64,000 nucleotides of DNA, from assembly GCA_963719035.1 (NCBI GenBank), contig CAVRAO010000002.1, forward strand, positions 228,144 to 292,143. The letters are read 5' to 3'. The DNA is from Methanobacteriota archaeon (lineage in GTDB: Archaea > Halobacteriota > Bog-38 > Methanoflorentales > Methanoflorentaceae). This document shows positions 1-64,000 of the stretch, piece by piece (positions within the stretch are counted from its first letter, which is position 1; every line of letters begins with the position of its first letter). The notes beneath the pieces were generated by a model. The model worked only from the letters and a program-made list of their open reading frames with translations. It ran no database searches and was not told where the DNA came from. The position numbers and the translations under genes are program-made.

Positions 1-445
1 CATGACAACGTTGAGCGTTTGAGGGTGGCCTGCCTCGAGCGCGAGGCGTGTTGCATCATACGCAATAACGCGCCCACACGTAGCTGCGAGCGCCTGGATC
101 AGACTTGCTACAGGGGGATAATCGCTTCCGGCAGCTGGCACGATATGCGTGTTGATAACAGCAGTTCCTTCAGACGAAAGATAGCGTGCGAATCGCAAGC
201 ACTCGGCAGGCTCCAAGCCAACGATGGCGTCTGCACTTCGCAATGGAATAAGTGGCCCGTACCGATGTGCCTATGCGGACGTGAACCTCAACAGTCCCCC
301 CTCGTTGTGCCATCCCGTGCGTCTCTGCAGAAATCACCTCGTAGCCCTCGCGCAAGGCTGTTTCGCCTAGCACCCCTGAAGCGAAAATGGAGCCTTGGCC
401 GCCGACGCCTACGATAATGCAATCAAATTTTTCATCTTGTGCCAT
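1..445 (-). CDS. iorB: Indolepyruvate:ferredoxin oxidoreductase beta subunit (IorB). Frameshifted, and the 3' end runs off the window start.
   Basis: The ORF 170..445 gives an IorB N-terminus (KFDCIIVGVGGQGSIF...HVRIG) and then diverges. The +1 frame continues with YGPLIPLRSADAIVGLEPAECLRFARYL...INTHIVP, which is typical IorB, down to position 1. There is an extra G near 262-263. Confidence 0.6.
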
Positions 446-454
446 AATGCATTC

Positions 455-2284
455 TCAAGCCGTTTTGATAGCGTCGAATTCGCAGATCTGCTCACACACA
501 CCGCAGCCAATACAGTCTTCCGAAATGTGGGCGCACGAGTCACTATAGCTGATCGATGGGCAAAAGAGCGTGCCACAAAGCATACAACTCGCAAAGTAGT
601 TCTTGCACGTTGAAGTAACTCGTTTTTTCGTCTTTGAAAGCGCCCCTGCTTTTTTGGCGCTAATTAAGCATGCGCGCCTTGCGATGACAACTTGTACGCC
701 GTCGCCGTCCTTAGCTTTGACGAATGCTTCTTCGGTTTCAGATAAGTTGTAGGGATCGACAACGTAGAGCCCCTGAACGCCAACGGCTTTAATGAGGTCT
801 TCCATAGGAGTCTGGAAGTTGCATGTTCCCGTTGCGGTCTCACCAGTGCACGGGTGGGGCTGATGGCCCGTCATTGCAGTTGTATTATTATCCAAAATGA
901 TAAGCGTCATTTTCGCTCCGTTATAAACGGCGTTAATCAATCCCGGAACGCCTGTGTGCACAAAGGTAGAGTCACCGATAACGCTCACTATTTCCCTATC
1001 CTCTCCGCAAGCAGCTGCAAATCCGCTGCCCATGCTGACGCTTGCGCCCATGCAAAGCGTGGTATCTATCGTCCCCTGACTCACGCCTAGGGTGTAACAT
1101 CCGATATCTCCCACATAGATTGCGGACTTCTTGAAAACTTTCTTCAACGAATAAAACGTTGCGCGATGAGGACATCCCGCACAGAGTATAGGCGGCCGAG
1201 AGGGGAGCGAATGCTCTACAGCGATTAATTCAACTGGAATGTTTGTTGTTACGAAACGGTCGATCGCCTGACCTAACCCCTTTAACACCAAGTCTACCGT
1301 GAGTTCACCTTCTCGAGGCACGTGTCCGGTGAGCTTCCCAAGCACCTCAACCGTGCCCGCTAGTGCGTTGACTTTCTCTTCAATTACGGGTTCGAGTTCT
1401 TCGATGACCAAAATCTTACGTGAGTTATTGATTAGTGCCACAATGGCGTCGTTATTCATAGGATAGGCGGCGATTCGCAATATGGAAGGCTCTAGCTGTA
1501 GTCTCATTACCGCCTCCTCAACATATTTTGCGGCCACGCCTGAGGTTACAACGCCAAGCTCAGACTTCTTAAGCTTAAGTCTGCTCAAGGAAGCGAGCTC
1601 AGAACGGAGAAGCGGTTGGAGTTTGTTCAGCTCTACATGCCGGAGGCGCGCATGAGCTGGTACCATGACCCATCTTTCGGGTTTTTTTTCGAAGCGTGCC
1701 AGCCGCTGGTCGCTGTGTTGACCGCTTAATATGACAGACGCTCGTGCATGCGAAACGCGGGTTGTCGGACGGAGTATGACTGGGATTTCGAATTGTTCAG
1801 ACAACTTGAATGCGTATTTTGTAAACTCATATGCTTCTTGCGGTGTTGATGGATCAAGGCATGGGATTTTTGCAAAGTACGCATATCTGCGCGAATCTTG
1901 CTCATTTTGAGAGGAATAACAGCCTGGATCATCGGCAACGACAAGCACAAGTCCGCCCTTGACACCGGTATACGCAAGCGTCATGAGCGGGTCGGCTGCC
2001 ACATTGAGGCCGACGTGTTTCATTATGACCGCCGCCCGTACGTTACAGTACGAAGCGCCGGCTGCGACTTCGAGAGCTACTTTCTCGTTGACTGACCACT
2101 CGACGTGTGGTGGCTTTTTATAACGCTCGACATTTCGAGCTATGAAAGGAATGATCTCAGATGAAGGCGTTCCCGGATAACCAGATACGACTGAAACACC
2201 AGCCTCCAATAAGCCGTGCGCGATTGCTTCGTTTCCTAAGAGGTACTTGCGACTACTTTGCTGCATGAGTTGTTGTCGATCCAA
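455..2284 (-). CDS. iorA: Indolepyruvate:ferredoxin oxidoreductase alpha subunit (TPP-binding, C-terminal 2x[4Fe-4S])
   Basis: 609 aa with a TPP-enzyme signature, a C-terminal CxxCxxCxxxC ferredoxin motif, and the adjacent iorB. Confidence 0.8.
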   Translation of the reverse strand: MDRQQLMQQSSRKYLLGNEAIAHGLLEAGVSVVSGYPGTPSSEIIPFIARNVERYKKPPHVEWSVNEKVALEVAAGASYCNVRAAVIMKHVGLNVAADPLMTLAYTGVKGGLVLVVADDPGCYSSQNEQDSRRYAYFAKIPCLDPSTPQEAYEFTKYAFKLSEQFEIPVILRPTTRVSHARASVILSGQHSDQRLARFEKKPERWVMVPAHARLRHVELNKLQPLLRSELASLSRLKLKKSELGVVTSGVAAKYVEEAVMRLQLEPSILRIAAYPMNNDAIVALINNSRKILVIEELEPVIEEKVNALAGTVEVLGKLTGHVPREGELTVDLVLKGLGQAIDRFVTTNIPVELIAVEHSLPSRPPILCAGCPHRATFYSLKKVFKKSAIYVGDIGCYTLGVSQGTIDTTLCMGASVSMGSGFAAACGEDREIVSVIGDSTFVHTGVPGLINAVYNGAKMTLIILDNNTTAMTGHQPHPCTGETATGTCNFQTPMEDLIKAVGVQGLYVVDPYNLSETEEAFVKAKDGDGVQVVIARRACLISAKKAGALSKTKKRVTSTCKNYFASCMLCGTLFCPSISYSDSCAHISEDCIGCGVCEQICEFDAIKTA

Positions 2285-2379
2285 TCAGCGTTGCCCTACG
2301 TTTTGGTGTCGTGTTAAATCAAAGTTTGTAGACTCGGCATTGACGCGTTGACTTCGAGATTGTCACCACATTGCGAATG

Positions 2380-2919
2380 CTAGCATTCTTCCCGTTTAAC
2401 GGCGTGCATGTTTGCGAGCGTTACGTCCTGTGCTCGCGTGCGCATCACGTTGCAGAAATCGTCCGATTCGGGATTATCTTCGATAAACACAACCTCATTG
2501 ATTCCCGCATTCTTAATGAGCCGCCAACACATCTTACAAGGGGTTCCGTTAACGTAGAGCGTTGCGCCATTTATAGAAGCCCCTCCTCGAGCGGCCTGTA
2601 TTATCGCATTTGCTTCGGCGTGGACGCTGACGCAGAGTTCGTATCGTTCGCCCTTGGGCACCTTCAAACGTTCTCGTTCACATCCGATGTTTAGACAATG
2701 TGGTTCATTGCGTGCAGCTCCGTTGTAGCCAGTCGATAATATATGGTCGCCGGTTGACACGATAATTGCGCCGTACTGGCGTCTCGTACACGTGGAACGC
2801 AAGGACACCGTCTGCGCGAGCGCCATATAATACTCGTCCTTGGAGATTCTGTGATTACGCTGTTCTGATGTCTTTGAAGCTATTTCCACGGCTTTACCGT
2901 CCCTGATTGCTTCTTGCAA
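2380..2919 (-). CDS. dCMP deaminase / cytidine-deoxycytidylate deaminase family
   Basis: HAEANAI and PCKMC zinc-binding motifs. Confidence 0.75.
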   Translation of the reverse strand: MQEAIRDGKAVEIASKTSEQRNHRISKDEYYMALAQTVSLRSTCTRRQYGAIIVSTGDHILSTGYNGAARNEPHCLNIGCERERLKVPKGERYELCVSVHAEANAIIQAARGGASINGATLYVNGTPCKMCWRLIKNAGINEVVFIEDNPESDDFCNVMRTRAQDVTLANMHAVKREEC

Positions 2920-3041
2920 GTTCTGCTTGCAATGCTTGCTGTGTGTATATTGTTTAGCCTATTTTAATACTTGGGGGAAAATACTTAAGCTTCAGGGAAA
3001 GTTTTGATGCCAACTATGCACGGAACCAACGCTGAGGGAAT

Positions 3042-3551
3042 ATGATGACAGGCGGGTATCAAGAGATCAAAATTCTTGCGGCAGGCAATTATCTGATGGC
3101 GGACGATGGTGTAGGAATCCATATTCTCGAAAAGCTCGAACAGATGAACAGGGGCGACGTTGAACTGGTGAATGTCGGCGTTGGTGGCCTGGCGATACTT
3201 GATTACATGGAAGATACCGACTATGTAATTATAATCGATGCTGTGCGAGGGGGCGGGGGAGAACCGGGGTCGATCTACAAATTCACGGACAAAGAGCTGC
3301 CCCCCGCAAATCTCTTTATGATGTCGTTACACGATCTGAGTCTGGTAGATACGCTACGCTTGGGTCAGGAGATTCAGCCGGAGCTTATGCCGAGAAACAT
3401 CACGATCATCGGTATAGAAGTTGAAAGAGTTGAAGGGATTTGCACAGACCTTTCACCTCGAGTTGAAGCTGCTATTGATGGAGTCCTGCAGCTAGTTTTT
3501 GATGAAATTCAACGATTTAGGAATGTGAAAGGGATAGATGAGAGAGGTTAG
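3042..3551 (+). CDS. Hydrogenase maturation endopeptidase (HycI/FrhD family, peptidase A31)
   Basis: KILAAGNYLMADDGVGIHIL ... IIIDAV is a family signature. Confidence 0.65.
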   Translation: MMTGGYQEIKILAAGNYLMADDGVGIHILEKLEQMNRGDVELVNVGVGGLAILDYMEDTDYVIIIDAVRGGGGEPGSIYKFTDKELPPANLFMMSLHDLSLVDTLRLGQEIQPELMPRNITIIGIEVERVEGICTDLSPRVEAAIDGVLQLVFDEIQRFRNVKGIDERG

Positions 3552-3604
3552 GCAAAAACCATATATATGCACTTTTAACAAGAGGAATAGCGAGGAAAAT
3601 CGTT

Positions 3605-3889
3605 ATGGCAAAACCTATACTGATGGATTTTTATGCTGATTGGTGCGGACCTTGTAAGATACAGGACCCTATACTGGAAAAGCTCGAGGAAAAGCTTGGA
3701 GATAAAATAGAGTTTAAGAAGATTAACGTGGACGATAACCTGCAGTTAGCAAACAAGTATGGGATCCGCGTCGTTCCGACCTTAATACTAGAATGTAACG
3801 GAAAGATCATCGAGCATTATATCGGAGTAACGCGACCTGAAATCCTCGAAGCGGACTTGAACAAAGCAGCTGAATCGTGTTCTGAATAA
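3605..3889 (+). CDS. trx: Thioredoxin
   Basis: WCGPC active site, 94 aa. Confidence 0.85.
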   Translation: MAKPILMDFYADWCGPCKIQDPILEKLEEKLGDKIEFKKINVDDNLQLANKYGIRVVPTLILECNGKIIEHYIGVTRPEILEADLNKAAESCSE

Positions 3890-3914
3890 ATCAGTAAGAG
3901 CTTGTTAACTTCCA

Positions 3915-3920
3915 TTTTTT
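3915..3920 (+). terminator. Oligo-T tract after the thioredoxin gene, as in an archaeal terminator
   Basis: A T6 run about 25 nt after the trx stop. Confidence 0.3.
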
Positions 3921-4036
3921 GCTTAAAACTCACTCTCGATTTTGCCGGTCTTATTATTATGCAGCGCGACAGTTTATTAGCAACTCTCTGAGCTAATGGA
4001 ACATACCAAAAAAAGTACCTCAAATATCGAGATTTA

Positions 4037-4111
4037 TAGCGGGGAGTGGATTTGAACCACTGGTCTACGGGTTATGAGCCCGTCGGGATCTCCTGACTAC
4101 CCCACCCCGCT
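4037..4111 (-). tRNA. tRNA-Met (CAU), probably the initiator tRNA
   Basis: A 75-nt cloverleaf with acceptor AGCGGGG/CCCCGCU, an A1:U72 pair, three G:C pairs closing the anticodon stem (ACGGG/CCCGU), loop CUCAUAA and T-loop UUCAAAU. No CCA is encoded. Confidence 0.8.
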
Positions 4112-4773
4112 GTGGATTCTGATAAGCGTTATTCATTTAAATATGTGATGTTTGAATGCCCGTACGCGAACGTATTTGTCTGCAGAAGGATAGAAAGACG
4201 ATTTCGGACTTAATGTGTCTGTGATCCGGCTGTTACTATTGAGTTCGCTCACACATCACTATTCAATACTATACAACGCCTTTTTTGTCGCAAAAGATAT
4301 ACCTTGGCAGCACTGCTTGTGCTCAAAGGTTAAAAGGCAGCCAATATAGAATTTAATATGCAAAAAGCAATGCGCACTATCGGAATTCGAAAAGGTCTAG
4401 TAGCTCCTAAAACGGAAATGTATTCCTTTCCCACCTGTTTCGATAGCGAGTAGTCAGCACAAAGGGCAGCACAGAGTTTGGCGCGGGAACTTAGCCGACT
4501 TTACATCGGGCTAATAAATATCGTACATCATCTCATAAGTTGTGCATCTACGTTTAGGAATTTAATATATCTGCGCTTGTTATGCGAATTCTGCTTTTTT
4601 TCTTACGATCCGAGAATTGACTTTTTGTAAAGACCTAGACTGAGTTTAAAACGCATTATTAAATTCTTGTGTGTATTTTCACTTCGCCCGAAGAGAGTGA
4701 TTACGCGCTTCTAACGACGTAAAGTACACGATTACCAAAGCTTTATCGCGTGCGCCCACGATCATAGCGGTGC

Positions 4774-6150
4774 ATGCACGCTGCGATTATCTGCTCAGAA
4801 ATAGACGCCGCCTCGCAAAACGTAGCGCGTCATCTTCTTAAGCGTGTTCCCTGGGCGAGATGTTCAGAAGAACCTGTTCATTGGACGTATGGAAACTTTC
4901 AGTTGCTGGTAACTAAAGGTAGACTCATCAAACAAGAAGCGCTAGATCGAGAGCTTAATGCAGACTTACTCATATTTGCGTCTAGGCACCAGAGCGAGAA
5001 ACGGAAAGGACCTGTATTTACAGCACACTTTACTGGTAACATTGAAGGCCCTCAACAGGTGGTCCCTACCTTAGCGCGCGCTGCTCCTCGTGCATTGAAA
5101 CTTGTGGTAGAAAGGCTCAAACGATTGTCTAGCATTGAAGTCCTAGTCGAGGTAACCCACCACTGTCCTTGCACTATTAACACGCCGTCGCTCTTCGTGG
5201 AGATTGGTAGTTCAAAATCTGAGTGGATAGATGAAGCCCTTGGCGATACTATGGCACAGGCTATTCTCTCGCTAGACTCACCATTACTGAACTCCCAGTG
5301 CGTGACAGCTGTCGGGTTCGGGGGACCGCACTACGCCCTGCGCCACACTGAGGTTCTGCTCGGTAGCGACATTTGTTATGGGCATATTTTTGCTACATAT
5401 CAACTTGAACGGTTATCGCCAGCAATCGTCCAAGAGGCATTCGAGAAATCACCGGCACAATTCGCGTACTTTGACCGAAAACAGATGGGTGCAGAAAGGG
5501 ATCGTTTGCTGTCTATTTTGCATAACTTGGGTTATGAAGTGCTTAGAAAGAGCGACATTGAGGACCATGGAAACGTTTCGTGGGAGCAATATCTCCGAAT
5601 CAGGCGCGCATTGAGATTAAACGGTGTAGTTTTGGATGGAACGCGTATACACGTAAGCGCGTCATTGCAAGACTCCCTCGACGATCCTACCCTGTCAATG
5701 ACCTACTTTGAGTTCAAACGGCTTGATTTAAACCCCGCAATAATCAAACTGGCTCACGCTGTCGATCGTGAATCCTTTAAGCACTTGATTGAAATCGAAA
5801 AAATAGTATACCTGGAACGTAAAGACGGTAACATTCTCGCTATCTTCGTTCCGGCCGAATTCAACTTGCGAGATGTAACAAGCGCCCTGCTACTAGGATG
5901 TATAGAAATACTAAAAAAGCGGTACGAGGTAGAATATTCTCAGCGAAAATCAAAACTATATATATCCGAACGCAAATTTAACGCACGATTAGCACGATCG
6001 CTTGGCGTGGCTGATGGGCCACTATTTGCGAAACTAGCGCACGGAGAGCCGATCAGAATAAATAGCAAGGTAATTAAACCCGAGGATGTATTTACGAAGG
6101 TTAAAAAGGCATTTGATGTCGCTACTGCTGACAAACTCGGTCAACATTAA
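4774..6150 (+). CDS. dtdA: Archaeal-type D-aminoacyl-tRNA deacylase (DtdA)-like N-terminal domain, with a C-terminal extension of about 200 aa of unknown function
   Basis: The N-terminus (IICSEIDAASQNVARHLL...) resembles the archaeal DTD family. Residues ~260-458 have no family I recognise. Confidence 0.45.
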   Translation: MHAAIICSEIDAASQNVARHLLKRVPWARCSEEPVHWTYGNFQLLVTKGRLIKQEALDRELNADLLIFASRHQSEKRKGPVFTAHFTGNIEGPQQVVPTLARAAPRALKLVVERLKRLSSIEVLVEVTHHCPCTINTPSLFVEIGSSKSEWIDEALGDTMAQAILSLDSPLLNSQCVTAVGFGGPHYALRHTEVLLGSDICYGHIFATYQLERLSPAIVQEAFEKSPAQFAYFDRKQMGAERDRLLSILHNLGYEVLRKSDIEDHGNVSWEQYLRIRRALRLNGVVLDGTRIHVSASLQDSLDDPTLSMTYFEFKRLDLNPAIIKLAHAVDRESFKHLIEIEKIVYLERKDGNILAIFVPAEFNLRDVTSALLLGCIEILKKRYEVEYSQRKSKLYISERKFNARLARSLGVADGPLFAKLAHGEPIRINSKVIKPEDVFTKVKKAFDVATADKLGQH

Positions 6151-6156
6151 CATGTC

Positions 6157-7293
6157 TTGAAAACTAAATGTGGAGGATACGACATGAAGTCCATAATTGA
6201 AGACGCGCTTGCACGCGGCGCAAGCGACGAAAAAAGCGAATCACCGCAACGGTCCTATACCGTTGACCAAGAGCTCGAAGAAGTGCTCAAAACGCTACAA
6301 ACAAACATTATCGTTGTTGGATGTGGTGGTGCTGGATCTAATACTATAACGCGAATGATGGAAGAGGGGATAGAAGGAGCTGAACTAATTGCACTCAACA
6401 CGGACGCTCAGCACCTAAGGGGCACGATAGCCGATCGGAAAATCCTGATAGGAAAAGAGCGCACGCGCGGTCTCGGCGCTGGTTCACTTCCTCAAATAGG
6501 GGAAGAAGCCGCTCTCGAAAGTCAAGAGGAACTGCGCGCGAGCGTTGCCGGGGCGGACATGGTGTTTATTACCGCCGGGTTAGGCGGTGGAACGGGCACT
6601 GGTGCTGCGCCTGTCGTCGCAGAAGCGGCACGAGACGCCGGGGCTCTTACAATCGCTATCGTTACACTCCCGTTTAGCGTAGAGGGTATGGTGAGAAGAG
6701 CGAATGCCGAAGCAGGGCTCGAACGGCTTCGTGATATGGCAGATACGGTTATCGTCGTGCCAAACGACCGACTGTTAGAAGTGGTGCCTCGATTGCCACT
6801 ACAAGCTGCGTTTAAGGTGTCGGACGAAGTATTGATGCGAGCCGTTAAAGGTATAACCGAGCTTATCACTAAACCTGGGCTCATTAACCTTGATTTTGCT
6901 GATGTCAGAACCGTTATGCAAAGAGGTGGCGTAGCAATGATCGGGCTTGGCGAGTCTGATGCCGAGGACAAAGCCGTAGATTCAGTGAAGAAAGCCCTGA
7001 GAAGTCCACTATTGGACGTCGATATCTCAGGTGCTACTGCTGCCATAGTCAATGTCATAGGAGGCACAGATATGACCGTGACTGAAGCAGAAGGGGTCGT
7101 GCAAGAAGTTTATGAGCGTATCGATCCCGACGCGCGCATCATTTGGGGCGCACAGATCGATCCCGAGCTGGACCACATGGTGCGGACGTTGCTTATCGTC
7201 ACAGGGGTTAAATCACCTCAGATCTACGGTAAAAGTGAATCACTCAAGATAAAAACTGGGGCTGAAAGGTATGGGATAGACTTCGTCAAATAA
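6157..7293 (+). CDS. ftsZ: Cell division GTPase FtsZ
   Basis: GGGTGTG tubulin signature and NTDAQ motif. The start may be the internal Met at 6184. Confidence 0.9.
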
Positions 7294-7418
7294 GGACCCC
7301 AGCAGTAATCCTCCACAAAAAAATTTATACTATCGAGACGCAAAGTGATACCAAGCGTCGCCGCGGGCGCTGATATTCACTTTGCGCATTTTTGCTGCAC
7401 TAGTTTGGTGAATGTACG

Positions 7419-7880
7419 ATGGTTAAAAAACAGGGGACTTCTTCGTCCAAATCTAATAAACAACGAGAGCCCACCAAAGAAGAAAAAAAACGGGATGGTG
7501 GTGCGTCTAAGCCTTCGAAACCGCAAGAGGCCCAAAAAGAAGGTCGTTTCTCTCGAAAGGCGATCGAACGTAAGCTTGGTGAGTATCGAAGGATCTTAAC
7601 GTTGACAAGAAGGCCAACGCGCGAGGAGTTCTCTACGATTGCAAAGGTTGCTGCATTAGGGATTATCATAATCGGAGTGGCTGGTTTTCTGATATACTTA
7701 GCTATGGTACAAGTACCTGAGAGCTTAGGCGCGAACAATACGACGCAAGCGACGACAAGCTCTTCAACAAGCAACGAACAGGCTGTCATTCAGCAAATAA
7801 CCAACGCGACGGCTGAAATTAACAATGCCTCAGCAGCGAATAATGCGGGGACTGTGACTACGCAGTCAGTAGCTAGTTAG
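7419..7880 (+). CDS. secE: Preprotein translocase SecE (Sec61-gamma) with a Lys-rich N-terminal extension and an Asn/Thr/Ser/Ala-rich C-terminal extension
   Basis: Single TM helix IAKVAALGIIIIGVAGFLIYLAMV preceded by the KLGEYRRIL motif, in the conserved position upstream of spt5-L11. Confidence 0.7.
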   Translation: MVKKQGTSSSKSNKQREPTKEEKKRDGGASKPSKPQEAQKEGRFSRKAIERKLGEYRRILTLTRRPTREEFSTIAKVAALGIIIIGVAGFLIYLAMVQVPESLGANNTTQATTSSSTSNEQAVIQQITNATAEINNASAANNAGTVTTQSVAS

Positions 7881-7886
7881 TATCGA

Positions 7887-8378
7887 ATGGAGAGGAAGAT
7901 GTCTAGTCAGGAGCAAGATGAACTCGAATCTTCAATATACGCCATAAAGACTACGGCGAATCAAGAACGGGCAGTAGCTAACCTACTTGCACTCGCTGCT
8001 AAGAAGGAGAATTATGATATTCGGGCGATACTCGTCCCAAAAGAGCTTAAAGGGTATGTGCTCATCGAGACCAACGCGTTTGAAACGGTAGAGCAGGCAA
8101 TTCAAGGTATACCGCACGCACGCGGCGTGGTAAAGGGGAGTACTAAATTTGCAGAAATCGAACATTTCTTAACACCAAAGCCGGCGGTAGCGGGCATCGA
8201 AGATGGAGACATCATTGAGCTCATTGCTGGGCCTTTCAAAGGAGAAAGAGCCCGCGTAAAGCGAATTGACGAGCGCCGTGAAGAGATCACGGTAGAGCTT
8301 TTCGAAGCTATGGTGCCAATACCTATTACCGTACGCGGTGATAACGTGCGAGTGTTGAGCAAGGAGGAGCGTGAATAA
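7887..8378 (+). CDS. spt5: Transcription elongation factor Spt5 (NusG homologue)
   Basis: NGN and KOW domains, between secE and rpl11. The start may be a few codons downstream. Confidence 0.8.
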
Positions 8379-8379
8379 T

Positions 8380-8856
8380 ATGGTCGACGTAATCGAGATC
8401 TTGGTCCCTGGAGGCAAAGCGAGTCCCGGTCCACCGATAGGACCTGCTTTAGGACCACTCGGAATCAACATCAAGGCGGTCGTTGACGAAATAAACGAAA
8501 AAACTGCGTCATATAATGGCATGCAAGTGCCGGTGAAGGTCACTGTCGACGATAAAAAGAATGTGACGCTCGAAATAGGTATACCTCCAGCATCAGCTCT
8601 TATTCTTATAGAAGCAGGCATAGAGAAAGGATCGTCTGGCGAAGACACGGTGGGCAATATCAGCGTCGCCCAAGCAATTAAGATCGCAAAGCTGAAACAG
8701 TCGAACTCACTTTCGTACGAGCTTAAAAACACCGTTAAAGAAATCTTAGGGACTTGCGTGTCGATGGGCGTCACTGTTGATGAAAAGCCTGCAAAGGATA
8801 TTCAACATGCTGTAGACGCTGGTGAATACGCAGATCTGTTTGCTGAGGATTCTTAG
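8380..8856 (+). CDS. rpl11: 50S ribosomal protein L11
   Basis: GGKASPGPPIGPALGPLGIN is a signature. The track ORF starts at GTG 8371, and an ATG at 8380 is more likely. Confidence 0.9.
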   Translation: MVDVIEILVPGGKASPGPPIGPALGPLGINIKAVVDEINEKTASYNGMQVPVKVTVDDKKNVTLEIGIPPASALILIEAGIEKGSSGEDTVGNISVAQAIKIAKLKQSNSLSYELKNTVKEILGTCVSMGVTVDEKPAKDIQHAVDAGEYADLFAEDS

Positions 8857-8943
8857 ACGGCGAAAGATTGAAGTAAGGTTGCTCCATCTTTAGAATGTAC
8901 CGTAGGAGATCATAAACAAGGTCGACGATACTACGGAGGACAT

Positions 8944-9585
8944 ATGGTCAACGAAAATACCATAAGAGCGGTAAATGACGCCATTGAGTCAGCGCCGAAG
9001 CGGAAGTTCACTGAGAGCGTTGATCTTGTTGTCAATCTAAAGAACATTGATTTAAGCCAGCCGAAGAACCGGATTACAGAGTCGATAGTGCTTCCGAAAG
9101 GACGGGGCAAAGCGACAAAAATCGGCGTTTTTGCTAAGGGTGACCTCGCCATCAAATCACAAAGCGGTGGGGCAGATCTCGTAATTTCTCCTGAAGACAT
9201 TGATAAGATGAGTGGTGACAAGAAACTCATCAGATCAACTACGAGAGATATTGATTTTTTTGTTGCGGAAGCCCCACTGATGCCCTCTATAGGCAAGAGT
9301 TTCGGGCCGATTCTCGGTCCTAAAGGTAAAATGCCCGATCCTATCCCATCTAGTGCCGATCCAACGCCTCTTATAAATAGACTTAAGCGAACCGTAAAGG
9401 TTCGCACGAAAGACAAGCCAACGTTTCACGCCTTAGTCGGAAATCTGAGCATGAGCGTCGAAGACATTGCAGCTAATATTGAAGCACTTCTCAGTACCGT
9501 TGAGTCTAAACTTGACAATGGGACACAGAACATAGCCTCTGTCTATGTAAAGACGACTATGGGGCCTGCAGTGAGGCTGATATAA
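8944..9585 (+). CDS. rpl1: 50S ribosomal protein L1
   Basis: Family similarity and operon context. Confidence 0.9.
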   Translation: MVNENTIRAVNDAIESAPKRKFTESVDLVVNLKNIDLSQPKNRITESIVLPKGRGKATKIGVFAKGDLAIKSQSGGADLVISPEDIDKMSGDKKLIRSTTRDIDFFVAEAPLMPSIGKSFGPILGPKGKMPDPIPSSADPTPLINRLKRTVKVRTKDKPTFHALVGNLSMSVEDIAANIEALLSTVESKLDNGTQNIASVYVKTTMGPAVRLI

Positions 9586-10608
9586 ATGACCGTAGCTGAA
9601 AATGTGCACCGCCCAGCTTGGAAAGATGAGGAGATCAGTCGTATTAAAACCGACGTCAAAACGCACGATGTAGTCGCCGTAGTCAGTATCCAAGGTATTC
9701 CCGCACGCCAATTTCAGAATATGCGGGCAGAACTCAAGGACGTCGCTAAGATACAAGTGGCCCGTAATACCCTCATTCACCGCGCATTAGAGCAATCTGG
9801 CGAGTCGACGCTAAAGTTGTTTGAGAATGTCGAAGGACAAACAGCACTTGTCTTCACCAATCTCAATCCGTTCAAGCTTTTTAAGCTGATTGAGAGCAGC
9901 AAAACTCCTGCACCAGCGAAAGCGGGCGAGAAAGCGCCCCGAGACATAATCGTCGAAAAAGGACCTACATCTTTCAGACCCGGACCGATAGTTGGCGACC
10001 TCCAAAACGCTGGAATACCCGCCGCCATCGAGAAAGGCAAAATTGTAATACGTGAGACAAAAACGGTCGCGAAAACGGGTGAGCCGATCAGTGCACGGCT
10101 CGCCGACGTGCTTCAGCGCCTTGAGATCTATCCTATGGAAGTCGGTTTGTACCTTCGGGCGGCATACGACGGTGACGTTATCTATACTTCTGAAGATCTA
10201 AAAATCGACGAACAAGCCTACTTTAACCAGTTTGTATCCGCCGTCTCAAGCGCGCTTAATCTTTCAATTAATATAGGATATCCAACCTCACTAACCGTTG
10301 AAACGTTGCTTCAGAAAGGCACTTTTGAAGGAATGGCCCTCGCTTTGAAAGCTGAGATCTTTGAGCCAGAAGTGCTGAAAATTCTGCTCTTGCGGGCACA
10401 TAAGGTAGCAATGTTGCTTGTTAATGAACTTCCAAACGACGCGTTAGATGATGATTTAATCGCGTTAAAAGATGCCACTATGGCTCTGACTCAATCGGCT
10501 AAGGCTGAGCAGGCGGTGGAAGAGAAACAAACACAAGAGGACGAAGAGGCAAGCGAAACGAAGGATGCTGAATCGGGAATGGCCGGTTTAGGCGCGTTAT
10601 TTGAATAA
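9586..10608 (+). CDS. rpl10: 50S ribosomal stalk protein L10 (P0)
   Basis: 340 aa with an acidic C-terminus ending GLGALFE. Its start overlaps the L1 stop (TAAATG). Confidence 0.9.
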   Translation: MTVAENVHRPAWKDEEISRIKTDVKTHDVVAVVSIQGIPARQFQNMRAELKDVAKIQVARNTLIHRALEQSGESTLKLFENVEGQTALVFTNLNPFKLFKLIESSKTPAPAKAGEKAPRDIIVEKGPTSFRPGPIVGDLQNAGIPAAIEKGKIVIRETKTVAKTGEPISARLADVLQRLEIYPMEVGLYLRAAYDGDVIYTSEDLKIDEQAYFNQFVSAVSSALNLSINIGYPTSLTVETLLQKGTFEGMALALKAEIFEPEVLKILLLRAHKVAMLLVNELPNDALDDDLIALKDATMALTQSAKAEQAVEEKQTQEDEEASETKDAESGMAGLGALFE

Positions 10609-10643
10609 TTTGAAGATCACAACATAGTAAAGGTGATAGCGAA

Positions 10644-10964
10644 ATGGAATACGTATATGCAGCACTAGTTTTGAACGCAACAGGCAAAGAGGTAACTGAG
10701 GAGGGCGTTACGAACGTTCTCAGCGCAGCAGGCGCAACAGTGAATGAAGCGAGAGCCAAAGCACTTGTAGCAGCGCTCGAAGGCATTAATATTGACGAGG
10801 CCATATCTAAAGCGGCATTTACCGGGGCGCCCGCAGTAGCTGCACCGGCTGCTTCCGTACAAAAAGAAGAGACTGAAGAAGCGAAAGTCGAAGAAGATAA
10901 AGAGAAGGAGAAAGAGGAGGAAGAAGAAACAGGGATGGAAGGGCTAGGTGCCCTATTTGGGTAG
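10644..10964 (+). CDS. rpl12: 50S ribosomal stalk protein L12 (P1)
   Basis: Ala-rich with a Glu/Lys hinge and a C-terminal GLGALFG. Confidence 0.9.
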
Positions 10965-11153
10965 TCCTCCCCCGGAGACTAATCTTCCCGACATCCTATC
11001 TTTGGCGCTTTATTGATCCAAAACTTCGGCAGACATTTTCCGCGCGATCTTTCTGTCAGCCCAAAAGCAAGTCTACCGGGAGAGCTGTGCTATTAGGTTT
11101 AGCTAATGTAGCAAGAACGCCTTTATGCTATCATAACCTGCTGACGTTAACGA

Positions 11154-11859
11154 TTATCGCACGCCCAGCCTAGACGCTAAATCCAAACAATTCTTAGGCC
11201 CATATACATCATGGTTCCAGTAGCCGAAAACGTCTGCTTCGTTTGAAATCTCTCGGATTCGACGCACCCAGAAGTCTAGTTCTTCTGACGAGTAAACGTC
11301 CAGATCTCCACCTCGCGCGCGCCATCTGATGTAAGTAAAATTCTTAAAACAGTCGATGTTGTTGCCAAATTGTGCACCGAGTATTGCCAAAGAGAGGTTG
11401 CTTTGCCCTCTAAAACGGTCAAAAACATCGTCGCTAAACCACGAATCGTGACGAAATTCAAAAGCAAAACGATGGTCAGGTAAGAGTGAAAGAAACTCGT
11501 CTAGACGGTCTAAATCTTTTTTAAAGCTCGAGGCGAGCCCTACGAGAAACGGGCCCAGCTTGTGTCCCAATACCCCACAGATCTCAAAGAAGTCACTGAG
11601 AGCTCGGCGTGAGTCGTGCAGCCTCTTGGTGTGTGTGATATGCTTGTTCATCTTTACAGAAAACACAAAATCGTCAGGAGTAGAGTTGTACCAGTTTTTT
11701 TAGCTGACCTTCCTTCGGAAATTGATAAAACGTCGAATTAACTTCAACTGAGTGGAAAAATCGCGCGTATTGCTCCAGGTAAAGACGACGCGAGTTATAG
11801 AGGACGCCCAGCCAATGATCGTAATGCCACCCGCTGCAACCCAGATAGATGCTTGCCGT
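11154..11859 (-). CDS. DUF72 family protein with an anomalous start
   Basis: The reading frame is open from IYLGCSGWHYDHW...STFYQFP (a DUF72 N-terminal signature) to the stop at 11154. The expected start position carries ACG, directly preceded by TAA. The track ORF 11154..11666 is only the C-terminal part, starting at a GTG. Confidence 0.55.
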
Positions 11860-11963
11860 TTACTCACCCTACCCTATCGAGGCTCGACTACAAAGCAGTT
11901 CTATTGGATGAATAAAAAGCATTGCCAAGGTTTAATTAATCAAGAAGCCATAGGAGACCTGAG

Positions 11964-14102
11964 ATGGTATTGACAGAGGCAGACGCTCGTATAATCACCG
12001 AAGCACTTGGTCGCCAGCTGAATGAAGTCGAAGCTGCGATATTCGAGAATCTCTGGTCCGAGCACTGTGCCTATAGAACAAGCAAACCACTCTTACAAAC
12101 AATGCCCACCCAAGGGGAGTTTGTTGTTGTGGGTCCTGGTGACGATGCCGCTATCATTAAGTTGAGCGACGGACTTGCTCTTGCGATAGCGATGGAAAGT
12201 CACAATCATCCTTCGTACGTTGATCCATATGATGGGGCTGCCACCGGTGTGGGCGGAATCGTTCGCGATGTAATTTCGATGGGAGCTCAGCCAATAGCCC
12301 TCATGGATTGTCTCTATTTTGGAAGTTTGGAGAAGGAGAAAAATCGGTACCTATTTGAGCACGTCATTCAAGCAATTAGCGACTACGGCAACTGTATAGG
12401 GGTGCCTGTTGTTAACGGAGAAGTCTTCTTTCATCCGAGCTATGATGGAAATCCACTCGTTAACGTTGTTTGCGTCGGCCTTTGCCAACTTGATAAATAT
12501 GTTACTGGCCGCGTAAAAAAGCCTGGCAGTAAAATCATTCTTATCGGGTCAACTACAGGCCGGGACGGCTTGGGTGGCGCATCGTTTGCTTCGCGCGATC
12601 TCAGTGAAGAATCTGAAGCTTCTGATAGGCCGTCTGTCCAAATTGGCGACCCTTACACCGAAAAACTGCTCATCGATGCGACGCTTGAAGCAGTCAACCA
12701 AGGTTACGTTCTAGCGTGTCGCGATCTCGGCGCTGCTGGTTTGTCAGGTGCTTCCGCAGAGATGTGTTCTACATTTGGCGGGCGGATAACGCTAGACGCC
12801 ATTCCTTTACGAGAGACCGGAATGACTCCTCGAGAGATATTAGTTTCAGAGTCACAAGAACGCATGGTTTTCGAGGTTTCGCCTGAACACGTTGTCGATG
12901 TGCTTGCCATTGCCAGCAAGTACGATTTGAACGGCGCCGTCATTGGCGAAGTGATCGAAGAACCCAGCTATGTCGTTGAGTTCGGTGGGAGTATAGTAGC
13001 GCATATACCGATAAAACTGCTAACTGAAGGGGCGCCACTTTGCACACCAAAGTGCCCAGAGGTATTGCCGCATACTAAAAAGCCTGCGGTTCATGGAGTG
13101 ACGCTTCAAGAAAAGGCACTGAGCGTACTAACCTCGCCAAACGTTGCTTTAAAAGAGTGGGTTTACAGCCAATACGATCACGAGGTTCAAACGCGAACCG
13201 TTGTCAAACCAGGCGCAGGGGCGGCAGTTATCTCGATCGACGCTTCTCGAGGTATTGTGCTATCTTCTGGCTGTAACGCTACACAAGTGGCAGTAGATCC
13301 ATTTAACGGAGCCGCTGCTACTGTTTTAGAAAATGCAATGAATTTAGCGGTCAAAGGTGCAATGCCCGTTGCGCTCGTCAATTGTCTTAACTTCGGTAAC
13401 CCTGAAAAGGGAGAGATTTTTTTCCAACTTGAACAAGCTGTAAACGGACTCTCTTACGCAGCACACATTATCGAGACGCCCATCGTTGGGGGAAATGTTT
13501 CGCTCTATAATGAAAGCGAAGAGTTCCACACCGCTATAATCCCTACACCGTCAATCGGGATGGTAGGAATTCTCAAAAACGTCTCTAAGGTTCCCTCAGC
13601 TTTTTTCAACCGCGAAGGCGACACCATAGTAATGGTAGGCGAAACGTATCCCGAATATGGGGGATCAGAGTTCGCGGAACTCTTTGGATTAGATGGCTTC
13701 GTTCCAAAGCCACGTGCAGATATCAAGAAAAACATCGAAGCGCTAGTGGAAACTATAGAAACCGGGAAGATCTCAGCTGCTAACGATATTGGACGCGGGG
13801 GTATCTTAAGCACCCTTGCACATATGTGCACACTTTTTGGCGCTAGAGTTGACCTTTCTCACGTTCTAGCAGAAGAGAACGAGTTATTTTCCGAGACGTC
13901 TGGAAGAGCGATCGTGTCTGTCAATAGCAAAGACCTCACCTCTATTCTAAACTTGTTTAAAGAGCGAGATGTTCCGTTTGCTTCTATTGGAACTGTCGGC
14001 AACGATAGCCTCTCTATAGTAATTGGTGATAACACGCTAACGCTCCCGTTAGCAATTATCAAGCGGAGTCTAAATTCTCTCAATGATAGCATGATAGGTT
14101 AA
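11964..14102 (+). CDS. purL: Phosphoribosylformylglycinamidine synthase II
   Basis: 712 aa with the AIR-synthase-related duplicated domain architecture. Confidence 0.85.
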
Positions 14103-14137
14103 AGAGATCTTGCACGCGTGGCGCAACTACATCCACC

Positions 14138-15142
14138 ATGTTGAGCGTTAACTTGATTTATGGAACGTACGGCGAGAGCGGCATTCTCACTAGCATTGAA
14201 AATACGAAACGGATGTTAAAGCTTCTAGAGCCAGACGGCGTGCGCTTCTATACAAACGCATTCAAAATTTGCGACTTATTGCACGCGCACACGTTCGGAC
14301 CGATCGCTGTTTTGTTAGTACTCTTTCACAAAGCATTGCACAAAACAGTGATATTGCACGCGCACACGACGCCACAAGATGTGACGAACAGTTATTTTGC
14401 GGCAAATTTAATCAGCGTCTGTTTAAAAGGTTATCTACACCTCTATTACAATCTAGCAGATGTCTGTATTGTTCCTTCCGCACACACTAAGGACGTACTT
14501 ATAAAAACGCTCAAAATTAAGCGGAGAATTGAAGTTATCAGTAATGGCATTGATTCGAGCCTATACGTGTGCAATGGGAAGTTGTCTTCAGAATTTAAAG
14601 CGGATTACGATTTGGACGACCGACCAGTGGTGCTCTCATTAGGATTAGTTTTTTTGCGGAAAGGCATCGTTGATTTTGTCACCGTCGCGAAGCGATTACC
14701 GCATTTTCAGTTTGTGTGGGTAGGGAGAATCGTGACATGGCCGTTCTTTCCCCGAGCTGCTAGAAAAGTGATCACAACGGCTTCTAAAAATGTACTGTTT
14801 ACCGGCAGAGTGAGCAGTATTTGTCAAGCTCTCAGTGCAGCTGAAGTCTTTGTTTTTCCCAGCTACGAGGAGAATCAAGGGATTGCTGTTCTTGAAGCAG
14901 CTGACTGCGGTTTACCTCTAATCTTGCGCGATCTACCAGTTTATAGCGACTTCGTCGACGGGCAAAATTGTGTCAAATTCACGACAATTGATGGATTTGA
15001 AAGCGCAATCAAAGAACTCATTAAACACAAGACAGTTGCAAAAGCGCTGGGAGAAAACGCACGAAAGACCGTTCAAATCCACGATGTCCGTGTGCTGAGT
15101 AAAAGGCTGCTCCAAGTCTATCAAACGGCGAAACGGGCTTAA
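14138..15142 (+). CDS. Glycosyltransferase family 4. The N-terminal domain looks short.
   Basis: C-terminal GT4 motif FPSYEENQGIAVLEAADCGLPLI. Confidence 0.6.
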   Translation: MLSVNLIYGTYGESGILTSIENTKRMLKLLEPDGVRFYTNAFKICDLLHAHTFGPIAVLLVLFHKALHKTVILHAHTTPQDVTNSYFAANLISVCLKGYLHLYYNLADVCIVPSAHTKDVLIKTLKIKRRIEVISNGIDSSLYVCNGKLSSEFKADYDLDDRPVVLSLGLVFLRKGIVDFVTVAKRLPHFQFVWVGRIVTWPFFPRAARKVITTASKNVLFTGRVSSICQALSAAEVFVFPSYEENQGIAVLEAADCGLPLILRDLPVYSDFVDGQNCVKFTTIDGFESAIKELIKHKTVAKALGENARKTVQIHDVRVLSKRLLQVYQTAKRA

Positions 15143-15236
15143 TGTTGCCTAGGTAAGCGACGTAGCTTTAAAAGGAAAGTTTTATAGACCAAATGTCCTC
15201 TACTACCTCTGTTTAAAAAAAGCTGAGGAATTCGAA

Positions 15237-16406
15237 TTGCACGTAGGTGAAGCTTTAATTGGCAACGATCCTGAAATGGCCCACGTCGACCTCCTTATAG
15301 GAGACAAGGATGGTCCGGTAGGGCAAGCATTTGCTAGTGGATTATCACACCTTTCTCAGGGGCACACCCCTCTTCTTGCTGTGATTAAGCCAAATTTGTT
15401 AACAAAGCCTGCAACTCTCATCGTGCCTAAGGTCACGCTGCAAGACAGAGAACAGATAGCGAAGGTGTTCGGCCCCGCTCAAGCTGCTGTTGCCAAAGCA
15501 GTCGCGGACTCTGTCGAAGACGGAGTTATCGCAAAGGAAATGTGCGAGCAATACGTACTTATCGTATCAGTCTTTGTTCATCCGGATGCGCAGGACTATG
15601 AAAAAATCTACCGTTATAACTACGGTGCTACGAAATTGGCGATAAAACGGGCATTAACCGACTTTCCTTCGGTGGAAAAAGTTCTCTACGAAAAAGACCG
15701 GTCGCTCCACCCGGTTATGGGATTCAAAGTCTCTCGTCTGTGGGATCCGCCATACCTGCAAGTAGCATTCGATTTGACTGAGTTAGACTTAGTATTGAAC
15801 GTTCTTGATCAACTGCCTATAAGCGATCATATAATTCTTGAAGCAGGAACGCCCCTTATCAAACGTTATGGGCTAGGAATCATCAGAGAAATGCGAAAAG
15901 CTCGATCGAGTGCCTTTATCGTAGCTGACCTTAAAACACTTGATACTGGGAACTTAGAAGCGCGATTGGCCGCGGATGAAGCTGCTGATGCCGTTGTGGT
16001 CTCTGGACTTGCGCCTACATCAACGATTGATAAGGCTATAGAAGAAGCAAACAAGACCGGTATCTATGTTATTATCGATATGTTAAATGTCGACAAGCCA
16101 GAAAGCGTACTCAAGGCGCTGAAGAGCAAACCCGATATCGTAGAACTCCACCGAGCGATCGACGCCGAGGATACGGCGCACGCGTGGGGCAACATCGCTA
16201 CCATAAAGAAATACGCAAAATTAGTCGCTGTAGCAGGAGGGATACGACAAGACAACGTAGAAGATGCTCTGAAGTCGGGAGCGGACATTTTGGTAGTAGG
16301 ACGTGCCATTACAGCAGCACGAGATGTAGAAGGTTCTGCACGGGTGTTTCTAGAAGGATTAAAGCAGAGCGATATCGATCAATACCGGGTTAAAACTGAC
16401 TTTTAG
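15237..16406 (+). CDS. fae-hps: Bifunctional formaldehyde-activating enzyme / 3-hexulose-6-phosphate synthase (Fae-Hps)
   Basis: N-terminal Fae signature ([20 protein letters not shown]) fused to an OMP-decarboxylase-fold Hps domain, 389 aa. Confidence 0.8.
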
Positions 16407-16576
16407 GTCAAGTTTGCGGTGTCCGTCACAACGGTTTCGCCCTATTTCAAAAATGCGGTTCTTTTGCTCACGCGTATGTGGTCGATACGTGTCAAATTAT
16501 ACGTCTAGTAACTTTATACGACGCGAACACATTTCGTGAGCGGCTTTCTACGAAACTAAAGCTCGAGGGCTGGTAA

Positions 16577-17251
<675 letters not shown>

Positions 17252-17292
17252 CAAGAAGTCAAAAAAAAGCTGGTGACCCGTGGAAAGACCTG

Positions 17293-17940
17293 ATGAGACC
17301 ATCAAGTGAAAGTCGTAACGCTCCGACGCGGGAAAAAGCGAACTTAATTCGCCTGCTTCTAAAGACGCCTACACCCATAATCGCTGATGCCATGGACGGC
17401 CGTAACACGTTGAGTTGTCTACGACCTGTTTTGTCACGTACTGCAATAATAGGGCCCGTGGTAACCGTCAAAACGGACCCGACGGACTGGGGCACTGTAG
17501 TGCGTGCGGTAGAGGCAGCGTCGCCGCGTGACGTGCTATTTATTGACAGTTCAGGGTCAAACGTAGCAGTTTGGGGGGGACTGACGTCGCGGGCAGCGCA
17601 ACAGCGTGGAATCGTCGGAACAATCGTTTATGGAAGCTGTCGTGATATTCCAACTATAGAAGCCCTTCAATACCCAGTATGGATGAAAGGGATCACTGCA
17701 CGTGCTGGAAGACCGTTAAACAGGGGGAAGGTTAACGTTCCGATATACATCGGCGGACTGGTAGTGAAACCGCGTGATCTAGCGAAAGCTGACGTTCACG
17801 GAGTCGTTATCATTCCGTCAAATGAGGTAGCGTCAGTCGCCAAAAGGATTAAAGAGATAGCAGCCAAGGAACGCTTTGTAGAGCGAGGAATCAAAGAGGG
17901 GCAGCTCTTAAGCCAATTACTGTCTGATTTTCCATCCTGA
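17293..17940 (+). CDS. RraA-like protein (4-hydroxy-4-methyl-2-oxoglutarate aldolase / demethylmenaquinone methyltransferase-like family)
   Basis: RraA fold motifs such as GGLTSRAAQQRGIVGTIVYGSCRD. Confidence 0.65.
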   Translation: MRPSSESRNAPTREKANLIRLLLKTPTPIIADAMDGRNTLSCLRPVLSRTAIIGPVVTVKTDPTDWGTVVRAVEAASPRDVLFIDSSGSNVAVWGGLTSRAAQQRGIVGTIVYGSCRDIPTIEALQYPVWMKGITARAGRPLNRGKVNVPIYIGGLVVKPRDLAKADVHGVVIIPSNEVASVAKRIKEIAAKERFVERGIKEGQLLSQLLSDFPS

Positions 17941-17974
17941 TACCATATATATCATTAGCCCCTAAAAAAAAGCA

Positions 17975-18544
17975 ATGGTCACAAGTGAGCTCGCAGGCGT
18001 TTTCTTGCACAAAATGCCAACGTCACTGCTGCTTACTATACGGACCTACGATCGAACTTATGTTTCAGTGTTAGCTAAGGAGTGCAACTGCACATACCCC
18101 CACGCGGTAAAAACTCTTTGGGGCATGGAAAGGCTCGGGTTGGTCCAATCAGAGAAAGTCGGTAGAGTGAAATATGTCCAGCTGACAGATCACGGCAAGG
18201 TTGTTGCTGACTCACTTAGTGCCCTTGTGCACAGCTTAGGCGTTAATGATGCACCGCTAAGAGATGATGTGGCATACGTCAATCAAAAGATAAATAACGT
18301 TATTCGCAAAATTGAAACGATTCAAAACGAGCTCGAGGCCAAAAATTACCTTAGCCGGGAAGAGGGCATACGCTTCAACAGGCGACTTGGACCTTATTAT
18401 CGTGAACTCAATGCGATCCGCCTTCTTTTAGAAACACAGCCTAACAGCCCGCTCCGTTCTAAAGTCGATGCGCTAACAAAGATGGTTCACAAAGTAAAAA
18501 AAGAGATAGCTACGAGACAAGCATCACAACCTGCAGCTACCTGA
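17975..18544 (+). CDS. Winged-helix DNA-binding protein with a C-terminal coiled coil
   Basis: A wHTH-like N-terminus with a helical Lys/Glu-rich C-terminus. Confidence 0.4.
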   Translation: MVTSELAGVFLHKMPTSLLLTIRTYDRTYVSVLAKECNCTYPHAVKTLWGMERLGLVQSEKVGRVKYVQLTDHGKVVADSLSALVHSLGVNDAPLRDDVAYVNQKINNVIRKIETIQNELEAKNYLSREEGIRFNRRLGPYYRELNAIRLLLETQPNSPLRSKVDALTKMVHKVKKEIATRQASQPAAT

Positions 18545-19499
18545 TGGGATAAAAGTCTTTGACGCGTGTGGTATCGTCTAGAAACGGCGTTGAGGCTTCA
18601 TATAGAACAGTGTCAGTACTTGCGACAATCGTATGTCTTTCGTAAGGTTTTATGTGAACCGTGTCTCCGGTCTCGAAATACTCTTTTCGATCGTCAAATT
18701 CAATATAACCAGTCCCTTGCATAATGAGCATGGTCTCGTCTTTGTTCTTGTGAAAGTGATAAGACGATTGATATCCTTCGCGAATATATAGCTCTTTTAG
18801 CAAATAAAGCTCAGTAATTATCTGAACTTTCTCATATCCCCAAGGTTTAGCAGTTTTGTTGTGAAACTCTTTTTGAACCCGTTGTTTCCCATCTTCTGTG
18901 TAAAGAGTATCCCAAAAATTAAACTCTTCATATACGTCCAGCTCCCCAAGATCTGCAAGTAACGGTAAAGCGTCTTCTAATTCATCTCCAAGAGCATATT
19001 GCTCAAAGTCAAACGCTTTTCGTACGCAGAGAATTCCTCCGTAAACTGTTGAGGGCTCATCATCGAATAAAGCTCGAGACGCCCGTTCGAAAGAACTGCT
19101 CGACTCGGTTCGGGTAGTCGCGTAGACTATAACCGGCACTGCTGACTGGGTGAATTTTATTATCAGTTTTTTCAAGTTTATGTCCGTAACGACGCCGGAG
19201 TCTAAAACGATGACATCATCATCGATTTTAGCCAGTACCAACGTGATATCTTTGAACGTCCTAGGAGCGTGCTCGTAGCTGAGTTTAACGCCCTTGTACT
19301 CATCTCCTAATGTTTCCTGTAACTGTCGAGAAGAGACGGTCGTCAAAAGCACTGCCTCGCGTAGTCCAACCGTGGCAAGGTCAAGCAGTAGCTTGTCTAC
19401 TACCGTAAATCCGTCTGTCAAAACTGTAAGCGCATTTGAGGAACCGTCGTTTACGCTTTGCTTTTTTCCGTAGCCGTCACATAAGATTAGTGCTTTCAT
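18537..19499 (-). CDS. Sugar nucleotidyltransferase-like protein with a C-terminal cupin domain (ManC-like)
   Basis: C-terminal cupin (YHFHKNKDETMLIMQGTGYIEF) after a divergent NTP-transferase-like N-terminus. Confidence 0.5.
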   Translation of the reverse strand: MKALILCDGYGKKQSVNDGSSNALTVLTDGFTVVDKLLLDLATVGLREAVLLTTVSSRQLQETLGDEYKGVKLSYEHAPRTFKDITLVLAKIDDDVIVLDSGVVTDINLKKLIIKFTQSAVPVIVYATTRTESSSSFERASRALFDDEPSTVYGGILCVRKAFDFEQYALGDELEDALPLLADLGELDVYEEFNFWDTLYTEDGKQRVQKEFHNKTAKPWGYEKVQIITELYLLKELYIREGYQSSYHFHKNKDETMLIMQGTGYIEFDDRKEYFETGDTVHIKPYERHTIVASTDTVLYEASTPFLDDTTRVKDFYPIR

Positions 19500-19677
19500 T
19501 TACAACTCCAGAGAATTGTTGAACAATGAAGTATAAGGCTTTTTTTAGCTTTTGAGTGTGGTACGCACAACTCTCATTACGAGCTTACCGAAATATTATT
19601 AAGGGACTGCCGAAATACGAGTGTGAACACTCAAAAAGAGGGTCAGTGCAAATCTGTTTGCTGAGGAGCAACGTAAG

Positions 19678-20853
19678 ATGAACATCGTCATGGTAACAAG
19701 CTGGTCACCGCGGCATTGCGGCATAGCTACTTACAGCTCAGAGCTCGTTGGTGCGCTAAGGAAGAACGGGCATGACGTGAAAATTATTTGTCACACAGAC
19801 GAGGAATTTGGAGGACACCGCGAACAAGGGGTTTATCCGGTTATTGACACCAACGATCCTGGTTGGGACGAACGTATCTATAACACAATACAGCAGATCA
19901 AGCCTGATGTAGTCCATATTCAGCATGAGTATGGGCTCTATTTAACGCATGGAGACTACGGAGGTCGGATTCTTACACTGCTTTTTAGACTCAAGCTTGA
20001 GAAGATCCCTTCCGTTATGACTTACCATTCGATCTATACGTCGCTGGATCGCCCTGAAGCCATTTTTACCGATGTTAGTTTGCGCTTACTCGACTCTGCG
20101 ATTGTCCACGCCGAAGTTCAGAAGCTGTTTCTTCCGTACAACCTCGATTGGATCCCCCACAACGTTCACGTTATATCACACGGCGCTAAAGAAGTCGTGC
20201 CTGATCCAGTAGCAAAAGAACGTTTCGGGTTGGTTGGGAAGAAGGTAGCACTTTGTATAGGCTGGTTTGAACCTAACAAACGCTTCGAGGATGTCATTGA
20301 GATTTGGCCAGAAATCATGCAAGACGCGGGTAAGCAAGCAGTACTCGTGATTGCCGGCGACGCACGACCAGGCTCGGAAACCGGAATTAAGTACAAAGAG
20401 CAGCTGTTGCGCGCAATTGAAGAGTCCTCAGCGAAAGACTATATAAAAACGATAATCGGGGCATTTGATCCTGAAACGTATGACAGTATAATCTCAGCGT
20501 CAGACTTCGTCGTGCTTCCATACAAGCACGCGTCCCAGAGTGGGAACCTCGCGCACTCTTTTGCCCTTAACAAACCGGCCATTGTTTCGTCGCTTGAAGG
20601 TTTAAAGGCAGAAATTGAAGCAAGCGGTGCCGGAATAGCAGTCCCTGTCGACGATCTTGAGGAGTTAAGAAAAGCAATTACAATAATGCTTACTAGCGAT
20701 TTAATGCTCGAAACCTACAGCGAGCACGCGCGCGACTACGTGGCAAACCACATTATTTGGGCCAATGTAGCTCGGAAGCACACTCTCGTTTACGAGAATG
20801 CCATCGATCGCGTGACGTATGGCACCAAGATGCGTGTAAACCAGACTATTTGA
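19678..20853 (+). CDS. Glycosyltransferase family 4
   Basis: GT4 N- and C-terminal domains, 391 aa. Confidence 0.7.
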   Translation: MNIVMVTSWSPRHCGIATYSSELVGALRKNGHDVKIICHTDEEFGGHREQGVYPVIDTNDPGWDERIYNTIQQIKPDVVHIQHEYGLYLTHGDYGGRILTLLFRLKLEKIPSVMTYHSIYTSLDRPEAIFTDVSLRLLDSAIVHAEVQKLFLPYNLDWIPHNVHVISHGAKEVVPDPVAKERFGLVGKKVALCIGWFEPNKRFEDVIEIWPEIMQDAGKQAVLVIAGDARPGSETGIKYKEQLLRAIEESSAKDYIKTIIGAFDPETYDSIISASDFVVLPYKHASQSGNLAHSFALNKPAIVSSLEGLKAEIEASGAGIAVPVDDLEELRKAITIMLTSDLMLETYSEHARDYVANHIIWANVARKHTLVYENAIDRVTYGTKMRVNQTI

Positions 20854-20866
20854 ACGGTTCTTTTGG

Positions 20867-21634
20867 TTGCGCTTCGATAAGCGCTTCCTGATATTAATTG
20901 CAAGGAGCTCGAGAGATATGGTCAGTATACGCGAGTACATATCTGCCCCTGTCATTGATGTAGAGCCAGAAGCGACCGTAGCAGACACTTTAGCTCTTAT
21001 AGCAAAAACCGGTCACCAAGGGTTTCCCGTCGTCACCGATGGTAGAATCGTTGGTGTTGTTACTAGTGCCGACCTTATTCTCGCTAAGCCGCACCAAAAA
21101 ATCGCAAAACTCATGACGGCTAATCCAGTGACCGCAAAACTTGATGATGACATCGTGAGCGTCGCAGGAGTAATGGCGTATAACCATATCCATCATGTCC
21201 CTATCGTCGACGGTGAGCACGTAGTTGGTATCGTGACTGCAACGGACATGCTTCGTGCATGTATCGAGAATATCATTTCTGAGAACGTTGAGCGTATTTT
21301 CACGTTTTTTCAAACGCTTCACCCAAACGTCACTCTCAGACATATACGCGTTGCAGTCGCACCTTTGATCCCTACTCAAAAGCTCTTAGATCCAACAGAA
21401 CTTACGCTTCGCGAACAGCAGTTTACGCGAGGGGTAGTTTATCCCATCGTAGTCACTAAGAAAGGTCTCTTTTATCATATCATCGACGGACATCACCGCG
21501 CTTATCTAGCTTATAAACAAGGGATAGTTGAGATTCCAGCTTTTTTTATAGAGGGCGATCTCGGCATCGTTAAATCATCTAACAAGCTCGGCTTAAAAAC
21601 CTTGAACGATATGGTTTTACTGTCTGAAGAGTAA
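20867..21634 (+). CDS. Fusion of a CBS-domain pair to a ParB/sulfiredoxin-like domain
   Basis: Tandem CBS domains followed by a C-terminal motif IIDGHHRAYLA (ParB/Srx-type DGHHR). The start is probably Met 20918. Confidence 0.55.
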   Translation: MRFDKRFLILIARSSRDMVSIREYISAPVIDVEPEATVADTLALIAKTGHQGFPVVTDGRIVGVVTSADLILAKPHQKIAKLMTANPVTAKLDDDIVSVAGVMAYNHIHHVPIVDGEHVVGIVTATDMLRACIENIISENVERIFTFFQTLHPNVTLRHIRVAVAPLIPTQKLLDPTELTLREQQFTRGVVYPIVVTKKGLFYHIIDGHHRAYLAYKQGIVEIPAFFIEGDLGIVKSSNKLGLKTLNDMVLLSEE

Positions 21635-21635
21635 G

Positions 21636-22688
21636 CTACCCAAAGTACTCTTTCAAGTCTGACGCCACTTTTTCTGGCATAGACTCGACGATAACCTCTT
21701 CATGAAGTCTTTCCATGAAACCCGAGTCGTTATTGTAGTAGCCCTGCGGGTACGGCCGAGCGATGATCCGCGCGACGAGTCTGAAGCTCTCATCCTTGCC
21801 TGAAGCCGAGAACGTGCTTAGATTGAAACTATGTACTCCATACAAAGTATATGCAGTGAAAACTCTTTTTAGGCCCTTGCTGAAGTCAGAAATAGCAGTT
21901 TCATCAAGCTCGTACAACGATGAGATGTCGTGAAACACCCCGCAGATTTCATCATTACCAAGGGGTACGTAACTTGTGATCCAAGAGAGGCTACCGATTT
22001 TCCCCAGAAACCTTTCCCCTTCTTTTTCCTCAATTTCGAGCAAGCGCTTCCAATAATTTTCCTTGTGTTTCTTGAAGTATTTTTCACATTCTGATAAATA
22101 TAGCCAAGCTAGGTTCGTCGGTTGCTCATCTACAGTAAGTTGAACGTGCGGATGGACGACGCTCGCACCCGCTGGTGGTAAGAAATTCCAACTGAAGATT
22201 GGGAACACGGCTTTCTTATCGCTTAACGCAACCACACGGAAGTACTCGATACTTGCTTTAACAGTATCTTGAATCTGCTTCAACGTAAACTCGTCAATCC
22301 CTAAAAAATGCTCTTTCGATACCGTTGCTACGGCATGATACTTCGCAAATGGAAACAAGTTTGGAAAGACTGTTGTTTCGCCGACCTTGATCCTTCCCTC
22401 AGGCACTAAACTCGAAGGAAACATTGGCGTATTGGTCTTTATATTTGCGGGACAAAAATAGCAATTCTTTGTAGATAGGTCAATCAACTCCGAGTACCCT
22501 GTGCCAGTTTGTGCCTGCTTCTTCCTCTCAGATCGTTTGACATTGATTCGGCACGCACGGCTGGTAAGGAGCTCTTTTCGGTACTCAATTTTTTGCCTCT
22601 CTAAGAGAAAGTCACACGTCGGATTGCGTAGCTCAGACTCGATTAACCTCTTAGAGAACAGATCTCGCAGAATTATGACCTCCAGCAA
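21636..22688 (-). CDS. Galactose-1-phosphate uridylyltransferase-like HIT-family nucleotidyltransferase
   Basis: HPHVQ (HxHxQ) HIT motif and a CxxC zinc site, 350 aa. Confidence 0.6.
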   Translation of the reverse strand: MLEVIILRDLFSKRLIESELRNPTCDFLLERQKIEYRKELLTSRACRINVKRSERKKQAQTGTGYSELIDLSTKNCYFCPANIKTNTPMFPSSLVPEGRIKVGETTVFPNLFPFAKYHAVATVSKEHFLGIDEFTLKQIQDTVKASIEYFRVVALSDKKAVFPIFSWNFLPPAGASVVHPHVQLTVDEQPTNLAWLYLSECEKYFKKHKENYWKRLLEIEEKEGERFLGKIGSLSWITSYVPLGNDEICGVFHDISSLYELDETAISDFSKGLKRVFTAYTLYGVHSFNLSTFSASGKDESFRLVARIIARPYPQGYYNNDSGFMERLHEEVIVESMPEKVASDLKEYFG

Positions 22689-23100
22689 GAATTAATAATC
22701 GGATGTTGCCGTATAAACAATTAACGTTTGTAAGCTTGACAACAATATAAACCTTTTTAAGGAATTTTCGATCGCAACGCATTGTAATGCAACACAGATA
22801 GATTGCCAAGCAAGTTGGATCGACACTTACAGCTGATCTATGTAACCGACAGATGCTTTTTTCACAGTAAGGTGTTCTGCATCGGATAGCAAAAATGCTC
22901 AACAATTAAGCTACTAAACAAGCGGTTGTTGATGGGGGGCCTTATTACTGCAAAGCACTAGAGTTAAGAACTTGATATTCATATTCGGACTGCAGAGCAG
23001 GCCGGAGCGGCCGAGACCGGTATATAGATACTAGGGCGCTCGTACTCATAAAGCGCTAGCGTAACGCAACCAAGGCACTTAAGGCTTAGCCCAACTCCTT

Positions 23101-24642
23101 TTGGAGACGATATATAAGGTGTACAACATGGAGTTTGATTTAAAAGCTCATCTGAAATTCAGCGACAATCTCCCAAAAGAAGCAGATTTCGAACTGCAAA
23201 AAGCAATAGAAGCTGCAAACAACGTACTTTTCATTAAAGGCGTGCCAAGCAACTCTGTCAATGAAGCAGGAAGGATAATTGAATGGCATACGCACGCCAA
23301 TGAGCTTTACGTCAGAATCGTCAGCGGCAGATATACTCGATCGCACGAAGCACTTTTGCGCTTTCGAAAGGCCCTCGGAATTATTATGGGGTCTAAATAT
23401 CGGATAGGTATCAGAGGCTATGAAATTGAAGAGTTTACAATACTAATTGAAGCTGAAACTCCAGTGCATCTCAAACTCCCCTTTGTGAAAGAGGTGTCAT
23501 ACGAAAACAAACTGTTAACGCTCAATCTTTTGGTTGACGAACAAGACGTAGAGAACAAGATACCGGACCGAATCGTAAGTCTTGTCGAGGAGAAGATTAA
23601 ACAAGAACTCTACGGAACAAAGCTTGAGAATTGGGAGTTGGTCTGGACAAGCCCACAAAAAACGGTCCACTTTCGACTCGATCCTACTGAGGAACTAAAA
23701 AAGCGTCAATGGATTAAGCACGGAATGAGTCGAGGACAATGGATTTTCGGCCCTCAAATAACGAAGGTCTTCAACACTTTTAAGAGAATCATCGAAAAGG
23801 AAATACTCGAACGGCTTGGCTATTCAGAGATGATTTTTCCCAAGATGGTTCCGTGGGAAGTCTGGAAACGATCTGGGCATGCACGCGGCGTTTATCCAGA
23901 AATTTACTACATTTCAAGTCCTAAATCGCGTGATCCCGAGTATTGGGAAGAGGTAACCGACTATTATAAAGTCACTAATGAGATTCCCTTAACGTTGATC
24001 AGGGAAAAAATCGATGACCCCCTCGGTGGCATGTGTTATGCGCAATGCCCGTCTTTTTGGCCTTTCATGCAAGGTGAAACGATTTCCTCGCATTCGCTTC
24101 CGGTCAAGGTGTTCGATCGATCGGGCACGTCACATCGCTATGAGAGTGGGGGCATACACGGTATAGAACGTGTTGACGAGTTTCACCGAATTGAAATCGT
24201 GTGGGTCGGTGACCATAACCAAGTCAGTGAAGAAGCCCAGAAACTTGAAAAGCGCTACACCCGCATTTTTAATGACATCTTAGATCTCGATTGGAGAATG
24301 GCACGTGTTACGCCATGGTTTATGGCTCAGGAGGGACTAATTGACACGTCATCTGATCTTTCGGTTGGCACCGTAGATTATGAGGCATATCTGCCGTATC
24401 GTGGTGAACGTGCTGAGAGTGAGTGGCTTGAATTTCAAAACGTAAGCGTAAACGGTGATAAATATCCTCGCGGTTTTAACGTAAAAACCCAAAAAGGAGA
24501 ATTGTGGTCGGGATGTTCGGGTATCGGGTTGGAAAGATGGGCTGCTGCCTTTTTTGCACAGAAAGGTTTAGATATCGAATTTTGGCCGCCGAAATTCGCT
24601 AAGCTTATTGGAGAGCTGCCAGAGGGGATACAATTCCTTTGA
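23101..24642 (+). CDS. serS: Seryl-tRNA synthetase, methanogen type
   Basis: Blocks that align to the unusual methanogen SerRS: FDLKAHLKF, RIGIRGYEIEEF, SRGQWIFGP, SGGIHGIERVDEFHRIE and WSGCSGIGLERW. The start may be Met 23128. Confidence 0.8.
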   Translation: METIYKVYNMEFDLKAHLKFSDNLPKEADFELQKAIEAANNVLFIKGVPSNSVNEAGRIIEWHTHANELYVRIVSGRYTRSHEALLRFRKALGIIMGSKYRIGIRGYEIEEFTILIEAETPVHLKLPFVKEVSYENKLLTLNLLVDEQDVENKIPDRIVSLVEEKIKQELYGTKLENWELVWTSPQKTVHFRLDPTEELKKRQWIKHGMSRGQWIFGPQITKVFNTFKRIIEKEILERLGYSEMIFPKMVPWEVWKRSGHARGVYPEIYYISSPKSRDPEYWEEVTDYYKVTNEIPLTLIREKIDDPLGGMCYAQCPSFWPFMQGETISSHSLPVKVFDRSGTSHRYESGGIHGIERVDEFHRIEIVWVGDHNQVSEEAQKLEKRYTRIFNDILDLDWRMARVTPWFMAQEGLIDTSSDLSVGTVDYEAYLPYRGERAESEWLEFQNVSVNGDKYPRGFNVKTQKGELWSGCSGIGLERWAAAFFAQKGLDIEFWPPKFAKLIGELPEGIQFL

Positions 24643-24763
24643 AAAAATGTTATATGGTATGATCATTTATATATGGTTGAGCTTTTAGACAGAATCGCTA
24701 TGAGCCTAACAAAGCGCAGTCATATTAATTCAACATCGCGAAGCTTATAAAAGGAGTATTTGG

Positions 24764-25348
24764 ATGGCGAGAAGACAGACTAGGAAAAAAGCGGAAGGCT
24801 GGAAAGCAAAGAGATGGTACGACGTAGTTACCCCCGAAATCTTCGGAAAGATGAGCATAGGATCTACCCCCACCGATGATCCTGTAAAATTAGTTGGTCG
24901 GGTCATGGATACAACTCTCGGTGAGCTGACGAACGACCTCGGAAAGCAGAACGTGAAAATGCACTTCAAAGTGAACGAGGTCAGTGGCGAATCCGCACAC
25001 ACAAGGTTCACGGGTCATGAGCTTACACGTGATTACTTAAGAAGCTTGGTGAAAAGGCGAACAAGTCTCGTAGAATCAAACATCGTCGTTACTACAAAAG
25101 ATGGCTTCAAAGTTCACCTTAAGCCAATGGCTTTGACTATAAAACGCGCTGGTTCTAGTCAAATCAAAGCGATTCGAGACATCATGAACGGTACCTTACG
25201 TGAACGTGGAAAAGAGCTCAATTATGAGCAATTCATCCACGAAGTCGTGCTCGGAAAGCTTGCAAGTGATATTTATAAAAAATCCAAGATCATTTACCCA
25301 TTACGCCGCGTCGAAATCAGCAAAACAAAGATTTTGGCAGAACCATAA
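24764..25348 (+). CDS. rps3ae: 30S ribosomal protein S3Ae (S1e)
   Basis: N-terminus KKAEGWKAKRWYDVVTPEIFG is typical of the family. Confidence 0.85.
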   Translation: MARRQTRKKAEGWKAKRWYDVVTPEIFGKMSIGSTPTDDPVKLVGRVMDTTLGELTNDLGKQNVKMHFKVNEVSGESAHTRFTGHELTRDYLRSLVKRRTSLVESNIVVTTKDGFKVHLKPMALTIKRAGSSQIKAIRDIMNGTLRERGKELNYEQFIHEVVLGKLASDIYKKSKIIYPLRRVEISKTKILAEP

Positions 25349-25389
25349 CGAACTCGTTTTTTAAATACTTGGCAGCTTAATTTAACGAC

Positions 25390-26607
25390 ATGTGCGTAGC
25401 CAAGAAGATCCTATTTGTTGTGCTCGATGGGGCAGCCGACCGTCCAACGGCTGTAGCAACGACACCTCTCATGGCAGCCAATATTCCTTTTCTCGATCGA
25501 CTAGCGCAAGAAGGAATTTTAGGGATTATGGACGTCATAGCGCCAGGGACGCCTCCTGGATCTGACACGGCACATCTATCGCTGTTAGGTTATCCGCTAA
25601 ATGAGGTTTACACAGGGCGCGGACCTTTTGAAGCGGCCGGCGTTGGTATTAATGTCCGACCAGGCGACATCGCGTTTCGGGGCAACTTTGCGACAGTTAA
25701 GGATGGTATAGTCATCGACCGACGTGCTGGTCGTATTGACGAAACTAAATCGCTGTCTGACGCAATTAGAGAGCAGCTTCACCTCGATTGTGAATTCTTG
25801 TTTAAAGAGTCTGCAGGGCATCGAGCAGTTCTCGTGCTTAGAGCGGAAGACCTAAGTCCAAGAATAACTCAAACAGACCCTCAACATCCAGGAGCGTTAT
25901 TGCGTTCAAAGCCGATTGCCAAAGACGCTTCATCACGCAGAACTGCAAACATCGTTAATGATTTTACGCGGCAGGTTTTGTCAATTCTTGGCAATCATCC
26001 AGTCAACGCGGAACGGACGCGTACAAATCAACTTCCAGCGAATGCAGTGCTGCTTCGCGGAGTGGGCTCAGTTCCGCATCTTGTTCCGTTTGAAAGACGT
26101 ACAGGCTTGAATGCCGCTGTAATCGCTGCGACAGCATTGGTAATCGGGATTGGCAAACTGACCGGGATGAAGTATATACCAACGAAAGGTGCTACAGGAC
26201 ACATTGATTCAAATATCGATGAGAAAGTAAAGAATGTAAACAAAGCGCTAAAGCGACACTCTTTTGTGCTTCTCAACATAAAAGGTGCAGATGAAGCGGG
26301 TCACGACGGTGATTTCAACGCCAAAACGCACTTTCTAACGCGAGTGGGTAACGCTTTGTCAAATTTGGCAATCGAAGAATCGACACTTGTCATAATAACA
26401 GCAGATCACACTACTCCTGTAAGCCTTAAAGAACACTCAGGCGATCCTGTTCCATTCCTCATACGAGGAAAAGGAGTTCGTGCTGATCAAACGAGCTCAT
26501 TCAACGAGTACGTTGCCGCCAGAGGAGGTATGGGTCGGATTTATGGTCATGATATGATGCCCATACTTACTGATCTGCTGGGCAAAGGGACGAAGTTTGG
26601 CGCGTGA
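25390..26607 (+). CDS. apgM: 2,3-bisphosphoglycerate-independent phosphoglycerate mutase, archaeal type
   Basis: [16 protein letters not shown]-terminus, 405 aa. Confidence 0.8.
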
Positions 26608-26756
26608 ACTTCGCGAAAAAATAGACCTAGCAACGCTACAATACTAGGAACGAACACGCTTAGTCCTGTATACTTGAAATATGTCTTGAAGATTCTTCAC
26701 AACAAAAGATTAAAGCAGCAGCACAAGCTAGGCGATTAAAAAACTGAGGATAAAAA

Positions 26757-28100
26757 ATGTCAGTTCATCCAATAGAGTACCGCTACGGCACTAGCGAGAT
26801 GAAAGCCATTTGGAGCGAGGACTGTAAACTCCGCTACTTGCTTGAGGTGGAAGTAGCTCTTGCCAAAGCCGAAGCTGACCATAAGCGTATCCCTAGAAAG
26901 GCAGCAGATGAAATCGAAACGGCGGTAAGCAAAGTTACACGTACGCGCGTTGCAGAAATTGAAGACGAAATCCACCACGACATTATGGCCGTCGTTAAAG
27001 CGATTTCAGAACAGATTAGCACTGAAAATGACTACGTACACTATGGTGCGACGTCAAACGACATTATCGACACTGCACTTGCGCTCCAATTGCAAGCTTC
27101 GTTGAGAATACTCGCGTTAAAACTTAAACGTCTTAGAACCGTTTTGGCAAACCTTGCTGACGAAAACAAGGCTCGTGTATGTGCAGCAAGAACACATGGT
27201 CAAATTGCCGTACCAACTACCTACGGTATGCGATTCGCCGTTTGGGCGATGGAAATCGATCGACATTTGCATCGGCTTTTCGAATCCCGCAAGCGGATCG
27301 AAGTCGGGCAAATGACAGGAGCTGTCGGGACACAAGCAGCTTTTGGAAAAAAAGGAGTAGAAATTCAGGCGCGAACGCTCGAGTTGCTTGGGCTAGGATC
27401 AGTGGAAGTATCAACGCAAATCATCCAGCGTGATCGGCACGCTGAATACGTAATGTTGCTCGCTAACGTCGCAACTTCGCTCGAGAAAATATTTATCGAA
27501 ATCAGAACACTCCAAAGAAGTGAGATAGCCGAAATTTCAGAAGGTTTCGGGAAAAAACAGGTTGGGTCTTCAACGATGCCGCATAAGCGAAATCCAATTA
27601 AGTCAGAACAAATCTGCGGCCTCGCACGAGTCGTACGATCGTTTGTGCTTCCCTCATTAGAAAACAACACGTTATGGGATGAACGAGATTTGACAAATTC
27701 TTCCAGTGAGCGGATTATCTTTCCTGAAACAACTATTTTAACAGACCACATAATCACACTCTCCATTGACGTGCTAAGTAACTTGGAATTCAATGAAGAA
27801 CGTATAAAACAGAACCTCAGCCTCATGCGAGGATTAAACATGAGCGAAGCAGTAATGATACAGTTGACTAAGAAAGTCGGGCGTCAACGCGCTCACGAAA
27901 TTATACGCACAGCTACAATGGATGCTTACGCTCGTGGAGACGCCCTTTCAGACACATTGCTCAAAGAGCCCCTCATTGTGAAATATTTTTCCAAAGACCA
28001 GCTTGAGTGGATGATCCTCCCTGAGAATTACATAGGAACGGCTATTGAGCAAGTTGAGCGAGTTGTAACGCTTCTGAGGCAGAACGAGTGTCTGGAATAG
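26757..28100 (+). CDS. purB: Adenylosuccinate lyase
   Basis: Fumarate-lyase family with GSSTMPHKRNP. Confidence 0.85.
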   Translation: MSVHPIEYRYGTSEMKAIWSEDCKLRYLLEVEVALAKAEADHKRIPRKAADEIETAVSKVTRTRVAEIEDEIHHDIMAVVKAISEQISTENDYVHYGATSNDIIDTALALQLQASLRILALKLKRLRTVLANLADENKARVCAARTHGQIAVPTTYGMRFAVWAMEIDRHLHRLFESRKRIEVGQMTGAVGTQAAFGKKGVEIQARTLELLGLGSVEVSTQIIQRDRHAEYVMLLANVATSLEKIFIEIRTLQRSEIAEISEGFGKKQVGSSTMPHKRNPIKSEQICGLARVVRSFVLPSLENNTLWDERDLTNSSSERIIFPETTILTDHIITLSIDVLSNLEFNEERIKQNLSLMRGLNMSEAVMIQLTKKVGRQRAHEIIRTATMDAYARGDALSDTLLKEPLIVKYFSKDQLEWMILPENYIGTAIEQVERVVTLLRQNECLE

Positions 28101-29401
28101 TTGGAGCTATTGGAGTATGCGCCTACGAATCCGTCTTAAAGATGTGCAAGACACTCGCACATCGGGGAAGCGTGCATCGATCTATCCGCGGAGAGCTAGT
28201 TAAAGGGACAGAGTATGCTGTTAGCACTCTTGGGCTCGCAACACTTCGAGAAGTGTCTGATCCGCACGGTTCGGTACTCTCAGCTTCTGATAGTTATTAC
28301 ACAAGCTACGCTCGAGCGCGCATCATAAACTCTCTTGTTTTAAAACTGGACAGGGACGTTATAGGACCACGTCCGCTGTTCTACGGCGTAAACGATGCGA
28401 ACTCGCTTTGCGCGTTTGCCTCTGAACGTAAAGCACTCTGGTCTGTTGGAATTAAACACCCGCAACGGGTTAATCCGAGAACAGTGGTAACAATATCTGG
28501 ACTGCAAGATATCGATGTGAAGATCAAAAAAACCCCTGAGCTATTGCACAAAAAGCTAACGTTTAACGACGAATCAGAGCTAGTGAGCGATTTACGCAAC
28601 GTCCTTGAATGTGTTTTGCATAACTTAGATCAGGAACATATGAGCGTTGCGTTCTCGGGGGGAGTTGATAGCGCTTTGCTTTGTAAATTGATGTCTAATT
28701 GCGTGAATAAAAACTGTTATGCAGTAGGATTTTCTGAATCGCACGATTTAAACAACGCGCAACACGCAGCACGTTTATTAAAGGTCGATCTTCAAACCAT
28801 TGAGCTGAACGAATATGATCTTGAAGTGTTCATACCCGTTGTTATTGAAGCTATCGAAAGCTATAGCCCCCTCGATATCGCTATCGCTTTGCCGTTTTAT
28901 GTCCTAGCTGAGCAAGCAGAAGCCGCTGGTTTTACGTCTGTTTTAACTGGACAAGGGGCTGATGAACTATTTGCAGGTTATTCCAAATACGCAAGTTTGC
29001 ACTCGGCACCGAACGACACGCTTAATAACGTGCTTGAAATGGACGTACTTAACATCGCAAGAGATAATCTTGAACGGGACAACTTAGCTGCAGCAGCGCA
29101 TTCGTTAGACGTCGTTCTGCCATATCTAGATCCAAGAGTTGTTGTTTTCGGATTGGCGCTTGACGCTAGTTGGAAACTCCACAATGGGATTAATAAATAT
29201 GTGCTCAGGAGGGTGGCTGAACAAGTTATGCCACACGAACTCGCTTACAGACAAAAAAAAGCGATACAGTATGGCACAGGAGCAAGTTCAATGTTGCAGA
29301 AATTGGCGCGCAAAAAAATGCGTTCAGTAAACAGCAGAGGAGTATTAAGGCTTTATTTGCGATCAATTGCAGAAAAACAAGGTATAATGGTAGCGGAATG
29401 A
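28088..29401 (+). CDS. Asparagine synthetase (AsnB)-like PP-loop amidotransferase. The predicted N-terminus is Met-Ser, so the canonical Cys nucleophile is absent.
   Basis: SGGVDS PP-loop and a shortened class-II GATase-like N-domain. The GTG start overlaps the purB stop, and the 3' end overlaps the gatC start. Confidence 0.6.
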   Translation: MSGIVGAIGVCAYESVLKMCKTLAHRGSVHRSIRGELVKGTEYAVSTLGLATLREVSDPHGSVLSASDSYYTSYARARIINSLVLKLDRDVIGPRPLFYGVNDANSLCAFASERKALWSVGIKHPQRVNPRTVVTISGLQDIDVKIKKTPELLHKKLTFNDESELVSDLRNVLECVLHNLDQEHMSVAFSGGVDSALLCKLMSNCVNKNCYAVGFSESHDLNNAQHAARLLKVDLQTIELNEYDLEVFIPVVIEAIESYSPLDIAIALPFYVLAEQAEAAGFTSVLTGQGADELFAGYSKYASLHSAPNDTLNNVLEMDVLNIARDNLERDNLAAAAHSLDVVLPYLDPRVVVFGLALDASWKLHNGINKYVLRRVAEQVMPHELAYRQKKAIQYGTGASSMLQKLARKKMRSVNSRGVLRLYLRSIAEKQGIMVAE

Positions 29402-29664
29402 TAATCAAAAACGATGTTGAATATATAGCGCGGCTTGCTTGCATTGAGCTTGATGATGAAGACCTCCAAGAGTTTACGATTCAATTAAATACCATACTTG
29501 AATATTTCGAAGAACTTGAAAATGTCGAAGCGGAGCTAACACACGAAGAGGAAGGCAATGTGCTACGCGGTGACAATATCACGCCGAGCTTATCACAGCA
29601 AGAAGCCCTATCTAACGCTCCGCGAGTCGATAGCGGCTATTTTAGGGGCCCCCGTATACTATGA
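29398..29664 (+). CDS. gatC: Asp/Glu-tRNA amidotransferase subunit C
   Basis: 88 aa with GatC-like sequence, and its stop overlaps the gatA start. Confidence 0.75.
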   Translation: MIIKNDVEYIARLACIELDDEDLQEFTIQLNTILEYFEELENVEAELTHEEEGNVLRGDNITPSLSQQEALSNAPRVDSGYFRGPRIL

Positions 29665-31038
29665 GCCATCGAGAACGTATCGAGAGAGCGCTTGAAACAA
29701 TCGAACGCAGTGACCTTAACGCGTTCATTACGGTCGATCATGAAGGTGCGAGGCGGCAAGCTGCAGAAGCTGATGCAGGCAACATAGATGGAAAATTAGC
29801 CGGTCTGGCAGTCGCTATTAAAGACGCCATTTCAACCAAAGGGCTGAGAACCACGTGCGCTTCGAAGATGCTTGAACATTACGTGCCCCCCTACGACGCA
29901 TTTGTTATTCGGAGACTCCGCGCAGAAGGCGCCGTTTTAATTGGCAAGACGAATATGGACGAATTTTCTATGGGCGCATCAACAGAGACGAGCTTCTTCG
30001 GGCCTTGTAAGAACCCTTGGGATATTAACCGCGTGCCAGGCGGCTCATCTGGAGGCAGTGCAGCTTCTGTAGCTGCATACGAAGCAGATCTCGCATTAGG
30101 TTCCGATACAGGAGGATCAATCAGATGTCCTGCGTCTTTTTGCGGCGTAGTAGGGTTGAAACCGACATATGGCAGGGTTTCACGAAGCGGACTTATTTCG
30201 TATGGTAACTCATTAGAACAAATCGGTCCTATCGCACGGACAGTTAAAGGGTGTGCTACGTTGTTTGAGGTTATTGCGGGCCACGATCCCGCAGACAGCA
30301 CCTCGCTCAATCAACCTACGCCTCGCTACTCCAAATCATTATCAAAGGATATCACTGGTTTGAAGATCGGCGTGCCAATCGATTTTTTTGGTGAAGGGGT
30401 CGATCCAACCGTGGAAAACGCCACACGGGATGCAATAGACGTGCTTGTGGATTTAGGAGCGGAGGCACTTGAGGTGTCAATGCCCAGCTTACAATATGCA
30501 CTTTCCGCCTATTACGTCCTAGCGATGTCGGAAGCCTCGTCTAACCTAGCTCGGGTACTGTGGAATCATCTACGGGCACAGAGTTCAAAAAGATCATGAT
30601 TGGCATCGAACATTCTCGGAGAATAGAGCATTTGGATTTGGAAAAGAGGTTAAAAGGCGCGTGCTTCTCGGGACGTACGCGCTCTCGGCGGGATATTACG
30701 ACAAATATTACCTGAAGGCGCTCAAAGCACGTACGCTGATTAGGGCAGACTTTCAGAGAGCTTTTCAACAACATGATGTACTAATCGCACCAACGATGCC
30801 CCACATTGCATTTAAACTTGGAGAGAAAATAGAGGACCCCTTAGCATTGTACAAGGTGGATATTAACACCGTTCCAGTTAATCTTGCGAACGTTCCAGCG
30901 CTTTCCATTCCGTGTGGTGAGAAGGAAAGGTTGCCAATTGGCATGCAAATCATTGGTGATCGACTCAAAGAGACGCTGTTGTTCAACGTTGCGTGGCAAT
31001 TCGAGCACAACACCAAGTTCAATAAATACGCTGAGTGA
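29661..31038 (+). CDS. gatA: Glu/Asp-tRNA amidotransferase subunit A. Frameshifted.
   Basis: The amidase signature is split between ORFs 29661..30599 and 30661..31038. The +1 frame across the gap reads YDGIIYGHR...FGFGKEVKRRVLLGTYALSAGYYD (GatA consensus). There is an extra G in the GGG run at 30553-30555. Confidence 0.75.
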
Positions 31039-31240
31039 TTGCGGAGCCGCATCGTAAATTCTATTGGAAGAGAGTACCTCAAAGATTCAATTTTTTGCCA
31101 ATGGCGTCAAAGGATCGCGTATTTTGCTAAAAAAATTAAGCAAGTCGAACATTTCTTAAAGTACGTCTTGCGTCGAACAATGGTTTTTTTTTGAATCAAA
31201 TATATGTAGCGCGGAAAACATAATTCCATAGGGTGAACAT

Positions 31241-31603
31241 ATGGCTGATGCTAAAGATCTTATACGTAAATTCGAATATGGAGAGAAATTAAAGTCCGAA
31301 GTGTCCATAGCAAATCAACTGCTAGAACAACTTATTGGACTGAAAGATGACCAATTTGTTGGCGGCCTGAGGATTTTAGAGGCGTATTTAAATTCACTTA
31401 TAATGGAAATTAAACTCGCACAAAAAGTGCTGGGTTCTAAAGTATATTTTTCAAAAACCGCGCGTAAACTAACAGAAGCAGTAGGAAGAATCACGCTTAA
31501 GGAGTTTGACGAAGCAAGAGCGTGTTTCGCTGAAGCACTTAATGATGTTACCACAGTCTGCGCTGAGTCATTTGACGCATTAGCCAAACTGAAGTTGATG
31601 TAA
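31241..31603 (+). CDS. Hypothetical protein, alpha-helical
   Basis: Isolated ORF of 120 aa with no family I recognise. Confidence 0.3.
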   Translation: MADAKDLIRKFEYGEKLKSEVSIANQLLEQLIGLKDDQFVGGLRILEAYLNSLIMEIKLAQKVLGSKVYFSKTARKLTEAVGRITLKEFDEARACFAEALNDVTTVCAESFDALAKLKLM

Positions 31604-31713
31604 AAAATAAAACGATCCACTATGGTAAAACGTGAACTGAGCGAAAGCTTAGTTTTGTACGAATAGATCCTAATCCTTCACTTTGCTGATACACGATAAT
31701 GCAAGTTTTATGA

Positions 31714-32971
31714 TCAAAACAGCCACGCAAGAGTTGACAATGGCGTAGAAGTTGTAGGGTGGAGGGGCACTCTTAATTGAGAGAAGATGCCTAAGTACCG
31801 GCGGGCAATTCTATCCCAAGTAATGGATTGAGCGTATTCATACACTTGGCGGCTCATCGCATTTCGAAGCTCATTATCGCTAACTAAAAGGTTAATTTTT
31901 TCAGCAACGTCCTCAGGATAGCCAAACCTCACCAACATGCCTCTGCCTTGTGACAAGACTTCTGCCGCGTGTGTAAACTCCGTAGCTACAATACTCTTTC
32001 CGCAGCCAATTGCTTGAGATAAAACACCGCTTGATATTTGATTGGGATTTGTGTTTGTCACCGCGCATATATCAGTTGCTAAAAAGTGCGCGATCATCTC
32101 TCTATTTGGCAGGTAGCGCTGGACGAATACGACGTTTTTTGCAAGTCCAAGGCTCTTTACGAGGCTGTCAAGCTTGTCCTTGTATCGCTGTCGCACTTTT
32201 TCGTCAAGAGCTGGATGTGGCACTCCAACGACCATGTTACGTTATGTCTTTGTTTGGATTGGCGTCAATAATAGAAGGTAAAGCTTCTATAACGGTCTCT
32301 ATCCCCTTGTCCGGATTAATTAAACCGTAGCTAGCGATCACAAACTTTCCAGACAAGCCTAAACGCTTTTTCGGCAACGTTGTGTCAATAAAAGGCACCG
32401 CTGGTACCCCGTGCGGGATGAGCGTGAGCTTTTTTTTGTCTAAGCCATAAGTATTGTTTAAAAGTTCAATTCCAGCATATGCCGATGTGACGACCGCATC
32501 TGACAACGCGTAAATGTCTTTCACGACGTCCCTCATTCCAAGCGGTGGATTGGGCAAGATCGTGTGCAGCGTAGTGACTATAGGCTTTCTTACTCGGCGC
32601 ATGAATTCCAAAATGTAGCTGCCAAAGTCGCCTTTATAAAGCCCAAACTCGTGCTGAATATTTATAACGTCAATTTTGGAGCTGTTTATCTTATCAGCAG
32701 CGGCTATGTAACTTTTGACGTCACAATCTTTGATGACGTTAAACGTTTTTGAGATGAAACGCTTGCTAAGCACAAATTCTTTTTTGCTTAGTTGCGCCAC
32801 CTGTTCTCGTAGAGAAGCGTTACTCAAAAAAAGATTCTTGCACTCTTGAACAACGTTGACATTCCAAGTAATATTATCTGCAACATTCGAGATGCTTGCA
32901 GTAAGATCGTTTGTGAAAGTCGCGATACCGCATTCCCGAGGGGGAAACGAACTTACAAAGTTCAAACTCAA
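31714..32971 (-). CDS. Glycosyltransferase family 4. Frameshifted, with an inserted base creating TAA.
   Basis: ORF 32237..32971 is the GT4 N-domain (SFPPRECGIATFTNDL) and ORF 31714..32235 is the GT4 C-domain. A TAA and one extra nt separate them at 32236-32239. Confidence 0.65.
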
Positions 32972-33239
32972 AGGTTTTGAACTTAATATAAAATCATCTC
33001 CAAGACTCAGTTTTGATAGAACTTACACAAATTTATGCCTAGCCGAGCTAAAGCACGAATCCTTTAGCGATTAATCGCGTAATACACGGCTATTGATACT
33101 GACTGAATAGTTCCAGAAAGACGCTACTCAACAACTTACTTAAGCTGCACGTCGAACGAATCAAGTCTTTTTTTTACACTTTTAGCTGAACCGATACTAA
33201 TTAATAGAAGCCAAACCAATGTAAACGCGGTGATATTCG

Positions 33240-33473
33240 ATGGCCGAAGAGAAAAAAGAAGAGTATACGTTTAAGAAAGACATGAAGACGGGAACCCTAA
33301 ATGCCCCTGACACCGATGCTTACAATGCAAACTATGCACACGAACAAGATATGGATAAGATAAAGAAGCTTGAGGTGTGCGACCTCGGCCCTGATCCTGA
33401 CGACATTTGCGAGCCAGAAGAGAAAAAACCAGAACACGTTTTTGTTTCTGAAGAAAAGAAGAAGAAAGAATAG
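33240..33473 (+). CDS. Small, highly acidic hypothetical protein
   Basis: 77 aa, rich in Glu, Asp and Lys. Confidence 0.3.
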   Translation: MAEEKKEEYTFKKDMKTGTLNAPDTDAYNANYAHEQDMDKIKKLEVCDLGPDPDDICEPEEKKPEHVFVSEEKKKKE

Positions 33474-33656
33474 TTGAGGTGATGCGGCTGGTGCTTATCC
33501 ACTCAGTCAAAGTTTCCCCACCTTAATTTTTTTTACGCTTGCGTCATTAGAGTATCAAAGACGCGATACGACGCAGAAGACGTGAAAGTCGATATTGGCC
33601 TTCTGCAGGTTGTTTTTTAAAAGATTTTTTATAGATTGAGGGTAGATTCGACAAAG

Positions 33657-34811
33657 ATGAAGGTATGGTTCATCGGTATAAAGGGCGCTGTCGCTACCAC
33701 AACACTCGTTGGCATTCTCGCGATTAAACGGGGCTTAAGCTCCATGAACGGCATACCTTCTGAGGATAAAAGGTTCTCCCGACTAAATCTTGCGCGACTG
33801 GAAGATATCGAGTTTGGCGGTCACGACATCCGAAACGTCTCGCTCTATGAAGCAATGTGCCGAAATGTAAGCGAGAACAATACGTTTGACATAACGCAAC
33901 TAGCGAAAATGAAAGAGGAGATAGACGTTATTCCAGTAAGATGTGGCATCGTCAACAACTGTGGAAATGCGATAACTGCTCTTTGTGAAACCGATGAGCA
34001 AACGCTGAGCGAAGCGGCAAATCAAATATCAAACGACCTTCAAGACTTTGCTGGAAATGAAGACTGTGTCGTTGTAAACTTAGCCTCAACCGAACCTTTC
34101 TTCGCGCCTCAAGCTGAATATGCCACTCTCGAGAGTTTTGAAGCCGCTATAGAATCGAACTCAAGCCAGATACCAGCAAGTGCAATCTATGCTTATTGTG
34201 CCATAAAGAATGGCATGCCTTACATTAATTTTACTCCGTCTATGGGCAACGATATCTCAGCAATAAAGGAACTGGCAAAAAAACAGGGCGTACCGCACTG
34301 CGGAAAAGACGGGAAAACCGGAGAGACCTTGGTCAAAACAGCACTCGTGCCAATGTTCAAGTATCGCCATCTGAGAATTGACGGGTGGTATGGGAGCAAC
34401 ATCCTTGGAAATTTGGACGGACGCATATTGCAGCACCCTGATAACAAACAATCCAAACTCATCACAAAGACGAGCGTTGTGCCGAAGATGCTAGGATATG
34501 AACCACATTTAGGCAGCCGCATAGATTATTTTCCACCTCTTTCCGATCACAAAGTTGCCTGGGACTTTGTATCATTCAGAGGCTTTTTAGACCATAGGAT
34601 GAATATGCAATTCACCTGGCAGGGGTGCGACAGTGTGTTAGCTGCACCCCTCGTTATCGACCTTGTCCGCTTTATGGAACTAGCAAAGCGAAAAGGTATG
34701 AGTGGGTTGGTAGATGAGCTCGCAGTTTATTTCAAAGACCCACTTGACACCGGTGTTTATGATCTCTACTCACAATATGCCTTATTCAACGAATGGGTTG
34801 AAAAAATGTAG
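33657..34811 (+). CDS. myo-Inositol-1-phosphate synthase, archaeal type
   Basis: MKVWFIGIKGAVATTTLVGILAIKRG N-terminus and MIPS core motifs. ATG at 33657; the track uses an upstream TTG. Confidence 0.75.
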   Translation: MKVWFIGIKGAVATTTLVGILAIKRGLSSMNGIPSEDKRFSRLNLARLEDIEFGGHDIRNVSLYEAMCRNVSENNTFDITQLAKMKEEIDVIPVRCGIVNNCGNAITALCETDEQTLSEAANQISNDLQDFAGNEDCVVVNLASTEPFFAPQAEYATLESFEAAIESNSSQIPASAIYAYCAIKNGMPYINFTPSMGNDISAIKELAKKQGVPHCGKDGKTGETLVKTALVPMFKYRHLRIDGWYGSNILGNLDGRILQHPDNKQSKLITKTSVVPKMLGYEPHLGSRIDYFPPLSDHKVAWDFVSFRGFLDHRMNMQFTWQGCDSVLAAPLVIDLVRFMELAKRKGMSGLVDELAVYFKDPLDTGVYDLYSQYALFNEWVEKM

Positions 34812-34951
34812 CTTTTTTAATCGGCCGAGTAGGGCATATTATGCTACCCCCCAGCGGAAAACAGCGGTGGACGCTTAAATGTTAATAAATCGTCGCGAAT
34901 ATAAACCCTGCAACTATTTATCTTTAGCACCCAATCTTTTTACAGATTACC

Positions 34952-35416
34952 ATGCCTCGCGAAGATAGCGCAGATAAACTAACAGATCGAGGCGATCAGC
35001 GAGTAGATCCCTTAGTCGAAGAAGAGGAAAACACACAACTCGTTAAGTCAAAAGCTCAAAGAGTTGTTGAAGCGGAAGACCAAAGAGAGGACAGAGAGAT
35101 CTATGACGGCTCTCTTGAACTTAAGATAGACGAAGTCCGCGAAGAAAATAATGGTGAAGTTGTCGAAGAGATCGATCACGAGCCATGGGGAAAAGAACCT
35201 GACTATGGATATCAATACGACAAAGAGGTCGTTGAAAAGGAGATTGCTGCTGGTGAAGGCGTCTACACGCCTGAAGGTCGAGAAGAGCTTGTCGAAGACG
35301 ACGAGATAACTGCCGAAGAGGCTTTTTATATGGAAGGACGTGACAAGGTCTTCAAAAGCAAGACCAAGGATCACCCAAACAACCCCGAAATTGAAGAGCA
35401 GTGGAAAGAGGACTAA
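34952..35416 (+). CDS. Highly acidic hypothetical protein
   Basis: 154 aa with about 35% Asp+Glu. Confidence 0.3.
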   Translation: MPREDSADKLTDRGDQRVDPLVEEEENTQLVKSKAQRVVEAEDQREDREIYDGSLELKIDEVREENNGEVVEEIDHEPWGKEPDYGYQYDKEVVEKEIAAGEGVYTPEGREELVEDDEITAEEAFYMEGRDKVFKSKTKDHPNNPEIEEQWKED

Positions 35417-35526
35417 CCCCAAGTCTTTTCCACCCTCAAACCTACCAGATCACATTTCTATCATACCCGTTGTTCTTTCGGTTGAATATGGGTCTAAGTT
35501 TCCTAAATAACCTCAAAGCTCCAAAT

Positions 35527-36855
35527 TCATGAGCTATTGCTGTTTCCATTTAACTCGTTGTTGAGGAATTTTTCGTAGCCGGCAAGGTCTAAAAGCCCGT
35601 GGCCACTAAGATTAAACACAATTACCTTAGCCTCACCGGTCTTCTTGCATTTGATAGCTTCGTCTATTGCTGCCTGAATCGCATGACTCGATTCTGGAGC
35701 TGGACAAATGCCTTCAGTCTGGGTGAAGAGAGCACCGGCCTTAAACGTCTGAACCTGCTCAAAGGACACGGCGTCTATATAGCCGAGATTCTTTAGAAGA
35801 CTCAAGCTTTGTGCAGCCCCGTGATAACGAAGCCCGCCTGCGTGTATAGGTGAGGGAACAAAATCGTGTCCTAATGTATACATTTTCACCAGTGGCGCAA
35901 AACCTGCCACGTCGCCGAGGTCGTACCTGTATTCGCCCTGTGTGAGCGACGGACAACTCGTCGGTTCCACACCTACAAATCGAGTTCCATTGCCATTTCT
36001 GATGTGATCGCCAAGAAGAGGATACGAAAACCCAGAGAAATTCGATCCCCCACCCACACACCCGATCATAATGTCAGGATTTTCGTCTGCTTTCTTGAGC
36101 TGCGCAACCGTCTCTTCTCCTATGATTGTCTGATGAAGCAGAACGTGTTCAAGCACAGACCCCAAAGAATATTTAGTCGTTGCAGATTCAAGACTCGTTT
36201 CCGCTGCCTCACTTATAGCAAGCCCTAGAGAACCTGGATGATTTGGAGACTTCGCAAGCACTTGTCGTCCGCTTTGCGTCAAAGTTGACGGCGAAGGAAT
36301 GACCTCGGCCCCATAGAGCCGCATGAGCGTTTTTCGTCCTGGCTTTTGATCGTAGCTCACTCTGACCATAAAAACCTTGCACGAAAGGTCAAACATGGAA
36401 CACCCGAGCGCTAGCGCGGTGCCCCACTGCCCTGCCCCGGTCTCTGTTACGAGACCTTCGCTGCCGTCTATTTTATTGTAGTACGCCTGGGCAATGGCCG
36501 TGTTTGGCTTGTGTGATCCTGCGAACGATACGTCTTCTCGCTTATAATAGATACGGGCAGGCGTCTTCAAATAGTTCTCAAGCCTTTTAGCCCGGTACAG
36601 CGGGGTCGGTCGACCGAGTCTGAAATATGCTTCTAAAATCTCGTCAGGTATATCGATATAACGGCTTGTTGCCACTTCTTGCTTTACCAACGATGGCGAA
36701 AAAAGTGCAAGCAGATCGTCCGGTGTCGCCGGCTCTTCCGTTTTGGGATTTAACGGAGGCGGTAGTTTAACCGGTAGATCCGCCTGAATGTTATACCAGC
36801 TTCTTGGCATCTCATCTTCATCTAACAAGATTTTTACGTTTTCCATGCTAACCAC
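35527..36855 (-). CDS. trpB2: Tryptophan synthase beta chain-like protein (TrpB2), PLP-dependent
   Basis: 442 aa with TrpB2-type N-terminal extension and motifs. Confidence 0.75.
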
Positions 36856-36982
36856 GATGTCTATTTTTATACTTTAAAGGTAGTATTTATCCTTCAATGT
36901 ATGTCTATGTTTTATATAGTTATCGACAGGTCGCTTAATTTAAGCACAAGCTCACATCTAATAAATTAAATTCCGCTTTTAA

Positions 36983-37672
36983 GTGTATAGTTATAAAAAC
37001 CTGCAACACACAGTGATGTGCATGTATAAGGACCGTATCCAAGCTGGACATGCACTCGCTGACTTGTTAGCGCGATACGAAAGTCAAAATGCCGTAGTAT
37101 TAGCAATTCCTCGAGGAGGCGTTCAAGTCGCATTTCCTATAGCGACGCGGCTACGCGCACCACTTGATTTAGTGATACCGCGAAAGCTGCCAATTCCGTC
37201 GAACAGTGAAGCTGGCTTCGGGGCAATCACAGCAGACGGATCTAAAGTCCTAAACGACGATCTCATCACCTACGTCGGACTGACGGACGTCGAAATCAAT
37301 GGAATCGCAGGAAATGTGCTTGAGGAAGTCAAACGCCGAGAAAAAAGATATAGAGGGGACAAACCATTCCCAGATTTGGCAGCCCGCATCGCCATAATAG
37401 TCGACGACGGCTTAGCAACAGGGTATACGGCCCTAGCTGCTATCGATTATGTCAGAAAGCGCCGGCCTAAGAAAGTGATTATGGCGGTACCTGTTGCTTC
37501 TAAGGACGCCGAAATGCTCGTTAAATCTCGAGTTGACGAATACATTTGTCCGCTCACAAGCAATCGTCCGTGGTTTGCTGTTGCAAGCTTCTATGAACGG
37601 TTCTCTGATCTGAATGACGAGGAAGTGCTCAATTGCCTGAAAAAGTACGAACTAGTAGTTGAAGGGTGGTGA
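36983..37672 (+). CDS. Phosphoribosyltransferase-domain protein
   Basis: PRTase motif IAIIVDDGLATGYT. The start is probably an internal Met near 37019. Confidence 0.6.
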   Translation: MYSYKNLQHTVMCMYKDRIQAGHALADLLARYESQNAVVLAIPRGGVQVAFPIATRLRAPLDLVIPRKLPIPSNSEAGFGAITADGSKVLNDDLITYVGLTDVEINGIAGNVLEEVKRREKRYRGDKPFPDLAARIAIIVDDGLATGYTALAAIDYVRKRRPKKVIMAVPVASKDAEMLVKSRVDEYICPLTSNRPWFAVASFYERFSDLNDEEVLNCLKKYELVVEGW

Positions 37673-37678
37673 CTTACG

Positions 37679-40346
37679 CTATGTTCGTTTGACAATAATT
37701 GTCCCTTCGCTTAGCTTAATAACGTCGACGACCATTCCCTCCACAAACAGCTCTTTTTTAACAATGAAATCCGTCGGCAAAAACTCATGACCGTTAATCC
37801 TGACCGATCCCGTTCCGATTTGATCCGCGATTTCCTCAACAGGAACGCTTTTTATTAACTCTGCTACACGCATTGCTTCAGACTTAAAACGCGGACCTAA
37901 CGAACCAAGATTTGGACTAATTTCAGATATATGCTCGAGAATATCTGGTTTGCCTGTCCTATATTCAATATCGGCATTGAGCGTATTATTAATATCTGGC
38001 GCTCCGGTAGACATATCGCGATCTAAATACACATAAAGCCCTTCAATTCGAGCGTTCAGTGCGATGCGTTGCTCAGATTTGTATCGCCTAACACTGGCAA
38101 TAATTTCTTTAACTAGCTCTCCTGTGCGACGGGCTTCCTGGACGTCTTTTTGAGACGCTGCTATGGCTATTTGCTGAACATCCCCTGTGGTGGTTGTCGA
38201 TTCGGTAGAAGTCACGCCGAGTGGTTTTAGGCAAAGAACAGGCCACGAGTGTAAATGAACACTTTCATCGCCGGGGTTTATGTGCGAAAACAACTCCTCC
38301 GAAAAGAATGGACAAAATGGTGCTAGCAGCTTGGCAATCGTATTAAGCGCGAGGTGTAAAGCAGCGAGGCTGTACGCGTCCCGTTCATAGAGCCTTCCTT
38401 TAACCGCTTCGATATAATGGTCAGCTAATATATTCCAAACGAAAGATCGAATTTCTTTAAGGGCCTCGTCAAAGGCAAACCGGTCCATACTGGAGGTGAC
38501 AGAGTCAACCAGCTCAATAAGATTACACATTAACCATATCTCACTTGGATTTTGAGATCTATAAATGACTGGCTGGACTCCTTGAGTGAAATGTAACATG
38601 GCAAATCTAAAGATATTCCAAAGCTTGGTTAAAAATCTTGAAGAGGCTTTCAAGTCTTTTGTGTTATATGGAACGTCAGATCCAACTGAGCCCCCTATTG
38701 CTGCCCATTGCCGAAGCGCGTCCGTGCCATATTGCTCAATAACGCTTTCAGGAGCGACGATATTACCAAGCGACTTGCTCATCTTCTGGTTGTCTTTACC
38801 GAGTACCATCCCATTGACTAAAACGCTTTCCCAGGGCTTGCTCCCCACGAGAGCGTCTGATCGTAGTATTGTATAAAACGCCCATGTCCTAATGATGTCG
38901 TGACCTTGTGGCCGCAATTGAGTGGGAAACTGTCGCTCGTACTGAGCGTTAGGCCAACCTGCTGCATTTAGAGCAGAGAGCGATGAGTCCATCCATGTGT
39001 CTAATACGTCGTATTCAGGTGTAAAACTCGATGACCCGCATTCACAAACACGGGCAGGAGCTTCTTGAGTGGGATCCAAAGGCAACCAACTTTCTTCAGC
39101 AACCACGACCGTATCACATCCGTCACAGTACCAAACTGGAATAGGTGTAGCGAAAATCCGTTGGCGAGAGATACACCAGTCCCACTCGACGCTTTCAGTC
39201 CAATTCTTCAAGCGATGCAATGAGTACCGACGGGATCCACTCAATCTCTGATGCTCGAGCGAGTATTGTATCCTTATTAATCTTTACAAACCACTGGCTC
39301 TCAGAAAGGATCTCAATCGGGGTTTTACATCGATCGTGAAATCCCACATTCTGCTCAATGCGTTCCTGTTTTTGTAAGAGCTTACCGTTAAAAAGATCTC
39401 CGATAATGCGCTCTTTTGCCTCGCCAATGGTTAGGCCGCTGTATCGTGTATCAGTCATGCGGCCATCTTTTCCAATCACTTTTTTAAGTCGCAGATTGTG
39501 CTTTTTCCACCAGCGCACGTCTTGCTTGTCGCCAAATGTGCAGATCATCACTACGCCAGTGCCAAACGTGGGATCAACCGCTTCGTCGCCAATTATGGCG
39601 ACCTCCTCATCATAAAGGGGCGTTCGTACTGTCCCGCCAATTAAACGGACATAGCGTTCATCACTGGGGTTAACTGCAACAGCAACGCAAGCACCTAAAA
39701 GTTCGGGACGCGTTGTAGCTATTTCGACTGATCCTAAGTCGCTGCTTTCAAAAAAAAGATGATGAAGAATGGTCGACCGTGAGTCATAATCTACTTCAGC
39801 AAATGCGATAGCCGTCTCACAGCGTGGGCACCAGTTTACGGGGTGCTCATCTTTGTAAATGAGGTCGTTATTATACATTTGCACGAACGATTTCTGCGTC
39901 TTAGCGTAGTAGGCCTTATCCATAGTCACAAACTCTTGCGACCAATCTATGGAAAAAGCAAGACGCTGCATCGTTCCCTTCATCAACGCAATGTTTTCTC
40001 GAGTCAAGCTTTCGCACAGCCCTCTGAATTCTGCACGTGGGATCTGGTTTTTCGTTACATTGTAGGTTGTTTCGACCTTTACCTCAGTCGGAAGCCCGTG
40101 ACAGTCCCATCCTTGCGGAAATTTAACGTCACAGCCCTTCATACGCTTATAGCGCGCGATGAAGTCTATATAACACCAATTAAGGGCGTTTCCAAGGTGA
40201 AAATTACCAGTTGGATATGGCGGCGGCGTATCGATTATAAAGCGCTCTTTTATTTCCCCGCCGCGATAACGATACATGTCCGAGTCCCAAGCGGTCAGCC
40301 ATTTTGACTCAATGTATTCATAATCAAAGTTCTTTGGTATAGCCAT
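37679..40346 (-). CDS. valS: Class-I aminoacyl-tRNA synthetase, most likely valyl-tRNA synthetase. Frameshifted.
   Basis: ORF 39195..40346 carries the HLGN (HIGH-type) N-terminus and ORF 37679..39244 carries WDWCISRQR and KMSKS. The join ...EIEWIPS/YSLHRLKNW needs one G removed near 39226-39234. The total is about 890 aa. Confidence 0.7.
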
Positions 40347-40381
40347 ACTCCCTCACAAGCATAGTTTGAGCTGATTCGTTA

Positions 40382-41113
40382 TCAAAACGCTCCAATGGAC
40401 TCGTTAACAACATCGTTAGAAAGCGTACCGACACCGGGGATCTCCACCTCAACGGTATCCCCCTCTCTCAGCTGCCCCACACCTCGCGGGGTGCCAGTAG
40501 CGATTATATCTCCAGCTTCAAGCGTCATAATCCGCGATATAAACCTTATCAAATAATCAACGTCAAAGATGAGATCCCTAGTATTTGAACTCTGCCGCAA
40601 TCGACCGTTAACCCGTGTCTTGATCGATACATTCCTAGGATCTAGATCAGTCGAAACAAACGGACCGACTGGTGCGAAGGAGTCAAAGCTCTTTGCACGA
40701 GTCCATTGACCATCCTCTTTTTGCAAGTCTCGTGCGGTCACATCATTAAAGCACGTATACCCAAGTATAACTTGTTCAGGGTTAACCACGTTTTTACATC
40801 TCTGACTAATAACCACTCCAAGTTCCCCTTCATAATCAACACGCGTACTAGAGATTGGATAAACAATGCTTTCGCCAGGACCAATCACGCTAGTCGATGG
40901 TTTGAGGAAAAGCACAGGATTCGCTAGGACTGATTCTTTCAGTTCCAGCGCGTGATCAGTGTAATTCAAGCCCACACAAACGATCTTGCTTGGACAGGTC
41001 GGTGCAAGCACTGTGACGTCCTCAAGGTCGTACGTAATTCCATTTCTATGCACGCATTTACCATCAAAAATCCCGGAAAAAACCTCTTGTTGAGCCTTAA
41101 AGCGGCCGATCAC
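40382..41113 (-). CDS. Fumarylacetoacetate hydrolase family protein
   Basis: FAH fold motifs, 243 aa. Confidence 0.65.
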   Translation of the reverse strand: MIGRFKAQQEVFSGIFDGKCVHRNGITYDLEDVTVLAPTCPSKIVCVGLNYTDHALELKESVLANPVLFLKPSTSVIGPGESIVYPISSTRVDYEGELGVVISQRCKNVVNPEQVILGYTCFNDVTARDLQKEDGQWTRAKSFDSFAPVGPFVSTDLDPRNVSIKTRVNGRLRQSSNTRDLIFDVDYLIRFISRIMTLEAGDIIATGTPRGVGQLREGDTVEVEIPGVGTLSNDVVNESIGAF

Positions 41114-41859
41114 AATTTCACCTTTCTGCCCGTCGCGTCGCGCATATATCTCCCAAATTCGCCCTCGTTCAGCTGTTTTCCCGTGAAAACAGGACCATCA
41201 ATACATACGCGCAACCCTGAAGGATCGATACAACATGAACCACATAAACCAACGCCACACTTGATATAACGCTGCAAGCTAAACTGACTCTGCACTCGCG
41301 CCTCAACTGCGTGATCTAACACTTTGCGCATCATTTTTTCAGGACCACATGATGCTATCTCTTGGTAGCCTTCAGCGCGCTTAAGCAAATCAATAGTCAA
41401 TCCTTTAAATCCAGCCGAGCCGTCTTCCGTCGCCACTAAAAGAGGTCCTGAGCTCTCAAAACGTTCGCGGAACAACAATTCATCCTCTGTCTTGGCTCCG
41501 AGAATCGTTGTAACCCTGTTTTTTAGCACGTCTGCCAAAGGTGCTAGTGGAGCGGCTCCAACGCCTCCTGCAACGAGCAGCGCAGGCAGTTTTGTTACAG
41601 TGAAGCCATTGCCAAATGGACCCCGCATGCCAAGAGAGTCGCCTACGTTCAACCTAAACAAAGCTTCGGTAGCATCGCCTACTTTTCTAACAGTGATACC
41701 GTTTGCGTACGACAGACTCATCGGTATCTCATCAACGCCTCGAATCCAGACCATAACATATTGGCCTGGTGTAAATTTAAAAGAGTGATCGAAAAAGAAT
41801 GTCTTTATGTCTTTAGATTCAGATTTGATGCCTGTAATTTCGACATTTCTCACATACAT
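41110..41859 (-). CDS. PyrK-like FAD/NAD(P)-binding oxidoreductase electron-transfer subunit with a 2Fe-2S site
   Basis: Ferredoxin-reductase fold with a C-terminal CGVGLCGSCC cluster motif. Confidence 0.6.
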   Translation of the reverse strand: MYVRNVEITGIKSESKDIKTFFFDHSFKFTPGQYVMVWIRGVDEIPMSLSYANGITVRKVGDATEALFRLNVGDSLGMRGPFGNGFTVTKLPALLVAGGVGAAPLAPLADVLKNRVTTILGAKTEDELLFRERFESSGPLLVATEDGSAGFKGLTIDLLKRAEGYQEIASCGPEKMMRKVLDHAVEARVQSQFSLQRYIKCGVGLCGSCCIDPSGLRVCIDGPVFTGKQLNEGEFGRYMRDATGRKVKL

Positions 41860-42137
41860 CGTCCCTAAAAAGGACGTAAGCCGTATTTTAAGTTTCTCTT
41901 TCCCACTGTGTCCGTTAGCTGAGTGCCGTTCAGTTTGTTATGAAGTTAACGCCTGCGCCACCTGGCTTTGAAACTCACAGCTAAGTAACAGTCGAAACCA
42001 AAAAAATTGGCCCATTGTGAGACCTAGCAATGACATGTAATAAACAGGCGAACTACGCTCTCCTCAACTCACCTAAACACCCTTGAAAGGCTTAACCAGG
42101 GTCAGCAACATAGTTAAGTCTCTAAAGGTAATCGATC

Positions 42138-43061
42138 ATGCCGAGCATGAGATCAATGGGACATAACGCAGAGGTAATAGGATTCGGAGCGCTGAATTGC
42201 GATAAGATATACCGGGTAGAGGACTTAGCACCTCCTGGAAGAGAGACTGGTATCATTTCCGCTACAAGGCAGCCAGGGGGCTCTGCGGCGAATACAATTG
42301 TAGGATTGACTCGCTTAGGGATCAAAACAGGGTTTATTGGCACCGTAGGAAACGACAGAGAAGGCTCACTTTTATTAGATGACTTGAAGCGGGAAGGTGT
42401 CAATCTGCAGGGTATCATAAAAGTAGATGGAGATACTGGTGCCGCATTGATATTCATAGACTCGTGCGGTGAAAGAGCTATCTATATCCTTCCAAGTGTC
42501 AATGACACGTTCATAACAGCGAATCATGATTACGCAAAAAACGCCAAAATACTGCACGTTAGTTCTTTTACGGGAATCGACCAACTCAGAATGCAAATCT
42601 CATATGTTAAACAACTTCAGGGGAAACGAACGAAAATTTCATTTAGCCCTGGCAACATGTATGTGAAGCTTGGACTAAATGAGCTTAAACCACTAATTGA
42701 GCGATCATTCTTGCTGTTCCTGAACAGAGAAGAGGCGAAAACATTAACCGGATCGCCTGACGTTGAAGATGTGGCATCTCTCCTTGACCTAGGTACAAAG
42801 ATTGTTGCTGTCACACTTGGAGATCTAGGATCGCACGTTGTAACGCACAGTAAAAGCTTTTATTTGCCCCCCTTCAAATCGAAAATAAATGACACTGTAG
42901 GGGCAGGTGACGCGTTTGCTGCGGGTTTTTTGTACGGACAGTTAACCGGCAAGGACCTTCGAGAGTCAGGTCTTTACGGCAACTTCATGGCTTCTAAATC
43001 GATCGGTGAGCTTGGGGGCAGAAAAGGGCTCTTGAGAGATCTGAAAGGACTTAGTAACTGA
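42138..43061 (+). CDS. PfkB-family carbohydrate kinase
   Basis: GAGDAFAAGFLYG signature. Confidence 0.7.
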   Translation: MPSMRSMGHNAEVIGFGALNCDKIYRVEDLAPPGRETGIISATRQPGGSAANTIVGLTRLGIKTGFIGTVGNDREGSLLLDDLKREGVNLQGIIKVDGDTGAALIFIDSCGERAIYILPSVNDTFITANHDYAKNAKILHVSSFTGIDQLRMQISYVKQLQGKRTKISFSPGNMYVKLGLNELKPLIERSFLLFLNREEAKTLTGSPDVEDVASLLDLGTKIVAVTLGDLGSHVVTHSKSFYLPPFKSKINDTVGAGDAFAAGFLYGQLTGKDLRESGLYGNFMASKSIGELGGRKGLLRDLKGLSN

Positions 43062-43196
43062 TCATTCACATACCGCGCGAGCCGTCGATAAGTACAATAA
43101 GCAGTTTTATAGCTTAAGCTAGATTAGCGCGTAAATTATGGTCAACAGGCGATTGGCGCTTTCGTCTCGGTGTTAAAAAAAGCAAAAGCGGTTAAG

Positions 43197-43472
43197 TTAC
43201 TTGTTACTTGCTACTGTAATTTCGATTGCTGAGACGTTCGTTTCACCAGTCTCGGTACTAAGACTCTCAGTGGAGATCGCTATGTCCTTCACGCTGGCTT
43301 CTGTAAGGAACCGATTTCGTGCAATTTCTGCGACATCAACTGCCCGCGAAATGGCCCTCCCTCGAGCTTTTATCAAGACCTCGTCGGCTCCGTTGTTAAA
43401 CTGCGTTACCACGGCTAGCACGTAATTCATCACAGGTTTGTTGCCTACGTAGATTATGTTGTCGTCTGTCAT
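43197..43472 (-). CDS. alba: Chromatin protein Alba
   Basis: [21 protein letters not shown]...[17 protein letters not shown]. Confidence 0.85.
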
Positions 43473-43576
43473 ACTGTGCCTCCCTTGAGGATCTAACAGA
43501 CACAAACGCTTTATGATAGATAAAACTTTCTAACTAAATTTGGTCCTTTAAAACCAAACAAAGTTCACATAGGGCT

Positions 43577-44380
43577 TCATTTGAAAAATGACTTCATCTT
43601 TGCTGCGTCTTGTTCAAGGAGGGGCGACTCACATATAATCGTCGCGTCACAACCGTGTTGCTTGAGGGCGTCGGCAAGCAGCTTAAACTGGTTTAGATCT
43701 ACAGGTAAATGCCTACGCTCGTTACCTTTTGAAAATTCAATTCCAGAGAAATGGATATGTACATGATTTCTGTTGCTGAGCGCCCTCAGCACCCGCGCAA
43801 AGTCTTCAACGGTGTGAAAACACCCATTGCACCGAGCGTGTAAATGCGCAAAATCAATAACAGGGCGAACGAGTGGCAGTTCTCGTTGCAGCTTCTGCAA
43901 TTCTTCGACGGTTCCAAACTGACTTTGACGACCTAGCAATTCAACACCAAGATGCGTTTGCGTTATGCGAGCATCGTGCATATACTCCAATAAGCCAACG
44001 CAGGCGTCTTTCACTAGCTCGAACGTCTCATCTTTAGTGTATTTCTTCGTGTAGTAGGCCGAATGGAATACAACGATCTGTGCTCCGAGTGCGTGCGCTC
44101 TATCGATAGAGAGCTTTATTCGATTAATGCTATCTGAGATGATCGTCGGATTTTCTGAAGCGAGGTTAATCATATATGGCGCGTGAACTGACAGATCGAT
44201 CTTCGCATTGCGCGCAATTTCGCCTACTGCTAGCGCTGTCTCTTCCTTCATTGAAACGCGCCTGACAAACTGTACTTCGAGCGCGTCGAGACCGATGTCA
44301 GATAAGTATTCAATGCCCTCTCCTGTGCTCTTTCCTTTTAGTGCCAGAGGAACTCCTGCAATCCCTACCTTAATCATCAA
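43577..44380 (-). CDS. Endonuclease IV (Nfo)-like protein, xylose-isomerase-like TIM barrel
   Basis: HAPYMINLAS motif, 267 aa. Confidence 0.55.
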   Translation of the reverse strand: MMIKVGIAGVPLALKGKSTGEGIEYLSDIGLDALEVQFVRRVSMKEETALAVGEIARNAKIDLSVHAPYMINLASENPTIISDSINRIKLSIDRAHALGAQIVVFHSAYYTKKYTKDETFELVKDACVGLLEYMHDARITQTHLGVELLGRQSQFGTVEELQKLQRELPLVRPVIDFAHLHARCNGCFHTVEDFARVLRALSNRNHVHIHFSGIEFSKGNERRHLPVDLNQFKLLADALKQHGCDATIICESPLLEQDAAKMKSFFK

Positions 44381-44729
44381 CGTTATGCACGATTCGATCG
44401 GCCATAATAGTAACGCGCTCGCTACGAGTCTTTTTGACGATCTGCATCAAAAATGCTCAAACGAAAAATAGAAGTTAAAAGAGCTACAGTGTGTTGCTAG
44501 ATACTATGGACGAAATCGATTTAGCAGCAGAGAAACCCTTGCAGTTTAAGAAAATTAACGAGGTTTCGATGAGTATAGGAACGGTCATAATAAGCGTGCG
44601 AAGTACTGACGAATCTCTCGACAAGGTGAAGGATACCACTTTCGAAATCCTGGGCAAGGTACAAGGAAAAAGCTCACCCGAACATAACTACTAAGCAAAA
44701 TCGCTGCCTTTTGTCTATGCGGTCTTTTT

Positions 44730-45092
44730 TTGCCATCAGAAAATTTAAAAGACTTGATGCCTTCAGATCCAAAAACAACAACAGAGCTTAGAAAGACGCT
44801 GAGCGGAATTACTGAGCTATGTGCTTTGCTAGAAAGCACGTTAGACCGATCTCTGACTGAACCCTATATCGACGCAAATCAGTTCATCTCAAAGTACAAC
44901 CATTTTCGTAACAACCTGTTTTTACTGCAGCCAGATGATGTCATAGAGGAGATGCTGACTGAGATGCCCACGTACGTCTACACTGGCGACGATGCAGCCG
45001 ATGTAGTAAATGTCAAACAACTTCTAGTTGAGGTATACCTCAAAAATTCGCAACTTATGGCGTATCTTCAAAATCTGCTTGAACTTGGTTGA
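44730..45092 (+). CDS. Hypothetical protein
   Basis: 120 aa ORF with no family I recognise. Confidence 0.3.
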   Translation: MPSENLKDLMPSDPKTTTELRKTLSGITELCALLESTLDRSLTEPYIDANQFISKYNHFRNNLFLLQPDDVIEEMLTEMPTYVYTGDDAADVVNVKQLLVEVYLKNSQLMAYLQNLLELG

Positions 45093-45128
45093 TTGCGATA
45101 GTAAACTCCTGGCTTTGATGGTTTTATA

Positions 45129-45265
45129 CGCCGGGGTTGGGATTTGAACCCAAGCGATGCGTCCTCTATAAAAGCCCCGCAGGCTTTTCTATGCAAGGCA
45201 TCAACAGGTCTCGAGCCTGCCGCGTTGGGACTCGTTGCCGATTAGTCCGCTCTGCCACCCCGGGC
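45129..45265 (-). tRNA. tRNA-Ser(CGA)-like gene of 137 nt, carrying about 50 nt of non-canonical inserted sequence that may be introns
   Basis: A perfect T-arm (UUGGG-UUCAAAU-CCCAA), acceptor 3' CCCCGGC with G73, a Ser-type D-arm (GAGCGGACUAA) and a canonical anticodon arm GCAGG-CUCGAGA-CCUGU. The 5' acceptor reads GCCCGGGG, one C too many. Confidence 0.55.
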
Positions 45266-45318
45266 ATGCGCACTGATGTGCGTGCTTCTTATAGCAAAAC
45301 TCCTATAAAGATTATTGG

Positions 45319-45531
45319 ATGCCAAAAGAACACCTCTGTGTCACCGTAGAGCTGAAAGGACAGGCACAAGAAGTGAATTTGCCTTTGGGTTCAGACTACG
45401 AGCGATTGCTAAGTGAACTCAAATTAAATTCTGAAGAGGTTCTTGTTTTTGTAGAGAATGAGGCAGTCCCCTTCGACGCTCCCGTGCAACCAGGGATTGT
45501 ACGTGTGTTAAAAGTCGTTTCCGGCGGTTAA
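45319..45531 (+). CDS. ThiS/MoaD/SAMP-like ubiquitin-fold sulfur-carrier protein with a C-terminal GG
   Basis: 70 aa with a beta-grasp pattern, ending ...VLKVVSGG. Confidence 0.6.
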   Translation: MPKEHLCVTVELKGQAQEVNLPLGSDYERLLSELKLNSEEVLVFVENEAVPFDAPVQPGIVRVLKVVSGG

Positions 45532-45561
45532 ACAAGAAGATTGATTTAACACTTACTAACC

Positions 45562-46467
45562 CTATTCTTGCAGTATCTTGTCTAACTTGACTGATTCATC
45601 GGATTGCGAGAAAAAAGGTAGAGCAGCGATCGCACCAATAATGCCGCGCCCTTCTAGGCAAACCTTCACACCAGCAGCGTGAGCTGCCTCGGTAGCCGCA
45701 GAAATAGACACCTCGCCTGAGCGGGTCGCGTTACCGAAATTCAAAAGGCGTTCTGCACTGAACGATTTTAAGACAGCCATTCCCGTCTTATCTGATAGCG
45801 AGAGCTCCTCCAAGAGTTTTTTGAATTTTTTGATAGGTTTGTCGTCGTTCAAACCCGCAAACTCGACGACAGTTGCCACGCAGTTTTTCGTCTTCGCCTT
45901 GACAGGGTAAAGTTGCACAATAGCGTGAGAAACGTAGCGAAGCGATTCGTTATCTACCATTGTGGCTATGTTGTTCACTAGTGACCACGTTGCACCTTCT
46001 TGTTTGGTGTCTGTGTCATCCACCCCTATAATAATGCGAGACCTTTTTGGCAATGTAAGCGTCCCGCGACTTAACTTGCTGCCTCCTGCTGGCGTGAGAT
46101 CGTAATCGATGACGTCGCGAGCAAGCGCTCTACACATTGTAGCGCCGACGCCACCACCCCCTAAGCCAGCGTACGTCACCTTTATGGTGTCTTTTGACAC
46201 AGTAACAGACTCAATCCCGCCAGCAGATACAGACGCTCTGAGTTTAAGATGAGACGTCCCCTCTTTGATGAGATAGCGAGTCGTGTTTCCCAAAGCGCGA
46301 CTTGTGACGATCAGTGGACTTGCTTGAGCATAGTGATACCGGGCCCACGCAGCACCGCCATAACAGTTCGTTGTTTCGATAAGCTCAATACAACCCGTTC
46401 CTGAGATAGCTAAGATGTCTCTGTAAGGCACTATCCAAGGAAGATGTCTGAACTCAGGCGTGGCCAT
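45562..46467 (-). CDS. Conserved hypothetical protein with a Gly-rich nucleotide-binding-like loop, distal gene of the ycaO-tfuA operon
   Basis: 301 aa. It has a GLGGGGVGATMCRALAR loop and an IIIGVDDTDT motif, and its start overlaps the upstream gene. Confidence 0.35.
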   Translation of the reverse strand: MATPEFRHLPWIVPYRDILAISGTGCIELIETTNCYGGAAWARYHYAQASPLIVTSRALGNTTRYLIKEGTSHLKLRASVSAGGIESVTVSKDTIKVTYAGLGGGGVGATMCRALARDVIDYDLTPAGGSKLSRGTLTLPKRSRIIIGVDDTDTKQEGATWSLVNNIATMVDNESLRYVSHAIVQLYPVKAKTKNCVATVVEFAGLNDDKPIKKFKKLLEELSLSDKTGMAVLKSFSAERLLNFGNATRSGEVSISAATEAAHAAGVKVCLEGRGIIGAIAALPFFSQSDESVKLDKILQE

Positions 46468-46478
46468 CAGTCGTCACC

Positions 46479-47018
46479 TTAATCCTCTTTTGCACGGAAA
46501 CGATTTATAGCTGTTCTAATCGAATCAGCTACTGTTATGCTCGCTCTTCGCGCCACGGGACTCAAGCCGTCCCCAAAATCACAATTAGCCGGTTGAATGC
46601 CGATGAGAAAAATGTTGCAGTTCATTTCCGTTTGGAGGTATTCGCCGAGCGCTAATAGAGAAGCCTTGTGTGTTGAGACCGATGAACCTTTAAGGTCGTT
46701 GAGCTGAAAGATGTGTGCATCGCCAGGCAAAGCGCCGAAATCTGCTGCATCTACAAGCACAACACAAGTTGGTTTTACTCGTTTGAGGTACCCCGTAAAG
46801 TTTTCAGGAGCGTTTTGACAGTTAAGCACAACGACCGAAGGGTCATCAAAACTCGAGCTGAGTCTATCAACAACAGCAAGTCCTACTGCGTCATCACGTC
46901 TTAATTCATTTCCAATTCCCAAGATCGCGATTTTTGAACAGGCATATCCCGCAAAGAGGCGATAAACGTTTAACTCGAATTCATCCATCATGGCTGCACC
47001 GAATGCTGTCGGTCGCAA
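46479..47018 (-). CDS. HycI-like (hydrogenase maturation protease family) endopeptidase
   Basis: ILGIGNELRRDDAVGLAVVDRL ... VVLVDAADFGALPGD. It overlaps the tfuA 3' end. Confidence 0.55.
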   Translation of the reverse strand: MRPTAFGAAMMDEFELNVYRLFAGYACSKIAILGIGNELRRDDAVGLAVVDRLSSSFDDPSVVVLNCQNAPENFTGYLKRVKPTCVVLVDAADFGALPGDAHIFQLNDLKGSSVSTHKASLLALGEYLQTEMNCNIFLIGIQPANCDFGDGLSPVARRASITVADSIRTAINRFRAKED

Positions 47019-47668
47019 AACCTCACGACTTCTTGAACCACGAGCTTCGCATCTCGTTTCTTAAGGTCGTAGTCATGACTAGCAAGAAACGTTTTGATCT
47101 TAGTACGATCACCGCTATCTATCTGTCCCCTCAACTCAGCTGTCTTTAAAACTAATGGAAAGCTTCGTTCCATATAAAAGAAGCTCTTTGCGAGGTTAAG
47201 CAAAGCGTTGCTCATGTCTCTGTCCACAATTGAAGCGTCTAAGAGTGAGTGTAAGGCAACGCGTATATTGATGAGCGGTTCGGATACAGGCTCGTAAGTG
47301 ATTGGGTTGTACGCCACGGCAACTTCATCATCTGCTTCAATAACTCCCTCTTTAAAACACGTATAGATCTTCCCGACTCCAATCATCCCGAAACTGTCGA
47401 GTTCAGAGGCGCGCAACGCCCCCATGCTTGATCCACCAACAACAGTCACGCCCGACTTAATTGCACCTATTATTTCTCGATGTGAAACCGCAGCACGATT
47501 AAAAAAAACGCCGTCAATCAATCCGATGATCGATATGCCCGTTTTAGCCGCTTTCAAGATATCTCCTCGTACGGCGGGGGGGCAGCATCTTATCCTTTGA
47601 TCAGCGGAAGACACTTCAGACCAAGACAAACTTGGACCTGTAAATATTACGCAGTCACATTTCGCCAT
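46988..47668 (-). CDS. tfuA: TfuA-like protein
   Basis: 226 aa of TfuA family, overlapping the ycaO stop. Confidence 0.7.
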   Translation of the reverse strand: MAKCDCVIFTGPSLSWSEVSSADQRIRCCPPAVRGDILKAAKTGISIIGLIDGVFFNRAAVSHREIIGAIKSGVTVVGGSSMGALRASELDSFGMIGVGKIYTCFKEGVIEADDEVAVAYNPITYEPVSEPLINIRVALHSLLDASIVDRDMSNALLNLAKSFFYMERSFPLVLKTAELRGQIDSGDRTKIKTFLASHDYDLKKRDAKLVVQEVVRFCDRQHSVQP

Positions 47669-48864
47669 TCTTTGTAGCGCGTTCCTTTTCGTTCCCGATC
47701 CAAGAAATAGACCTCAAAGCCTGGTATAGTTGCACGAACTACGGGAACACGAATAGCGCTTACTGTTATATCAGAGATAATAACGCTGTTTGCCACATTT
47801 TGCAAGCGCTCGAGGACGATTCTGATGTCACTGTCGATAGATGTAGTTGCCATAGCTTCAAGTTCGTCGAGCTCGATCATCTCGCGTGGTTTTTCTAACC
47901 AATGCTTATTGAGCCTTTTCATCCTCTCATACCCAATCATTCGGGCTACCGATTCCCGATTGGTGTCTTCACGAGCGCCGTGAATCTGTGTAGCTCGCGA
48001 CTGCGCCACTTCAGTCAGTGCTCTAAGCGCGGCAATTTCGGGATCGGTATGACTTCCGGCCCCCATAACCAATAAAGAAGCATCACGCATTTTTTCGTCA
48101 TCTGATGCTGCCACAATAGTTGGAACGCCAGTATCAGTGCGGAGCGACCACAGCCGAACGACAACGCCTTGCTGCTCAAACTTGTCGATTATTTCGCTAA
48201 CTCGACCTGCACCTACGTTGAGACCTAAACCGGGGTTGCGGTTTATCTCTGCAATGCTTACTGCGTCTCTCTCAATTACCTCCATCAGGCCATGAAAGAT
48301 CGCCTCTTCCATTACGTTGCCTGATGCAAGACCATTTGTATTGCTTCTAAAGAGCTGCCAATTACCTCGCACTGGCGAATAAGGATGAAAAACGGCGTTT
48401 GCCGGAACAATTACCTCTTCATCGTTAAGAAGGTCCCACCCTGGGTACCACTCAATTTTTGTATCGGTAGAAAGGTAGCCCGGCAATATGAGATCAGTGG
48501 GATTAACGGCGCGATTTTCTCCACTAAGGTGCGCGTATGAATCGAACAATAATTGCTCCTTGAGATTTCCAACTTCAGCAGAGAACCGTTCGACAGCCTC
48601 CATTATCACCGAAACGCGGGCTTCCGTTTCACTTGTGCCCTTGCCAGCATACACAGAAATAGCACCGTCTGCTGCCGACGGCCTTATAGCAGAAAATACG
48701 GGCAACCCTATGCGATCTAGCCCGGAAATATCTGCTATCCGTGTTATCCCAACCTCTGGTACGGCTGCCTGAACACGTTCTAGTGTCTCTGCTGGCGGTA
48801 TCACCCTGTGCGTATCAATGCAATACGTCTTTGGTGCAGTGTGCAGTTCAATCTTGCTTGTCAT
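47647..48864 (-). CDS. ycaO: YcaO-domain protein (methanogenesis marker 1; McrA glycine thioamidation)
   Basis: 405 aa YcaO ATP-binding domain immediately followed by tfuA. Confidence 0.75.
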   Translation of the reverse strand: MTSKIELHTAPKTYCIDTHRVIPPAETLERVQAAVPEVGITRIADISGLDRIGLPVFSAIRPSAADGAISVYAGKGTSETEARVSVIMEAVERFSAEVGNLKEQLLFDSYAHLSGENRAVNPTDLILPGYLSTDTKIEWYPGWDLLNDEEVIVPANAVFHPYSPVRGNWQLFRSNTNGLASGNVMEEAIFHGLMEVIERDAVSIAEINRNPGLGLNVGAGRVSEIIDKFEQQGVVVRLWSLRTDTGVPTIVAASDDEKMRDASLLVMGAGSHTDPEIAALRALTEVAQSRATQIHGAREDTNRESVARMIGYERMKRLNKHWLEKPREMIELDELEAMATTSIDSDIRIVLERLQNVANSVIISDITVSAIRVPVVRATIPGFEVYFLDRERKGTRYKEWRNVTA

Positions 48865-49077
48865 TACGCCTCACGCAAGTGCGGATATAACAATTCTTCT
48901 GTATTTTGAATGCTCAAACTCAAGCGCTTACCGTGCATAACATGCTAGTGTCGCCTAATAAACAAATCGATGTAGGGCCTTAAGCAGCTGCAAATAAGAG
49001 CGACGCATAGGAACTTTTCTTACTTGTAATAAACTCAAATATTTATTAATTGGAAAAAAGTCAGACACAACGCGTCC

Positions 49078-49422
49078 TTAGTCGCTTTCATCAAGGTTAT
49101 CTGTGAATTTTCCCGTGTTTTGTAGAATATTATACCAGCGACGAGAGATCGAATACGCAAAATCTTCAAACACAATGTAGTTTATCTCCTTAAGAATCGC
49201 TCCCTCTGCGATAGTTACAAACGTATAGTCAAAATCTGAAGATTCAATTTTAAAAATGTCGCCTACAGATCCCTTTATCTCGTGCGGCTTCTCTCCATTA
49301 TCTTGCGTCACAAGAGCCCAGTTAGGGCCAAATCGCGGATGAATTCCTAATAGTTGCCAAACGTTACTCGAACCTTCAATCAAAAAGCTCAGTTCTGCTT
49401 TGAGACTCAGTATTGTATCCAC
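49078..49422 (-). CDS. Hypothetical protein
   Basis: 114 aa. Confidence 0.3.
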   Translation of the reverse strand: MDTILSLKAELSFLIEGSSNVWQLLGIHPRFGPNWALVTQDNGEKPHEIKGSVGDIFKIESSDFDYTFVTIAEGAILKEINYIVFEDFAYSISRRWYNILQNTGKFTDNLDESD

Positions 49423-49640
49423 ACCTTGCTCCTTATGTAAAGACGAATAAGCTCAGCTTGACTTTTGATATGCCTTATGCTTTGTCTTTGAAAAAACTTT
49501 CGTGCCAGAAGCTACGGAGTTCATAGGCTTTCACTTCGCATGTTACTTCAAAAGTCTTCAACTTTTGACTAGAGACGTTGCTATTCGATGATCTTTTGAT
49601 TGTCGATATCTAGAAGTAAGAGGAGATAGAAGTACGTCTG

Positions 49641-49904
49641 ATGGCTCAAGACGCAGAAAAAGACACCGAAGGTCAAAACGAGGACGTTTACGAGCTCGTA
49701 TTACCTCCTGGTATTCCAAGTAAGGTTATAATTGCAGCGTGCAAAGAATTTAACACTGACGTTGTGTCAGCTTATGCAGACGTTGAAACTGGCCTAACTG
49801 ACGTGACTTCTCGAGATTTACTCGCTTTTAGGGCAGACAAGGAGACAATAGAAAAGATCCGTGAATTCGTAATTGAAGAGACGAGAAAGTTTATTGACGA
49901 GTGA
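49641..49904 (+). CDS. Hypothetical protein
   Basis: 87 aa. Confidence 0.3.
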   Translation: MAQDAEKDTEGQNEDVYELVLPPGIPSKVIIAACKEFNTDVVSAYADVETGLTDVTSRDLLAFRADKETIEKIREFVIEETRKFIDE

Positions 49905-49956
49905 AATTAGCTTGTGAATGCAAAGTTGCGCAGGATCGCAAGTTACGTGCTGCGCC

Positions 49957-50277
49957 TTAACCACCGGGCTCATCAAAGCCGTCCATTGTTACGTGAAGTA
50001 ACTCTCTTTTCTCATCTAAGCGTTTGCGAAACTCTTCGAGTGACTGAGCCTCTCTATCTGCTGTCACTGTTTCCTTGCTGACTAGCTCGAGGTGCTTTGG
50101 ATCGTAATACAAATTAGAAGAGTCAATAAGCACCCACGTCTTTTCCTCAAAGACTCGTAGCTCTAGCACCTTTCCGCGCGTGTGCGTGCCGGCATACTTA
50201 ACATGAGCGCCTACGGTAATCGCGCGATTTTTCATGTCGAGAGCAACTTCATCGCCCATGTCACATTCCCTCATCAA
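49957..50277 (-). CDS. Hypothetical protein
   Basis: 106 aa. Confidence 0.3.
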   Translation of the reverse strand: MMRECDMGDEVALDMKNRAITVGAHVKYAGTHTRGKVLELRVFEEKTWVLIDSSNLYYDPKHLELVSKETVTADREAQSLEEFRKRLDEKRELLHVTMDGFDEPGG

Positions 50278-50332
50278 CTATTCGTTCTTAAGTTCTTAAG
50301 CTTACTGCACCTGTTAACGACCCACGTTTTGC

Positions 50333-51001
50333 CTAGTAGCTGTTGCTATCCCTTTCACATAAAGCAAAAGCGCGCACAGGAGAAGCGTCAGCACGTACTA
50401 ACTTCAGCGGCATCCCGAAGAATATTGCGCGCTTACCCACAAGCATCCGGAGATTACTTGACAGATTTTCAAAAATGACAATGTCGTTTTGGAGAAGTTT
50501 CTTATGGACCTCGTTCTCTAACGAGTCGAGAGGATCTACGGACATGCTATCAATTCCTACTGCCTTTACTCGTTTCTCTATTAACCAGTCCGCAAGAGTT
50601 GTATCAAGACAAGTCCACAGGCGCTTTGTCGGCATACTTGTTGCCGGATCGTTAGACTTAGTGTAGAAAAGCGCTATCTCGCCTTGTTGGACAGTAACAC
50701 TCGGATCTAAATCATCCAAGCAAATACATGACCCGAGGACTTTATTTGTAACGTCATATATAAGCGCGCTCCCGCAAAAAGCTTCGAGAGCCAGCTCGTC
50801 AACGCTTTTACCTAGTTCTGAGAGATGATAGGGAACATCGACGTGGGTACCGGCATGCGTGCTCAAGACAACACGTGCTATGTTCGCTCCGTCCCTTTGG
50901 ATTGTGCCAAGGACCTCCAGTTGCGGACAAGGGTCTCCAGGATATGTGGCTGTTTCAGCTGATAAAGGAAGAGACAGATCAACTATTCTTCTTTCGTTCA
51001 T
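50333..51001 (-). CDS. Cyclase-family protein (kynurenine formamidase-like)
   Basis: HAGTHVDVPYH motif. Confidence 0.65.
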   Translation of the reverse strand: MNERRIVDLSLPLSAETATYPGDPCPQLEVLGTIQRDGANIARVVLSTHAGTHVDVPYHLSELGKSVDELALEAFCGSALIYDVTNKVLGSCICLDDLDPSVTVQQGEIALFYTKSNDPATSMPTKRLWTCLDTTLADWLIEKRVKAVGIDSMSVDPLDSLENEVHKKLLQNDIVIFENLSSNLRMLVGKRAIFFGMPLKLVRADASPVRAFALCERDSNSY

Positions 51002-51098
51002 AATGGTGAGTTAAAAAAAAGTGCATTTACGTGAGTAAGAATTGGATGAACAGCACTAACTATAGCACAAAAAAAGAAAAAAAAGAAGGGAGCTGGTT

Positions 51099-52058
51099 TT
51101 AAACCAGCCTCATCAACGGTGTGTTTTCCGTCTGCGGTTCGACTCCTAGCTCTTTGGTGCTCTCCTCGTTTATGATGTCGATCATCGCCATAGCGGGGAA
51201 GATGATCGTTGACAATTCGACCGGACCATACAAGAGATAGTCGGCGCCGACAATACCACAGATCATGTTTGCACCGATACTACATGGTTCCCACACCTCT
51301 GGGACGGGCCGGTTCAGTGTGTGGCCGGTCTTTCTGAATCTGCGCAACCACGTCCACGCATCAGGGATGTTGTGTGGTCCGCCTCCGGTCGGGAACCCGA
51401 GCGTGCCCTTGAATGCGACCACCGATCGGATTGACTGTCCTGCGCCTGCGCCGAGTGAGAGCGAAGCGACATCGAGCAGCGGCCGCGTAATGCCGGATTC
51501 TTCACTAGACTTTAGGAGTCCCTGTTCCTGTCCTGTGCCGCCAACCGTAAGTATGTCTAGTCGGCCTCTCGGGCTCACGTCCGTCGGATTGAACGCCAAA
51601 ACGATGGCTGAGTCGACATCTGTTTGCTTTATCGCCTCCCACTCTTCTGGCAGCGCACTTGCATTGACGGAGTTATAAACGGCGAGTTTTCCCGCGCCGA
51701 TTTCATCCGCGTATTTTGCCGCGAACATGCGCACCGCCGGCACACTTGAATCGACCAGGAAGGCGATCCCGGGGGCGGTTTCCAGGTGCCAGTCGATGTA
51801 CTTTTTCATCGCCTCTTCGGTCTCGGCGATCACCTGGTTCCAGTAGCCGAGCCCCGTCAGGTCCGACAGCTCAACCTGTGTGTTCCACTGCGTTTCGGCG
51901 AGTTCCTTGTCAATTTCACCTTTCTGGGCGTCTAAAACCACCTTATGCTTGTCGTAGAACATCGAGCTGGCGAGCACGGTCGGATATTCGCCGGGTTGCC
52001 CGCCAACGTGAAAACCGCCTATTTCGAAAACGGTTTGCTTTTTATCGTATCTAAACAT
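51099..52058 (-). CDS. mtrH: Tetrahydromethanopterin S-methyltransferase subunit H
   Basis: 319 aa. Last gene of the operon, with pterin-binding family similarity. Confidence 0.85.
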   Translation of the reverse strand: MFRYDKKQTVFEIGGFHVGGQPGEYPTVLASSMFYDKHKVVLDAQKGEIDKELAETQWNTQVELSDLTGLGYWNQVIAETEEAMKKYIDWHLETAPGIAFLVDSSVPAVRMFAAKYADEIGAGKLAVYNSVNASALPEEWEAIKQTDVDSAIVLAFNPTDVSPRGRLDILTVGGTGQEQGLLKSSEESGITRPLLDVASLSLGAGAGQSIRSVVAFKGTLGFPTGGGPHNIPDAWTWLRRFRKTGHTLNRPVPEVWEPCSIGANMICGIVGADYLLYGPVELSTIIFPAMAMIDIINEESTKELGVEPQTENTPLMRLV

Positions 52059-52085
52059 GCTATATGAACCTCCTCACGTCGTCAT

Positions 52086-52328
52086 TCATCCGAATAGCTT
52101 AAACAAGACCGACAGCTGCGTCAGCGAATTGAGCACGATGAATAGGATGATGCCTCCAATGAGGCCATAGGCAATGCCTATGTCCCTACCAACGCGCTGT
52201 CCGTACCGCTGCGCGACTTCGGCCATTGCAAACTCCAATCGCTCTTCGACCGAGTCGAGTTGCTTCTGGAGCTCTCGGTAGTCAGTTTGGTCTACCATTA
52301 CCTGGGGGAATTGCTTTGGCATATTCAC
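52086..52328 (-). CDS. mtrG: Tetrahydromethanopterin S-methyltransferase subunit G
   Basis: 80 aa with one C-terminal TM helix, in the operon position. Confidence 0.75.
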   Translation of the reverse strand: MNMPKQFPQVMVDQTDYRELQKQLDSVEERLEFAMAEVAQRYGQRVGRDIGIAYGLIGGIILFIVLNSLTQLSVLFKLFG

Positions 52329-52331
52329 ACC

Positions 52332-52622
52332 TCACTTATAGAAGTAGTAGAGCAATGGCAGTCCCGCAATAAGGCACGCAGCTGCGAAGCCCAATGCAAA
52401 CCCGAGTATCGAGTTCCCCCCGTACCCCGAGTCAAGCTTGAGCGTTCGTGTCGTGATTAGCGCACGATACCTTATGTCGTTCATGAGATCGTCTAACAAT
52501 GCCATGCTCGGCGCCATGGGTTTAGCTATGCCCTGGTCGAAGTCAATGACTGATGTGGGTGCGACCTCTTCGCCGGCTGCTGCCGGCCCTTCGCCGCCCC
52601 CTCCAAAACGTTCTGCTGCCAT
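52332..52622 (-). CDS. mtrF: Tetrahydromethanopterin S-methyltransferase subunit F
   Basis: 96 aa with a C-terminal TM helix, in the operon position. Confidence 0.7.
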   Translation of the reverse strand: MAAERFGGGGEGPAAAGEEVAPTSVIDFDQGIAKPMAPSMALLDDLMNDIRYRALITTRTLKLDSGYGGNSILGFALGFAAACLIAGLPLLYYFYK

Positions 52623-52630
52623 TTTTCACC

Positions 52631-53341
52631 TCAAGCTAGGGCTAGTAACCCCAAGATTCCGATTGAAATCAGCAGCCCGATCACAATACCCTCAACCTTT
52701 CCAGCGTAAACGCCGGCAGCGTACTTGTTCAAGTTGCCGATGGTCTTCATGTGGAACTGCAGACCCTGCACGCGGGCTTGTATCGCTGCTATTTCTGCTG
52801 CCATAGGGGCCTCTACAAGGGCCTCCTCGGTTTCTTTTTCTTTAAGCTCAACGACGACTGGAGGTTCCGGGTAAGCTCCGGGATCTCGTCCAATCAGCTC
52901 CTTAACCTTCGCGGATATCGCGCTGACATCCTCGTTGTTAATCATGCTGAAGAATTCGACCTGCTTTTGGAACCTTTCAAGGTGCTCTTCGTTCAAGTTT
53001 TCGATGAACGGTATAGCCCCTTGAGCATCGATTATGCGTCCTTCCTTAACGCCGTTCTTGTACAGTGCCTCCAGAGATTGTCCGGTCACGTGACCCATGA
53101 TTTCTGAGCCGCAGAGGATCAGAAATCGTATGTTCGGATTCGAGATGATGTTTACTATGACCTTCTCGAGGCCGATGTTCTCGGTCTTCGCCGTGCCCTC
53201 GATCGCTGCTCCTTGGTCAGTGAAGAGTTTGCCGAAGTGAGACCCTAAGGTCACCACAGCGACGGAACTCTCCGGATCTCCAAAGAAGAAATCTCCCTTG
53301 ACGACCGGCCAGTTAGGCGCAGGTGCAACTTTTTCTGCCAC
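52631..53341 (-). CDS. mtrA: Tetrahydromethanopterin S-methyltransferase subunit A (corrinoid-binding)
   Basis: NWPVVKGDFFFGDPESSVAVVTLGSH...NPNIRFLILCGSE with a C-terminal TM anchor. Confidence 0.9.
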   Translation of the reverse strand: MAEKVAPAPNWPVVKGDFFFGDPESSVAVVTLGSHFGKLFTDQGAAIEGTAKTENIGLEKVIVNIISNPNIRFLILCGSEIMGHVTGQSLEALYKNGVKEGRIIDAQGAIPFIENLNEEHLERFQKQVEFFSMINNEDVSAISAKVKELIGRDPGAYPEPPVVVELKEKETEEALVEAPMAAEIAAIQARVQGLQFHMKTIGNLNKYAAGVYAGKVEGIVIGLLISIGILGLLALA

Positions 53342-53343
53342 GG

Positions 53344-53658
53344 TTACATCCCCCCTCTAACGCGAAGGATTATGGTCACGAGAGCAAGGAAAATCATCGC
53401 AACAGTGAACCCGTAGAACGCGTTGGTCCACATGCCCGCCCAGTAATGCGCCTTTTCTCTGCCTGGAAACGAGTCGATGAGTGGCTTGTCCGCTGAAAGC
53501 GAGTTTACCACGCCGTCCGCTAGAGCGTCATACTCCTCAATTTGAGCCGCAACGGGCTCCAAGGAGTAGAAGACAAGGTCGTCCCGCTCCTTCGCTATGA
53601 CGAACTCTTCGACATCCATCCGCAGGCCAACGTCAGACGACATGTCTACGAATTTCAT
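53344..53658 (-). CDS. mtrB: Tetrahydromethanopterin S-methyltransferase subunit B
   Basis: 104 aa with a C-terminal TM helix, MtrB-like. Confidence 0.8.
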   Translation of the reverse strand: MKFVDMSSDVGLRMDVEEFVIAKERDDLVFYSLEPVAAQIEEYDALADGVVNSLSADKPLIDSFPGREKAHYWAGMWTNAFYGFTVAMIFLALVTIILRVRGGM

Positions 53659-54464
53659 GCGACTTCCTCCTCAGTCGGTAATAGACCGGTTGATAGCACA
53701 GACGCCGCATCTTCTTTCGTATCTGCCCAGAATCGCAGGTAGTAGATGACCCAGCCGCAGATCGCGACTATTAGCGTAGGCACTGCTGCCTGAACGCCGT
53801 TGATGGCACCTGAAGCGATTCCTGTGACGATCATGGCGATGAACCCTGTTGACAGAGCAAGATTAAGCGTTCTCTGTTGTCTCTCGTCGGGACCAAGGCA
53901 CGCGTTAAACGGATGAAGCATAGCCATGCCGCCGACAATGAAGACTGCAATGATGAACCCTGAAGCAACTACGTAGCTCATGATCGCGTTGAAGGCATAA
54001 CTTCCAGCGATCGCCGTACTGAAACCGAGTATGATAAGGGACGCTGCCATTGCGATTTCCGTCATCGACATTTCCATTATGTGGATGTTCATTTTGATGA
54101 CACGTCTTGCCATAACTCCGTTAACGAGACCTATAATCGCGGCCAAAATCAGCGCGATAATAGGGGCTGCTACTTCAACGCCGTAATTCTTTGCTACTGC
54201 GAGACCGAGCAAGACGGCTACTTGACCAGCTCCGAGCGATAGCAAACCTATCGACGGCACGCCGGTACCGAGCCCATAGCTCGCCACTCGCCTGACGGCG
54301 TCTGCTCCATAGTACACTGCAAGTATTGCGCCAAGTGCAGCGATGAACGAAAACCACGCGGTACCCGTCCAGCTGTTGAGATAACTCGCGATGTAAATGC
54401 CTATCAAGCCACCTAAAATTCCGATGACCATCAATTGACGCGGCGATTTTTCACCTTCTGCCAT
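53655..54464 (-). CDS. mtrC: Tetrahydromethanopterin S-methyltransferase subunit C
   Basis: Polytopic membrane protein in the operon position. Confidence 0.8.
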   Translation of the reverse strand: MAEGEKSPRQLMVIGILGGLIGIYIASYLNSWTGTAWFSFIAALGAILAVYYGADAVRRVASYGLGTGVPSIGLLSLGAGQVAVLLGLAVAKNYGVEVAAPIIALILAAIIGLVNGVMARRVIKMNIHIMEMSMTEIAMAASLIILGFSTAIAGSYAFNAIMSYVVASGFIIAVFIVGGMAMLHPFNACLGPDERQQRTLNLALSTGFIAMIVTGIASGAINGVQAAVPTLIVAICGWVIYYLRFWADTKEDAASVLSTGLLPTEEEVA

Positions 54465-54465
54465 G

Positions 54466-55206
54466 TTAAATCCCTCCTGGCAACATGACGCTGATTAGCA
54501 GCGCAAAAAGGCCGCCGACTGCTGATACGACGAGACTTGCAACGATCGACTTTGGTATGCGCTTGAATTTAGGATCGTGGAAGCCTTCAATCGTGCCGCC
54601 GATGTTGTACGATGCCATCACGCAGTTAAGGAAGAATATCCCAATAGCGAAGGCTGCTGCGAGCGATACGTAGTAAGGGGCCGAATAGGTGCCGAACGTC
54701 GCAGAAAACCCTGGAATCGCTTTGTACGTTTCAACCAGCGCAAAGTACACGAGAGCGCCGCCGACACCGGCGATGAACGCCCCTATGATGCCACTGATGA
54801 AACTGACCATCGGAGATCCGTGGCCTTCAGTCCCACGTGATACGTACAGGTCCTGACGCCATTTTGTGATGGGGTCATATTTTATTTTAGCTGATGAGAG
54901 CGGCACACCTGCGCCGTAAACGTACATGACGTTTGCGATAAACGCTAAAATCGCAATCATCAATGCTGCACTCACTCCCCCCATGACTATAGTGTAAGCA
55001 AAGTCACCAGGGTGCAAGTAGTACGCGGAGCCTGCTCCGATGAGTCCTGTAAGACCTGACGCAGCAGCAAGCATCGTCGTCCCGGTTCCGACTCCCGTTG
55101 CCTGCGACATAGCCGCAGGAGCGCCGCCGACCGGAATAAAGTGGACGCCTGCACCGATCAGAATCCCGCCGAGTATAATCCACACCCAGAACAAAAGATC
55201 AAACAT
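54466..55206 (-). CDS. mtrD: Tetrahydromethanopterin S-methyltransferase subunit D
   Basis: Polytopic membrane protein in the operon position. Confidence 0.8.
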   Translation of the reverse strand: MFDLLFWVWIILGGILIGAGVHFIPVGGAPAAMSQATGVGTGTTMLAAASGLTGLIGAGSAYYLHPGDFAYTIVMGGVSAALMIAILAFIANVMYVYGAGVPLSSAKIKYDPITKWRQDLYVSRGTEGHGSPMVSFISGIIGAFIAGVGGALVYFALVETYKAIPGFSATFGTYSAPYYVSLAAAFAIGIFFLNCVMASYNIGGTIEGFHDPKFKRIPKSIVASLVVSAVGGLFALLISVMLPGGI

Positions 55207-55212
55207 CGTGCA

Positions 55213-56115
55213 TCACTCCGCCTCTGTTTCTTCTTTGTAAGTGCCGTAGCGCTGTCTGGAGTAGCGTTCGAGGTATACGTTCATGATGATGAAGATCACG
55301 ACGATTATTACTCCAGCGACTGCCGACCACCAATCCTTTACCACGACTTCCTTCCAGAAGTGTAAGTAAACGACGAGGCCAAAGCCCAGCCCTGTCAGTG
55401 GTCCTCCGAATTTGGAACAGAACCACGCGCAGTCTATAGAATTCCTGAGGCCTGATTCAGCTTTGCGCACTACGCTGCCTGAATGAGCCGCGTTGACGCC
55501 AGAGCCATAAGGCCTATCTTGATAGTACCGATCGGTTCCAAGGTGAACGTCACCCACTGCGGAACCTACGCCACCAAGAGCGATTCCCCAAATAAATGCA
55601 AGCACGACAAAGGGGAACGGACTTAGGTTTTGTGCAATTAGTATCCACGTTAACAATAGGACGCTAAAATTCGCTATGAAGCCGTGTGCCATTAACACGG
55701 GCGTGTGCGTTCTCAGGACATCCAAATAGATAGGTTGCCCAAATCGCGATTGACTCGCCAGTCTGCCCACGTAGGACGTCGTGGCATAAACGCCGTGTAT
55801 CAATGCAGTAACGAAAGCACCGGCTACAAGAGCGAAGAAGACGCCGATCGGACTCTCACTTCCAGTGACAGACAAGACCGATATCGTTGTTGCCGCTCCA
55901 ATCGCTGCGTAGAACGGATAAGAAGCTGGTTCACCGGAAATCGCTTTGTTATAAAGCCTGTGCAGATAACCCATCTGGGGGGCTAACTGTACTTGCGAAT
56001 TCGGGTTACTCTGTGAACCAACGTCGGATTCGAGATCCTCCGCTATACCAGCAATCAGGGCTGCGCCGCCAACGATCGTCAGAGCGCCTAATTCTACCAT
56101 CATTTGCGGATCCAT
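55213..56115 (-). CDS. mtrE: Tetrahydromethanopterin S-methyltransferase subunit E
   Basis: 300-aa polytopic membrane protein, first gene of mtrEDCBAFGH. Confidence 0.85.
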   Translation of the reverse strand: MDPQMMVELGALTIVGGAALIAGIAEDLESDVGSQSNPNSQVQLAPQMGYLHRLYNKAISGEPASYPFYAAIGAATTISVLSVTGSESPIGVFFALVAGAFVTALIHGVYATTSYVGRLASQSRFGQPIYLDVLRTHTPVLMAHGFIANFSVLLLTWILIAQNLSPFPFVVLAFIWGIALGGVGSAVGDVHLGTDRYYQDRPYGSGVNAAHSGSVVRKAESGLRNSIDCAWFCSKFGGPLTGLGFGLVVYLHFWKEVVVKDWWSAVAGVIIVVIFIIMNVYLERYSRQRYGTYKEETEAE

Positions 56116-56533
56116 TTAACTCCTCCCTTGTATGGTATTTGGCTTTCTAGCCCAGATTTCTGATTCACTATCCAGCGAACCGCGAAATCAGTGTATTCTG
56201 CGGCATTAAAATTGCTTAAAATGAATTATTGGCTCTATTTAGTTCGCTAGATCACGGATAATTGATAGGTCTAACTATTTAACATTATTGATAAGTTGAC
56301 GATTAAAATAGCTTAATCTAGATAAAATTAAAATAACGTTCAATTCACTTTTAAGAGACAAAATTAGCTTGAAATGGATCCTGAAAAAAGCGCCAATTTC
56401 GAGCTTTTTGTGACGCTAATACTAAAGTTTCGACAGGGTTATATGAAAGCCGCGCTCCGACACTGAAAAGGTGGTTGTGATGACTCGCAAATAGCGAATT
56501 TTCGCGTTTGTACGTGACAAAAGGTTGCCATAA
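56116..56533 (-). promoter_or_regulatory. AT-rich mtr upstream region, with promoter and 5' leader expected
   Basis: About 418 nt non-coding between mtrE and cofH, with several TATA-like A/T octamers on the minus strand. Confidence 0.3.
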
Positions 56534-57628
56534 TCAGTGCGATTGTGTCCGGTAAAGCGTATCTCGCACTCGAGGGATACGCCCTAGATCAGTTATTATT
56601 CTTACAAAGTCGTGTGGTTCCAAACTTTGCCCGAATGTCCCTCCTGCAGTTCTCGTTATGTTCTCATCAATCAACGTGCCACCCAAGTCGTTTGCACCGC
56701 AGATGAGGGCTATCTGCGCAAACTTCGTTCCTAACTTGACCCACGACACTTGGATATTTGGGATATTATCAAGATAAAGCCGCCCAACCGCATAAATGAG
56801 GAGATCCTCTCGACCAGTCGCCCCGGGCCGCGCAATACCCGCTCGATAAATTGGAGTGTTATAATGGATAAAGCTCAACGGGACAAACTCTGTAAAGCCG
56901 CCAGTCTCGTCTTGAATGGTTCTCAAGAGCCGTAGGTGATTGACGATATCCTCATATGATTCAATATGACCGTACATAATGGTACAAGTGGTAGGAATCC
57001 CAAGGCGATGTGCACTAACGATAATTTCTGTCCACGTTTTTGTATCAATCTTCTGTGGACACAACGTCTTTCGGACTTCATCCACAAGAATCTCAGCTGC
57101 AGTGCCTGGCATCGAATCGAGACCGGCTTGTTTGAGCATTTTTAACATGTCGATATTCGAAATGCCTAATTTTTCTGCGCCATAAGCGACTTCTGCTGGA
57201 GAGAATGCGTGAACGTGAATGTCAGGAACTGCGTTTTTGACTGCTTCTAAGATTTCGACGTAGGTATTACCGTCAACCTCAGGGTGAAGTCCGCTAAAAA
57301 TTCCGACCTCTGTCGCGCCTGTTTGGCGCGCTTCAACTACTCGTTGTACGATCTCATCGACCGGTAAAAAGTAGGCTTCAGGGCCGTCTTTTCTTGCTCT
57401 AAAGGCGCAAAAACCGCACGATCCAATGCAGATGTTAGTAAAGTTTATGTTTCGATTGATAATGTAGCTCACACTGTCGCCGACGCGTTTCTGCCTGACC
57501 GCATCTGCTGCAGCGAATACCGTATGGAGGTCTGCTCCGCGCACGTTGAGCAGATAGAGGGCATCGTTTTCATCGATTCGATGCCCGTCTTGAGCTTGGT
57601 TCAAAATGTCAGACAAAGCTTTTGCCAT
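56534..57628 (-). CDS. cofH: FO synthase subunit CofH-like radical SAM enzyme (F420 biosynthesis)
   Basis: INRNINFTNICIGSCGFCAF radical-SAM motif with CofH/MqnC-type architecture, 364 aa. Confidence 0.7.
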   Translation of the reverse strand: MAKALSDILNQAQDGHRIDENDALYLLNVRGADLHTVFAAADAVRQKRVGDSVSYIINRNINFTNICIGSCGFCAFRARKDGPEAYFLPVDEIVQRVVEARQTGATEVGIFSGLHPEVDGNTYVEILEAVKNAVPDIHVHAFSPAEVAYGAEKLGISNIDMLKMLKQAGLDSMPGTAAEILVDEVRKTLCPQKIDTKTWTEIIVSAHRLGIPTTCTIMYGHIESYEDIVNHLRLLRTIQDETGGFTEFVPLSFIHYNTPIYRAGIARPGATGREDLLIYAVGRLYLDNIPNIQVSWVKLGTKFAQIALICGANDLGGTLIDENITRTAGGTFGQSLEPHDFVRIITDLGRIPRVRDTLYRTQSH

Positions 57629-57692
57629 TGTTTTTAGTCCGTTAAGGTAGTTACCTCAACTTACGCGTGAAATTATCTTCCTTTAGAGCCTG

Positions 57693-58196
57693 TTACCGTG
57701 AGAAGCGTTCCACCTTCACAGGGTCAATAATCGCGTCAATCAAAAAGTCAAATGGTAACGTTGTAGTCCACCCCACCTGTTCAAACATGTTCATAAAAGA
57801 GACGCCGATCACGGTTCCTTCCGGTAGCAGTACACGTTGAAGGAAGGACGAAACCTCCTCACGGCTTACAGGTGAAATAGGCATCGCTAATCCCCCTAAG
57901 ACAACGACTACCTTAGCTTTTTCAATCTCGACATGATCTCCGAACTGTATACCAATGTTTTCGACAGGCACCACAGTCGTAGCTAAACTCAAATCAAGAT
58001 TAGGCACAAATACTTGCTTTATATCTAGCTTCCTTATCGTATATGCAAGTAACTCAATGAAAGGCGTGCAAACTCCGGGCAAACCGACGTACACTATTCT
58101 ATCTTCGTCGCGTAAGCCAAGTGGTTCGATAATGCCCTTGAATGGTCGCGAAATTCCTGAAACGCCTTTGGAGGTATCAATAATCGTTCTTTCCAT
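57693..58196 (-). CDS. Conserved archaeal hypothetical protein
   Basis: 167 aa, immediately upstream of and co-directional with cofH. Confidence 0.35.
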   Translation of the reverse strand: MERTIIDTSKGVSGISRPFKGIIEPLGLRDEDRIVYVGLPGVCTPFIELLAYTIRKLDIKQVFVPNLDLSLATTVVPVENIGIQFGDHVEIEKAKVVVVLGGLAMPISPVSREEVSSFLQRVLLPEGTVIGVSFMNMFEQVGWTTTLPFDFLIDAIIDPVKVERFSR

Positions 58197-58394
58197 ATAT
58201 CCACCTGCTAATGCAATAAGATGAGATTTACCACGCGCACTAATAAAGGTAAGGTATTACATTGGTCTTGGCACTTTAAAGATGGACCAATGGATGTTTT
58301 TCTCAACTGCATCAAAAAAAGGGGGGAGCTTTCAGCTAGACTTTACTCCCGTACCGTTTTTCAGTACAATCTCGTCTAACTATCCGATATTTCT

Positions 58395-58754
58395 TACGGC
58401 GACATTACGTGTGTTGAGTTCACTGGAAGTCTGAAAATTGTATAGCGCTTGCCTGCAAGCCCAGTAGCGAGTGCTTGCGTAATACTCTCTGCCTTCGCCT
58501 CTTTCACAACCATGTTAACCTGTATAGCCCTCTCAGTATGGTCTCGTATCGCCTCGATGGCCATTTCAGCTTCCTCTTTGATAACAAAGCCAGCCCAGTT
58601 CTGAGGGGAGACGCCCCGGTACCTCGATACAATAAAACCCCGTTACGCTCTGTTCGGTAAGGATATTTACAGTCCTTCCAAGGGTTTCATAATCTACAAA
58701 AACGTTTAAAAGGACTTTTGGCACGCAGTCACGCTCCTTCAGGTTTGAGATCAA
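58395..58754 (-). CDS. Small hypothetical protein split between two frames. Frameshifted.
   Basis: ORF 58566..58754 (MISNLKERDCVPKVLLNVFVDYETLGRTVNILTEQSVTGF...) continues in another frame as ...VSPQNWAGFVIKEEAEMAIEAIRDHTERAIQVNMVVKEAKAESITQALATGLAGKRY... to a stop at 58395. The switch is near 58640, among G/C runs. Confidence 0.35.
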
Positions 58755-58969
58755 TGGCTATATGCAACTTGTTCTATATGTTTTCTCCCTTGAAGGAAGG
58801 GGGGGGAATTGCTTGAGCGATCGCGCGATAGTCGAACTAACTTGTGATCGTCTCGTGACGTTGGCTTAAGTATGAAGCTTTTCCATTTGACAACCCGCTT
58901 TCTATCATTTACAGGCTAAAACCGGCTTTTTTACAGTAACGTTAAATAAGTATATATCGGAGTGAGAGC

Positions 58970-59239
58970 ATGGATCGCGAAATCGTTATTTCGGTAAGTG
59001 TTAGAGCCGTCGGATACGACAAAGAAACGTTAACGCTCGAAATTGAGTTCTGCGATTCAAGTATTTATCAGTTTTTTGAAGTGCCTGAAGAGGTTTATAG
59101 CGGGTTTTTGGTATCCATGGGCTTGAATCTAGAAAAAACTGACCTGAATTACTTTTCAAAACACATAAAAGGACAGTACAAACAGAAGACGGTGCGTAGG
59201 CCACGATTAAATCTTTTTAAGAGCGTTTTAGATACATAG
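58970..59239 (+). CDS. KTSC-domain protein
   Basis: VGYDKETLTLEIEFCDSSIYQFFEVPEEVYSGF matches the KTSC consensus. Confidence 0.6.
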   Translation: MDREIVISVSVRAVGYDKETLTLEIEFCDSSIYQFFEVPEEVYSGFLVSMGLNLEKTDLNYFSKHIKGQYKQKTVRRPRLNLFKSVLDT

Positions 59240-59582
59240 AAACTGCAATACGGGCTCAGAGCGTATCGCCACTACCTGACACGGTCCGAGCAACTGGAAA
59301 TGCTCAGCAAACATGAGTAAAAGTCAAGCATCTAAAGTTTAACTTAAGTACCGGCCTCATGTATACTTATATTCCTGAATCCAGCCCCTTCCAGTCAACG
59401 TAGCCCTATGGTTCTCCTCGAAGTATTTTATCTCTATCGGAGTGTCAACAGCGAAACGTTCTAAGCTTAATTAGCGATTAGCAGGCGGCCCACCGACACG
59501 AACGCAGATTAAACACCCAACAAGTGCTCACAAGGCATTACGGTTAATGTTGCTGAAGCTGTCTACAATACGTGTGTGAATT

Positions 59583-60002
59583 ATGAATAAGCAAACAATT
59601 CTGTTCCTGTGCACGCACAACGCCGCACGCTCGCAGATGGCTGAAGGGTTCGTTAACGCACAGTTCTGTGATCGATATAAAGCACACAGCGCGGGGAATG
59701 AACCAACTGAGGTGCATCCGTGCGCTGTCGAGGTGATGGCCGAGCTTGGCATCGACATTTCTAGACAGCGCGCAAAATCATTAAGCGAGTTTGATGATGC
59801 GCTAATTGATTATGTTGTTACCATGTGTGCTGACGCCGCGGAGAACTGCCCAGTCTTTCCGGGTGCAACGACTTATCTCCACCATCCCTTTGACGATCCG
59901 GCCGCAGGTGCCGGATCAGGTCCCCAGCAATGTGCGCCTTTCAGATACGTGCGTGACCGAATCGGAGAGTGGATCGAGGCCACATTTTCCCATAATCCGT
60001 GA
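59583..60002 (+). CDS. arsC: Arsenate reductase, LMW-PTP family (thioredoxin-coupled ArsC)
   Basis: CTHNAARSQMAEG P-loop. Confidence 0.75.
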   Translation: MNKQTILFLCTHNAARSQMAEGFVNAQFCDRYKAHSAGNEPTEVHPCAVEVMAELGIDISRQRAKSLSEFDDALIDYVVTMCADAAENCPVFPGATTYLHHPFDDPAAGAGSGPQQCAPFRYVRDRIGEWIEATFSHNP

Positions 60003-60046
60003 GCCTCTAGCTATATCAGTTGAACCCCCCTGTCGACATTCTCGAT

Positions 60047-60790
60047 TTAAAACAATACGTTTACCGGCACCCCCTCCCTCTCGAAGCCTTTCTTCAACTC
60101 GTCGCCTTTTTCAGCAAAGAACCGATCCTCGGTCGCCCACTCCATGTTGTTTTGCCGGTAGATGCGGTTTGCATAGTGGTAGTTCAGCCGGTCCACCAGG
60201 ACGAAATCAACAGCACCAGCAAGTTCGCCAGGCAGCCTTTCAGCTCCGGGCAGGAGCGGAGCGATCATGACGAAAGTCTTAATCCCTTCGGCATGAAGCG
60301 ATTTCAAGGCATTGATCCGTTCCTTGATCATGGTGGCCCCTGGTTCAAAGATCCGCCGGATCTTTTCCTCAGCCGTAGTGATGGAAAAGCCGACCTCTAC
60401 TTTGCCAGATGTTTTAAGGATGTCGATATCGCGCAGCACGAGAGGGGACTTGGTCTGAATCGTTACCGGCCAATCGCTCCCTAAAAGGATTTCAAGACAT
60501 TTCCGGGTCAGTAGGTAATTCTTCTCTGCAGGTTGATACGGATCGCATACACCGCTTACCCAGACCCTCCCCATTGGCTTCCTTGTTATTTCCTTCGCTA
60601 GCACCTCCGGGGCATTGATCTTGACGTCTACAAACTCGCCCCATGGTTCCCGGTGACCGGTGAACCGCTTCATGAATGCAGCGTAACAATATCTGCAGGC
60701 ATGGCTGCATCCCCTATACGGGTTCACGGCGTAATCATAGACCTGGGATTTCGAAAGGACGGATTTTGCAGATATTTCTTGGATCTTCAT
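60047..60790 (-). CDS. Radical SAM protein of the SplB/DNA-repair-photolyase-like family
   Basis: YRGCSHACRYCYA motif, 247 aa. Confidence 0.65.
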   Translation of the reverse strand: MKIQEISAKSVLSKSQVYDYAVNPYRGCSHACRYCYAAFMKRFTGHREPWGEFVDVKINAPEVLAKEITRKPMGRVWVSGVCDPYQPAEKNYLLTRKCLEILLGSDWPVTIQTKSPLVLRDIDILKTSGKVEVGFSITTAEEKIRRIFEPGATMIKERINALKSLHAEGIKTFVMIAPLLPGAERLPGELAGAVDFVLVDRLNYHYANRIYRQNNMEWATEDRFFAEKGDELKKGFEREGVPVNVLF

Positions 60791-61083
60791 TCAGTTCCAT
60801 CATATTTGGTGCGAGATTCGCATTATAATGTTTATCAGTGAAGTCGTTGCAACACGCTGTGAACCACAAAAGGTGCAGTACCTGTATGTCACACCGAATT
60901 ACAAATTTTTTAGCTTGGAGGGCGCAAAAGTCTCTGTAGGCGATCACAAACATTAATCTAAGGCACGCGCGATATAATTATCATGCTAGCTGTTAATCAA
61001 CTGCGTGATCTGTCCATAGACTCGCCAGAATCCGGGCTGCTGGAGATCCATCGCAGCAAAATCGCTTCAGAATGGCCGGAGCA

Positions 61084-61905
61084 TCAAAGGTGAAATCTCA
61101 GATGGGTTCCTGCAGCAGTCAGCGTGCAGTCTACGTATTTGCCTATCAATTCGGCAACTTTACATCCTGTGCAGTGTGATGCTGCGACGAACTCCACACC
61201 TCGTTCGCGCAGGAATAATGCAAGTGCCCTCACATCACGTTGAGACGCGTTCACGAGATGCAAACCACCGACTATACCGTAGAGCGGTTTGTCAGTCATC
61301 GCTTCTACCTGCTGAATCGTGTTTCGGACGCCCGCGTGTGCACAGCCTAACAATAATAATGCTTTCTTAGACCCTTCAACGACTACTGCAACCTCATCGA
61401 GAACGTTGTCGATCACTCTGCCGGCAGCGTCGAGCGATAGACCTGTTAAACGTTGATCAGCAGCGAACGGTCGAGCGATCTGCCCAGTCGTCCATATCCC
61501 TTCTAATACCTCGTGTGGATCGTTATCGAAGTGAACCTCAACACCCTCGCGCTCCAATTCCTCTTTGGCAAAGGGCGCGCTGACGTTACGAACATTATTT
61601 ATTCCCTTTAACGAGAATCGCTGCGTAAAAACATCGCTGTGCGCGAAAATAGCCGTCTTTGGGAAAATGCGTGAAAAGGTTATCAGGCCGCCGGTATGGT
61701 CGTAATGACCGTGGCTTAAAACGATGGGGGGAGAATGAAACGTGGTGCCAAGAACGTGTGCATTGTGAACAGCAGATATGCCTTGACCAACGTCAAAGAG
61801 AAGTTGTTGCTCATCCCTTTCAAGCAGGATAGACAGCCCATGTTCGGCAAGCAATCCCTTTTTATTGACGGTGTTATCTGAAAGCAGCGTGATTTCGACG
61901 TCCAT
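61084..61905 (-). CDS. MBL-fold metallo-hydrolase
   Basis: HGHYDHTGG motif. Confidence 0.7.
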   Translation of the reverse strand: MDVEITLLSDNTVNKKGLLAEHGLSILLERDEQQLLFDVGQGISAVHNAHVLGTTFHSPPIVLSHGHYDHTGGLITFSRIFPKTAIFAHSDVFTQRFSLKGINNVRNVSAPFAKEELEREGVEVHFDNDPHEVLEGIWTTGQIARPFAADQRLTGLSLDAAGRVIDNVLDEVAVVVEGSKKALLLLGCAHAGVRNTIQQVEAMTDKPLYGIVGGLHLVNASQRDVRALALFLRERGVEFVAASHCTGCKVAELIGKYVDCTLTAAGTHLRFHL

Positions 61906-62213
61906 CTATGCGTTAACCCCTCCTTATTAAGCGTGTTAACCTGATCGATAATCTCGTTCTATCTTCGAGCAGGCGCTTGACCTTGCGCAGGGTCTCTTCA
62001 GCGTCCATCGCATTGGCAAAGGTCCAATTCCTTCGCTGGAGGCCTTTTACGCATTAGCTTAGTTTTACTTAACGCTACATCAATAAGAAGGTAGCAAGCG
62101 CGCTCAATGATCCTCGCATCATCAACGTGAGAAGAATATAAAAACGATCACTTGTCTTTATCATCCCAGAATGAAGGGTTTTTTCTGGCCTGGCGATTCA
62201 CGCAAATGTTTGT

Positions 62214-63431
62214 TTAGCGATGTCTCGCCCGCGAGTATGCAAAGATAGTAGCTATTAACGCGATCGCAAGGAATGCACCTTCTACGCCGAATCCAGGCGT
62301 TGACGTTTGTGATGCTGCACTCGTGAGGTTAGATGACTGCGTGGATGCTGTAGATGCAGAAGGAGATGATGAAGCTGCATTGGTTACTCCTATGTCCGTA
62401 TACTTCTCAAAAGGCTGAACCAATGGGTACTTATCGCCAGACACGGAAGCGGCGCTACCAATCCCTGTCCCATTGGCGTCACTACCCTTGTAATCTGAGA
62501 AGTAGTTGCCCATATACCCGATATGTGTCGCACCGCCAAACGTGTAAGGGAGCTGCTGTGGCGAGTTCAACACGATCCCTTGCACATCGCTTATGGAGTT
62601 TGGCTGGCTCACGAAGTTATTTAGGTAGATCTGGTCCCCGGTCTCCGTGATAGAGAGAATCCCCAGGTTAACGTTCCCGCTGACGGTGTTAAAGGTGAGT
62701 GTGTTATTGTTCGACTCGCGGAGCCGGACGCCGATGTCTTGGTTGTTGAGTATAGAGTTGTTGGTAATCGTGTTGCCGGATGAGTGATAGAGTGAGATGC
62801 CAAAGACGTGGTTGGCACTAAGGTTGGTGTGGGTGATCGTGTTGGTGTCGGAGTAGTACATATAGATGCCATCGCCGAGCGTCTTTCCATCACCTTGCTC
62901 GCCCGTTGCAATGTTACTCGATATAGTGTTGTTTGACGCGTTATCACAGTAAACGCCATATCCGTTATCGGCAAGATTGCTTGAGCTCACCTCGCAATTC
63001 GTAGCGCCATCGAGATAGATGGCGCGATCGTTTGCGTGAGCGCTGATGCCAGTTACAACACATGCTGAACTGTGATCGACGTGAACACCCGAGGCGCCCG
63101 TCGCTCCTGTGATTGTCAATCCTTCTAGGCGAACGTTCTTCGCTTGCACGAGAAACACATCTTTGCTCGGATCTGCCGCGGCAACTACAACTGATCCTGG
63201 ACTGGCGGCCTTAATGGTGACTGACTTCGTCACGATTACATTCTCGGTGTAAGTGCCGGCACTAATGGTGATCGTGTCGCCGGGTTGGGCGGTGTTGATC
63301 GCTCCAGTGATGGATGTGTATTGACCTCCTGAGCCAACATTTAGCGCGGCGCCGTTAACTGAAACAGCGAGAGTGCATAAGAGTAAACATAAGACTAAAA
63401 TGCTTAAAAGAGGGGCTGCAATCTTATTCAC
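62214..63431 (-). CDS. Secreted right-handed beta-helix (PbH1/NosD-like) surface protein with a Ser/Thr-rich linker and a PGF-CTERM archaeosortase sorting signal
   Basis: N-terminal signal peptide and repeated PbH1-like beta-helix turns. A C-terminal S/T-rich stretch is followed by PGFGVEGAFLAIALIATIFAYSRARHR. Confidence 0.7.
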   Translation of the reverse strand: MNKIAAPLLSILVLCLLLCTLAVSVNGAALNVGSGGQYTSITGAINTAQPGDTITISAGTYTENVIVTKSVTIKAASPGSVVVAAADPSKDVFLVQAKNVRLEGLTITGATGASGVHVDHSSACVVTGISAHANDRAIYLDGATNCEVSSSNLADNGYGVYCDNASNNTISSNIATGEQGDGKTLGDGIYMYYSDTNTITHTNLSANHVFGISLYHSSGNTITNNSILNNQDIGVRLRESNNNTLTFNTVSGNVNLGILSITETGDQIYLNNFVSQPNSISDVQGIVLNSPQQLPYTFGGATHIGYMGNYFSDYKGSDANGTGIGSAASVSGDKYPLVQPFEKYTDIGVTNAASSSPSASTASTQSSNLTSAASQTSTPGFGVEGAFLAIALIATIFAYSRARHR

Positions 63432-63710
63432 AAGGAGCCATCTCGGGAGAATACTTTTTTTTCGAAACTCTTGAAATTATTACGCGTTAGATTCCTAGCT
63501 CGCCTAATTGGAAAGACCCCAATACGAGCAAACTGTTACGCACGAACTCAGTATCGCTCTGACCATATAAGTCTTACCCAGATGAGATATCTTAATACAG
63601 TTATCAGGTTAAGAAGTAATATATTCATAAACGCTATATAATTTAGCATAATTCAAAAGCGAGAAGAAGCATCGCCAAAGTGCTTTCAGTACGGGACAAG
63701 GATCGGTTAA

Positions 63711-64000
63711 ATGAAAATTGAAGATGTGCTTGAAGACGCCGACGACAAATTATACAAGGTAAAGAAGCTGCTGGACGAAAGCAACGAGATCGTTGACCGA
63801 ATCAAGTCCCTTAAAGCCGAAAGAGCGCAGCTAAAACCTCTCCCTGGCTCACTTCGCAGGCGAATGATAAAGTGTGGCAAAAAGAGCTGCAGGTGTAGGA
63901 AAGGACAACTGCACGGCCCGTACTGTTATTTTGCGCCGTCAAAATGCCGAGGAAAATGGCAATATATATCGGTAGAGGATCTAAAAAAAGTTGAACAAGG
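63711..64000 (+). CDS. Partial ORF (5' part only) with a Cys-rich motif CGKKSCRCRKGQLHGPYCYF
   Basis: ATG at 63711, open to the window end. It is not in the ORF track because there is no stop. Confidence 0.3.
   Translation, partial: MKIEDVLEDADDKLYKVKKLLDESNEIVDRIKSLKAERAQLKPLPGSLRRRMIKCGKKSCRCRKGQLHGPYCYFAPSKCRGKWQYISVEDLKKVEQ

Follow-up and report, generated by a model that had tools for sequence, protein, structure and literature searches.

In a 64,000-nt stretch of DNA (hereafter the window), five protein-coding genes are each interrupted by a single extra base, which raises the question whether these genes are decaying, are translated through recoding, or are intact genes that were misread in this assembly. 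The initial annotation had reported five such +1 insertions, and all five are present, at or close to the positions it gave (Table 1). The lesion that it placed near 58640, in a gene described only as small, exists but lies about 20 nt away at 58623, and the gene can now be identified as encoding a PII-like protein. Deletion of one base in each broken gene yields a full-length protein with contiguous Pfam matches: a contiguous POR domain for iorB, a contiguous Amidase domain (7-440) for gatA, contiguous GT1/GT4 matches for the glycosyltransferase, and for the PII-like gene a 119-aa protein that covers positions 2-105 of 107 of PF10126 (E=1e-36; Nit_Regul_Hom 13-116). Each gene carries exactly one lesion and both halves are still conserved. 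The residue restored at the junction is a Tyr that is carried by all orthologues; the iorB orthologues all read G[TS]S[YF]GPL at this point and the GT4 orthologues DITYMVVG, the sister species have CGG-TAC in gatA, and the same-species ValS protein P0122 is intact, with 888 aa and the sequence ...IPSYSLH.... In the PII-like gene, comparison with the other sequences marks base 58618 as a probable miscall, since it is G in the window but A elsewhere (Trp to Arg).

Table 1. Features of the window, with the lesions found in them and sites at which the Logan contigs of ERR11561443 differ from it
Feature	Position	Strand	Lesion and context	Remark
iorB, indolepyruvate:ferredoxin oxidoreductase beta	1..445	(-)	extra C at 263 after GTAC 259-262; coding strand TCG-G-TAC-GGG (G before TAC)	truncated by window start
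gatA, Glu-tRNA(Gln) amidotransferase A	29661..31038	(+)	GGG at 30553-30555, GG in relatives; TAC directly after (GTAC 30555-30558)	false +1 frameshift
GT4-family glycosyltransferase	31714..32971	(-)	TT at 32237-32238 within GTAC; window GTTAC, coding strand ACG-TA-A-C	false +1 frameshift
valS, valyl-tRNA synthetase	37679..40346	(-)	extra C at 39228 after GTAC 39224-39227; coding strand TCG-G-TAC-TCA	false +1 frameshift
PII-like protein (PF10126, Nit_Regul_Hom)	58394..58754	(-)	extra C at 58623 after GTAC 58619-58622	false +1 frameshift
DUF72 gene	11154..11859	(-)	ACG start at 11857-11859; +1 frameshift in T7 run 11695-11701, 3 nt from GTAC 11688-11691	outside artefact set
tRNA-Met (CAT)	4037..4111	(-)		ARAGORN; Rfam tRNA 63.2 bits
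T9 run	31184..31192		+1 base; T8 in the short-read contigs of the same species	intergenic
T8 run	33527-33534		length difference of the same kind	intergenic
G8 run	58799-58806		length difference of the same kind	intergenic
gatA site, Logan ERR11561443	30553			intact gatA
Logan ERR11561443	31077		C deleted at GTAC-C	
Logan ERR11561443	58621		A deleted inside GTAC	

The window was compared with same-species contigs of 97.9-99.9% nucleotide identity, mostly from JGI or ENA MEGAHIT-style assemblies of different samples. The results showed that the five insertions are missing from all 26 of these contigs. The extra base is absent at iorB from 8 of 8 contigs (CCCGTAC-GATG, from 8 samples), at gatA from 7 of 7 (CTCGGTACTG, the Logan contig of ERR11561443 among them), at GT4 from both contigs (CATGTACGT in L164, which is 99.7% identical, and CATGTATGT in L163), at valS likewise from 2 of 2, and at the PII-like gene from 7 of 7 JGI/ENA contigs (CCCCAGTAC-TCG). 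One of the two valS contigs (L162) aligns over 7.9 kb at 99.58% identity with its sole gap at 39228, and eight full-length 888-aa ValS proteins fall in the same 90% cluster; at the PII-like site a third version, CCCGGT-CCTCG, is seen in the Logan ERR11561443 contig. The comparison with sister-genome orthologues, which the initial annotation had proposed, gave the same picture, in that more distant relatives (62-96% amino acid identity; 80-95% nucleotide identity at the closest loci) have an in-frame Tyr codon and no extra base at each site. Since they are lacking in same-species contigs that were assembled independently, we take the five insertions to be errors in this assembly. The comparison of sequences directly supports reading the five frameshifts as sequencing or assembly artefacts, neither real pseudogenes nor recoding, as had been suspected from the window itself; the true iorB, gatA, GT4, valS and PII-like genes are intact.

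The possibility that the insertions are real mutations of this strain, arising by recent pseudogenisation (a restriction glycosylase of the PabI type that damages GTAC would be one example of a cause) or translated by +1 ribosomal frameshifting at NNG-G-UAC, draws on the observation that all five share one codon frame, with the extra base before or in an in-frame Tyr UAC that follows a codon ending in G. In addition, the GT4 site has UAA as its zero-frame codon, much like the +1 sites of prfB type, and the DUF72 gene points to real gene decay in this population. Set against this are the absence of the insertions from all 26 same-species contigs and from every relative at 62-96% amino acid identity, the single lesion in each of the essential genes valS and gatA, and the common use of GUA for Val (257 of 1,191 codons; 22%), so that no hungry-codon pause is expected; moreover, in the Logan assembly of the near-identical read set gatA is intact and the PII-like site has another defect. 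Real mutation is thus already largely refuted and we regard it as extremely improbable, and decay of the five genes is at odds with lesions that are single in each gene and unique to the window. Equally negligible is the chance that the extra bases are real and that full-length ValRS, GatA and the others are made by +1 decoding at NNG-G-UAC (Tyr) in a lineage-specific recoding system. As in the programmed +1 frameshifting of prfB, Ty1/Ty3 and antizyme, there is one extra base and the protein goes on in the +1 frame, and the zero-frame stop codon of the GT4 site resembles such sites; unlike in these systems, the sites are unconserved even within the species, have no slippery or rare codon and lie in five unrelated genes. 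Programmed +1 frameshifting was rejected as a candidate: the extra base is missing from every relative between 62% amino acid and 99.9% nucleotide identity, four sites have GUA as their zero-frame codon and only GT4 has UAA, and the P-site codons UCG, CGG and GAG are unable to re-pair in the +1 frame.

What the five insertions share is the tetranucleotide GTAC, which all of them adjoin or fall within (GTAC to GTACC/GGTAC at four sites, to GTTAC/GTAAC at one). Independent same-species contigs cover 35,009 nt, and in comparison with these the window showed 152 substitutions and 9 indel events, all nine of them insertions in the window. GTAC, which makes up about 1.5-1.8% of positions, is touched by five of these nine (P ~1e-7), so that 5 of the 78 covered GTAC sites (~6%) bear an insertion; of the remaining four, three fall in T7-T9 runs and the last is a difference of 2 nt in a T5 run. 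Substitutions were not enriched at GTAC between the window and the same-species contigs (3/152 vs ~2 expected), and no wider sequence rule was found that separates affected from unaffected GTAC sites. The abundance of GTAC in the window (observed/expected 0.92) indicates no avoidance and is uninformative either way.

The initial annotation had attributed the insertions to homopolymers, that is, to the ordinary run-length error of a flow-based or single-molecule platform in which no motif plays a part. Each inserted base does copy its neighbor (C to CC, GG to GGG, T to TT), and the window is also one base longer in the long T9, T8 and G8 runs than the same-species short-read contigs. However, the runs at the five coding sites are in truth 1, 2, 1, 1 and 1 bases long and grow to 2-3 in the window, a range in which homopolymer errors are rare, while hundreds of coding runs of equal or greater length are unaffected; runs of 3-5 or more identical bases are involved only in the intergenic T8, T9 and G8 differences and in the DUF72 T6/T7 polymorphism. 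GTAC, in contrast, is present at 5 of 5 sites, with a chance probability of ~1e-7, and the differences between the Logan contigs and the window also cluster there, substitutions and deletions among them. The homopolymer account of the five coding lesions is therefore quite improbable in our judgment. As with long-read homopolymer indels in metagenome-assembled genomes (MAGs), genes are falsely split into two ORFs; unlike such indels, the five coding lesions sit in 1-2-base runs and are defined by GTAC and not by run length. The T9, T8 and G8 differences are classic long-homopolymer length differences, and these are confined to intergenic DNA.

The origin of the sequence bears on how such errors could arise. 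The 475-aa protein P0130 is the window's own C-terminal fragment of valS and is recorded (NCBI/ENA) on a contig of 816,197 nt that comes from a community of peat or soil type; a source contig of such length suggests long reads. The platform was most probably Oxford Nanopore. The Logan contigs of ERR11561443, which we infer is probably the read set underlying this assembly, show 99.86-99.98% identity to the window and have the same T7 run in DUF72. They differ from it at 10 positions in 12.4 kb, and 5 of the 10 lie within 1 nt of GTAC (30553, 31077, 58621, 8719 and 59352); two of these five are substitutions beside GTAC.

Among the relatives are MAGs from Microflora Danica, which were built from Nanopore reads only with Flye and a single Medaka round (PMC12313526). 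Related loci totalling 2.4 Mb were surveyed; true frameshifts were concentrated in these nanopore MAGs, and their density was higher in nanopore-only than in short-read MAGs. One of the Microflora Danica MAGs (L012) has a lesion of the same type, CAG-TAC-C-GAA, in an FAA-hydrolase gene. These loci also bear on whether a basecaller or polisher might be biased at GTAC-containing k-mers where the DNA carries no modification. GTAC specificity alone needs no modification, and the 64-kb window contains no methyltransferase gene, both of which fit such a bias. It would predict, though, that GTAC frameshifts are common in all nanopore MAGs, and this indirect comparison showed none in L004, L006 and L013, none among the four frameshifts of L056, and the one clear case in L012. 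We consider a pure k-mer bias unlikely, if less so than homopolymer error.

The best explanation, to which we assign a probability of roughly 0.9, is that the insertions are motif-specific long-read consensus errors, probably caused by modification of GTAC, in genes that are truly intact, with the decay of DUF72 a separate matter. GTAC in this archaeon would bear a base modification, e.g., GTm6AC or N4-methylcytosine; single-molecule reads of native DNA, most probably from Oxford Nanopore, would be miscalled at the modified motif; and the miscall would outlast assembly and polishing as an extra base at a minority (~6%) of GTAC sites. The fuller proposal that every GTAC is modified in this uncultured peat methanogen, and that nanopore basecalling or polishing has an undescribed, insertion-type failure mode, has in our estimate slightly better than even odds. 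The codon frame tells somewhat against an error of this kind: all five insertions lie in the G|TAC (Tyr) reading frame, which a DNA-level error would not predict, but 52% of the intact coding GTAC sites are in this frame as well (P ~0.04).

Modification-driven, motif-specific consensus errors are well documented in nanopore data (PMC6591954, PMC10687267), examples being the errors at Dcm CCWGG sites in Oxford Nanopore assemblies (Wick et al., 2019; PMC6591954) and those at GCAGC/GCTGG that were described with Modpolish (Chiou et al., 2023; PMC10687267). The insertions found here resemble these errors in that they recur at one short motif, outlast consensus and polishing and are lineage-specific, and in that they are gone in short-read data and detectable against close relatives. 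The published modification-mediated errors are mostly mismatches (PMC10687267), whereas here +1 insertions occur beside or in GTAC with no excess of substitutions, at a motif whose modification is postulated. A precedent for a modified base in every GTAC of an archaeal genome is the M.PabI/R.PabI system of Pyrococcus abyssi, in which M.PabI makes GTm6AC (PMC10273834); unlike there, no such methyltransferase was found within the 64-kb window, and the modification proposed here comes from the error pattern.

Given that the five broken genes are intact, there is no genome reduction or recoding to explain. The warning in the initial annotation that other ORFs of this assembly are probably falsely split stands, with a false frameshift roughly every 13 kb and each of them at GTAC; extrapolation of the five events in this 64-kb window to a genome of 2 Mb gives a number of the order of 150 genes split in error, enough to distort gene counts, estimates of completeness and of pseudogenes, and the reconstruction of metabolism. 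Detection and repair are easy, either by a scan for neighboring ORFs that change frame at a GTAC site or by polishing that is motif-aware or reference-based. A further prediction from the pattern is that this uncultured methanogen lineage modifies GTAC, and it is cheaply testable. The practical value lies in a warning for quality control, and the biological interest is low.

Two further irregularities had been assigned to the same error process. The ACG at the expected start of the DUF72 gene is indeed there, directly after an in-frame TAA, and it is common to three same-species contigs (L180, L181 and L171), which sets it apart from the assembly errors. The T7 frameshift of this gene had escaped the initial annotation; T7 is also found in L181 (an ENA k141 assembly), which has two further 1-nt deletions, and T6 in L180. 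The Pfam match of DUF72 is without its N-terminus, and the repaired N-terminal piece spans the junction. Because the ACG and the T7/T6 lesion recur in independent assemblies, DUF72 would represent real decay and not assembly error, and from these sequences it is probably a genuine decaying pseudogene; not all lesions in such an assembly are artefacts, and each needs an independent same-species check. The extra C reported in a tRNA acceptor stem is absent: tRNA-Met, the only tRNA in the window, has a perfect 7-bp acceptor stem, AGCGGGG/CCCCGCU.

The initial annotation had described +1 single-base insertions in five genes, and inspection of the coding strand confirmed that all five are present in the window (see table). 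When one base was removed, valS gave an 888-aa ValRS, gatA a 458-aa GatA with an Amidase domain at 7-440, the glycosyltransferase gene GT4 a 418-aa protein, and the small gene a 119-aa product matching PF10126 (PII-like family) from end to end, while the POR domain of iorB became contiguous. The residue restored by the repair was a Tyr common to all orthologues (IPSY, LARY, DITY, TSYG). A protein-guided frameshift scan of 27-51 kb of the window against 36 related loci recovered exactly the gatA, GT4 and valS frameshifts and no other in that interval, and Pfam coverage indicated one further split gene outside it, DUF72. A candidate sixth frameshift at the overlapping ORFs 22651-22688 was rejected, as what had been taken for an upstream 'ORF' lacks a Pfam match and is an AT-rich, promoter-like leader containing a TATA-like box.

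Positions in the window of the frameshifted genes, marker genes and GTAC-associated differences from the Logan contigs
Feature	Position	Strand	Sequence or remark
iorB	263		coding strand ...ACA TCG-G-TAC GGG...
gatA	30553-30555		coding strand ...GCT CGG-G-TAC TGT...
GT4	32237-32238		coding strand ...ATA ACG TA-A-C ATG...
valS	39228		coding strand ...CCG TCG-G-TAC TCA...
Small gene (PII-like)	58623		coding strand ...ATC GAG-G-TAC CGG...
DUF72 gene	11154-11859	minus	ACG start; +1 frameshift in T7 run 11695-11701
Logan difference	8719 and 59352		Logan substitutions directly flanking GTAC
Logan difference	30553		Logan contig correct, window wrong
Logan difference	31077		C after GTAC dropped in Logan; window and four JGI contigs concordant
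Logan difference	58621		A inside GTAC dropped in Logan, giving a third, likewise wrong, PII-like version
mtrEDCBAFGH	51.1-56.1 kb		methanogen marker, Pfam annotation
Fae-Hps and YcaO-TfuA			markers, Pfam annotation
FtsZ-SecE-Spt5-L11-L1-L10-L12 cluster			marker, Pfam annotation
IorAB, GatCA, ValRS			markers, Pfam annotation

Independently assembled contigs of the same species were retrieved for all five sites. At valS, a JGI contig (L162) was 99.58% identical to the window over 7.9 kb with position 39228 as the sole gap, a contig from an NCBI MAG (L161) agreed with it, and an intact protein (P0122) carried exactly the predicted ...IPSYSLH... at this site. The gatA site read CTCGGTACTG in six JGI contigs and one Logan contig, the GT4 site CATGTACGT in contig L164 and CATGTATGT in contig L163, the PII-like site CCCCAGTAC-TCG in seven JGI/ENA contigs, and the iorB site CCCGTAC-GATG in eight contigs from eight samples. 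The insertions were absent as well from relatives at 62-96% amino acid identity. That the extra bases are real mutations, or are accommodated by programmed +1 frameshifting, has a negligible probability, being contradicted by the same-species contigs and by the lack of conservation of the five sites. Programmed frameshifting could draw on the form shared by all five sites, NNG-(N)-TAC with an in-frame Tyr; however, GUA is common (22% of Val codons), and a codon boundary directly after the G of GTAC at five of five sites is weakly unusual (P ~0.04), since 52% of the intact GTAC sites in coding sequence are framed likewise. There is no novel biology in the five frameshifts. Beside the PII-like insertion, position 58618 is G in the window and A in 7/7 independent contigs (Trp to Arg); the G probably represents another miscall, at the flank of that same GTAC.

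A GTAC was found at each of the five lesions, with GTAC changed to GTACC (GGTAC on the opposite strand) at four of them and an extra base within the motif (GTTAC) at the other. The window was compared per position with the best independent same-species contig over the 35,009 nt covered, which gave nine indel events, every one an insertion in the window, and 152 substitutions. GTAC was touched by five of the nine (5 of 78 covered GTAC sites, 6.4%), and of the remaining four, three fell in T7-T9 runs and the last was a 2-nt difference within a run of T5. GTAC with 1-2 nt on either side makes up 1.5-1.8% of positions, and therefore the probability of five in nine is ~1e-7. Substitutions in the same comparison showed no GTAC enrichment (3 observed and ~2 expected), and no wider motif was found around the affected GTAC (for example GTACGA or CGGTAC), with ~25 unaffected sites having the same flanks. 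GTAC sites conserved in relatives at 80-92% numbered just 7, of which 2 were changed, making this an underpowered test for loss of the motif. The initial annotation had ascribed the insertions to homopolymers, but these 'homopolymers' comprise one or two bases each, and plain homopolymer error, which leaves the GTAC specificity without explanation, is very improbable. The observation made in the initial annotation largely stood, as did its reading of the insertions as artefacts, and the homopolymer cause was replaced by a motif-linked one. These data showed that the five insertions are GTAC-specific artefacts of this assembly. Separately, the intergenic runs T9 (31184-31192), T8 (33527-33534) and G8 (58799-58806) each have one base more than short-read contigs of the same species, a classic kind of long-homopolymer difference, and all three are insertions in the window.

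The window's own C-terminal valS fragment (P0130) is recorded from an 816,197-nt contig in NCBI/ENA, a length that implies long reads for the source metagenome assembly. We propose that the reads would be native-DNA nanopore reads, that GTAC may be modified in this organism, and that, at a minority of sites, basecaller and polisher would turn the changed signal into an additional base. With default nanopore models, ~70% of the errors in the consensus were Dcm-motif errors (PMC6591954), Listeria assemblies are degraded by lineage-specific GCAGC and GCTGG modifications (PMC10687267), and GTm6AC is made by M.PabI of the archaeon Pyrococcus abyssi (PMC10273834). In contrast to published modification-linked nanopore errors, those in the window are insertions and not mismatches, and ~6% of GTAC sites are affected. 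The five-frameshift result serves as a quality-control flag and hints indirectly at modification of GTAC in this lineage. Three Logan contigs (run ERR11561443), probably assembled from the same reads as the window, were 99.86-99.98% identical to it and had the DUF72 T7 allele in common with it. Over 12.4 kb, 10 positions differed between them and the window, half of which (5/10) lay no more than 1 nt from a GTAC, and such disagreement of two assemblers precisely at GTAC would be expected from unstable base calls there.

A survey of 160 related loci (2.4 Mb) counted a frameshift when it was supported by at least four orthologues; this protein-guided detection replaced raw lists of indels between Microflora Danica and short-read sequences, which were too noisy in intergenic DNA. 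The majority of matches were adjacent-gene junctions and not lesions. True lesions clustered in Microflora Danica MAGs (two in locus L012, four in L056, two in L066), which are Nanopore-only and were assembled with Flye and one round of Medaka (PMC12313526), and the others were in T6-T8 runs of short-read contigs. The two L012 frameshifts (OY970258.1, MFD04408.bin.c.2; 8801-8821 and 9504-9532) had 38-47 orthologue ORFs in support; one lies in a C6 run and the other, CAG-TAC-C-GAA in an FAA-hydrolase gene, is of the same GTAC-C type as in the window, with GAG-TAT-GAG at this site in its 96%-identical short-read relative. A k-mer bias at GTAC that is independent of modification fits poorly with several related nanopore MAGs free of GTAC frameshifts, and we consider it unlikely. 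The frameshifts of L056 (MFD05674.bin.2.42; four, 6573-14194) and L066 (MFD02416.bin.2.52; 9391-9403 and 16175-16188) lie within 22 kb and mostly away from GTAC, and these MAGs may have other error-prone motifs. An L066 frameshift at CTCGGTACTC was rejected as a further GTAC example, as its extra base cannot be placed unambiguously and GTAC may be missing from the true sequence. In another methanogen group, one and the same gene is frameshifted at a T7-T8 run (CAACTTTTTTTGGC) in three different short-read contigs (L112, 5953-5972; L115, 13990-14008; L120, 8521-8542), which could reflect either an error that recurs or a slippery run that is real and conserved.

Two of the seven items listed in the initial annotation do not belong with the rest. 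The extra C claimed for a tRNA acceptor stem was not found, as the 7-bp acceptor stem of the sole tRNA (tRNA-Met, 4037-4111) is perfect. The DUF72 gene does have ACG where the N-terminal Met of the family is expected, with an in-frame TAA immediately before it, but both are identical in the contigs L180 (JGI), L181 (ENA) and L171 (Logan), and the ACG start is not part of the same error. The run at 11695-11701 is T6 in L180 and T7 in L181, which also has two further single-base deletions; the T6/T7 frameshift is polymorphic among samples. DUF72 appears to be a genuine decaying pseudogene, polymorphic in the natural population, and not an assembly error; the location of its T7 run 3 nt from a GTAC is taken as coincidence.

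Pfam annotation of ~70 ORFs in the window indicated a methanogenic archaeon, and the nearest genomes were MAGs of uncultured 'Halobacteriota/Methanomicrobia archaeon' organisms, recovered from fens, bogs and soils in Denmark. The SecE/Sec61-gamma homologue at 7419-7880 is unusually long (153 aa), with a Lys-rich N-terminus and a Ser/Thr/Asn-rich C-terminal tail, and the ORF is real because the same 153-aa gene was called in three independent contigs. Besides the separate MtrF gene at 52332-52622, a weak MtrF-like match was found within the C-terminal 50 residues of MtrA (52631-53341, 236 aa). The region 44490-45540 has the appearance of conserved non-coding DNA, but gene calls in L161 place three small genes there, among them a 70-aa SAMP2 (ubiquitin-like) gene at ~45319-45531, in whose upstream spacer the window has GGG (45260-45262) and L161 has GG.

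Follow-up and report, generated by a model that had tools for sequence, protein, structure and literature searches.

What is a gene that resembles AsnB, overlaps gatC and gatA, and encodes Ser where class-II glutamine amidotransferases have their catalytic Cys? The gene lies in a 64,000-nucleotide stretch of archaeal DNA, called the window here, and an earlier sequence-only reading had described its product as a glutaminase-dead asparagine-synthetase paralogue hard-wired to the amidotransferase genes, while allowing that the Ser codon might be a base error. As judged by sequence comparison, the gene is real, conserved and archaeal, and it has lost the glutaminase half of the protein. The product is most likely an amidoligase that uses ammonia and not glutamine.

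The overlapping gene string

The features of the locus are as follows.

26757..28100, + strand: purB (adenylosuccinate lyase; Pfam Lyase_1, E 1e-52, and ADSL_C), heading the overlapping string
28088..29401, + strand: predicted AsnB-like PP-loop amidoligase, 437 aa, GTG start, Ser2 for Cys (Pfam, alignments, AF2, Foldseek)
28088..28093, + strand: GTG start codon and codon 2, TCT, which puts Ser at the Cys position of class-II amidotransferases
28652..28672, + strand: PP-loop FSGGVDS, residues 189-195, ATP pyrophosphatase motif
28952..28954, + strand: codon of Gln289, equivalent of E. coli AsnB Glu348 and human ASNS Glu364 (HMMER alignment to 1CT9)
29398..29664, + strand: gatC, 88 aa (PF02686, E 2e-15; TIGR00135, 67.4 bits against a cut-off of 47.1)
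29661..31038, + strand: gatA, ATGA overlap with gatC (two Amidase/TIGR00132 fragments)
31184..31192, + strand: T9 run, candidate archaeal oligo-T terminator ~150 nt past gatA (T-run listing)

The stop and start overlaps described earlier are present: the AsnB-like stop shares ATGA with the gatC ATG (29398-29401), as does the gatC stop with the gatA ATG (29661-29664). The AsnB-like gene itself starts 13 nt inside the end of purB, an overlap absent from the earlier account that also occurs in L081 and L083-L090. An additional G at 30553 breaks the gatA open frame into two pieces, 29661-30599 and 30661-31038; with this base removed, an intact GatA of 458 aa can be reconstructed, complete with the amidase signature motifs AIKD, GGSSGGSAA and GSDTGGSIR. 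Its two fragments score 396.1 and 135.6 bits against TIGR00132, and both gatC and gatA fall within their families. Intact gatA genes of 456-461 aa are found in L081, L084, L085-L088 and L090, and the frameshift in the window is probably an assembly error. Other likely single-base indel errors in the window affect a glycosyltransferase gene (at 32236) and a split class I aaRS gene. No gatB follows gatA among the ORFs checked in the window or in the clade loci. Oligo-T terminators are used in archaea, and the T9 run may close the purB-asnBL-gatC-gatA unit.

The hard-wiring to gatC-gatA is borne out by synteny: gene order and overlaps are identical in L081-L090 and in all the clade members examined, which span 38-92% identity. 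Among more distant relatives, the order asnB-like-gatC-gatA-gatB-topA is found with a Cys-bearing protein in L091 (Methanocella-like) and with a synthetase-only protein in L030 (Met33H), gatCA of Methanoregula (L040 and L067) follows an N-truncated version, and haloarchaeal genes with a dead, truncated or absent N-domain lie within 2-5 kb of gatCA. Cys-bearing homologues are located within gatCAB strings in L004, L091 and L049. The result is a domain-loss series ahead of gatCA(B), running from a full glutaminase through a dead remnant and a truncated domain to none. Since the asnB-like-gatCAB arrangement is shared by relatives that are Cys-bearing or synthetase-only, the linkage looks inherited and not new; since GatB occurs alongside the AsnB-like protein in L091 and L030, the latter is not a GatB substitute. 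Cys-less homologues are also found with no gatCA nearby (29 loci; ~98 of the 150 nearest cluster representatives).

Loss of the glutaminase site

The AsnB-like ORF begins MSGIVGAIG, and the missing Cys nucleophile is directly visible as Ser2 (TCT, 28091-28093). The start codon (GTG, ATG or TTG) occupies one shared aligned position in the seven loci compared, and the ORF is unbroken in all loci. Conservation of position 2 in the clade had been proposed as a check. Over 70 homologue clusters (38-92% identity), taken from independent JGI, ENA, NCBI and Logan assemblies, have Ser, Pro or Ala there and never Cys. Codon 2 among the loci compared is TCT, TCA or CCT; the latter two are not one base away from a Cys codon, and a base error is thus ruled out as the source of the Ser codon. 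Loss of the Cys is common in the archaeal AsnB-like subfamily.

The rest of the glutaminase site is gone as well. The Cys1 nucleophile, exposed upon Met removal and expected of TIGR01536 (EC 6.3.5.4) enzymes, is absent, and so are the Gln-binding and oxyanion residues of class-II glutamine amidotransferases (Arg49, Asn74-Gly75-Glu76 and the Asp98 region). Compared with Cys-bearing relatives, the Asn-Gly-Glu and Ser-Asp-Thr-Glu loops have been deleted, and the segments that carry GHxxLxITGD, NGEIYN and SDTE in those relatives are deleted or unrecognisable. The degenerate Ntn-type N-domain (~residues 1-165) is ~165 aa long, compared with ~190-245 aa in Cys-bearing relatives, and matches the Pfam model GATase_7 only below threshold, over residues 86-117 (17.6 bits; cut-off 25), in agreement with the shortened domain noted earlier. 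The remnant is nevertheless predicted to fold: the AF2 model is confident, N-domain included (pLDDT 88.7, pTM 0.89). The best Foldseek match is 1CT9 (E 4.5e-24, TM 0.77), and other whole-length matches, among them 6GQ3, 1MC1 and 1Q19, cover AsnB, human ASNS, beta-lactam synthetase and CarA, the last two at TM 0.70-0.75, nearly equal to AsnB. The protein thus has the two-domain fold of the AsnB superfamily, an Ntn-type N-domain joined to a PP-loop ATP pyrophosphatase. Both domains are under purifying selection, with dN/dS relative to L081 of 0.24 in the N-domain and 0.18 in the C-domain.

A contrary reading invokes an artefact or an alternative nucleophile: TCT could be a sequencing error, the gene a decaying pseudogene, or Ser2 an Ntn nucleophile. 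The indel errors in the window lend some colour to the first of these, and Ser does serve some Ntn hydrolases. However, independent assemblies concur on Ser, Pro or Ala, relatives have TCA or CCT, Pro and Ala are incapable of acting as a nucleophile, the oxyanion and Gln-binding loops are deleted, and an uninterrupted ORF with dN/dS of ~0.2 is not that of a pseudogene. The comparative data refute this reading, and we regard its chances as negligible.

The synthetase domain

The synthetase domain (~residues 166-437; PF00733 Asn_synthase, E 5e-47) carries SGGVDS, GQGADELF and KKAIQYGTG. Its PP-loop is intact, as had been claimed, with SGGVDS at residues 190-195; S190, G191, G192, D194 and S195 align to SGGLDS of E. 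coli AsnB and are invariant among 29 clade sequences, as are D292, E293, R330, K370 and K390, the last being the phosphate/adenylate-binding Lys (E. coli Lys449). The domain is not fully canonical, and here the earlier description held only in part. The catalytic Glu of the SGEGSDE motif of the TIGR01536 family (Glu348) gives way to Gln289, in TGQGADE, throughout the clade sequences, and almost every archaeal relative examined has this Gln too, with or without the Cys. Asp319 and Asn327 stand where E. coli AsnB has Lys376 and Asp384, and do so in most relatives examined, although some lineages have Thr, Gln or Asp in place of Asn327. The protein scores below the cut-offs of TIGR01536 (165.5 against 267.1 bits) and NF006949 (151.3 against 499), whereas Cys-bearing members exceed the AsnB equivalog cut-off (289 and 307 against 267.1 bits).

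These replacements define an archaeal AsnB-like subfamily, recognised here by the working patterns GQGADELF, NLERD and KKAxQYG, which match at least 600 stretches in genome representatives. The full signature (Q289, D319, N327, R330, D331, K390, K391, Q394 and Y395) is shared by the window's protein, every clade member and the majority of archaeal relatives, Cys-bearing and Cys-less. The synthetase site is identical in the two kinds at the 21 positions compared, which favours a shared chemistry and a shared substrate. Because Gln stands across the subfamily at the catalytic Glu of AsnB, the substrate is nonetheless uncertain, and with Asp319 and Asn327 also replaced neither aspartate nor the canonical mechanism is secured. 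The designation asparagine-synthetase paralogue therefore stands as to the AsnB family but may overstate the function, since Gln occupies the E364 site throughout the archaeal subfamily.

Proposed function and alternatives

The interpretation that we favour, at somewhat better than even confidence, is a functional, vertically inherited AsnB-like amidoligase with its own glutaminase disabled, which would use NH3 and be encoded in a string co-transcribed with purB and gatC-gatA. In this methanogen/ANME-like Halobacteriota clade, the glutaminase half has been disabled through the change of Cys1 to Ser, Pro or Ala and the deletion of the Gln-binding and oxyanion loops, while what remains of the N-domain survives as a folded module with a structural role. 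The ATP-pyrophosphatase half, which keeps all residues of the Cys-bearing relatives and hence most likely adenylates the same substrate, would then amidate the same carboxylate. Ammonia would come from outside its own glutaminase, most simply as free NH3/NH4+, and dependence on ammonia is the most economical reading. Transcription and translation of the gene are probably coupled to those of purB on its upstream side and of gatC-gatA on its downstream side, in a linkage that appears to descend from an earlier asnB-like-gatCAB order. The comparisons establish that the gene is real and conserved, that its glutaminase site is lost, and what its synteny and fold are; we infer that the enzyme is catalytically competent, that its nitrogen comes from ammonia and that it acts on aspartate, and the substrate is the least secure step. 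No biochemically characterised member of the subfamily was found in the literature searched.

AsnRS is usually missing from archaea that have GatCAB, and their translation would then have no evident need of free asparagine. The sequence-only reading had assigned both Asn-tRNA and Gln-tRNA to the Gat route, thereby merging two routes; GatCAB serves Asn-tRNA in archaea, but Gln-tRNA is made by GatDE.

Since asparagine is generally made on tRNA in these archaea, the whole subfamily might act on a substrate other than aspartate, perhaps one connected with translation, and "asparagine synthetase" would then be a misnomer. We consider this unlikely. Gln289, Asp319 and Asn327 in proteins with or without Cys speak for it, as do the repeated operon linkage to gatCAB and the published AsnB-DUF71 fusions (PMC3541065), and the human ASNS E364Q variant is inactive, even with ammonia supplied as NH4Cl (PMC6748925). 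On the other hand, Cys-bearing members pass the curated AsnB cut-off, the AsnB-pocket residues Asp292, Glu293, Arg330 and Lys390 are retained, and the neighbouring genes point to no alternative substrate. A coupling to GatCA, in which the GatA glutaminase, held by GatC, would feed ammonia to both GatB and the AsnB-like synthetase and so make the latter's own glutaminase domain dispensable, seems quite improbable. Its appeal lies in the 4-nt overlaps at asnBL/gatC and gatC/gatA, kept down to 38% identity, in the amidase motifs of the reconstructed GatA, and in the dead, truncated or absent N-domains of several gatCA-linked lineages (the window clade, Met33H, Methanoregula and haloarchaea). Yet Cys-bearing homologues also sit in gatCAB strings, Cys-less ones are plentiful away from gatCA, purB, an implausible complex partner, shows an equally tight coupling on the upstream side, and neither a fusion protein nor interface evidence was found. 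That the two proposals hold jointly, the subfamily being an amidoligase of the Asn-tRNA machinery and not a free-asparagine synthetase, and its Cys-less, gatCA-overlapping forms drawing GatCA ammonia shared with GatB, we rate as a slim prospect.

Slimmer still is a role outside amidation, whether in an intramolecular ligation, driven by adenylation, of the beta-lactam-synthetase or lasso-cyclase type, or as a scaffolding or regulatory protein for the Asn-tRNA machinery. The near-equal structural matches to beta-lactam synthetase and CarA would suit it, as would the dead N-domain of those enzymes. However, the synthetase site is that of Cys-bearing relatives whose glutaminase works, and this identity implies a transfer of ammonia; matches to the models for lasso and macrolactam cyclases (NF033535/NF033561) fall far under the cut-offs (55 against 525 and 35.6 against 300), outside family membership; and the neighbourhood holds housekeeping genes, with no precursor peptide or biosynthetic cluster. 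The ammonia-using amidoligase remains our preferred reading.

If it is right, a lineage of methane-cycling archaea keeps a glutamine-independent amidoligase in permanent co-expression with glutaminase subunits of the Asn-tRNA amidotransferase, which would raise the question of what an AsnB-like protein does in archaea that make asparagine on tRNA. The domain-loss series ahead of gatCA(B) offers a natural experiment. The subfamily-wide change from Glu to Gln at an essential AsnB position also suggests that automatic annotation as "asparagine synthase (glutamine-hydrolysing)" is unsafe. The more modest lesson of the locus is that the gene is real and that the absence of its Cys is a common conserved trait and no error.

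Comparison with known systems

The AsnB-like protein shares with AsnB (E. coli 1CT9; human ASNS 6GQ3) the two-domain fold, the PP-loop SGGxDS and the equivalents of Asp351, Glu352, Arg387, Lys429 and Lys449. It differs in lacking Cys1 and the Gln-binding loops, in being ~120 residues shorter, in having Gln for Glu348/Glu364, Asp for Lys376 and Asn for Asp384, and in falling under the AsnB model cut-offs. A further comparison is with the Cys-bearing archaeal "short AsnB" proteins (Methanocella, Methanosarcina and Methanoperedens; P0096, P0090 and L001-L007), which share the synthetase signature but retain MCGIAG, NGEIYN and SDTE. The Methanocella-like gene also lies directly upstream of gatC-gatA, whereas the Methanosarcina and Methanoperedens copies do not adjoin gatCA.

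Beta-lactam and carbapenam synthetases (1JGT, 1Q15), which match the same fold, retain a dead N-terminal domain and use the adenylating domain alone. Unlike the proposed amidoligase they cyclise their substrate with no transfer of ammonia and belong to antibiotic clusters; their sequence similarity is weak (E 4e-16), and the site here is that of glutamine-using relatives. A laboratory parallel is the same substitution at the nucleophile, the C1A and C1S mutants of E. coli AsnB, which in the 1994 JBC work of Boehlein, Richards and Schuster reportedly lost glutamine-dependent activity and retained ammonia-dependent activity. That work is cited in PMC3261824 solely for the loss of function upon replacement of the Cys. 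In those point mutants the glutaminase site is intact in all other respects, whereas here the site has been eroded by deletions and the change is long conserved.

With respect to GatCAB operons, gatC and gatA are ordinary members and the AsnB-like gene of relatives heads gatC-gatA-gatB, but the AsnB-like protein is no known GatCAB subunit. The AsnB-DUF71 (Dph6-like) fusions of Methanohalophilus and Methanosalsum, whose AsnB module carries a GAT-II domain proposed as the ammonia source (PMC3541065), likewise tie an archaeal AsnB-like module physically to a translation-related amidation enzyme, there through a fusion and here through an operon.

Gene organisation

The AsnB-like gene lies on the forward strand, among the following features of the window.

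4774-6150, +: archaeal-type D-aminoacyl-tRNA deacylase
6157-7293, +: FtsZ
11964-14102, +: PurL
15237-16406, +: Fae-Hps fusion
26757-28100, +: purB (adenylosuccinate lyase), upstream; its 3′ end overlaps the AsnB-like GTG by 13 nt
28088-29401, +: AsnB-like ORF, 437 codons, start GTG TCT GGA ATA (M-S-G-I), end ATGA (ORF list and raw sequence); PP-loop FSGGVDS at residues 189-195 (raw sequence)
29398-29664, +: gatC, 88 codons; its ATG lies inside the ATGA ending the AsnB-like ORF
29661, +: gatA start; its ATG lies inside the ATGA ending gatC
31714-32235 and 32237-32971, -: family-1/4 glycosyltransferase, split; intact in the closest relative, L081 (433 aa)
37679-39244 and 39195-40346, -: class I aminoacyl-tRNA synthetase (tRNA-synt_1 and Anticodon_1), split into two overlapping ORFs
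47647-48864, -: YcaO

Since the AsnB-like GTG falls 13 nt inside the end of purB, the genes purB, asnBL, gatC and gatA make up one overlapping four-gene string. The ORF list and the sequence agree with what had been read from the sequence alone: the GTG start, M-S-G-I, SGGVDS and the overlaps of the stop with gatC and of gatC with gatA. That reading had missed the overlap with purB and the break in gatA. A Pfam search assigned the ORF to PF00733 (Asn_synthase; E 5e-47), with GATase_7 only as a sub-threshold trace, and the downstream neighbours to GatC and Amidase. Against the NCBIfam equivalog model for AsnB (TIGR01536) the ORF scored 165.5 bits vs a cut-off of 267.1. An Rfam scan of the window returned one tRNA only, tRNA-Met(CAT) at 4037-4111 (-), and there is no rRNA within the window. 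The presence of YcaO and the Fae-Hps fusion fits a methanotroph or methanogen from the Methanosarcinales/Methanocellales neighbourhood.

Probable base-level errors in the window

Instead of reading through to 31038, the gatA frame ends at 30599, and the coding sequence continues in a different frame from 30661. A comparison with the 93%-identical DNA of L081 locates one extra G at 30553, CTCGGGTACTG (window, 30550-30556) vs CTCGGTACTG (L081), which splits the gene into ORFs of 312 and 125 aa. Without it, gatA encodes an intact GatA of 458 aa with the amidase signature motifs. The identical insertion is found in L083 (~7470), an ENA contig from a relative at 70% identity, and is absent from L081 and L084. 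For an insertion that recurs at one site in two genomes that are not sisters, a systematic error of base calling or assembly is a better explanation than a programmed shift or a pseudogene, and such an error is the likely origin of the extra G. A programmed event is unlikely, as the shift is missing from the closest relative (92% protein identity), and the 11 kb compared with L081 contain just one other coding indel, again one extra G, at 32236, which splits the glycosyltransferase. A third gene, the class I aminoacyl-tRNA synthetase, is split too, probably by a third frameshift. Base-level errors, a concern of the sequence-only reading, do therefore probably exist in the window, as indels away from the AsnB-like ORF; its Ser codon is not among them.

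Loss of the nucleophile cysteine

Homologues were sought among 5.8 billion protein clusters. The hits, drawn from JGI, ENA, NCBI and Logan assemblies, form a compact set at 38-100% identity, and their N-termini all read (M/V/L)-(S/P/A)-G-I-(V/A/I)-G with no exception. Homologues bearing the Cys (MCGIAG) first appear only below about 41% identity. At the seven loci compared, the start codons (GTG, ATG or TTG) all align to one position, and codon 2 is TCT, TCA or CCT. The suspicion that TCT arose by a base error was not borne out: TCA and CCT cannot become a Cys codon by one change, and with Ser, Pro or Ala present in independent assemblies a sequencing error at codon 2 is ruled out. Conservation of Ser2 in the clade holds in so far as Cys is absent throughout, but not in the sense of Ser alone, the residue being Ser, Pro or Ala. 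The occurrence of Pro and Ala at the same position, together with the deletion of the active-site loops, also excludes Ser2 as a substitute Ntn nucleophile.

When aligned with Cys-bearing relatives, the protein has deletions that remove the GHxxLxITGD, NGEIYN and SDTE stretches. In class-II amidotransferases these stretches bear the Gln-binding and oxyanion residues. Through these deletions the N-terminal domain is reduced to ~165 residues vs about 190-245 in Cys-bearing relatives, so the shortening first noticed from the sequence alone is real. The remnant is nevertheless not decaying. Many invariant residues are kept, such as those of the RDxxGxxPLFYG...AFASERKALW block; dN/dS vs the 92%-identical relative is 0.24 for the N-terminal and 0.18 for the synthetase domain; and an AlphaFold2 model has a mean pLDDT of 88.7 and a pTM of 0.89, with the N-terminal blocks mostly >88. 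The structures of E. coli AsnB, human ASNS, beta-lactam synthetase and CarA all match the full-length model, at TM values of 0.70-0.78.

Conservation of the gene neighbourhood

Neighbourhoods were fetched by exact-sequence look-ups for homologues at 92, 70, 59, 49, 44 and 38% identity. All share the order ProRS, S3Ae, phosphoglycerate mutase, purB, AsnB-like, gatC, gatA, 120-aa ORF, glycosyltransferase (other strand) and inositol-1-phosphate synthase, and the 13-nt purB overlap and both 4-nt overlaps recur. Because the neighbourhood is identical from 92 to 38% identity, the hard-wiring to gatCA, proposed from this one locus, is a stable trait of the whole clade. The clade comprises three full-length representatives at 50% clustering and is set apart from all other sequences by a drop in bit score from 328 to 213. 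The 120-aa ORF (31241-31603, +) is present after gatA at all clade loci examined and matches no significant Pfam family; runs of T6 and T9 lie between the two.

More distant relatives (<=37% identity) came from a scan of species-representative genomes, in which the clade itself is absent among the matches listed. In the Methanocella locus L004 and the Methanocella-like contig L091, a Cys-bearing AsnB-like gene is followed directly by gatC, gatA, gatB and topA. The same order as in L091 is seen at L030 6007-9951, from Methanosarcinales archaeon Met33H (CP061209.1), where the AsnB-like gene overlaps gatC and encodes a synthetase domain alone, of 291 residues. The Met33H genome is complete and, at 987,146 bp, very small. 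N-truncated versions overlap gatC at the Methanoregula loci L040 and L067 and lie 2-5 kb upstream of gatCA at five haloarchaeal loci among the matches listed; Cys-bearing copies in Methanosarcina and Methanoperedens have no gatCA linkage. It follows from these loci that gatCA(B) linkage predates Cys loss. Since L091 and L030 hold the AsnB-like gene, gatC, gatA and gatB together, replacement of GatB by the AsnB-like protein is ruled out.

Cys loss as a result of gatCA linkage is not supported either. The retrieved loci with usable flanks, which are not phylogenetically independent, comprise 37 with Cys and 29 without that are unlinked to gatCA, 13 without Cys that are tightly linked (10 from the window clade), 5 without Cys that lie near gatCA, and 3 with Cys that are tightly linked. 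In the nearest 150 cluster representatives (50% identity), Cys2 is lacking from a full-length N-domain in ~98 and the Cys is present in 27. By these non-independent counts Cys loss is not specific to gatCA-linked genes; the subfamily tree is a neighbour-joining sketch only. Adjacency to purB recurs in a distant phylum in another orientation: at ~20 Bathyarchaeia-type loci among the matches listed (L025, L034, L035, L042, L044, L048, L052-L054, L057-L060, L062, L069, L070, L072-L074), a Cys-less AsnB-like gene lies head-to-head beside purB, mostly ~30-120 nt away, with a few farther apart or overlapping.

Synthetase site and proposed function

Over the key synthetase motifs, the clade profile and E. 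coli AsnB can be aligned with no gaps.

Table. Key synthetase residues in E. coli AsnB and the window clade
E. coli AsnB; clade; state
PP-loop SGGLDS; S190-S195; kept
Asp351; D292; kept
Glu352; E293; kept
Arg387; R330; kept
Lys429; K370; kept
Lys449; K390; kept
Glu348; Gln289; changed
Lys376; Asp319; changed
Asp384; Asn327; changed

These nine key residues, including the changed ones, occur in most of ~200 tabulated archaeal relatives with or without Cys, and Gln289 is nearly universal among them. Asn327 is replaced by Thr or Ser in the Nitrososphaera group and by Gln in haloarchaea and Methanoregula, and the Met33H protein has Gly319 and Asp327. Judged from the alignment, the archaeal AsnB-like site differs from that of textbook AsnB. 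The human ASNS variant E364Q, whose substitution corresponds to E. coli Glu348, shows no activity even when given ammonium chloride, and the authors deem the Glu required for catalysis (PMC6748925). Cys-bearing members of the subfamily exceed the AsnB equivalog cut-off, with 289 and 307 bits, and are therefore named asparagine synthase by annotation pipelines; the label 'asparagine synthase (glutamine-hydrolysing)' may be a misnomer throughout the subfamily (proteins P0081-P0120, loci L001-L093).

We propose that the gene product would be an adenylate-forming amidoligase, which would take up ATP via the PP-loop, activate a carboxylate (by default aspartate, though not securely) and capture ammonia. 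With its own glutaminase gone, the ammonia must come from outside, and free ammonia would be the simplest nitrogen source. The C1A and C1S mutants of E. coli AsnB are reported to retain ammonia-dependent activity. On balance we lean toward an ammonia-using amidoligase, its substrate left open with Asp as the default. A substrate other than aspartate seems unlikely but deserves weight: it is suggested by the Gln at the catalytic Glu position of AsnB and ASNS, in members with and without Cys alike, and opposed by the Cys-bearing members that pass the equivalog cut-off.

The sequence-only reading had also suggested a partner coupled to GatCA, with ammonia delivered from GatA. Gene order and translational coupling are its sole supports; the coupling reaches purB equally, and Cys loss is frequent at loci unlinked to gatCA, so we regard such delivery as improbable. 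A non-amidating or non-catalytic role is more doubtful still. Members with and without Cys share one active site and those with Cys clearly deliver ammonia, so those without it most probably carry out the same amidation rather than a cyclisation of the beta-lactam-synthetase type. That the lack of Cys is an artefact has a negligible chance, given the different residues and codons at position 2 in independent assemblies.

Comparison with known systems

The only related remark in the searched literature concerns proteins of Methanohalophilus and Methanosalsum in which AsnB is fused to DUF71 (Dph6-like; PMC3541065). In the same literature we found neither a biochemical characterisation of any member of the archaeal AsnB-like subfamily nor a paper on an asnB-gatCA(B) operon. 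Two features appear to be unreported there: that several lineages of methanogens conserve the placement of AsnB-like genes before gatCA(B), with graded loss of the N-domain, and that the change of Glu to Gln is subfamily-wide. Dead or absent glutaminase domains are well known in the AsnB superfamily, as in beta-lactam synthetase, CarA and lasso cyclases. As such losses are common in both the superfamily and the archaeal subfamily, the missing Cys is unsurprising in itself. Structurally the protein is a member of the AsnB superfamily, in which it falls within a widespread uncharacterised archaeal subfamily. It departs from glutamine-hydrolysing asparagine synthetase in four of the defining features compared, namely Cys1, the loops of the glutaminase site, the catalytic Glu and the score against the curated model, and should not be filed as AsnB.

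Follow-up and report, generated by a model that had tools for sequence, protein, structure and literature searches.

The locus at positions 45129-45265 of the window (the whole stretch of DNA analysed here, 64 000 nt) raises the question of whether a tRNA-Ser(CGA)-like sequence with additional bases in two places is a gene carrying two introns at non-canonical sites, or else a damaged element or one derived from a tRNA. Both readings had been put forward in an earlier note. On the minus strand, the tRNA landmarks named in that note were all confirmed, namely the T-arm (TTGGG-TTCAAAT-CCCAA), the 3' acceptor strand (CCCCGGC) followed by G73, a serine-type D-loop (AGCGGACTAA) and the anticodon arm CAGG-CTCGAGA-CCTG, with the anticodon CGA at 45211-45213. 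The 5' acceptor strand as assembled is 8 nt long (GCCCGGGG) and the CCA end is not encoded. The gene begins GCCCGGGG-TG-GCAG-AGCGGACTAATCGGCAACGAGTCCCAACGCG-GCAGG-CTCGAGA-CCTGT and continues with TGATGCCTTGCATAGAAAAGCCTGCGGGGCTTTTATAGAGGACGCATCGC-TTGGG-TTCAAAT-CCCAA-CCCCGGC-G. We conclude that the tRNA-Ser(CGA) gene at 45129-45265 is very probably genuine and interrupted by two BHB introns at non-canonical sites, which are predicted to be spliced by protein enzymes, in a lineage where such introns were unexpected. The parts of the locus are as follows.

45129-45265, minus strand: whole tRNA-Ser(CGA) gene, 137 nt here, matched by covariance model R1 with 76.7 bits
45243-45265, minus strand: exon 1, GCC[C]GGGG-TG-GCAG-AGCGGACTA, running from the 5' strand of the acceptor stem through U8, G9 and the 5' strand of the D-stem into the D-loop as far as A21
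45226-45242, minus strand: predicted intron 1, 17 nt, AUCGGCAACGAGUCCCA, at approximately 21/22 at the D-loop/D-stem junction
45193-45225, minus strand: exon 2, ACGC-G-GCAGG-CUCGAGA-CCUGU-UGAUGC-CUUGC, with the 3' strand of the D-stem, the anticodon arm and the variable arm's 5' half
45161-45192, minus strand: predicted intron 2, 32 nt, AUAGAAAAGCCUGCGGGGCUUUUAUAGAGGAC, within the long variable arm, in its loop
45129-45160, minus strand: exon 3, GCAUCG-C-UUGGG-UUCAAAU-CCCAA-CCCCGGC-G, with the variable arm's 3' strand, the T-arm, the 3' strand of the acceptor stem and G73
45262-45264, minus strand: CCC run with the surplus base (GGG on the plus strand, in CCCCGGGC); CC in all relatives
45286-45293, minus strand: TATA-like box, TATAAGAA, which precedes the mature 5' end by 21-28 nt

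The splice border in a BHB motif has been established experimentally to lie between the second and third residues of the bulge (PMC4307357). A 3-4-3 BHB core, consisting of a 4 bp helix and two 3 nt bulges on opposite strands, is present in both introns, and excision by this rule removes 17 nt (45226-45242) and 32 nt (45161-45192). In intron 1, the central helix H is formed by GGAC (45245-45248) and GUCC (45228-45231), the bulges are UAA on the 5' side (45242-45244) and CAA on the 3' side (45225-45227), and the inner helix h' is UCG/CGA with the loop GCAA (45232-45241). The local minimum-energy fold of this region (GGAC-UAA-UCG-GCAA-CGA-GUCC-CAA) consists of H, a 3 nt bulge and h'. There is no outer helix adjoining the 3' bulge, merely two D-stem pairs beyond an internal loop, and the motif is of the relaxed HBh' type. 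Intron 2 is a strict hBHBh' motif with the outer helix h GAUG/CAUC, the central helix CCUU (45195-45198)/GAGG (45163-45166), and the bulges GCA (45192-45194) and ACG (45160-45162). Its h' (UA.AAAAGCC/GGCUUUU.UA) forms a hairpin at 45170-45188 with the loop UGCGG, which includes the 7 bp hairpin AAAAGCC-TGCGG-GGCTTTT that had been noticed in the second insert. Among shuffled inserts, 0.135 % fit the BHB motif at the required register of intron 1 and 0.44 % fit at the exact register of intron 2. The simple BHB criterion is permissive elsewhere in the precursor, and the weight of the BHB evidence therefore lies in the coincidence of the motif with an independently known junction and not in the criterion alone. 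Full-length minimum-energy folds do not yield the BHB model (-48.2 against -54.9 kcal/mol).

These boundaries modify the earlier description. The two inserts lie at approximately 21/22 and in the variable-arm loop, so that neither is at 37/38, as had been recognised. However, the first is not a 16 nt insert separating the D-arm from the anticodon stem but 17 nt located within the D-loop/3' D-stem junction, and the CGGC that had been taken as the 3' strand of the D-stem (D-arm GCAG...CGGC) is intron sequence, from the most variable and indel-bearing segment in the orthologues. The approximately 35 extra nt reported before the T-arm do include a real insert, the 32 nt intron, but the remainder belongs to the long variable arm that serine tRNAs normally have.

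In-silico excision gives an 87 nt product that ARAGORN calls as an intronless tRNA-Ser(cga) with a full cloverleaf. The product has the features of a class II tRNA-Ser, i.e. a 7 bp acceptor stem, an anticodon stem running from G27.U43 to G31-C39 and carrying a serine anticodon, a long variable arm with a 6 bp stem and a 5 nt loop, a T-arm and G73.

Natural genes resembling this product were found by scanning a metagenome collection for the exon 1 and exon 2 sequences 2-9 nt apart, with the CTCGAGA loop as part of the search pattern. There were matches in 69 contigs, and the predicted junction GGACUA|ACGC was exact in 65 of them. Complete genes of 85-86 nt are present in 61 of the 69, and all 61 were called as intronless tRNA-Ser(cga) by ARAGORN. 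Leaving the variable arm aside, one of these genes (L095) agrees with the predicted product at all 68 positions, and a further 11 differ from it by 1 nt. The variable arms of the intronless genes, with a 6 bp stem, a 3-5 nt loop and a trailing C, follow a plan like that of the predicted product. Proteins encoded near the gene in L095 are close to those of Ca. Methanoperedens, and those in L119 belong to ANME-2c. A neighbouring SAMP2 gene is found in five of the intronless contigs (L093, L095, L107, L117 and L128), and the retention of this neighbour makes these genes positional orthologues of the window gene.

The comparison also bears on two apparent oddities. G37 in the anticodon loop had been considered unusual for a UCG reader, but CTCGAGA is invariant in the 18 distinct complete genes that were aligned (and in the 69 contigs by design of the search), so that G37 is normal for this tRNA. 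In the D-stem of the product, the pairs G10-C25 and C11-G24 are accompanied by an A12.C23 mismatch, with (A)CGC as the 3' strand. The same mismatch is found in 65 of the 69 intronless relatives and, on this comparison, it is no defect of the window gene. Three relatives have U23, which restores a Watson-Crick pair, and L128 reads AAAU at the junction. The Bog-38 orthologues mostly have A12.C23, with A.A in L019 and L021. A.C at D-stem 12-23 is a conserved non-canonical feature.

A covariance model (R1) was built solely from the 18 distinct intronless tRNA-Ser(CGA) genes. R1 matches the window gene end to end (76.7 bits, E approximately 1e-14) with exactly two inserts, one of 18 nt against 1 model position at the end of the D-loop and one of 35 nt against 2 model positions in the variable loop. 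The insert boundaries drawn by hand were thus reproduced by a model that did not use them. Default ARAGORN missed the gene and called only an initiator tRNA-Met at 4037-4111 in the window, and the Rfam tRNA model gave no match on the gene, either at the gathering threshold or with E up to 10 on a 601 nt region. The tRNA at 4037-4111 (minus strand) is of the archaeal initiator type, intronless and with A1-U72; apart from it and the gene at 45129-45265, the window has no site with a T-arm-like motif.

Syntenic full-length orthologues containing both inserts were found in 20 further loci of the Bog-38/Methanoflorens-like clade, at 87-100 % identity. They are 136 nt long in most cases (range 134-137) and score 83.3-84.5 bits against R1. 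Two additional copies are partial, L002 because it is cut by a contig end and L006 because of a 5' deletion. Across the 20 orthologues, variation is seen in 5 of 87 columns in the exons, 25 of 50 in the introns and 57 of 61 in the flanks (exon versus intron, Fisher p = 3e-9), and the exons are under purifying selection. The five variable exon columns are D-loop position 16 (C/U), position 23 (C/A), two bases in the variable loop and one T-stem change of U-A to U-G. Hence exon 1 is unvarying apart from Y16, and is the same as in the intronless genes; exon 2 is unvarying save for position 23 and the two variable-loop bases; and exon 3 is unvarying but for the T-stem change, which is in L018.

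Pairing in the BHB helices is maintained despite G-U changes, and two compensatory changes are seen. For intron 1, U-A replaces G-C as the third pair of h' (TCG/CGA to TCT/AGA) in L016-L020, and a variant of H3 (GUCC to GUUC) retains a G.U pair. In intron 2, where 17 of the 32 columns are variable, H and h are paired in 100 % of 15 distinct sequences, with GAGG, AAGG and GGGG all able to pair with CCUU, and h' is 95.5 % paired, including one double change of C-G to U-A. Covariation statistics for the whole structure over the orthologues were not significant, the sequences being too similar.

A pseudogene or remnant of a tRNA was ruled out, given the intact stems in the 20 full-length orthologues and the 5 of 87 variable exon columns against 57 of 61 in the flanks; the exceptions are the surplus C of the window copy and the 5' deletion in L006. 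A split or permuted tRNA gene was also ruled out, as the exons are contiguous and collinear in 21 loci. In L006 (positions 5150-5335; JACWML010000002.1, a SPRUCE MAG), a deletion of approximately 115 nt with GAC microhomology at the junction takes approximately the first 20 nt of the tRNA, the intergenic promoter region and approximately the first 12 codons of SAMP2. This is either a real gene loss or a misassembly. It was not taken as a split tRNA since the deletion is local and also removes the SAMP2 start.

Marker protein 11, encoded near the tRNA gene, is 86-94 % identical to proteins of uncultured 'Halobacteriota/Methanomicrobia' MAGs from peat and fen (bog_38, fen_29, SPRUCE and Microflora Danica) and only approximately 55 % identical to Methanocella proteins. 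Going by MAG names and these identities rather than by a tree, the host is an uncultured peat methanogen of the Bog-38/Methanoflorens-like clade of the Halobacteriota, related to Methanocellales. No tRNA is found beside marker protein 11 at the Methanocella loci, and these were therefore unusable as comparators. Both introns are found throughout the Bog-38-like clade, over which the marker protein 11 identities are 70-94 %. As they are absent from the positional orthologues in Methanosarcinales, both introns were probably gained in the ancestor of the Bog-38-like clade and have been kept since. A PLSDB plasmid search gave no match.

Other interpretations of the two inserts were weighed against splicing at the BHB borders. 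It is very improbable that the inserts are retained, leaving either a tRNA-like RNA with two expansion hairpins or a conserved element that is not a tRNA. Although both inserts do form stable local hairpins, they evolve approximately nine times faster than the exons, carry indels, and lie at just the points from which clean excision is predicted by BHB geometry. A D-loop insert together with a 37 nt variable loop would also be expected to disturb the tertiary core and recognition by SerRS. The reading in which the tRNA has another anticodon and only one intron, within the anticodon loop, which comes from the intron mode of ARAGORN, has next to no chance of being correct. ARAGORN -i does return one-intron models for the orthologues, and for the window at a lowered threshold only, but near-identical orthologues receive different identities (Phe, Leu, Arg, Gly or Lys), and the models assign the invariant CUCGAGA arm to the 'intron' and the fastest-evolving bases to the anticodon, and leave poor D-stems and anticodon stems. 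This reading is refuted by the comparison with the intronless genes and by the R1 alignment. Thus, with default ARAGORN and Rfam missing the gene and intron mode misassigning its orthologues, the genomes of abundant peat and permafrost methanogens can seem to have no tRNA-Ser(CGA) or to have spurious tRNAs.

It is also conceivable, but improbable, that the introns are real and that intron 2 is cut in another register, with a 34 nt excision generating the variable arm UGAUGC-CUU-GCAUCG. A GCAU repeat is present at both borders of intron 2, the variable loops of the intronless relatives are 3-5 nt and commonly CUU, and R1 sets a 35 nt insert against its 2 positions. However, none of the 34 nt registers, checked by hand, yields a 4 bp central helix with two 3 nt bulges, whereas the 32 nt register is a strict 3-4-3 motif with both outer helices. 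For intron 1, a further BHB register (23,38) was dropped, as its product would exceed all the intronless relatives in length by 2 nt. The 7 bp hairpin as a second anticodon arm (CUGCGGG, Arg-like) was ruled out because this is the least conserved region. Excision of 17 and 32 nt at the BHB borders remains the preferred reading, and the two non-canonical introns proposed in the earlier note are supported by the BHB folds, by a product like natural intronless genes and by near-invariant exons throughout the clade. That note had looked to tRNA predictors and to the orthologous locus for checks; ARAGORN in intron mode gave no consistent single-intron model while R1 shows two inserts, and at the orthologous locus 20 full-length copies of the gene are conserved. 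The alternative of a tRNA-derived or damaged element does not hold for the gene, which is conserved across the clade, and could apply to no more than the one surplus C.

The sequence does contain a surplus C in its 5' acceptor strand, as had been pointed out, but it is unique to the window. GCCGGGG, a perfect partner for CCCCGGC, is read in every one of the 21 related loci where the start of the gene is present. One of these loci is an independent short-read Logan contig (L001) with three differences from the window in 5,764 nt, of which one is the surplus C; the flanks of the C are identical. The extra base costs 7.6 bits against R1 (84.3 bits for L001 and 76.7 bits for the window). Frameshifts also split two essential genes in the window. 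If one G is taken out of the GGG at 39232-39234, the two ValRS fragments (39195-40346 and 37679-39244) become an ORF of 888 aa, and taking one G out of the GGG at 30553-30555 joins the two GatA fragments (29661-30599 and 30661-31038) into 458 aa. Three like +1 events in GGG runs, and the lack of the base in all relatives and in a near-identical contig, make it probable that the surplus C is a homopolymer consensus error, and the three events suggest that homopolymer over-calling is systematic in this assembly.

If the surplus C were real, the acceptor stem of the window copy would be damaged, with an 8 nt 5' strand and a bulged or mis-registered stem; the UCG codon would then be read by another tRNA-Ser, and the gene would still be functional in the lineage. 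We regard this as unlikely. In its favour, the base is in the sequence as given, with its 7.6 bit cost, and the L006 relative really does lack the 5' part of the gene. In addition, not every difference from L001 is an error of the window, as an extra AA at L001 1288-1289 (window 47568) breaks the conserved N-terminus of tfuA (VIFTGPSL...PPAVRGDIL) and the window version looks correct there. The reading of a damaged copy is opposed by the GCCGGGG in all 21 relatives, including the near-identical contig, and by the position of the base as a +1 in a plus-strand GGG run, the signature that splits ValRS and GatA.

The TATA-like box is a putative archaeal promoter, and an A/T box (TATAAGAA or TATATGAA) lies at an equal distance in the aligned loci L001, L003-L005, L007-L021 and L023, with the remainder of the flank diverging. 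The tRNA gene lies between SAMP2 (small archaeal modifier protein 2; 45319-45531, divergent) and an unannotated ORF of 120 aa. Divergent SAMP2 beside tRNA-Ser(CGA) is found in this clade, in Methanoperedens-like contigs and in other contigs and, to judge from these loci, the microsynteny is conserved over a long time. On one side of the locus are marker protein 11 (a methanogenesis marker), an HycI-like protease, tfuA and ycaO, with the ycaO-tfuA pair, the protease and marker protein 11 all within 46479-48864; on the other are an AP-endonuclease-2-family protein (xylose isomerase-like TIM barrel) and Alba. The mtr genes mtrE, D, C, A and H (Pfam matches) are at 51099-56115, and the ycaO-tfuA cluster and mtr genes are consistent with a methanogen genome. 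A GT4-family glycosyltransferase at 31714-32971 (minus strand) is present as two adjacent ORFs, 244 aa N-terminal and 173 aa C-terminal, with a frame change near 32236, a site that is not at a G run. The 513 aa protein encoded at 23101-24642 (plus strand) has PF18490 (tRNA_bind_4) and a class II core domain; it is the methanogen-type SerRS and is expected to charge tRNA-Ser(CGA). A Pfam scan of 49 window ORFs, out of 63 listed, found neither EndA nor RtcB. No C/D-box motifs were seen in the introns by eye, and nearby snoRNA matches were weak, below threshold and outside the gene.

On the basis of what is established for tRNA processing in archaea, we infer transcription, cleavage, ligation and aminoacylation of tRNA-Ser(CGA) as follows. 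Transcription from the TATA-box promoter would give a precursor of approximately 136 nt containing two EndA-type introns, with each exon-intron boundary folded as a BHB. The splicing endonuclease would cut after the second base of each 3 nt bulge, and an RtcB-type ligase would join the three exons. RNase P, 3' processing and CCA addition would then produce the 87 nt class II tRNA, to be charged with serine by the methanogen-type SerRS (23101-24642) and to read UCG.

In the accepted picture, non-canonical or multiple tRNA introns are tied to broad-specificity endonucleases ((alpha-beta)2, epsilon2 or loop-bearing alpha4). Euryarchaeota with alpha4 or alpha'2 enzymes have one intron, at 37/38, with a strict BHB (PMC4090602), and multi-intron tRNAs in Euryarchaeota have been listed for M. 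kandleri and M. thermautotrophicus only (PMC4033280). 'Cluster II' Euryarchaeota encode exclusively alpha'2 endonucleases (PMC5829648) and, according to reviews and in-vitro work, the alpha'2 and alpha4 euryarchaeal enzymes need the strict motif (PMC5829648, PMC3239211). For example, M. kandleri tRNA-Glu has an HBh' intron in its D-loop that the alpha'2 EndA of A. fulgidus does not remove efficiently (PMC5829648). Intron 2, being strict, should be cut by any archaeal EndA. The relaxed HBh' motif of intron 1 conflicts with the requirement stated for the euryarchaeal alpha'2 and alpha4 enzymes. Such introns were not found reported for Methanocellales or Methanoflorens in the literature that was searched. 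A clade-wide, selectively kept tRNA with two non-canonical introns, one of them HBh', in a relative of Methanocellales is a concrete test of the rule linking endonucleases and introns, and the intronless positional orthologues in Methanosarcinales indicate that the introns were gained after the split from that group. It is possible, though doubtful, that the Bog-38/Methanoflorens-like clade ('Cluster II', thought to have a strict alpha'2 enzyme and canonical introns) is an independent case of co-evolution of tRNA introns and endonuclease.

The introns are of a known kind, the archaeal BHB tRNA introns, in a new occurrence, a euryarchaeal group expected to hold only canonical ones. The known intron sites include 20/21, 22/23 and 45/46 (PMC4090602), and introns in the D-arm and variable arm of A. 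pernix tRNAs were confirmed by cDNA (PMC4307357). The window gene is like the archaeal multi-intron tRNAs, which are found in Thermoproteales, other Crenarchaeota, Thaumarchaeota, Nanoarchaeota, Korarchaeum and ARMAN-2, and in the Euryarchaeota M. kandleri and M. thermautotrophicus, in having short BHB introns (17 and 32 nt), more than one per gene and at D-arm and variable-arm sites. It is unlike them in that the host is a Methanocellales-related 'Cluster II' organism, for which single canonical introns are given in reviews (PMC4090602, PMC5829648), and in having no accompanying canonical intron at 37/38. The pre-tRNA-Glu(UUC) of M. kandleri resembles it in having a euryarchaeal D-loop intron with a proper 5' bulge and a 3' site without an outer helix (PMC5829648). 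However, M. kandleri has an (alpha-beta)2 enzyme and its second intron is canonical, whereas the second intron of the window gene is in the variable arm and an alpha'2 enzyme is expected. The intronless Methanosarcinales tRNA-Ser(CGA) genes (ANME-2c and Methanoperedens-like; L082-L150) share the same or nearly the same body as the predicted product, including G37, G73 and A12.C23, and differ from the window gene in the absence of introns and in the sequence of the variable arm.

Follow-up and report, generated by a model that had tools for sequence, protein, structure and literature searches.

Genes that share an operon are often related in function, and the locus described here raises the question of whether a ycaO-tfuA pair, the system that installs thioglycine in McrA, forms part of something larger. 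YcaO phosphorylates the backbone amide oxygen of the McrA target glycine in an ATP-dependent reaction. In the 64,000-nt stretch of DNA analysed here (the window), the pair is followed by genes for a HycI-like endopeptidase and for a protein with a glycine-rich loop, identified below as methanogenesis marker protein 11 (Mmp11), while a small Gly-Gly-terminated protein is encoded on the opposite strand. A first-pass annotation proposed that the carrier, the protease and an ATP-binding module extend the pair into a new thioamidation system. If true, this would assign a function to Mmp11, a protein universal among methanogens, and bring further components into the maturation pathway of the enzyme responsible for most biological methane. 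What we find speaks instead for an ordinary ycaO-tfuA pair whose neighbours are specific to the lineage, a negative result that is useful in sparing effort on a false lead.

Organization of the locus

All five reading frames of the first-pass annotation were found at their coordinates, and each is identified as a real gene by its family score (Table 1). The genes ycaO, tfuA, hycI and mmp11 are tightly arranged head to tail on one strand. The ycaO and tfuA frames overlap by 22 nt in the window, and every related locus that has the two genes intact shows a spacing of either -22 or -4 nt. At the next junction the tfuA stop codon overlaps the ATG of the protease gene in the motif ATGA (4-nt overlap), and a gap of 11 nt separates the hycI stop from the start of mmp11, whose ATG is preceded by GGTGA. 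The tight operon originally described is thus borne out, as is the converging gene for a 70-aa Gly-Gly protein beyond its end: the stop codons of mmp11 (45562) and of the carrier gene (45531) are convergent, with 30 nt between them.

Table 1. Genes of the ycaO-tfuA locus, with coordinates in the window.
Gene	Coordinates	Strand	Length (aa)	Family and features
ycaO (methanogenesis marker 1)	47647..48864	-	405	TIGR03266, Pfam YcaO
tfuA	46988..47668	-	226	NF033432, Pfam TfuA
hycI-family [NiFe]-hydrogenase maturation endopeptidase	46479..46991	-	170	PF01750, TIGR00072
mmp11 (methanogenesis marker protein 11)	45562..46467	-	301	TIGR03280
SAMP2-like ubiquitin-fold sulfur carrier	45319..45531	+	70	C-terminal Gly-Gly; Pfam SAMP2 PF21965

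The tight packing, with its 4-nt overlap and 11-nt gap, makes it probable that the four minus-strand genes are co-transcribed in the window, and a terminator-like hairpin with a T-run at 49077-49063, just upstream of ycaO, suggests that ycaO is probably the first gene of the transcription unit. A promoter search by eye gave no firm signal in the spacers, and neither an Rfam family nor a tRNA was found within 43000-51000. The mtr operon and further methanogenesis genes lie near the locus; the remaining genes of the block are housekeeping genes, including those for Alba, PfkB and a tRNA synthetase.

The identification of ycaO and tfuA is firm, as both products score above the cutoffs of their equivalog models. 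YcaO reaches 484.5 bits against TIGR03266 (cutoff 365), which places it in the methanogenesis-marker-1 clade, and covers the whole Pfam YcaO profile (1.5e-89); TfuA reaches 250.8 bits against NF033432 (cutoff 235.2; Pfam TfuA 1.7e-44), the McrA-associated clade, and is encoded immediately downstream of ycaO in an overlapping frame. Judged by these profiles, the pair is predicted to be an ordinary two-gene McrA thioamidation system. The closest known system is the YcaO-TfuA pair of M. acetivorans, MA0165/MA0164 (Nayak et al. 2017, PMC5589413); unlike that system, the present locus has hycI and mmp11 downstream on the same strand, a layout seen only in Bog-38 / Methanoflorens.

Family assignment of the three neighbours

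The protease belongs to the HycI family, with 42.6 bits against PF01750 (cutoff 23) and 102.4 against TIGR00072 (cutoff 47.45), and falls just below the stricter equivalog TIGR00142 (104.3, cutoff 119.1). Its best match among solved structures is HycI of T. kodakarensis (5zby, E 4e-22), and the HycI motifs GNxxxxDD, VDA and TH, present here as GNELRRDD, VDAAD and STH, align with those of both 5zby and E. coli HycI (2i8l/2e85). From the HycI/HybD literature we take the Asp/Asp/His residues to be the metal site. Fold family, metal-site motifs and a length of ~160-170 aa are common to all three proteins, the protease differing in about 15-20 additional N-terminal residues. While the family assignment of the first-pass annotation stands, its start codon does not: the open reading frame lister had chosen a TTG at 47018, whereas the overlap of the tfuA stop with an ATG at 46991 favours the latter (170 aa), with which the JGI gene calls on relatives agree.

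Relatives of the protease outside the lineage (40-43% identity) are the final genes of group-4 hydrogenase operons. As the first-pass annotation remarked, the endopeptidase stands apart from any hydrogenase large subunit, and we found no hydrogenase gene among the annotated ORFs of the window; MTH737 of Methanothermobacter likewise has no adjoining hydrogenase, and a stand-alone hycI homologue outside the hydrogenase operons has been described in that genus (PMC3087415). Bog-38 / Methanoflorens is reported to be hydrogenotrophic. Family, motifs and the context of relatives together indicate that the large subunit of a group-4 [NiFe]-hydrogenase is most likely the substrate. A role of the protease in processing the carrier was considered and rejected: the carrier gene product already ends in Gly-Gly, so no C-terminal protease is needed, and the proteases known to serve ubiquitin-like systems are of the JAMM type.

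The 301-aa protein, introduced as a Gly-loop protein, does carry the loop but is not new: it matches TIGR03280 over essentially its full length (326 bits, cutoff 255.8; residues 14-294) and has 765 homologues, labelled marker protein 11 by NCBI and JGI. The GLGGGGVG loop (residues 101-108) is invariant across the family and lies in an N-terminal domain, while the C-terminal half resembles the TCKD kinase domain of TiaS. TiaS, the tRNA-Ile2 agmatidine synthetase, which phosphorylates a carbonyl oxygen, supplies the top fold matches, in which only the TCKD domain is matched. Mmp11 is not itself a TiaS (16 bits against NF040849, cutoff 600); it is shorter than the about 420 aa of TiaS (3amt, 3u02), and its unique loop-bearing N-terminal domain replaces the other TiaS domains. 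A function as an E1-like activator was rejected, as Mmp11 has neither a ThiF domain nor a ThiF fold and its top fold matches are to TiaS. Among the papers searched, none mentions "methanogenesis marker protein 11", or TiaS together with "methanogenesis marker". Mmp11 is known from methanogens in general, TfuA-less lineages included, and it may have a role in MCR maturation. Methanogens without TfuA do exist (PMC5589413).

The 70-aa protein scores 55.8 bits against Pfam SAMP2 (PF21965, cutoff 27) and 53.9 against the NCBIfam SAMP2 equivalog, under its cutoff of 70. It ends in VVSGG followed by the stop codon and aligns end to end, Gly-Gly included, with SAMP2 of H. volcanii (4hrs/2l32); SAMP2 and Thermus TtuB share with it this alignment, a length of about 66-70 aa, the beta-grasp fold and the C-terminal Gly-Gly. 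The AF2 model is a beta-grasp (pLDDT 85.7), with TtuB (5gha/5ztb) and Mth1743 (1ryj) as top Foldseek matches and ubiquitin also matched. The ThiS/MoaD/SAMP-like carrier of the first-pass annotation is therefore upheld, and by sequence and predicted fold the protein is a SAMP2/TtuB-type sulfur carrier. No E1/ThiF gene (ThiF/MoeB/UbaA) occurs among the annotated ORFs of the window; the gene for the cognate E1 of the carrier presumably lies in another part of the genome.

Conservation of the arrangement

Conservation was surveyed from Mmp11 as anchor, in 80 loci drawn from 340 relatives. Loci L001-L022, from peat bog and fen MAGs that include bog_38, encode an Mmp11 70-94% identical to that of the window; the other 58 (L023-L080) are from Methanocella (Methanocellaceae), Methanosarcinaceae, Methanotrichaceae and Methanoperedens. 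None of the loci examined was identified as Methanomicrobiales, Methanobacteriales or Methanococcales, and the surroundings of ycaO-tfuA in other orders were judged from the Mmp11, HycI and SAMP2 anchors together with PMC5589413.

The five-gene layout is kept in L001-L022 and was found only in Bog-38 / Ca. Methanoflorens, with the carrier no more than 1 kb from the operon end in every member. The same loci also keep the order of MtrH, cyclase, DUF2098, AP-endonuclease 2, Alba, PfkB, PyrK and FAH. Since about 20 surrounding housekeeping genes are equally collinear in the lineage, the layout within it carries no specific signal. Even there the tfuA-hycI junction is loose, measuring 94-241 nt in L016-L020, and in L015 a 1.3-kb insertion with an HdrB-like CCG gene separates tfuA from hycI, with hycI and mmp11 still together.

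Outside the lineage, YcaO, TfuA and HycI were found within 10 kb of mmp11 in none of the 58 loci. Nor did they occur in four further Mmp11 loci of greater divergence, which lie on metagenome contigs, three of these shorter than 5 kb. In the loci examined, linkage of mmp11 to ycaO-tfuA and hycI is not conserved across independent lineages. The first-pass annotation had itself named a lack of conserved linkage across genomes as grounds for giving up its proposal, and for the hycI-like gene and mmp11 this is what the survey returned. A word-based homologue search with the carrier gave matches from its own lineage only; its context in other orders comes from three Methanococcoides loci of the Mmp11 survey, in which the SAMP2 orthologue has unrelated neighbours, neither ycaO nor tfuA being present within the 20-kb locus. 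The packing of the four minus-strand genes appears to reflect lineage and not a conserved functional module.

Readings of the locus and the partner of Mmp11

The first-pass annotation took the sulfur donor of YcaO to be unresolved. That view is out of date, as PMC13063428, citing Liu et al. 2021, gives a published route in which the thiocarboxylate of a ThiS homologue is hydrolysed by TfuA; in outline, the question of the donor is already answered. Sulfur-carrier genes near ycaO-tfuA were noted as early as 2017, several methanogens having moaD, thiF and related genes in the vicinity (PMC5589413), and the present locus resembles these in the ThiS/MoaD-type gene close by.

We consider it likely that this is an ordinary ycaO-tfuA locus, belonging to a hydrogenotrophic methanogen of the Bog-38 / Ca. 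Methanoflorens type, with three functionally independent neighbours that are specific to the lineage. YcaO would then use ATP to phosphorylate the target glycine amide oxygen of McrA, and TfuA would hydrolyse the thiocarboxylate of a ThiS-type protein to sulfide, yielding thioglycine in McrA. The HycI-type protease would clip the C-terminal extension of a group-4 (energy-converting) [NiFe]-hydrogenase large subunit encoded elsewhere, and Mmp11 would be a protein specific to methanogens whose TiaS-like domain uses ATP. The carrier, thiocarboxylated by an E1 from another part of the genome, could feed TfuA; such a role as sulfur donor is plausible and unproven, and a general one in tRNA thiolation and sampylation is just as likely.

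A reading that goes further, and that we regard as possible though doubtful, makes the SAMP2-like protein the physiological donor hydrolysed by TfuA, with its position reflecting that role and with hycI and mmp11 as passengers; this would exemplify the YcaO/TfuA/ThiS mechanism already known and would not amount to a new system. Its fold and C-terminal Gly-Gly are intact, and it remains within 1 kb of the operon end throughout the lineage, but it is encoded on the opposite strand with two genes between it and tfuA, and its adjacency is conserved no better than that of Alba or PfkB. ThiS-homologue thiocarboxylates are known TfuA substrates (PMC13063428) and moaD and thiF lie near ycaO-tfuA in several methanogens (PMC5589413), whereas the best sequence and fold matches of this carrier are SAMP2 and TtuB, which serve tRNA thiolation and the conjugation of proteins, its Methanococcoides orthologue lies away from ycaO-tfuA, and no E1 is nearby among the annotated ORFs of the window.

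The extended system as first proposed, with carrier, HycI-like protease and Mmp11 as a dedicated sulfur-delivery or maturation module (for example, with Mmp11 and ATP activating the carrier C-terminus and the protease processing a component), is very improbable. Four tightly packed genes on one strand, an ATP-using domain in Mmp11 resembling that of TiaS, whose chemistry is like that of YcaO, and the joint retention of hycI and mmp11 in L015 fit such a module; against it, the linkage is absent outside one lineage in the loci examined, Mmp11 is known also from methanogens without TfuA and has no E1/ThiF domain or fold, and the protease, superfluous for a carrier already ending in Gly-Gly, is a normal HycI with canonical motifs and hydrogenase-linked relatives. 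We give similarly little credence to a joint reading in which ycaO-tfuA-hycI-mmp11 is, in the Methanoflorens lineage, a true operon that serves to mature methanogenesis enzymes, the TiaS-like domain of Mmp11 phosphorylates an oxygen, carbonyl or carboxylate, of some substrate connected with MCR or with the carrier, and the SAMP2-like protein is the dedicated donor; E1-independent activation of the SAMP2-like C-terminus would be one possibility here, and a McrA modification still without an assigned enzyme another. Least credible of all is a nickel-enzyme maturation operon, in which hycI, acting in nickel-dependent hydrogenase processing, is co-regulated with mmp11 and ycaO-tfuA for the maturation of methanogenesis enzymes without any biochemical interaction among them, as its tight co-directional packing and the nearby mtr operon and other methanogenesis genes are offset by the restriction to one lineage and by the housekeeping character of the other block genes (Alba, PfkB, a tRNA synthetase).

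The conserved associations of Mmp11 lie elsewhere. In 48 of the 58 loci outside the lineage, mmp11 is followed on the same strand by a gene for an IorA-like thiamine-diphosphate protein of ~500 aa, at a median gap of 5 nt and with many pairs overlapping by 4 nt. This synteny suggests that the conserved partner of Mmp11 in other orders is the IorA-like protein and not YcaO/TfuA. The window does encode a 609-aa IorA, which we rejected as this partner, as it is canonical, with a ferredoxin domain, shares only 30% identity with the partner family and is found at a distance of 43 kb. The pairing of mmp11 with the IorA-like gene is a better lead than extended thioamidation and presents Mmp11 as a TiaS-kinase-like protein whose IorA-like partner is conserved in three or more families of methanogens.

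Gene content of the ycaO-tfuA locus

The five genes that the first-pass annotation had recognized around ycaO-tfuA were borne out, with their coordinates, by the list of open reading frames and by family searches. We consider it likely that this is an ordinary ycaO-tfuA locus, in which a hydrogenase maturation protease, methanogenesis marker protein 11 (Mmp11) and a general ubiquitin-fold sulfur carrier have become neighbors by chance in a single lineage.

Features of the locus and its flanks (window coordinates)
Feature	Position	Strand	Length (aa)	Family match or remark
small ORF	44730-45092	+	120	flanks the locus
SAMP2-like	45319..45531	+	70	PF21965, 55.8 bits (cutoff 27)
mmp11	45562..46467	-	301	TIGR03280, 326 bits (cutoff 255.8)
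hycI-like	46479..47018	-	179 as listed	PF01750, 42.6 bits; TIGR00072, 102.4 bits (cutoff 47.45)
tfuA	46988..47668	-	226	NF033432, 250.8 bits (cutoff 235.2)
ycaO	47647..48864	-	405	TIGR03266, 484.5 bits (cutoff 365)
small ORF	49078-49422	-	114	flanks the locus
small ORF	49641-49904	+	87	flanks the locus

Inspection of the junctions reveals that the stop codon of tfuA shares the sequence ATGA with an ATG; because of this overlap the most likely start of the protease is 46991, which gives it 170 residues and matches independent gene calls on relatives. Eleven nucleotides, GGTGA among them, separate the protease stop from the start of mmp11, and the stops of the convergent mmp11 and carrier genes lie 30 nt apart. 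A single transcript probably covers the four genes of the minus strand in this locus. The small flanking ORFs are kept in most or all loci of the Bog-38 lineage and match no Pfam family, apart from a weak MJ0093 match in a homologue of the 87-residue ORF.

All these proteins have their closest relatives in metagenome-assembled genomes from peat, bog and fen, bog_38 among them; according to two papers, the GTDB group 'Bog-38' is Candidatus Methanoflorens, a hydrogenotrophic methanogen. The remainder of the window is given over to housekeeping functions (the mtr operon, a cyclase, DUF2098, AP-endonuclease 2, Alba, PfkB, a class-I tRNA synthetase, ribosomal proteins, FtsZ, purine-synthesis enzymes and glycosyltransferases). 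Neither a hydrogenase gene nor an E1/ThiF gene was found among those of its ORFs that were annotated, and no Rfam family or tRNA was detected between 43000 and 51000. At 15237-16406 (+) a formaldehyde-activating enzyme (Fae) is fused to an Hps-like protein of the OMPdecase family.

Several genes in the window are split. One is a class-I aminoacyl-tRNA synthetase carrying an editing domain of the Leu type, whose two parts, ORFs of 383 and 521 residues, overlap (37679-40346, -); a close relative encodes it in a single 888-residue gene. The split is a frameshift, and probably an assembly error. An amidase resembling GatA is divided at 29661-31038 (+), one ORF covering profile positions 3-307 and another 334-444, and a glycosyltransferase at 31714-32971 (-) is spread over adjoining ORFs, one holding the GT4 N-terminal half and the other the GT1 C-terminal half. 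The breakage of several essential genes suggests indel errors in the assembly.

The sulfur carrier and the protease

The carrier ends in Gly-Gly and aligns end to end with Haloferax volcanii SAMP2, terminal Gly-Gly included; its score of 53.9 with the NCBIfam SAMP2 equivalog is below the cutoff of 70. Its predicted structure is a beta-grasp (pLDDT 85.7), with best fold matches to TtuB, Methanothermobacter Mth1743 and ubiquitin or SUMO; TtuB is the sulfur carrier of tRNA 2-thiouridine synthesis. As the Gly-Gly end is already present, the carrier needs no processing protease. A SAMP2 orthologue in Methanococcoides (Pfam, 61.7 bits) is found beside FttA, a HAD hydrolase, DUF2117 and a transporter, with no ycaO, tfuA or E1 gene in its 20-kb locus.

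Installation of thioglycine by ycaO-tfuA was demonstrated by Nayak et al. (2017; PMC5589413), who also reported thiF, sufS, moaD, moaE and moeB near ycaO-tfuA in several methanogens; a ThiS-type gene in this position is thus not new. The first-pass annotation had treated the physiological sulfur donor as an open question. That premise is out of date, because a publication of 2026 from that group (PMC13063428, citing Liu et al., 2021) describes sulfide delivery to thioamide-forming YcaO enzymes by way of a thiocarboxylated ThiS homologue and the hydrolase TfuA. Were the carrier the donor for TfuA here, it would be an instance of this known mechanism; given its resemblance to TtuB and the setting of its Methanococcoides orthologue, we regard this as plausible but less likely and prefer to see it as a general carrier.

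With the HycI equivalog model the HycI-like protein scores 104.3, slightly short of the cutoff of 119.1. Among solved structures its best match is Thermococcus kodakarensis HycI (5zby, E 4e-22), and the motifs GNxxxxDD, VDA and TH can be aligned between it and Escherichia coli HycI. The nearest homologues outside its own lineage, at 40-43% identity, are the final genes of group-4 membrane-bound [NiFe]-hydrogenase operons. In Methanothermobacter a hycI homologue lies apart from all hydrogenase operons, and C-terminal clipping is required for every [NiFe] large subunit (PMC3087415); on this precedent a stand-alone hycI is ordinary in a hydrogenotrophic methanogen.

Conservation of the linkage

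Diverse Mmp11 sequences were aligned and one genome per archaeal and bacterial species was scanned, yielding 340 relatives; the best 80 loci were taken with 10-kb flanks, and all their six-frame ORFs were searched with sixteen window proteins. The 22 loci from the window's own lineage (L001-L022; Mmp11 identity 70-94%) retain ycaO-tfuA-hycI-mmp11 and the convergent carrier. Spacing from ycaO to tfuA is -22 or -4 nt wherever both are intact; from tfuA to hycI it ranges from -11 to +14 nt among close relatives, is 94-241 nt for L016-L020 and reaches 1304 nt in L015; from hycI to mmp11 it is mostly 6-26 nt; and mmp11 and the carrier gene are 27-272 nt apart. In L015 a 301-residue HdrB-like protein with two CCG domains (8594-9499, +) lies between tfuA and hycI, and hycI and mmp11 are still adjacent despite this insertion. 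The same 22 loci also retain the order of MtrH, the cyclase, DUF2098, the small ORFs, AP-endonuclease 2, Alba, PfkB, PyrK and a FAH-family gene; since unrelated housekeeping genes are no less conserved, the five-gene layout carries no specific signal.

The other 58 loci (L023-L080; Mmp11 identity 48-61%) derive from Methanocellaceae, Methanosarcinaceae, Methanotrichaceae, Methanoperedens and further Methanosarcinales, and in none of them does a YcaO, TfuA or HycI homologue occur within 10 kb of mmp11. These homologues are likewise absent near mmp11 in four more distant Mmp11 clusters sampled from an exhaustive search of representatives, all on metagenome contigs, three of which are shorter than 5 kb. 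The ycaO-tfuA neighborhoods of other orders were seen only indirectly, and no Methanomicrobiales, Methanobacteriales or Methanococcales could be recognized among the loci examined. The proposal that carrier, protease and Mmp11 form with YcaO-TfuA a dedicated thioamidation module is very unlikely in view of these 58 loci.

Domains and genomic partner of Mmp11

The 301-residue protein that had been described as a Gly-loop protein is Mmp11 (TIGR03280). Residues 146-211 match the Pfam family TiaS_TCKD, and in the family profile the GxDDTD and GRGIIGA motifs align with those of TiaS. Identity with TiaS itself was rejected, with a score of 16 bits against an equivalog cutoff of 600 and a length of 301 rather than about 420 residues. 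The N-terminal 145 residues constitute a separate domain, in which an invariant GLGGGGVG loop is flanked by a strand and a helix; no E1/ThiF domain or fold was detected in Mmp11. The family is small, with 210 clusters at 50% identity among 1.84 billion representatives, and our literature search found no paper naming it.

Clustering of the mmp11 neighbors across the 58 loci outside the lineage revealed a gene of about 500 codons directly downstream on the same strand in 48 of them, or 48 of the 55 with at least 1 kb of downstream sequence. The two genes are separated by a median of 5 nt, with a 4-nt overlap in many pairs, and the partner spans Methanocellaceae, Methanosarcinaceae, Methanotrichaceae and Methanoperedens (for example 9977-10888 and 10902-12443 in L045, and 8001-8903 and 8900-10333 in the comparison locus L088). 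Its product scores 283-300 bits against TIGR03336, far under the cutoff of 650.9, with weak TPP_enzyme and POR_N matches, and is by these matches an IorA-like thiamine-diphosphate protein. Independent gene calls also contain the pairing. The genes upstream of mmp11 differ, being TruD in Methanothrix-like loci and RadC in Methanosarcinaceae; given this constant neighbor amid varying upstream genes, the conserved functional partner of Mmp11 would be the IorA-like protein rather than YcaO or TfuA. In the lineage of the window, the 10 kb on either side of mmp11 hold no copy of the partner gene. The 609-residue IorA of the window (455..2284) was rejected as a counterpart: it is a canonical IorA, has a ferredoxin domain and shares only 30% identity with the partner family.

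The pairing, of which we found no mention in the literature, is the best available clue to the role of Mmp11; one may speculate that the two proteins act in the biosynthesis of a coenzyme, at a step involving a 2-oxoacid. In a distant lineage of Mmp11 (L090; 5896-6876 and 6869-7936) mmp11 overlaps a downstream radical-SAM gene that takes the place of the IorA-like gene, and in a further comparison locus, L091, a NifH/CfbC-like gene converges on mmp11.
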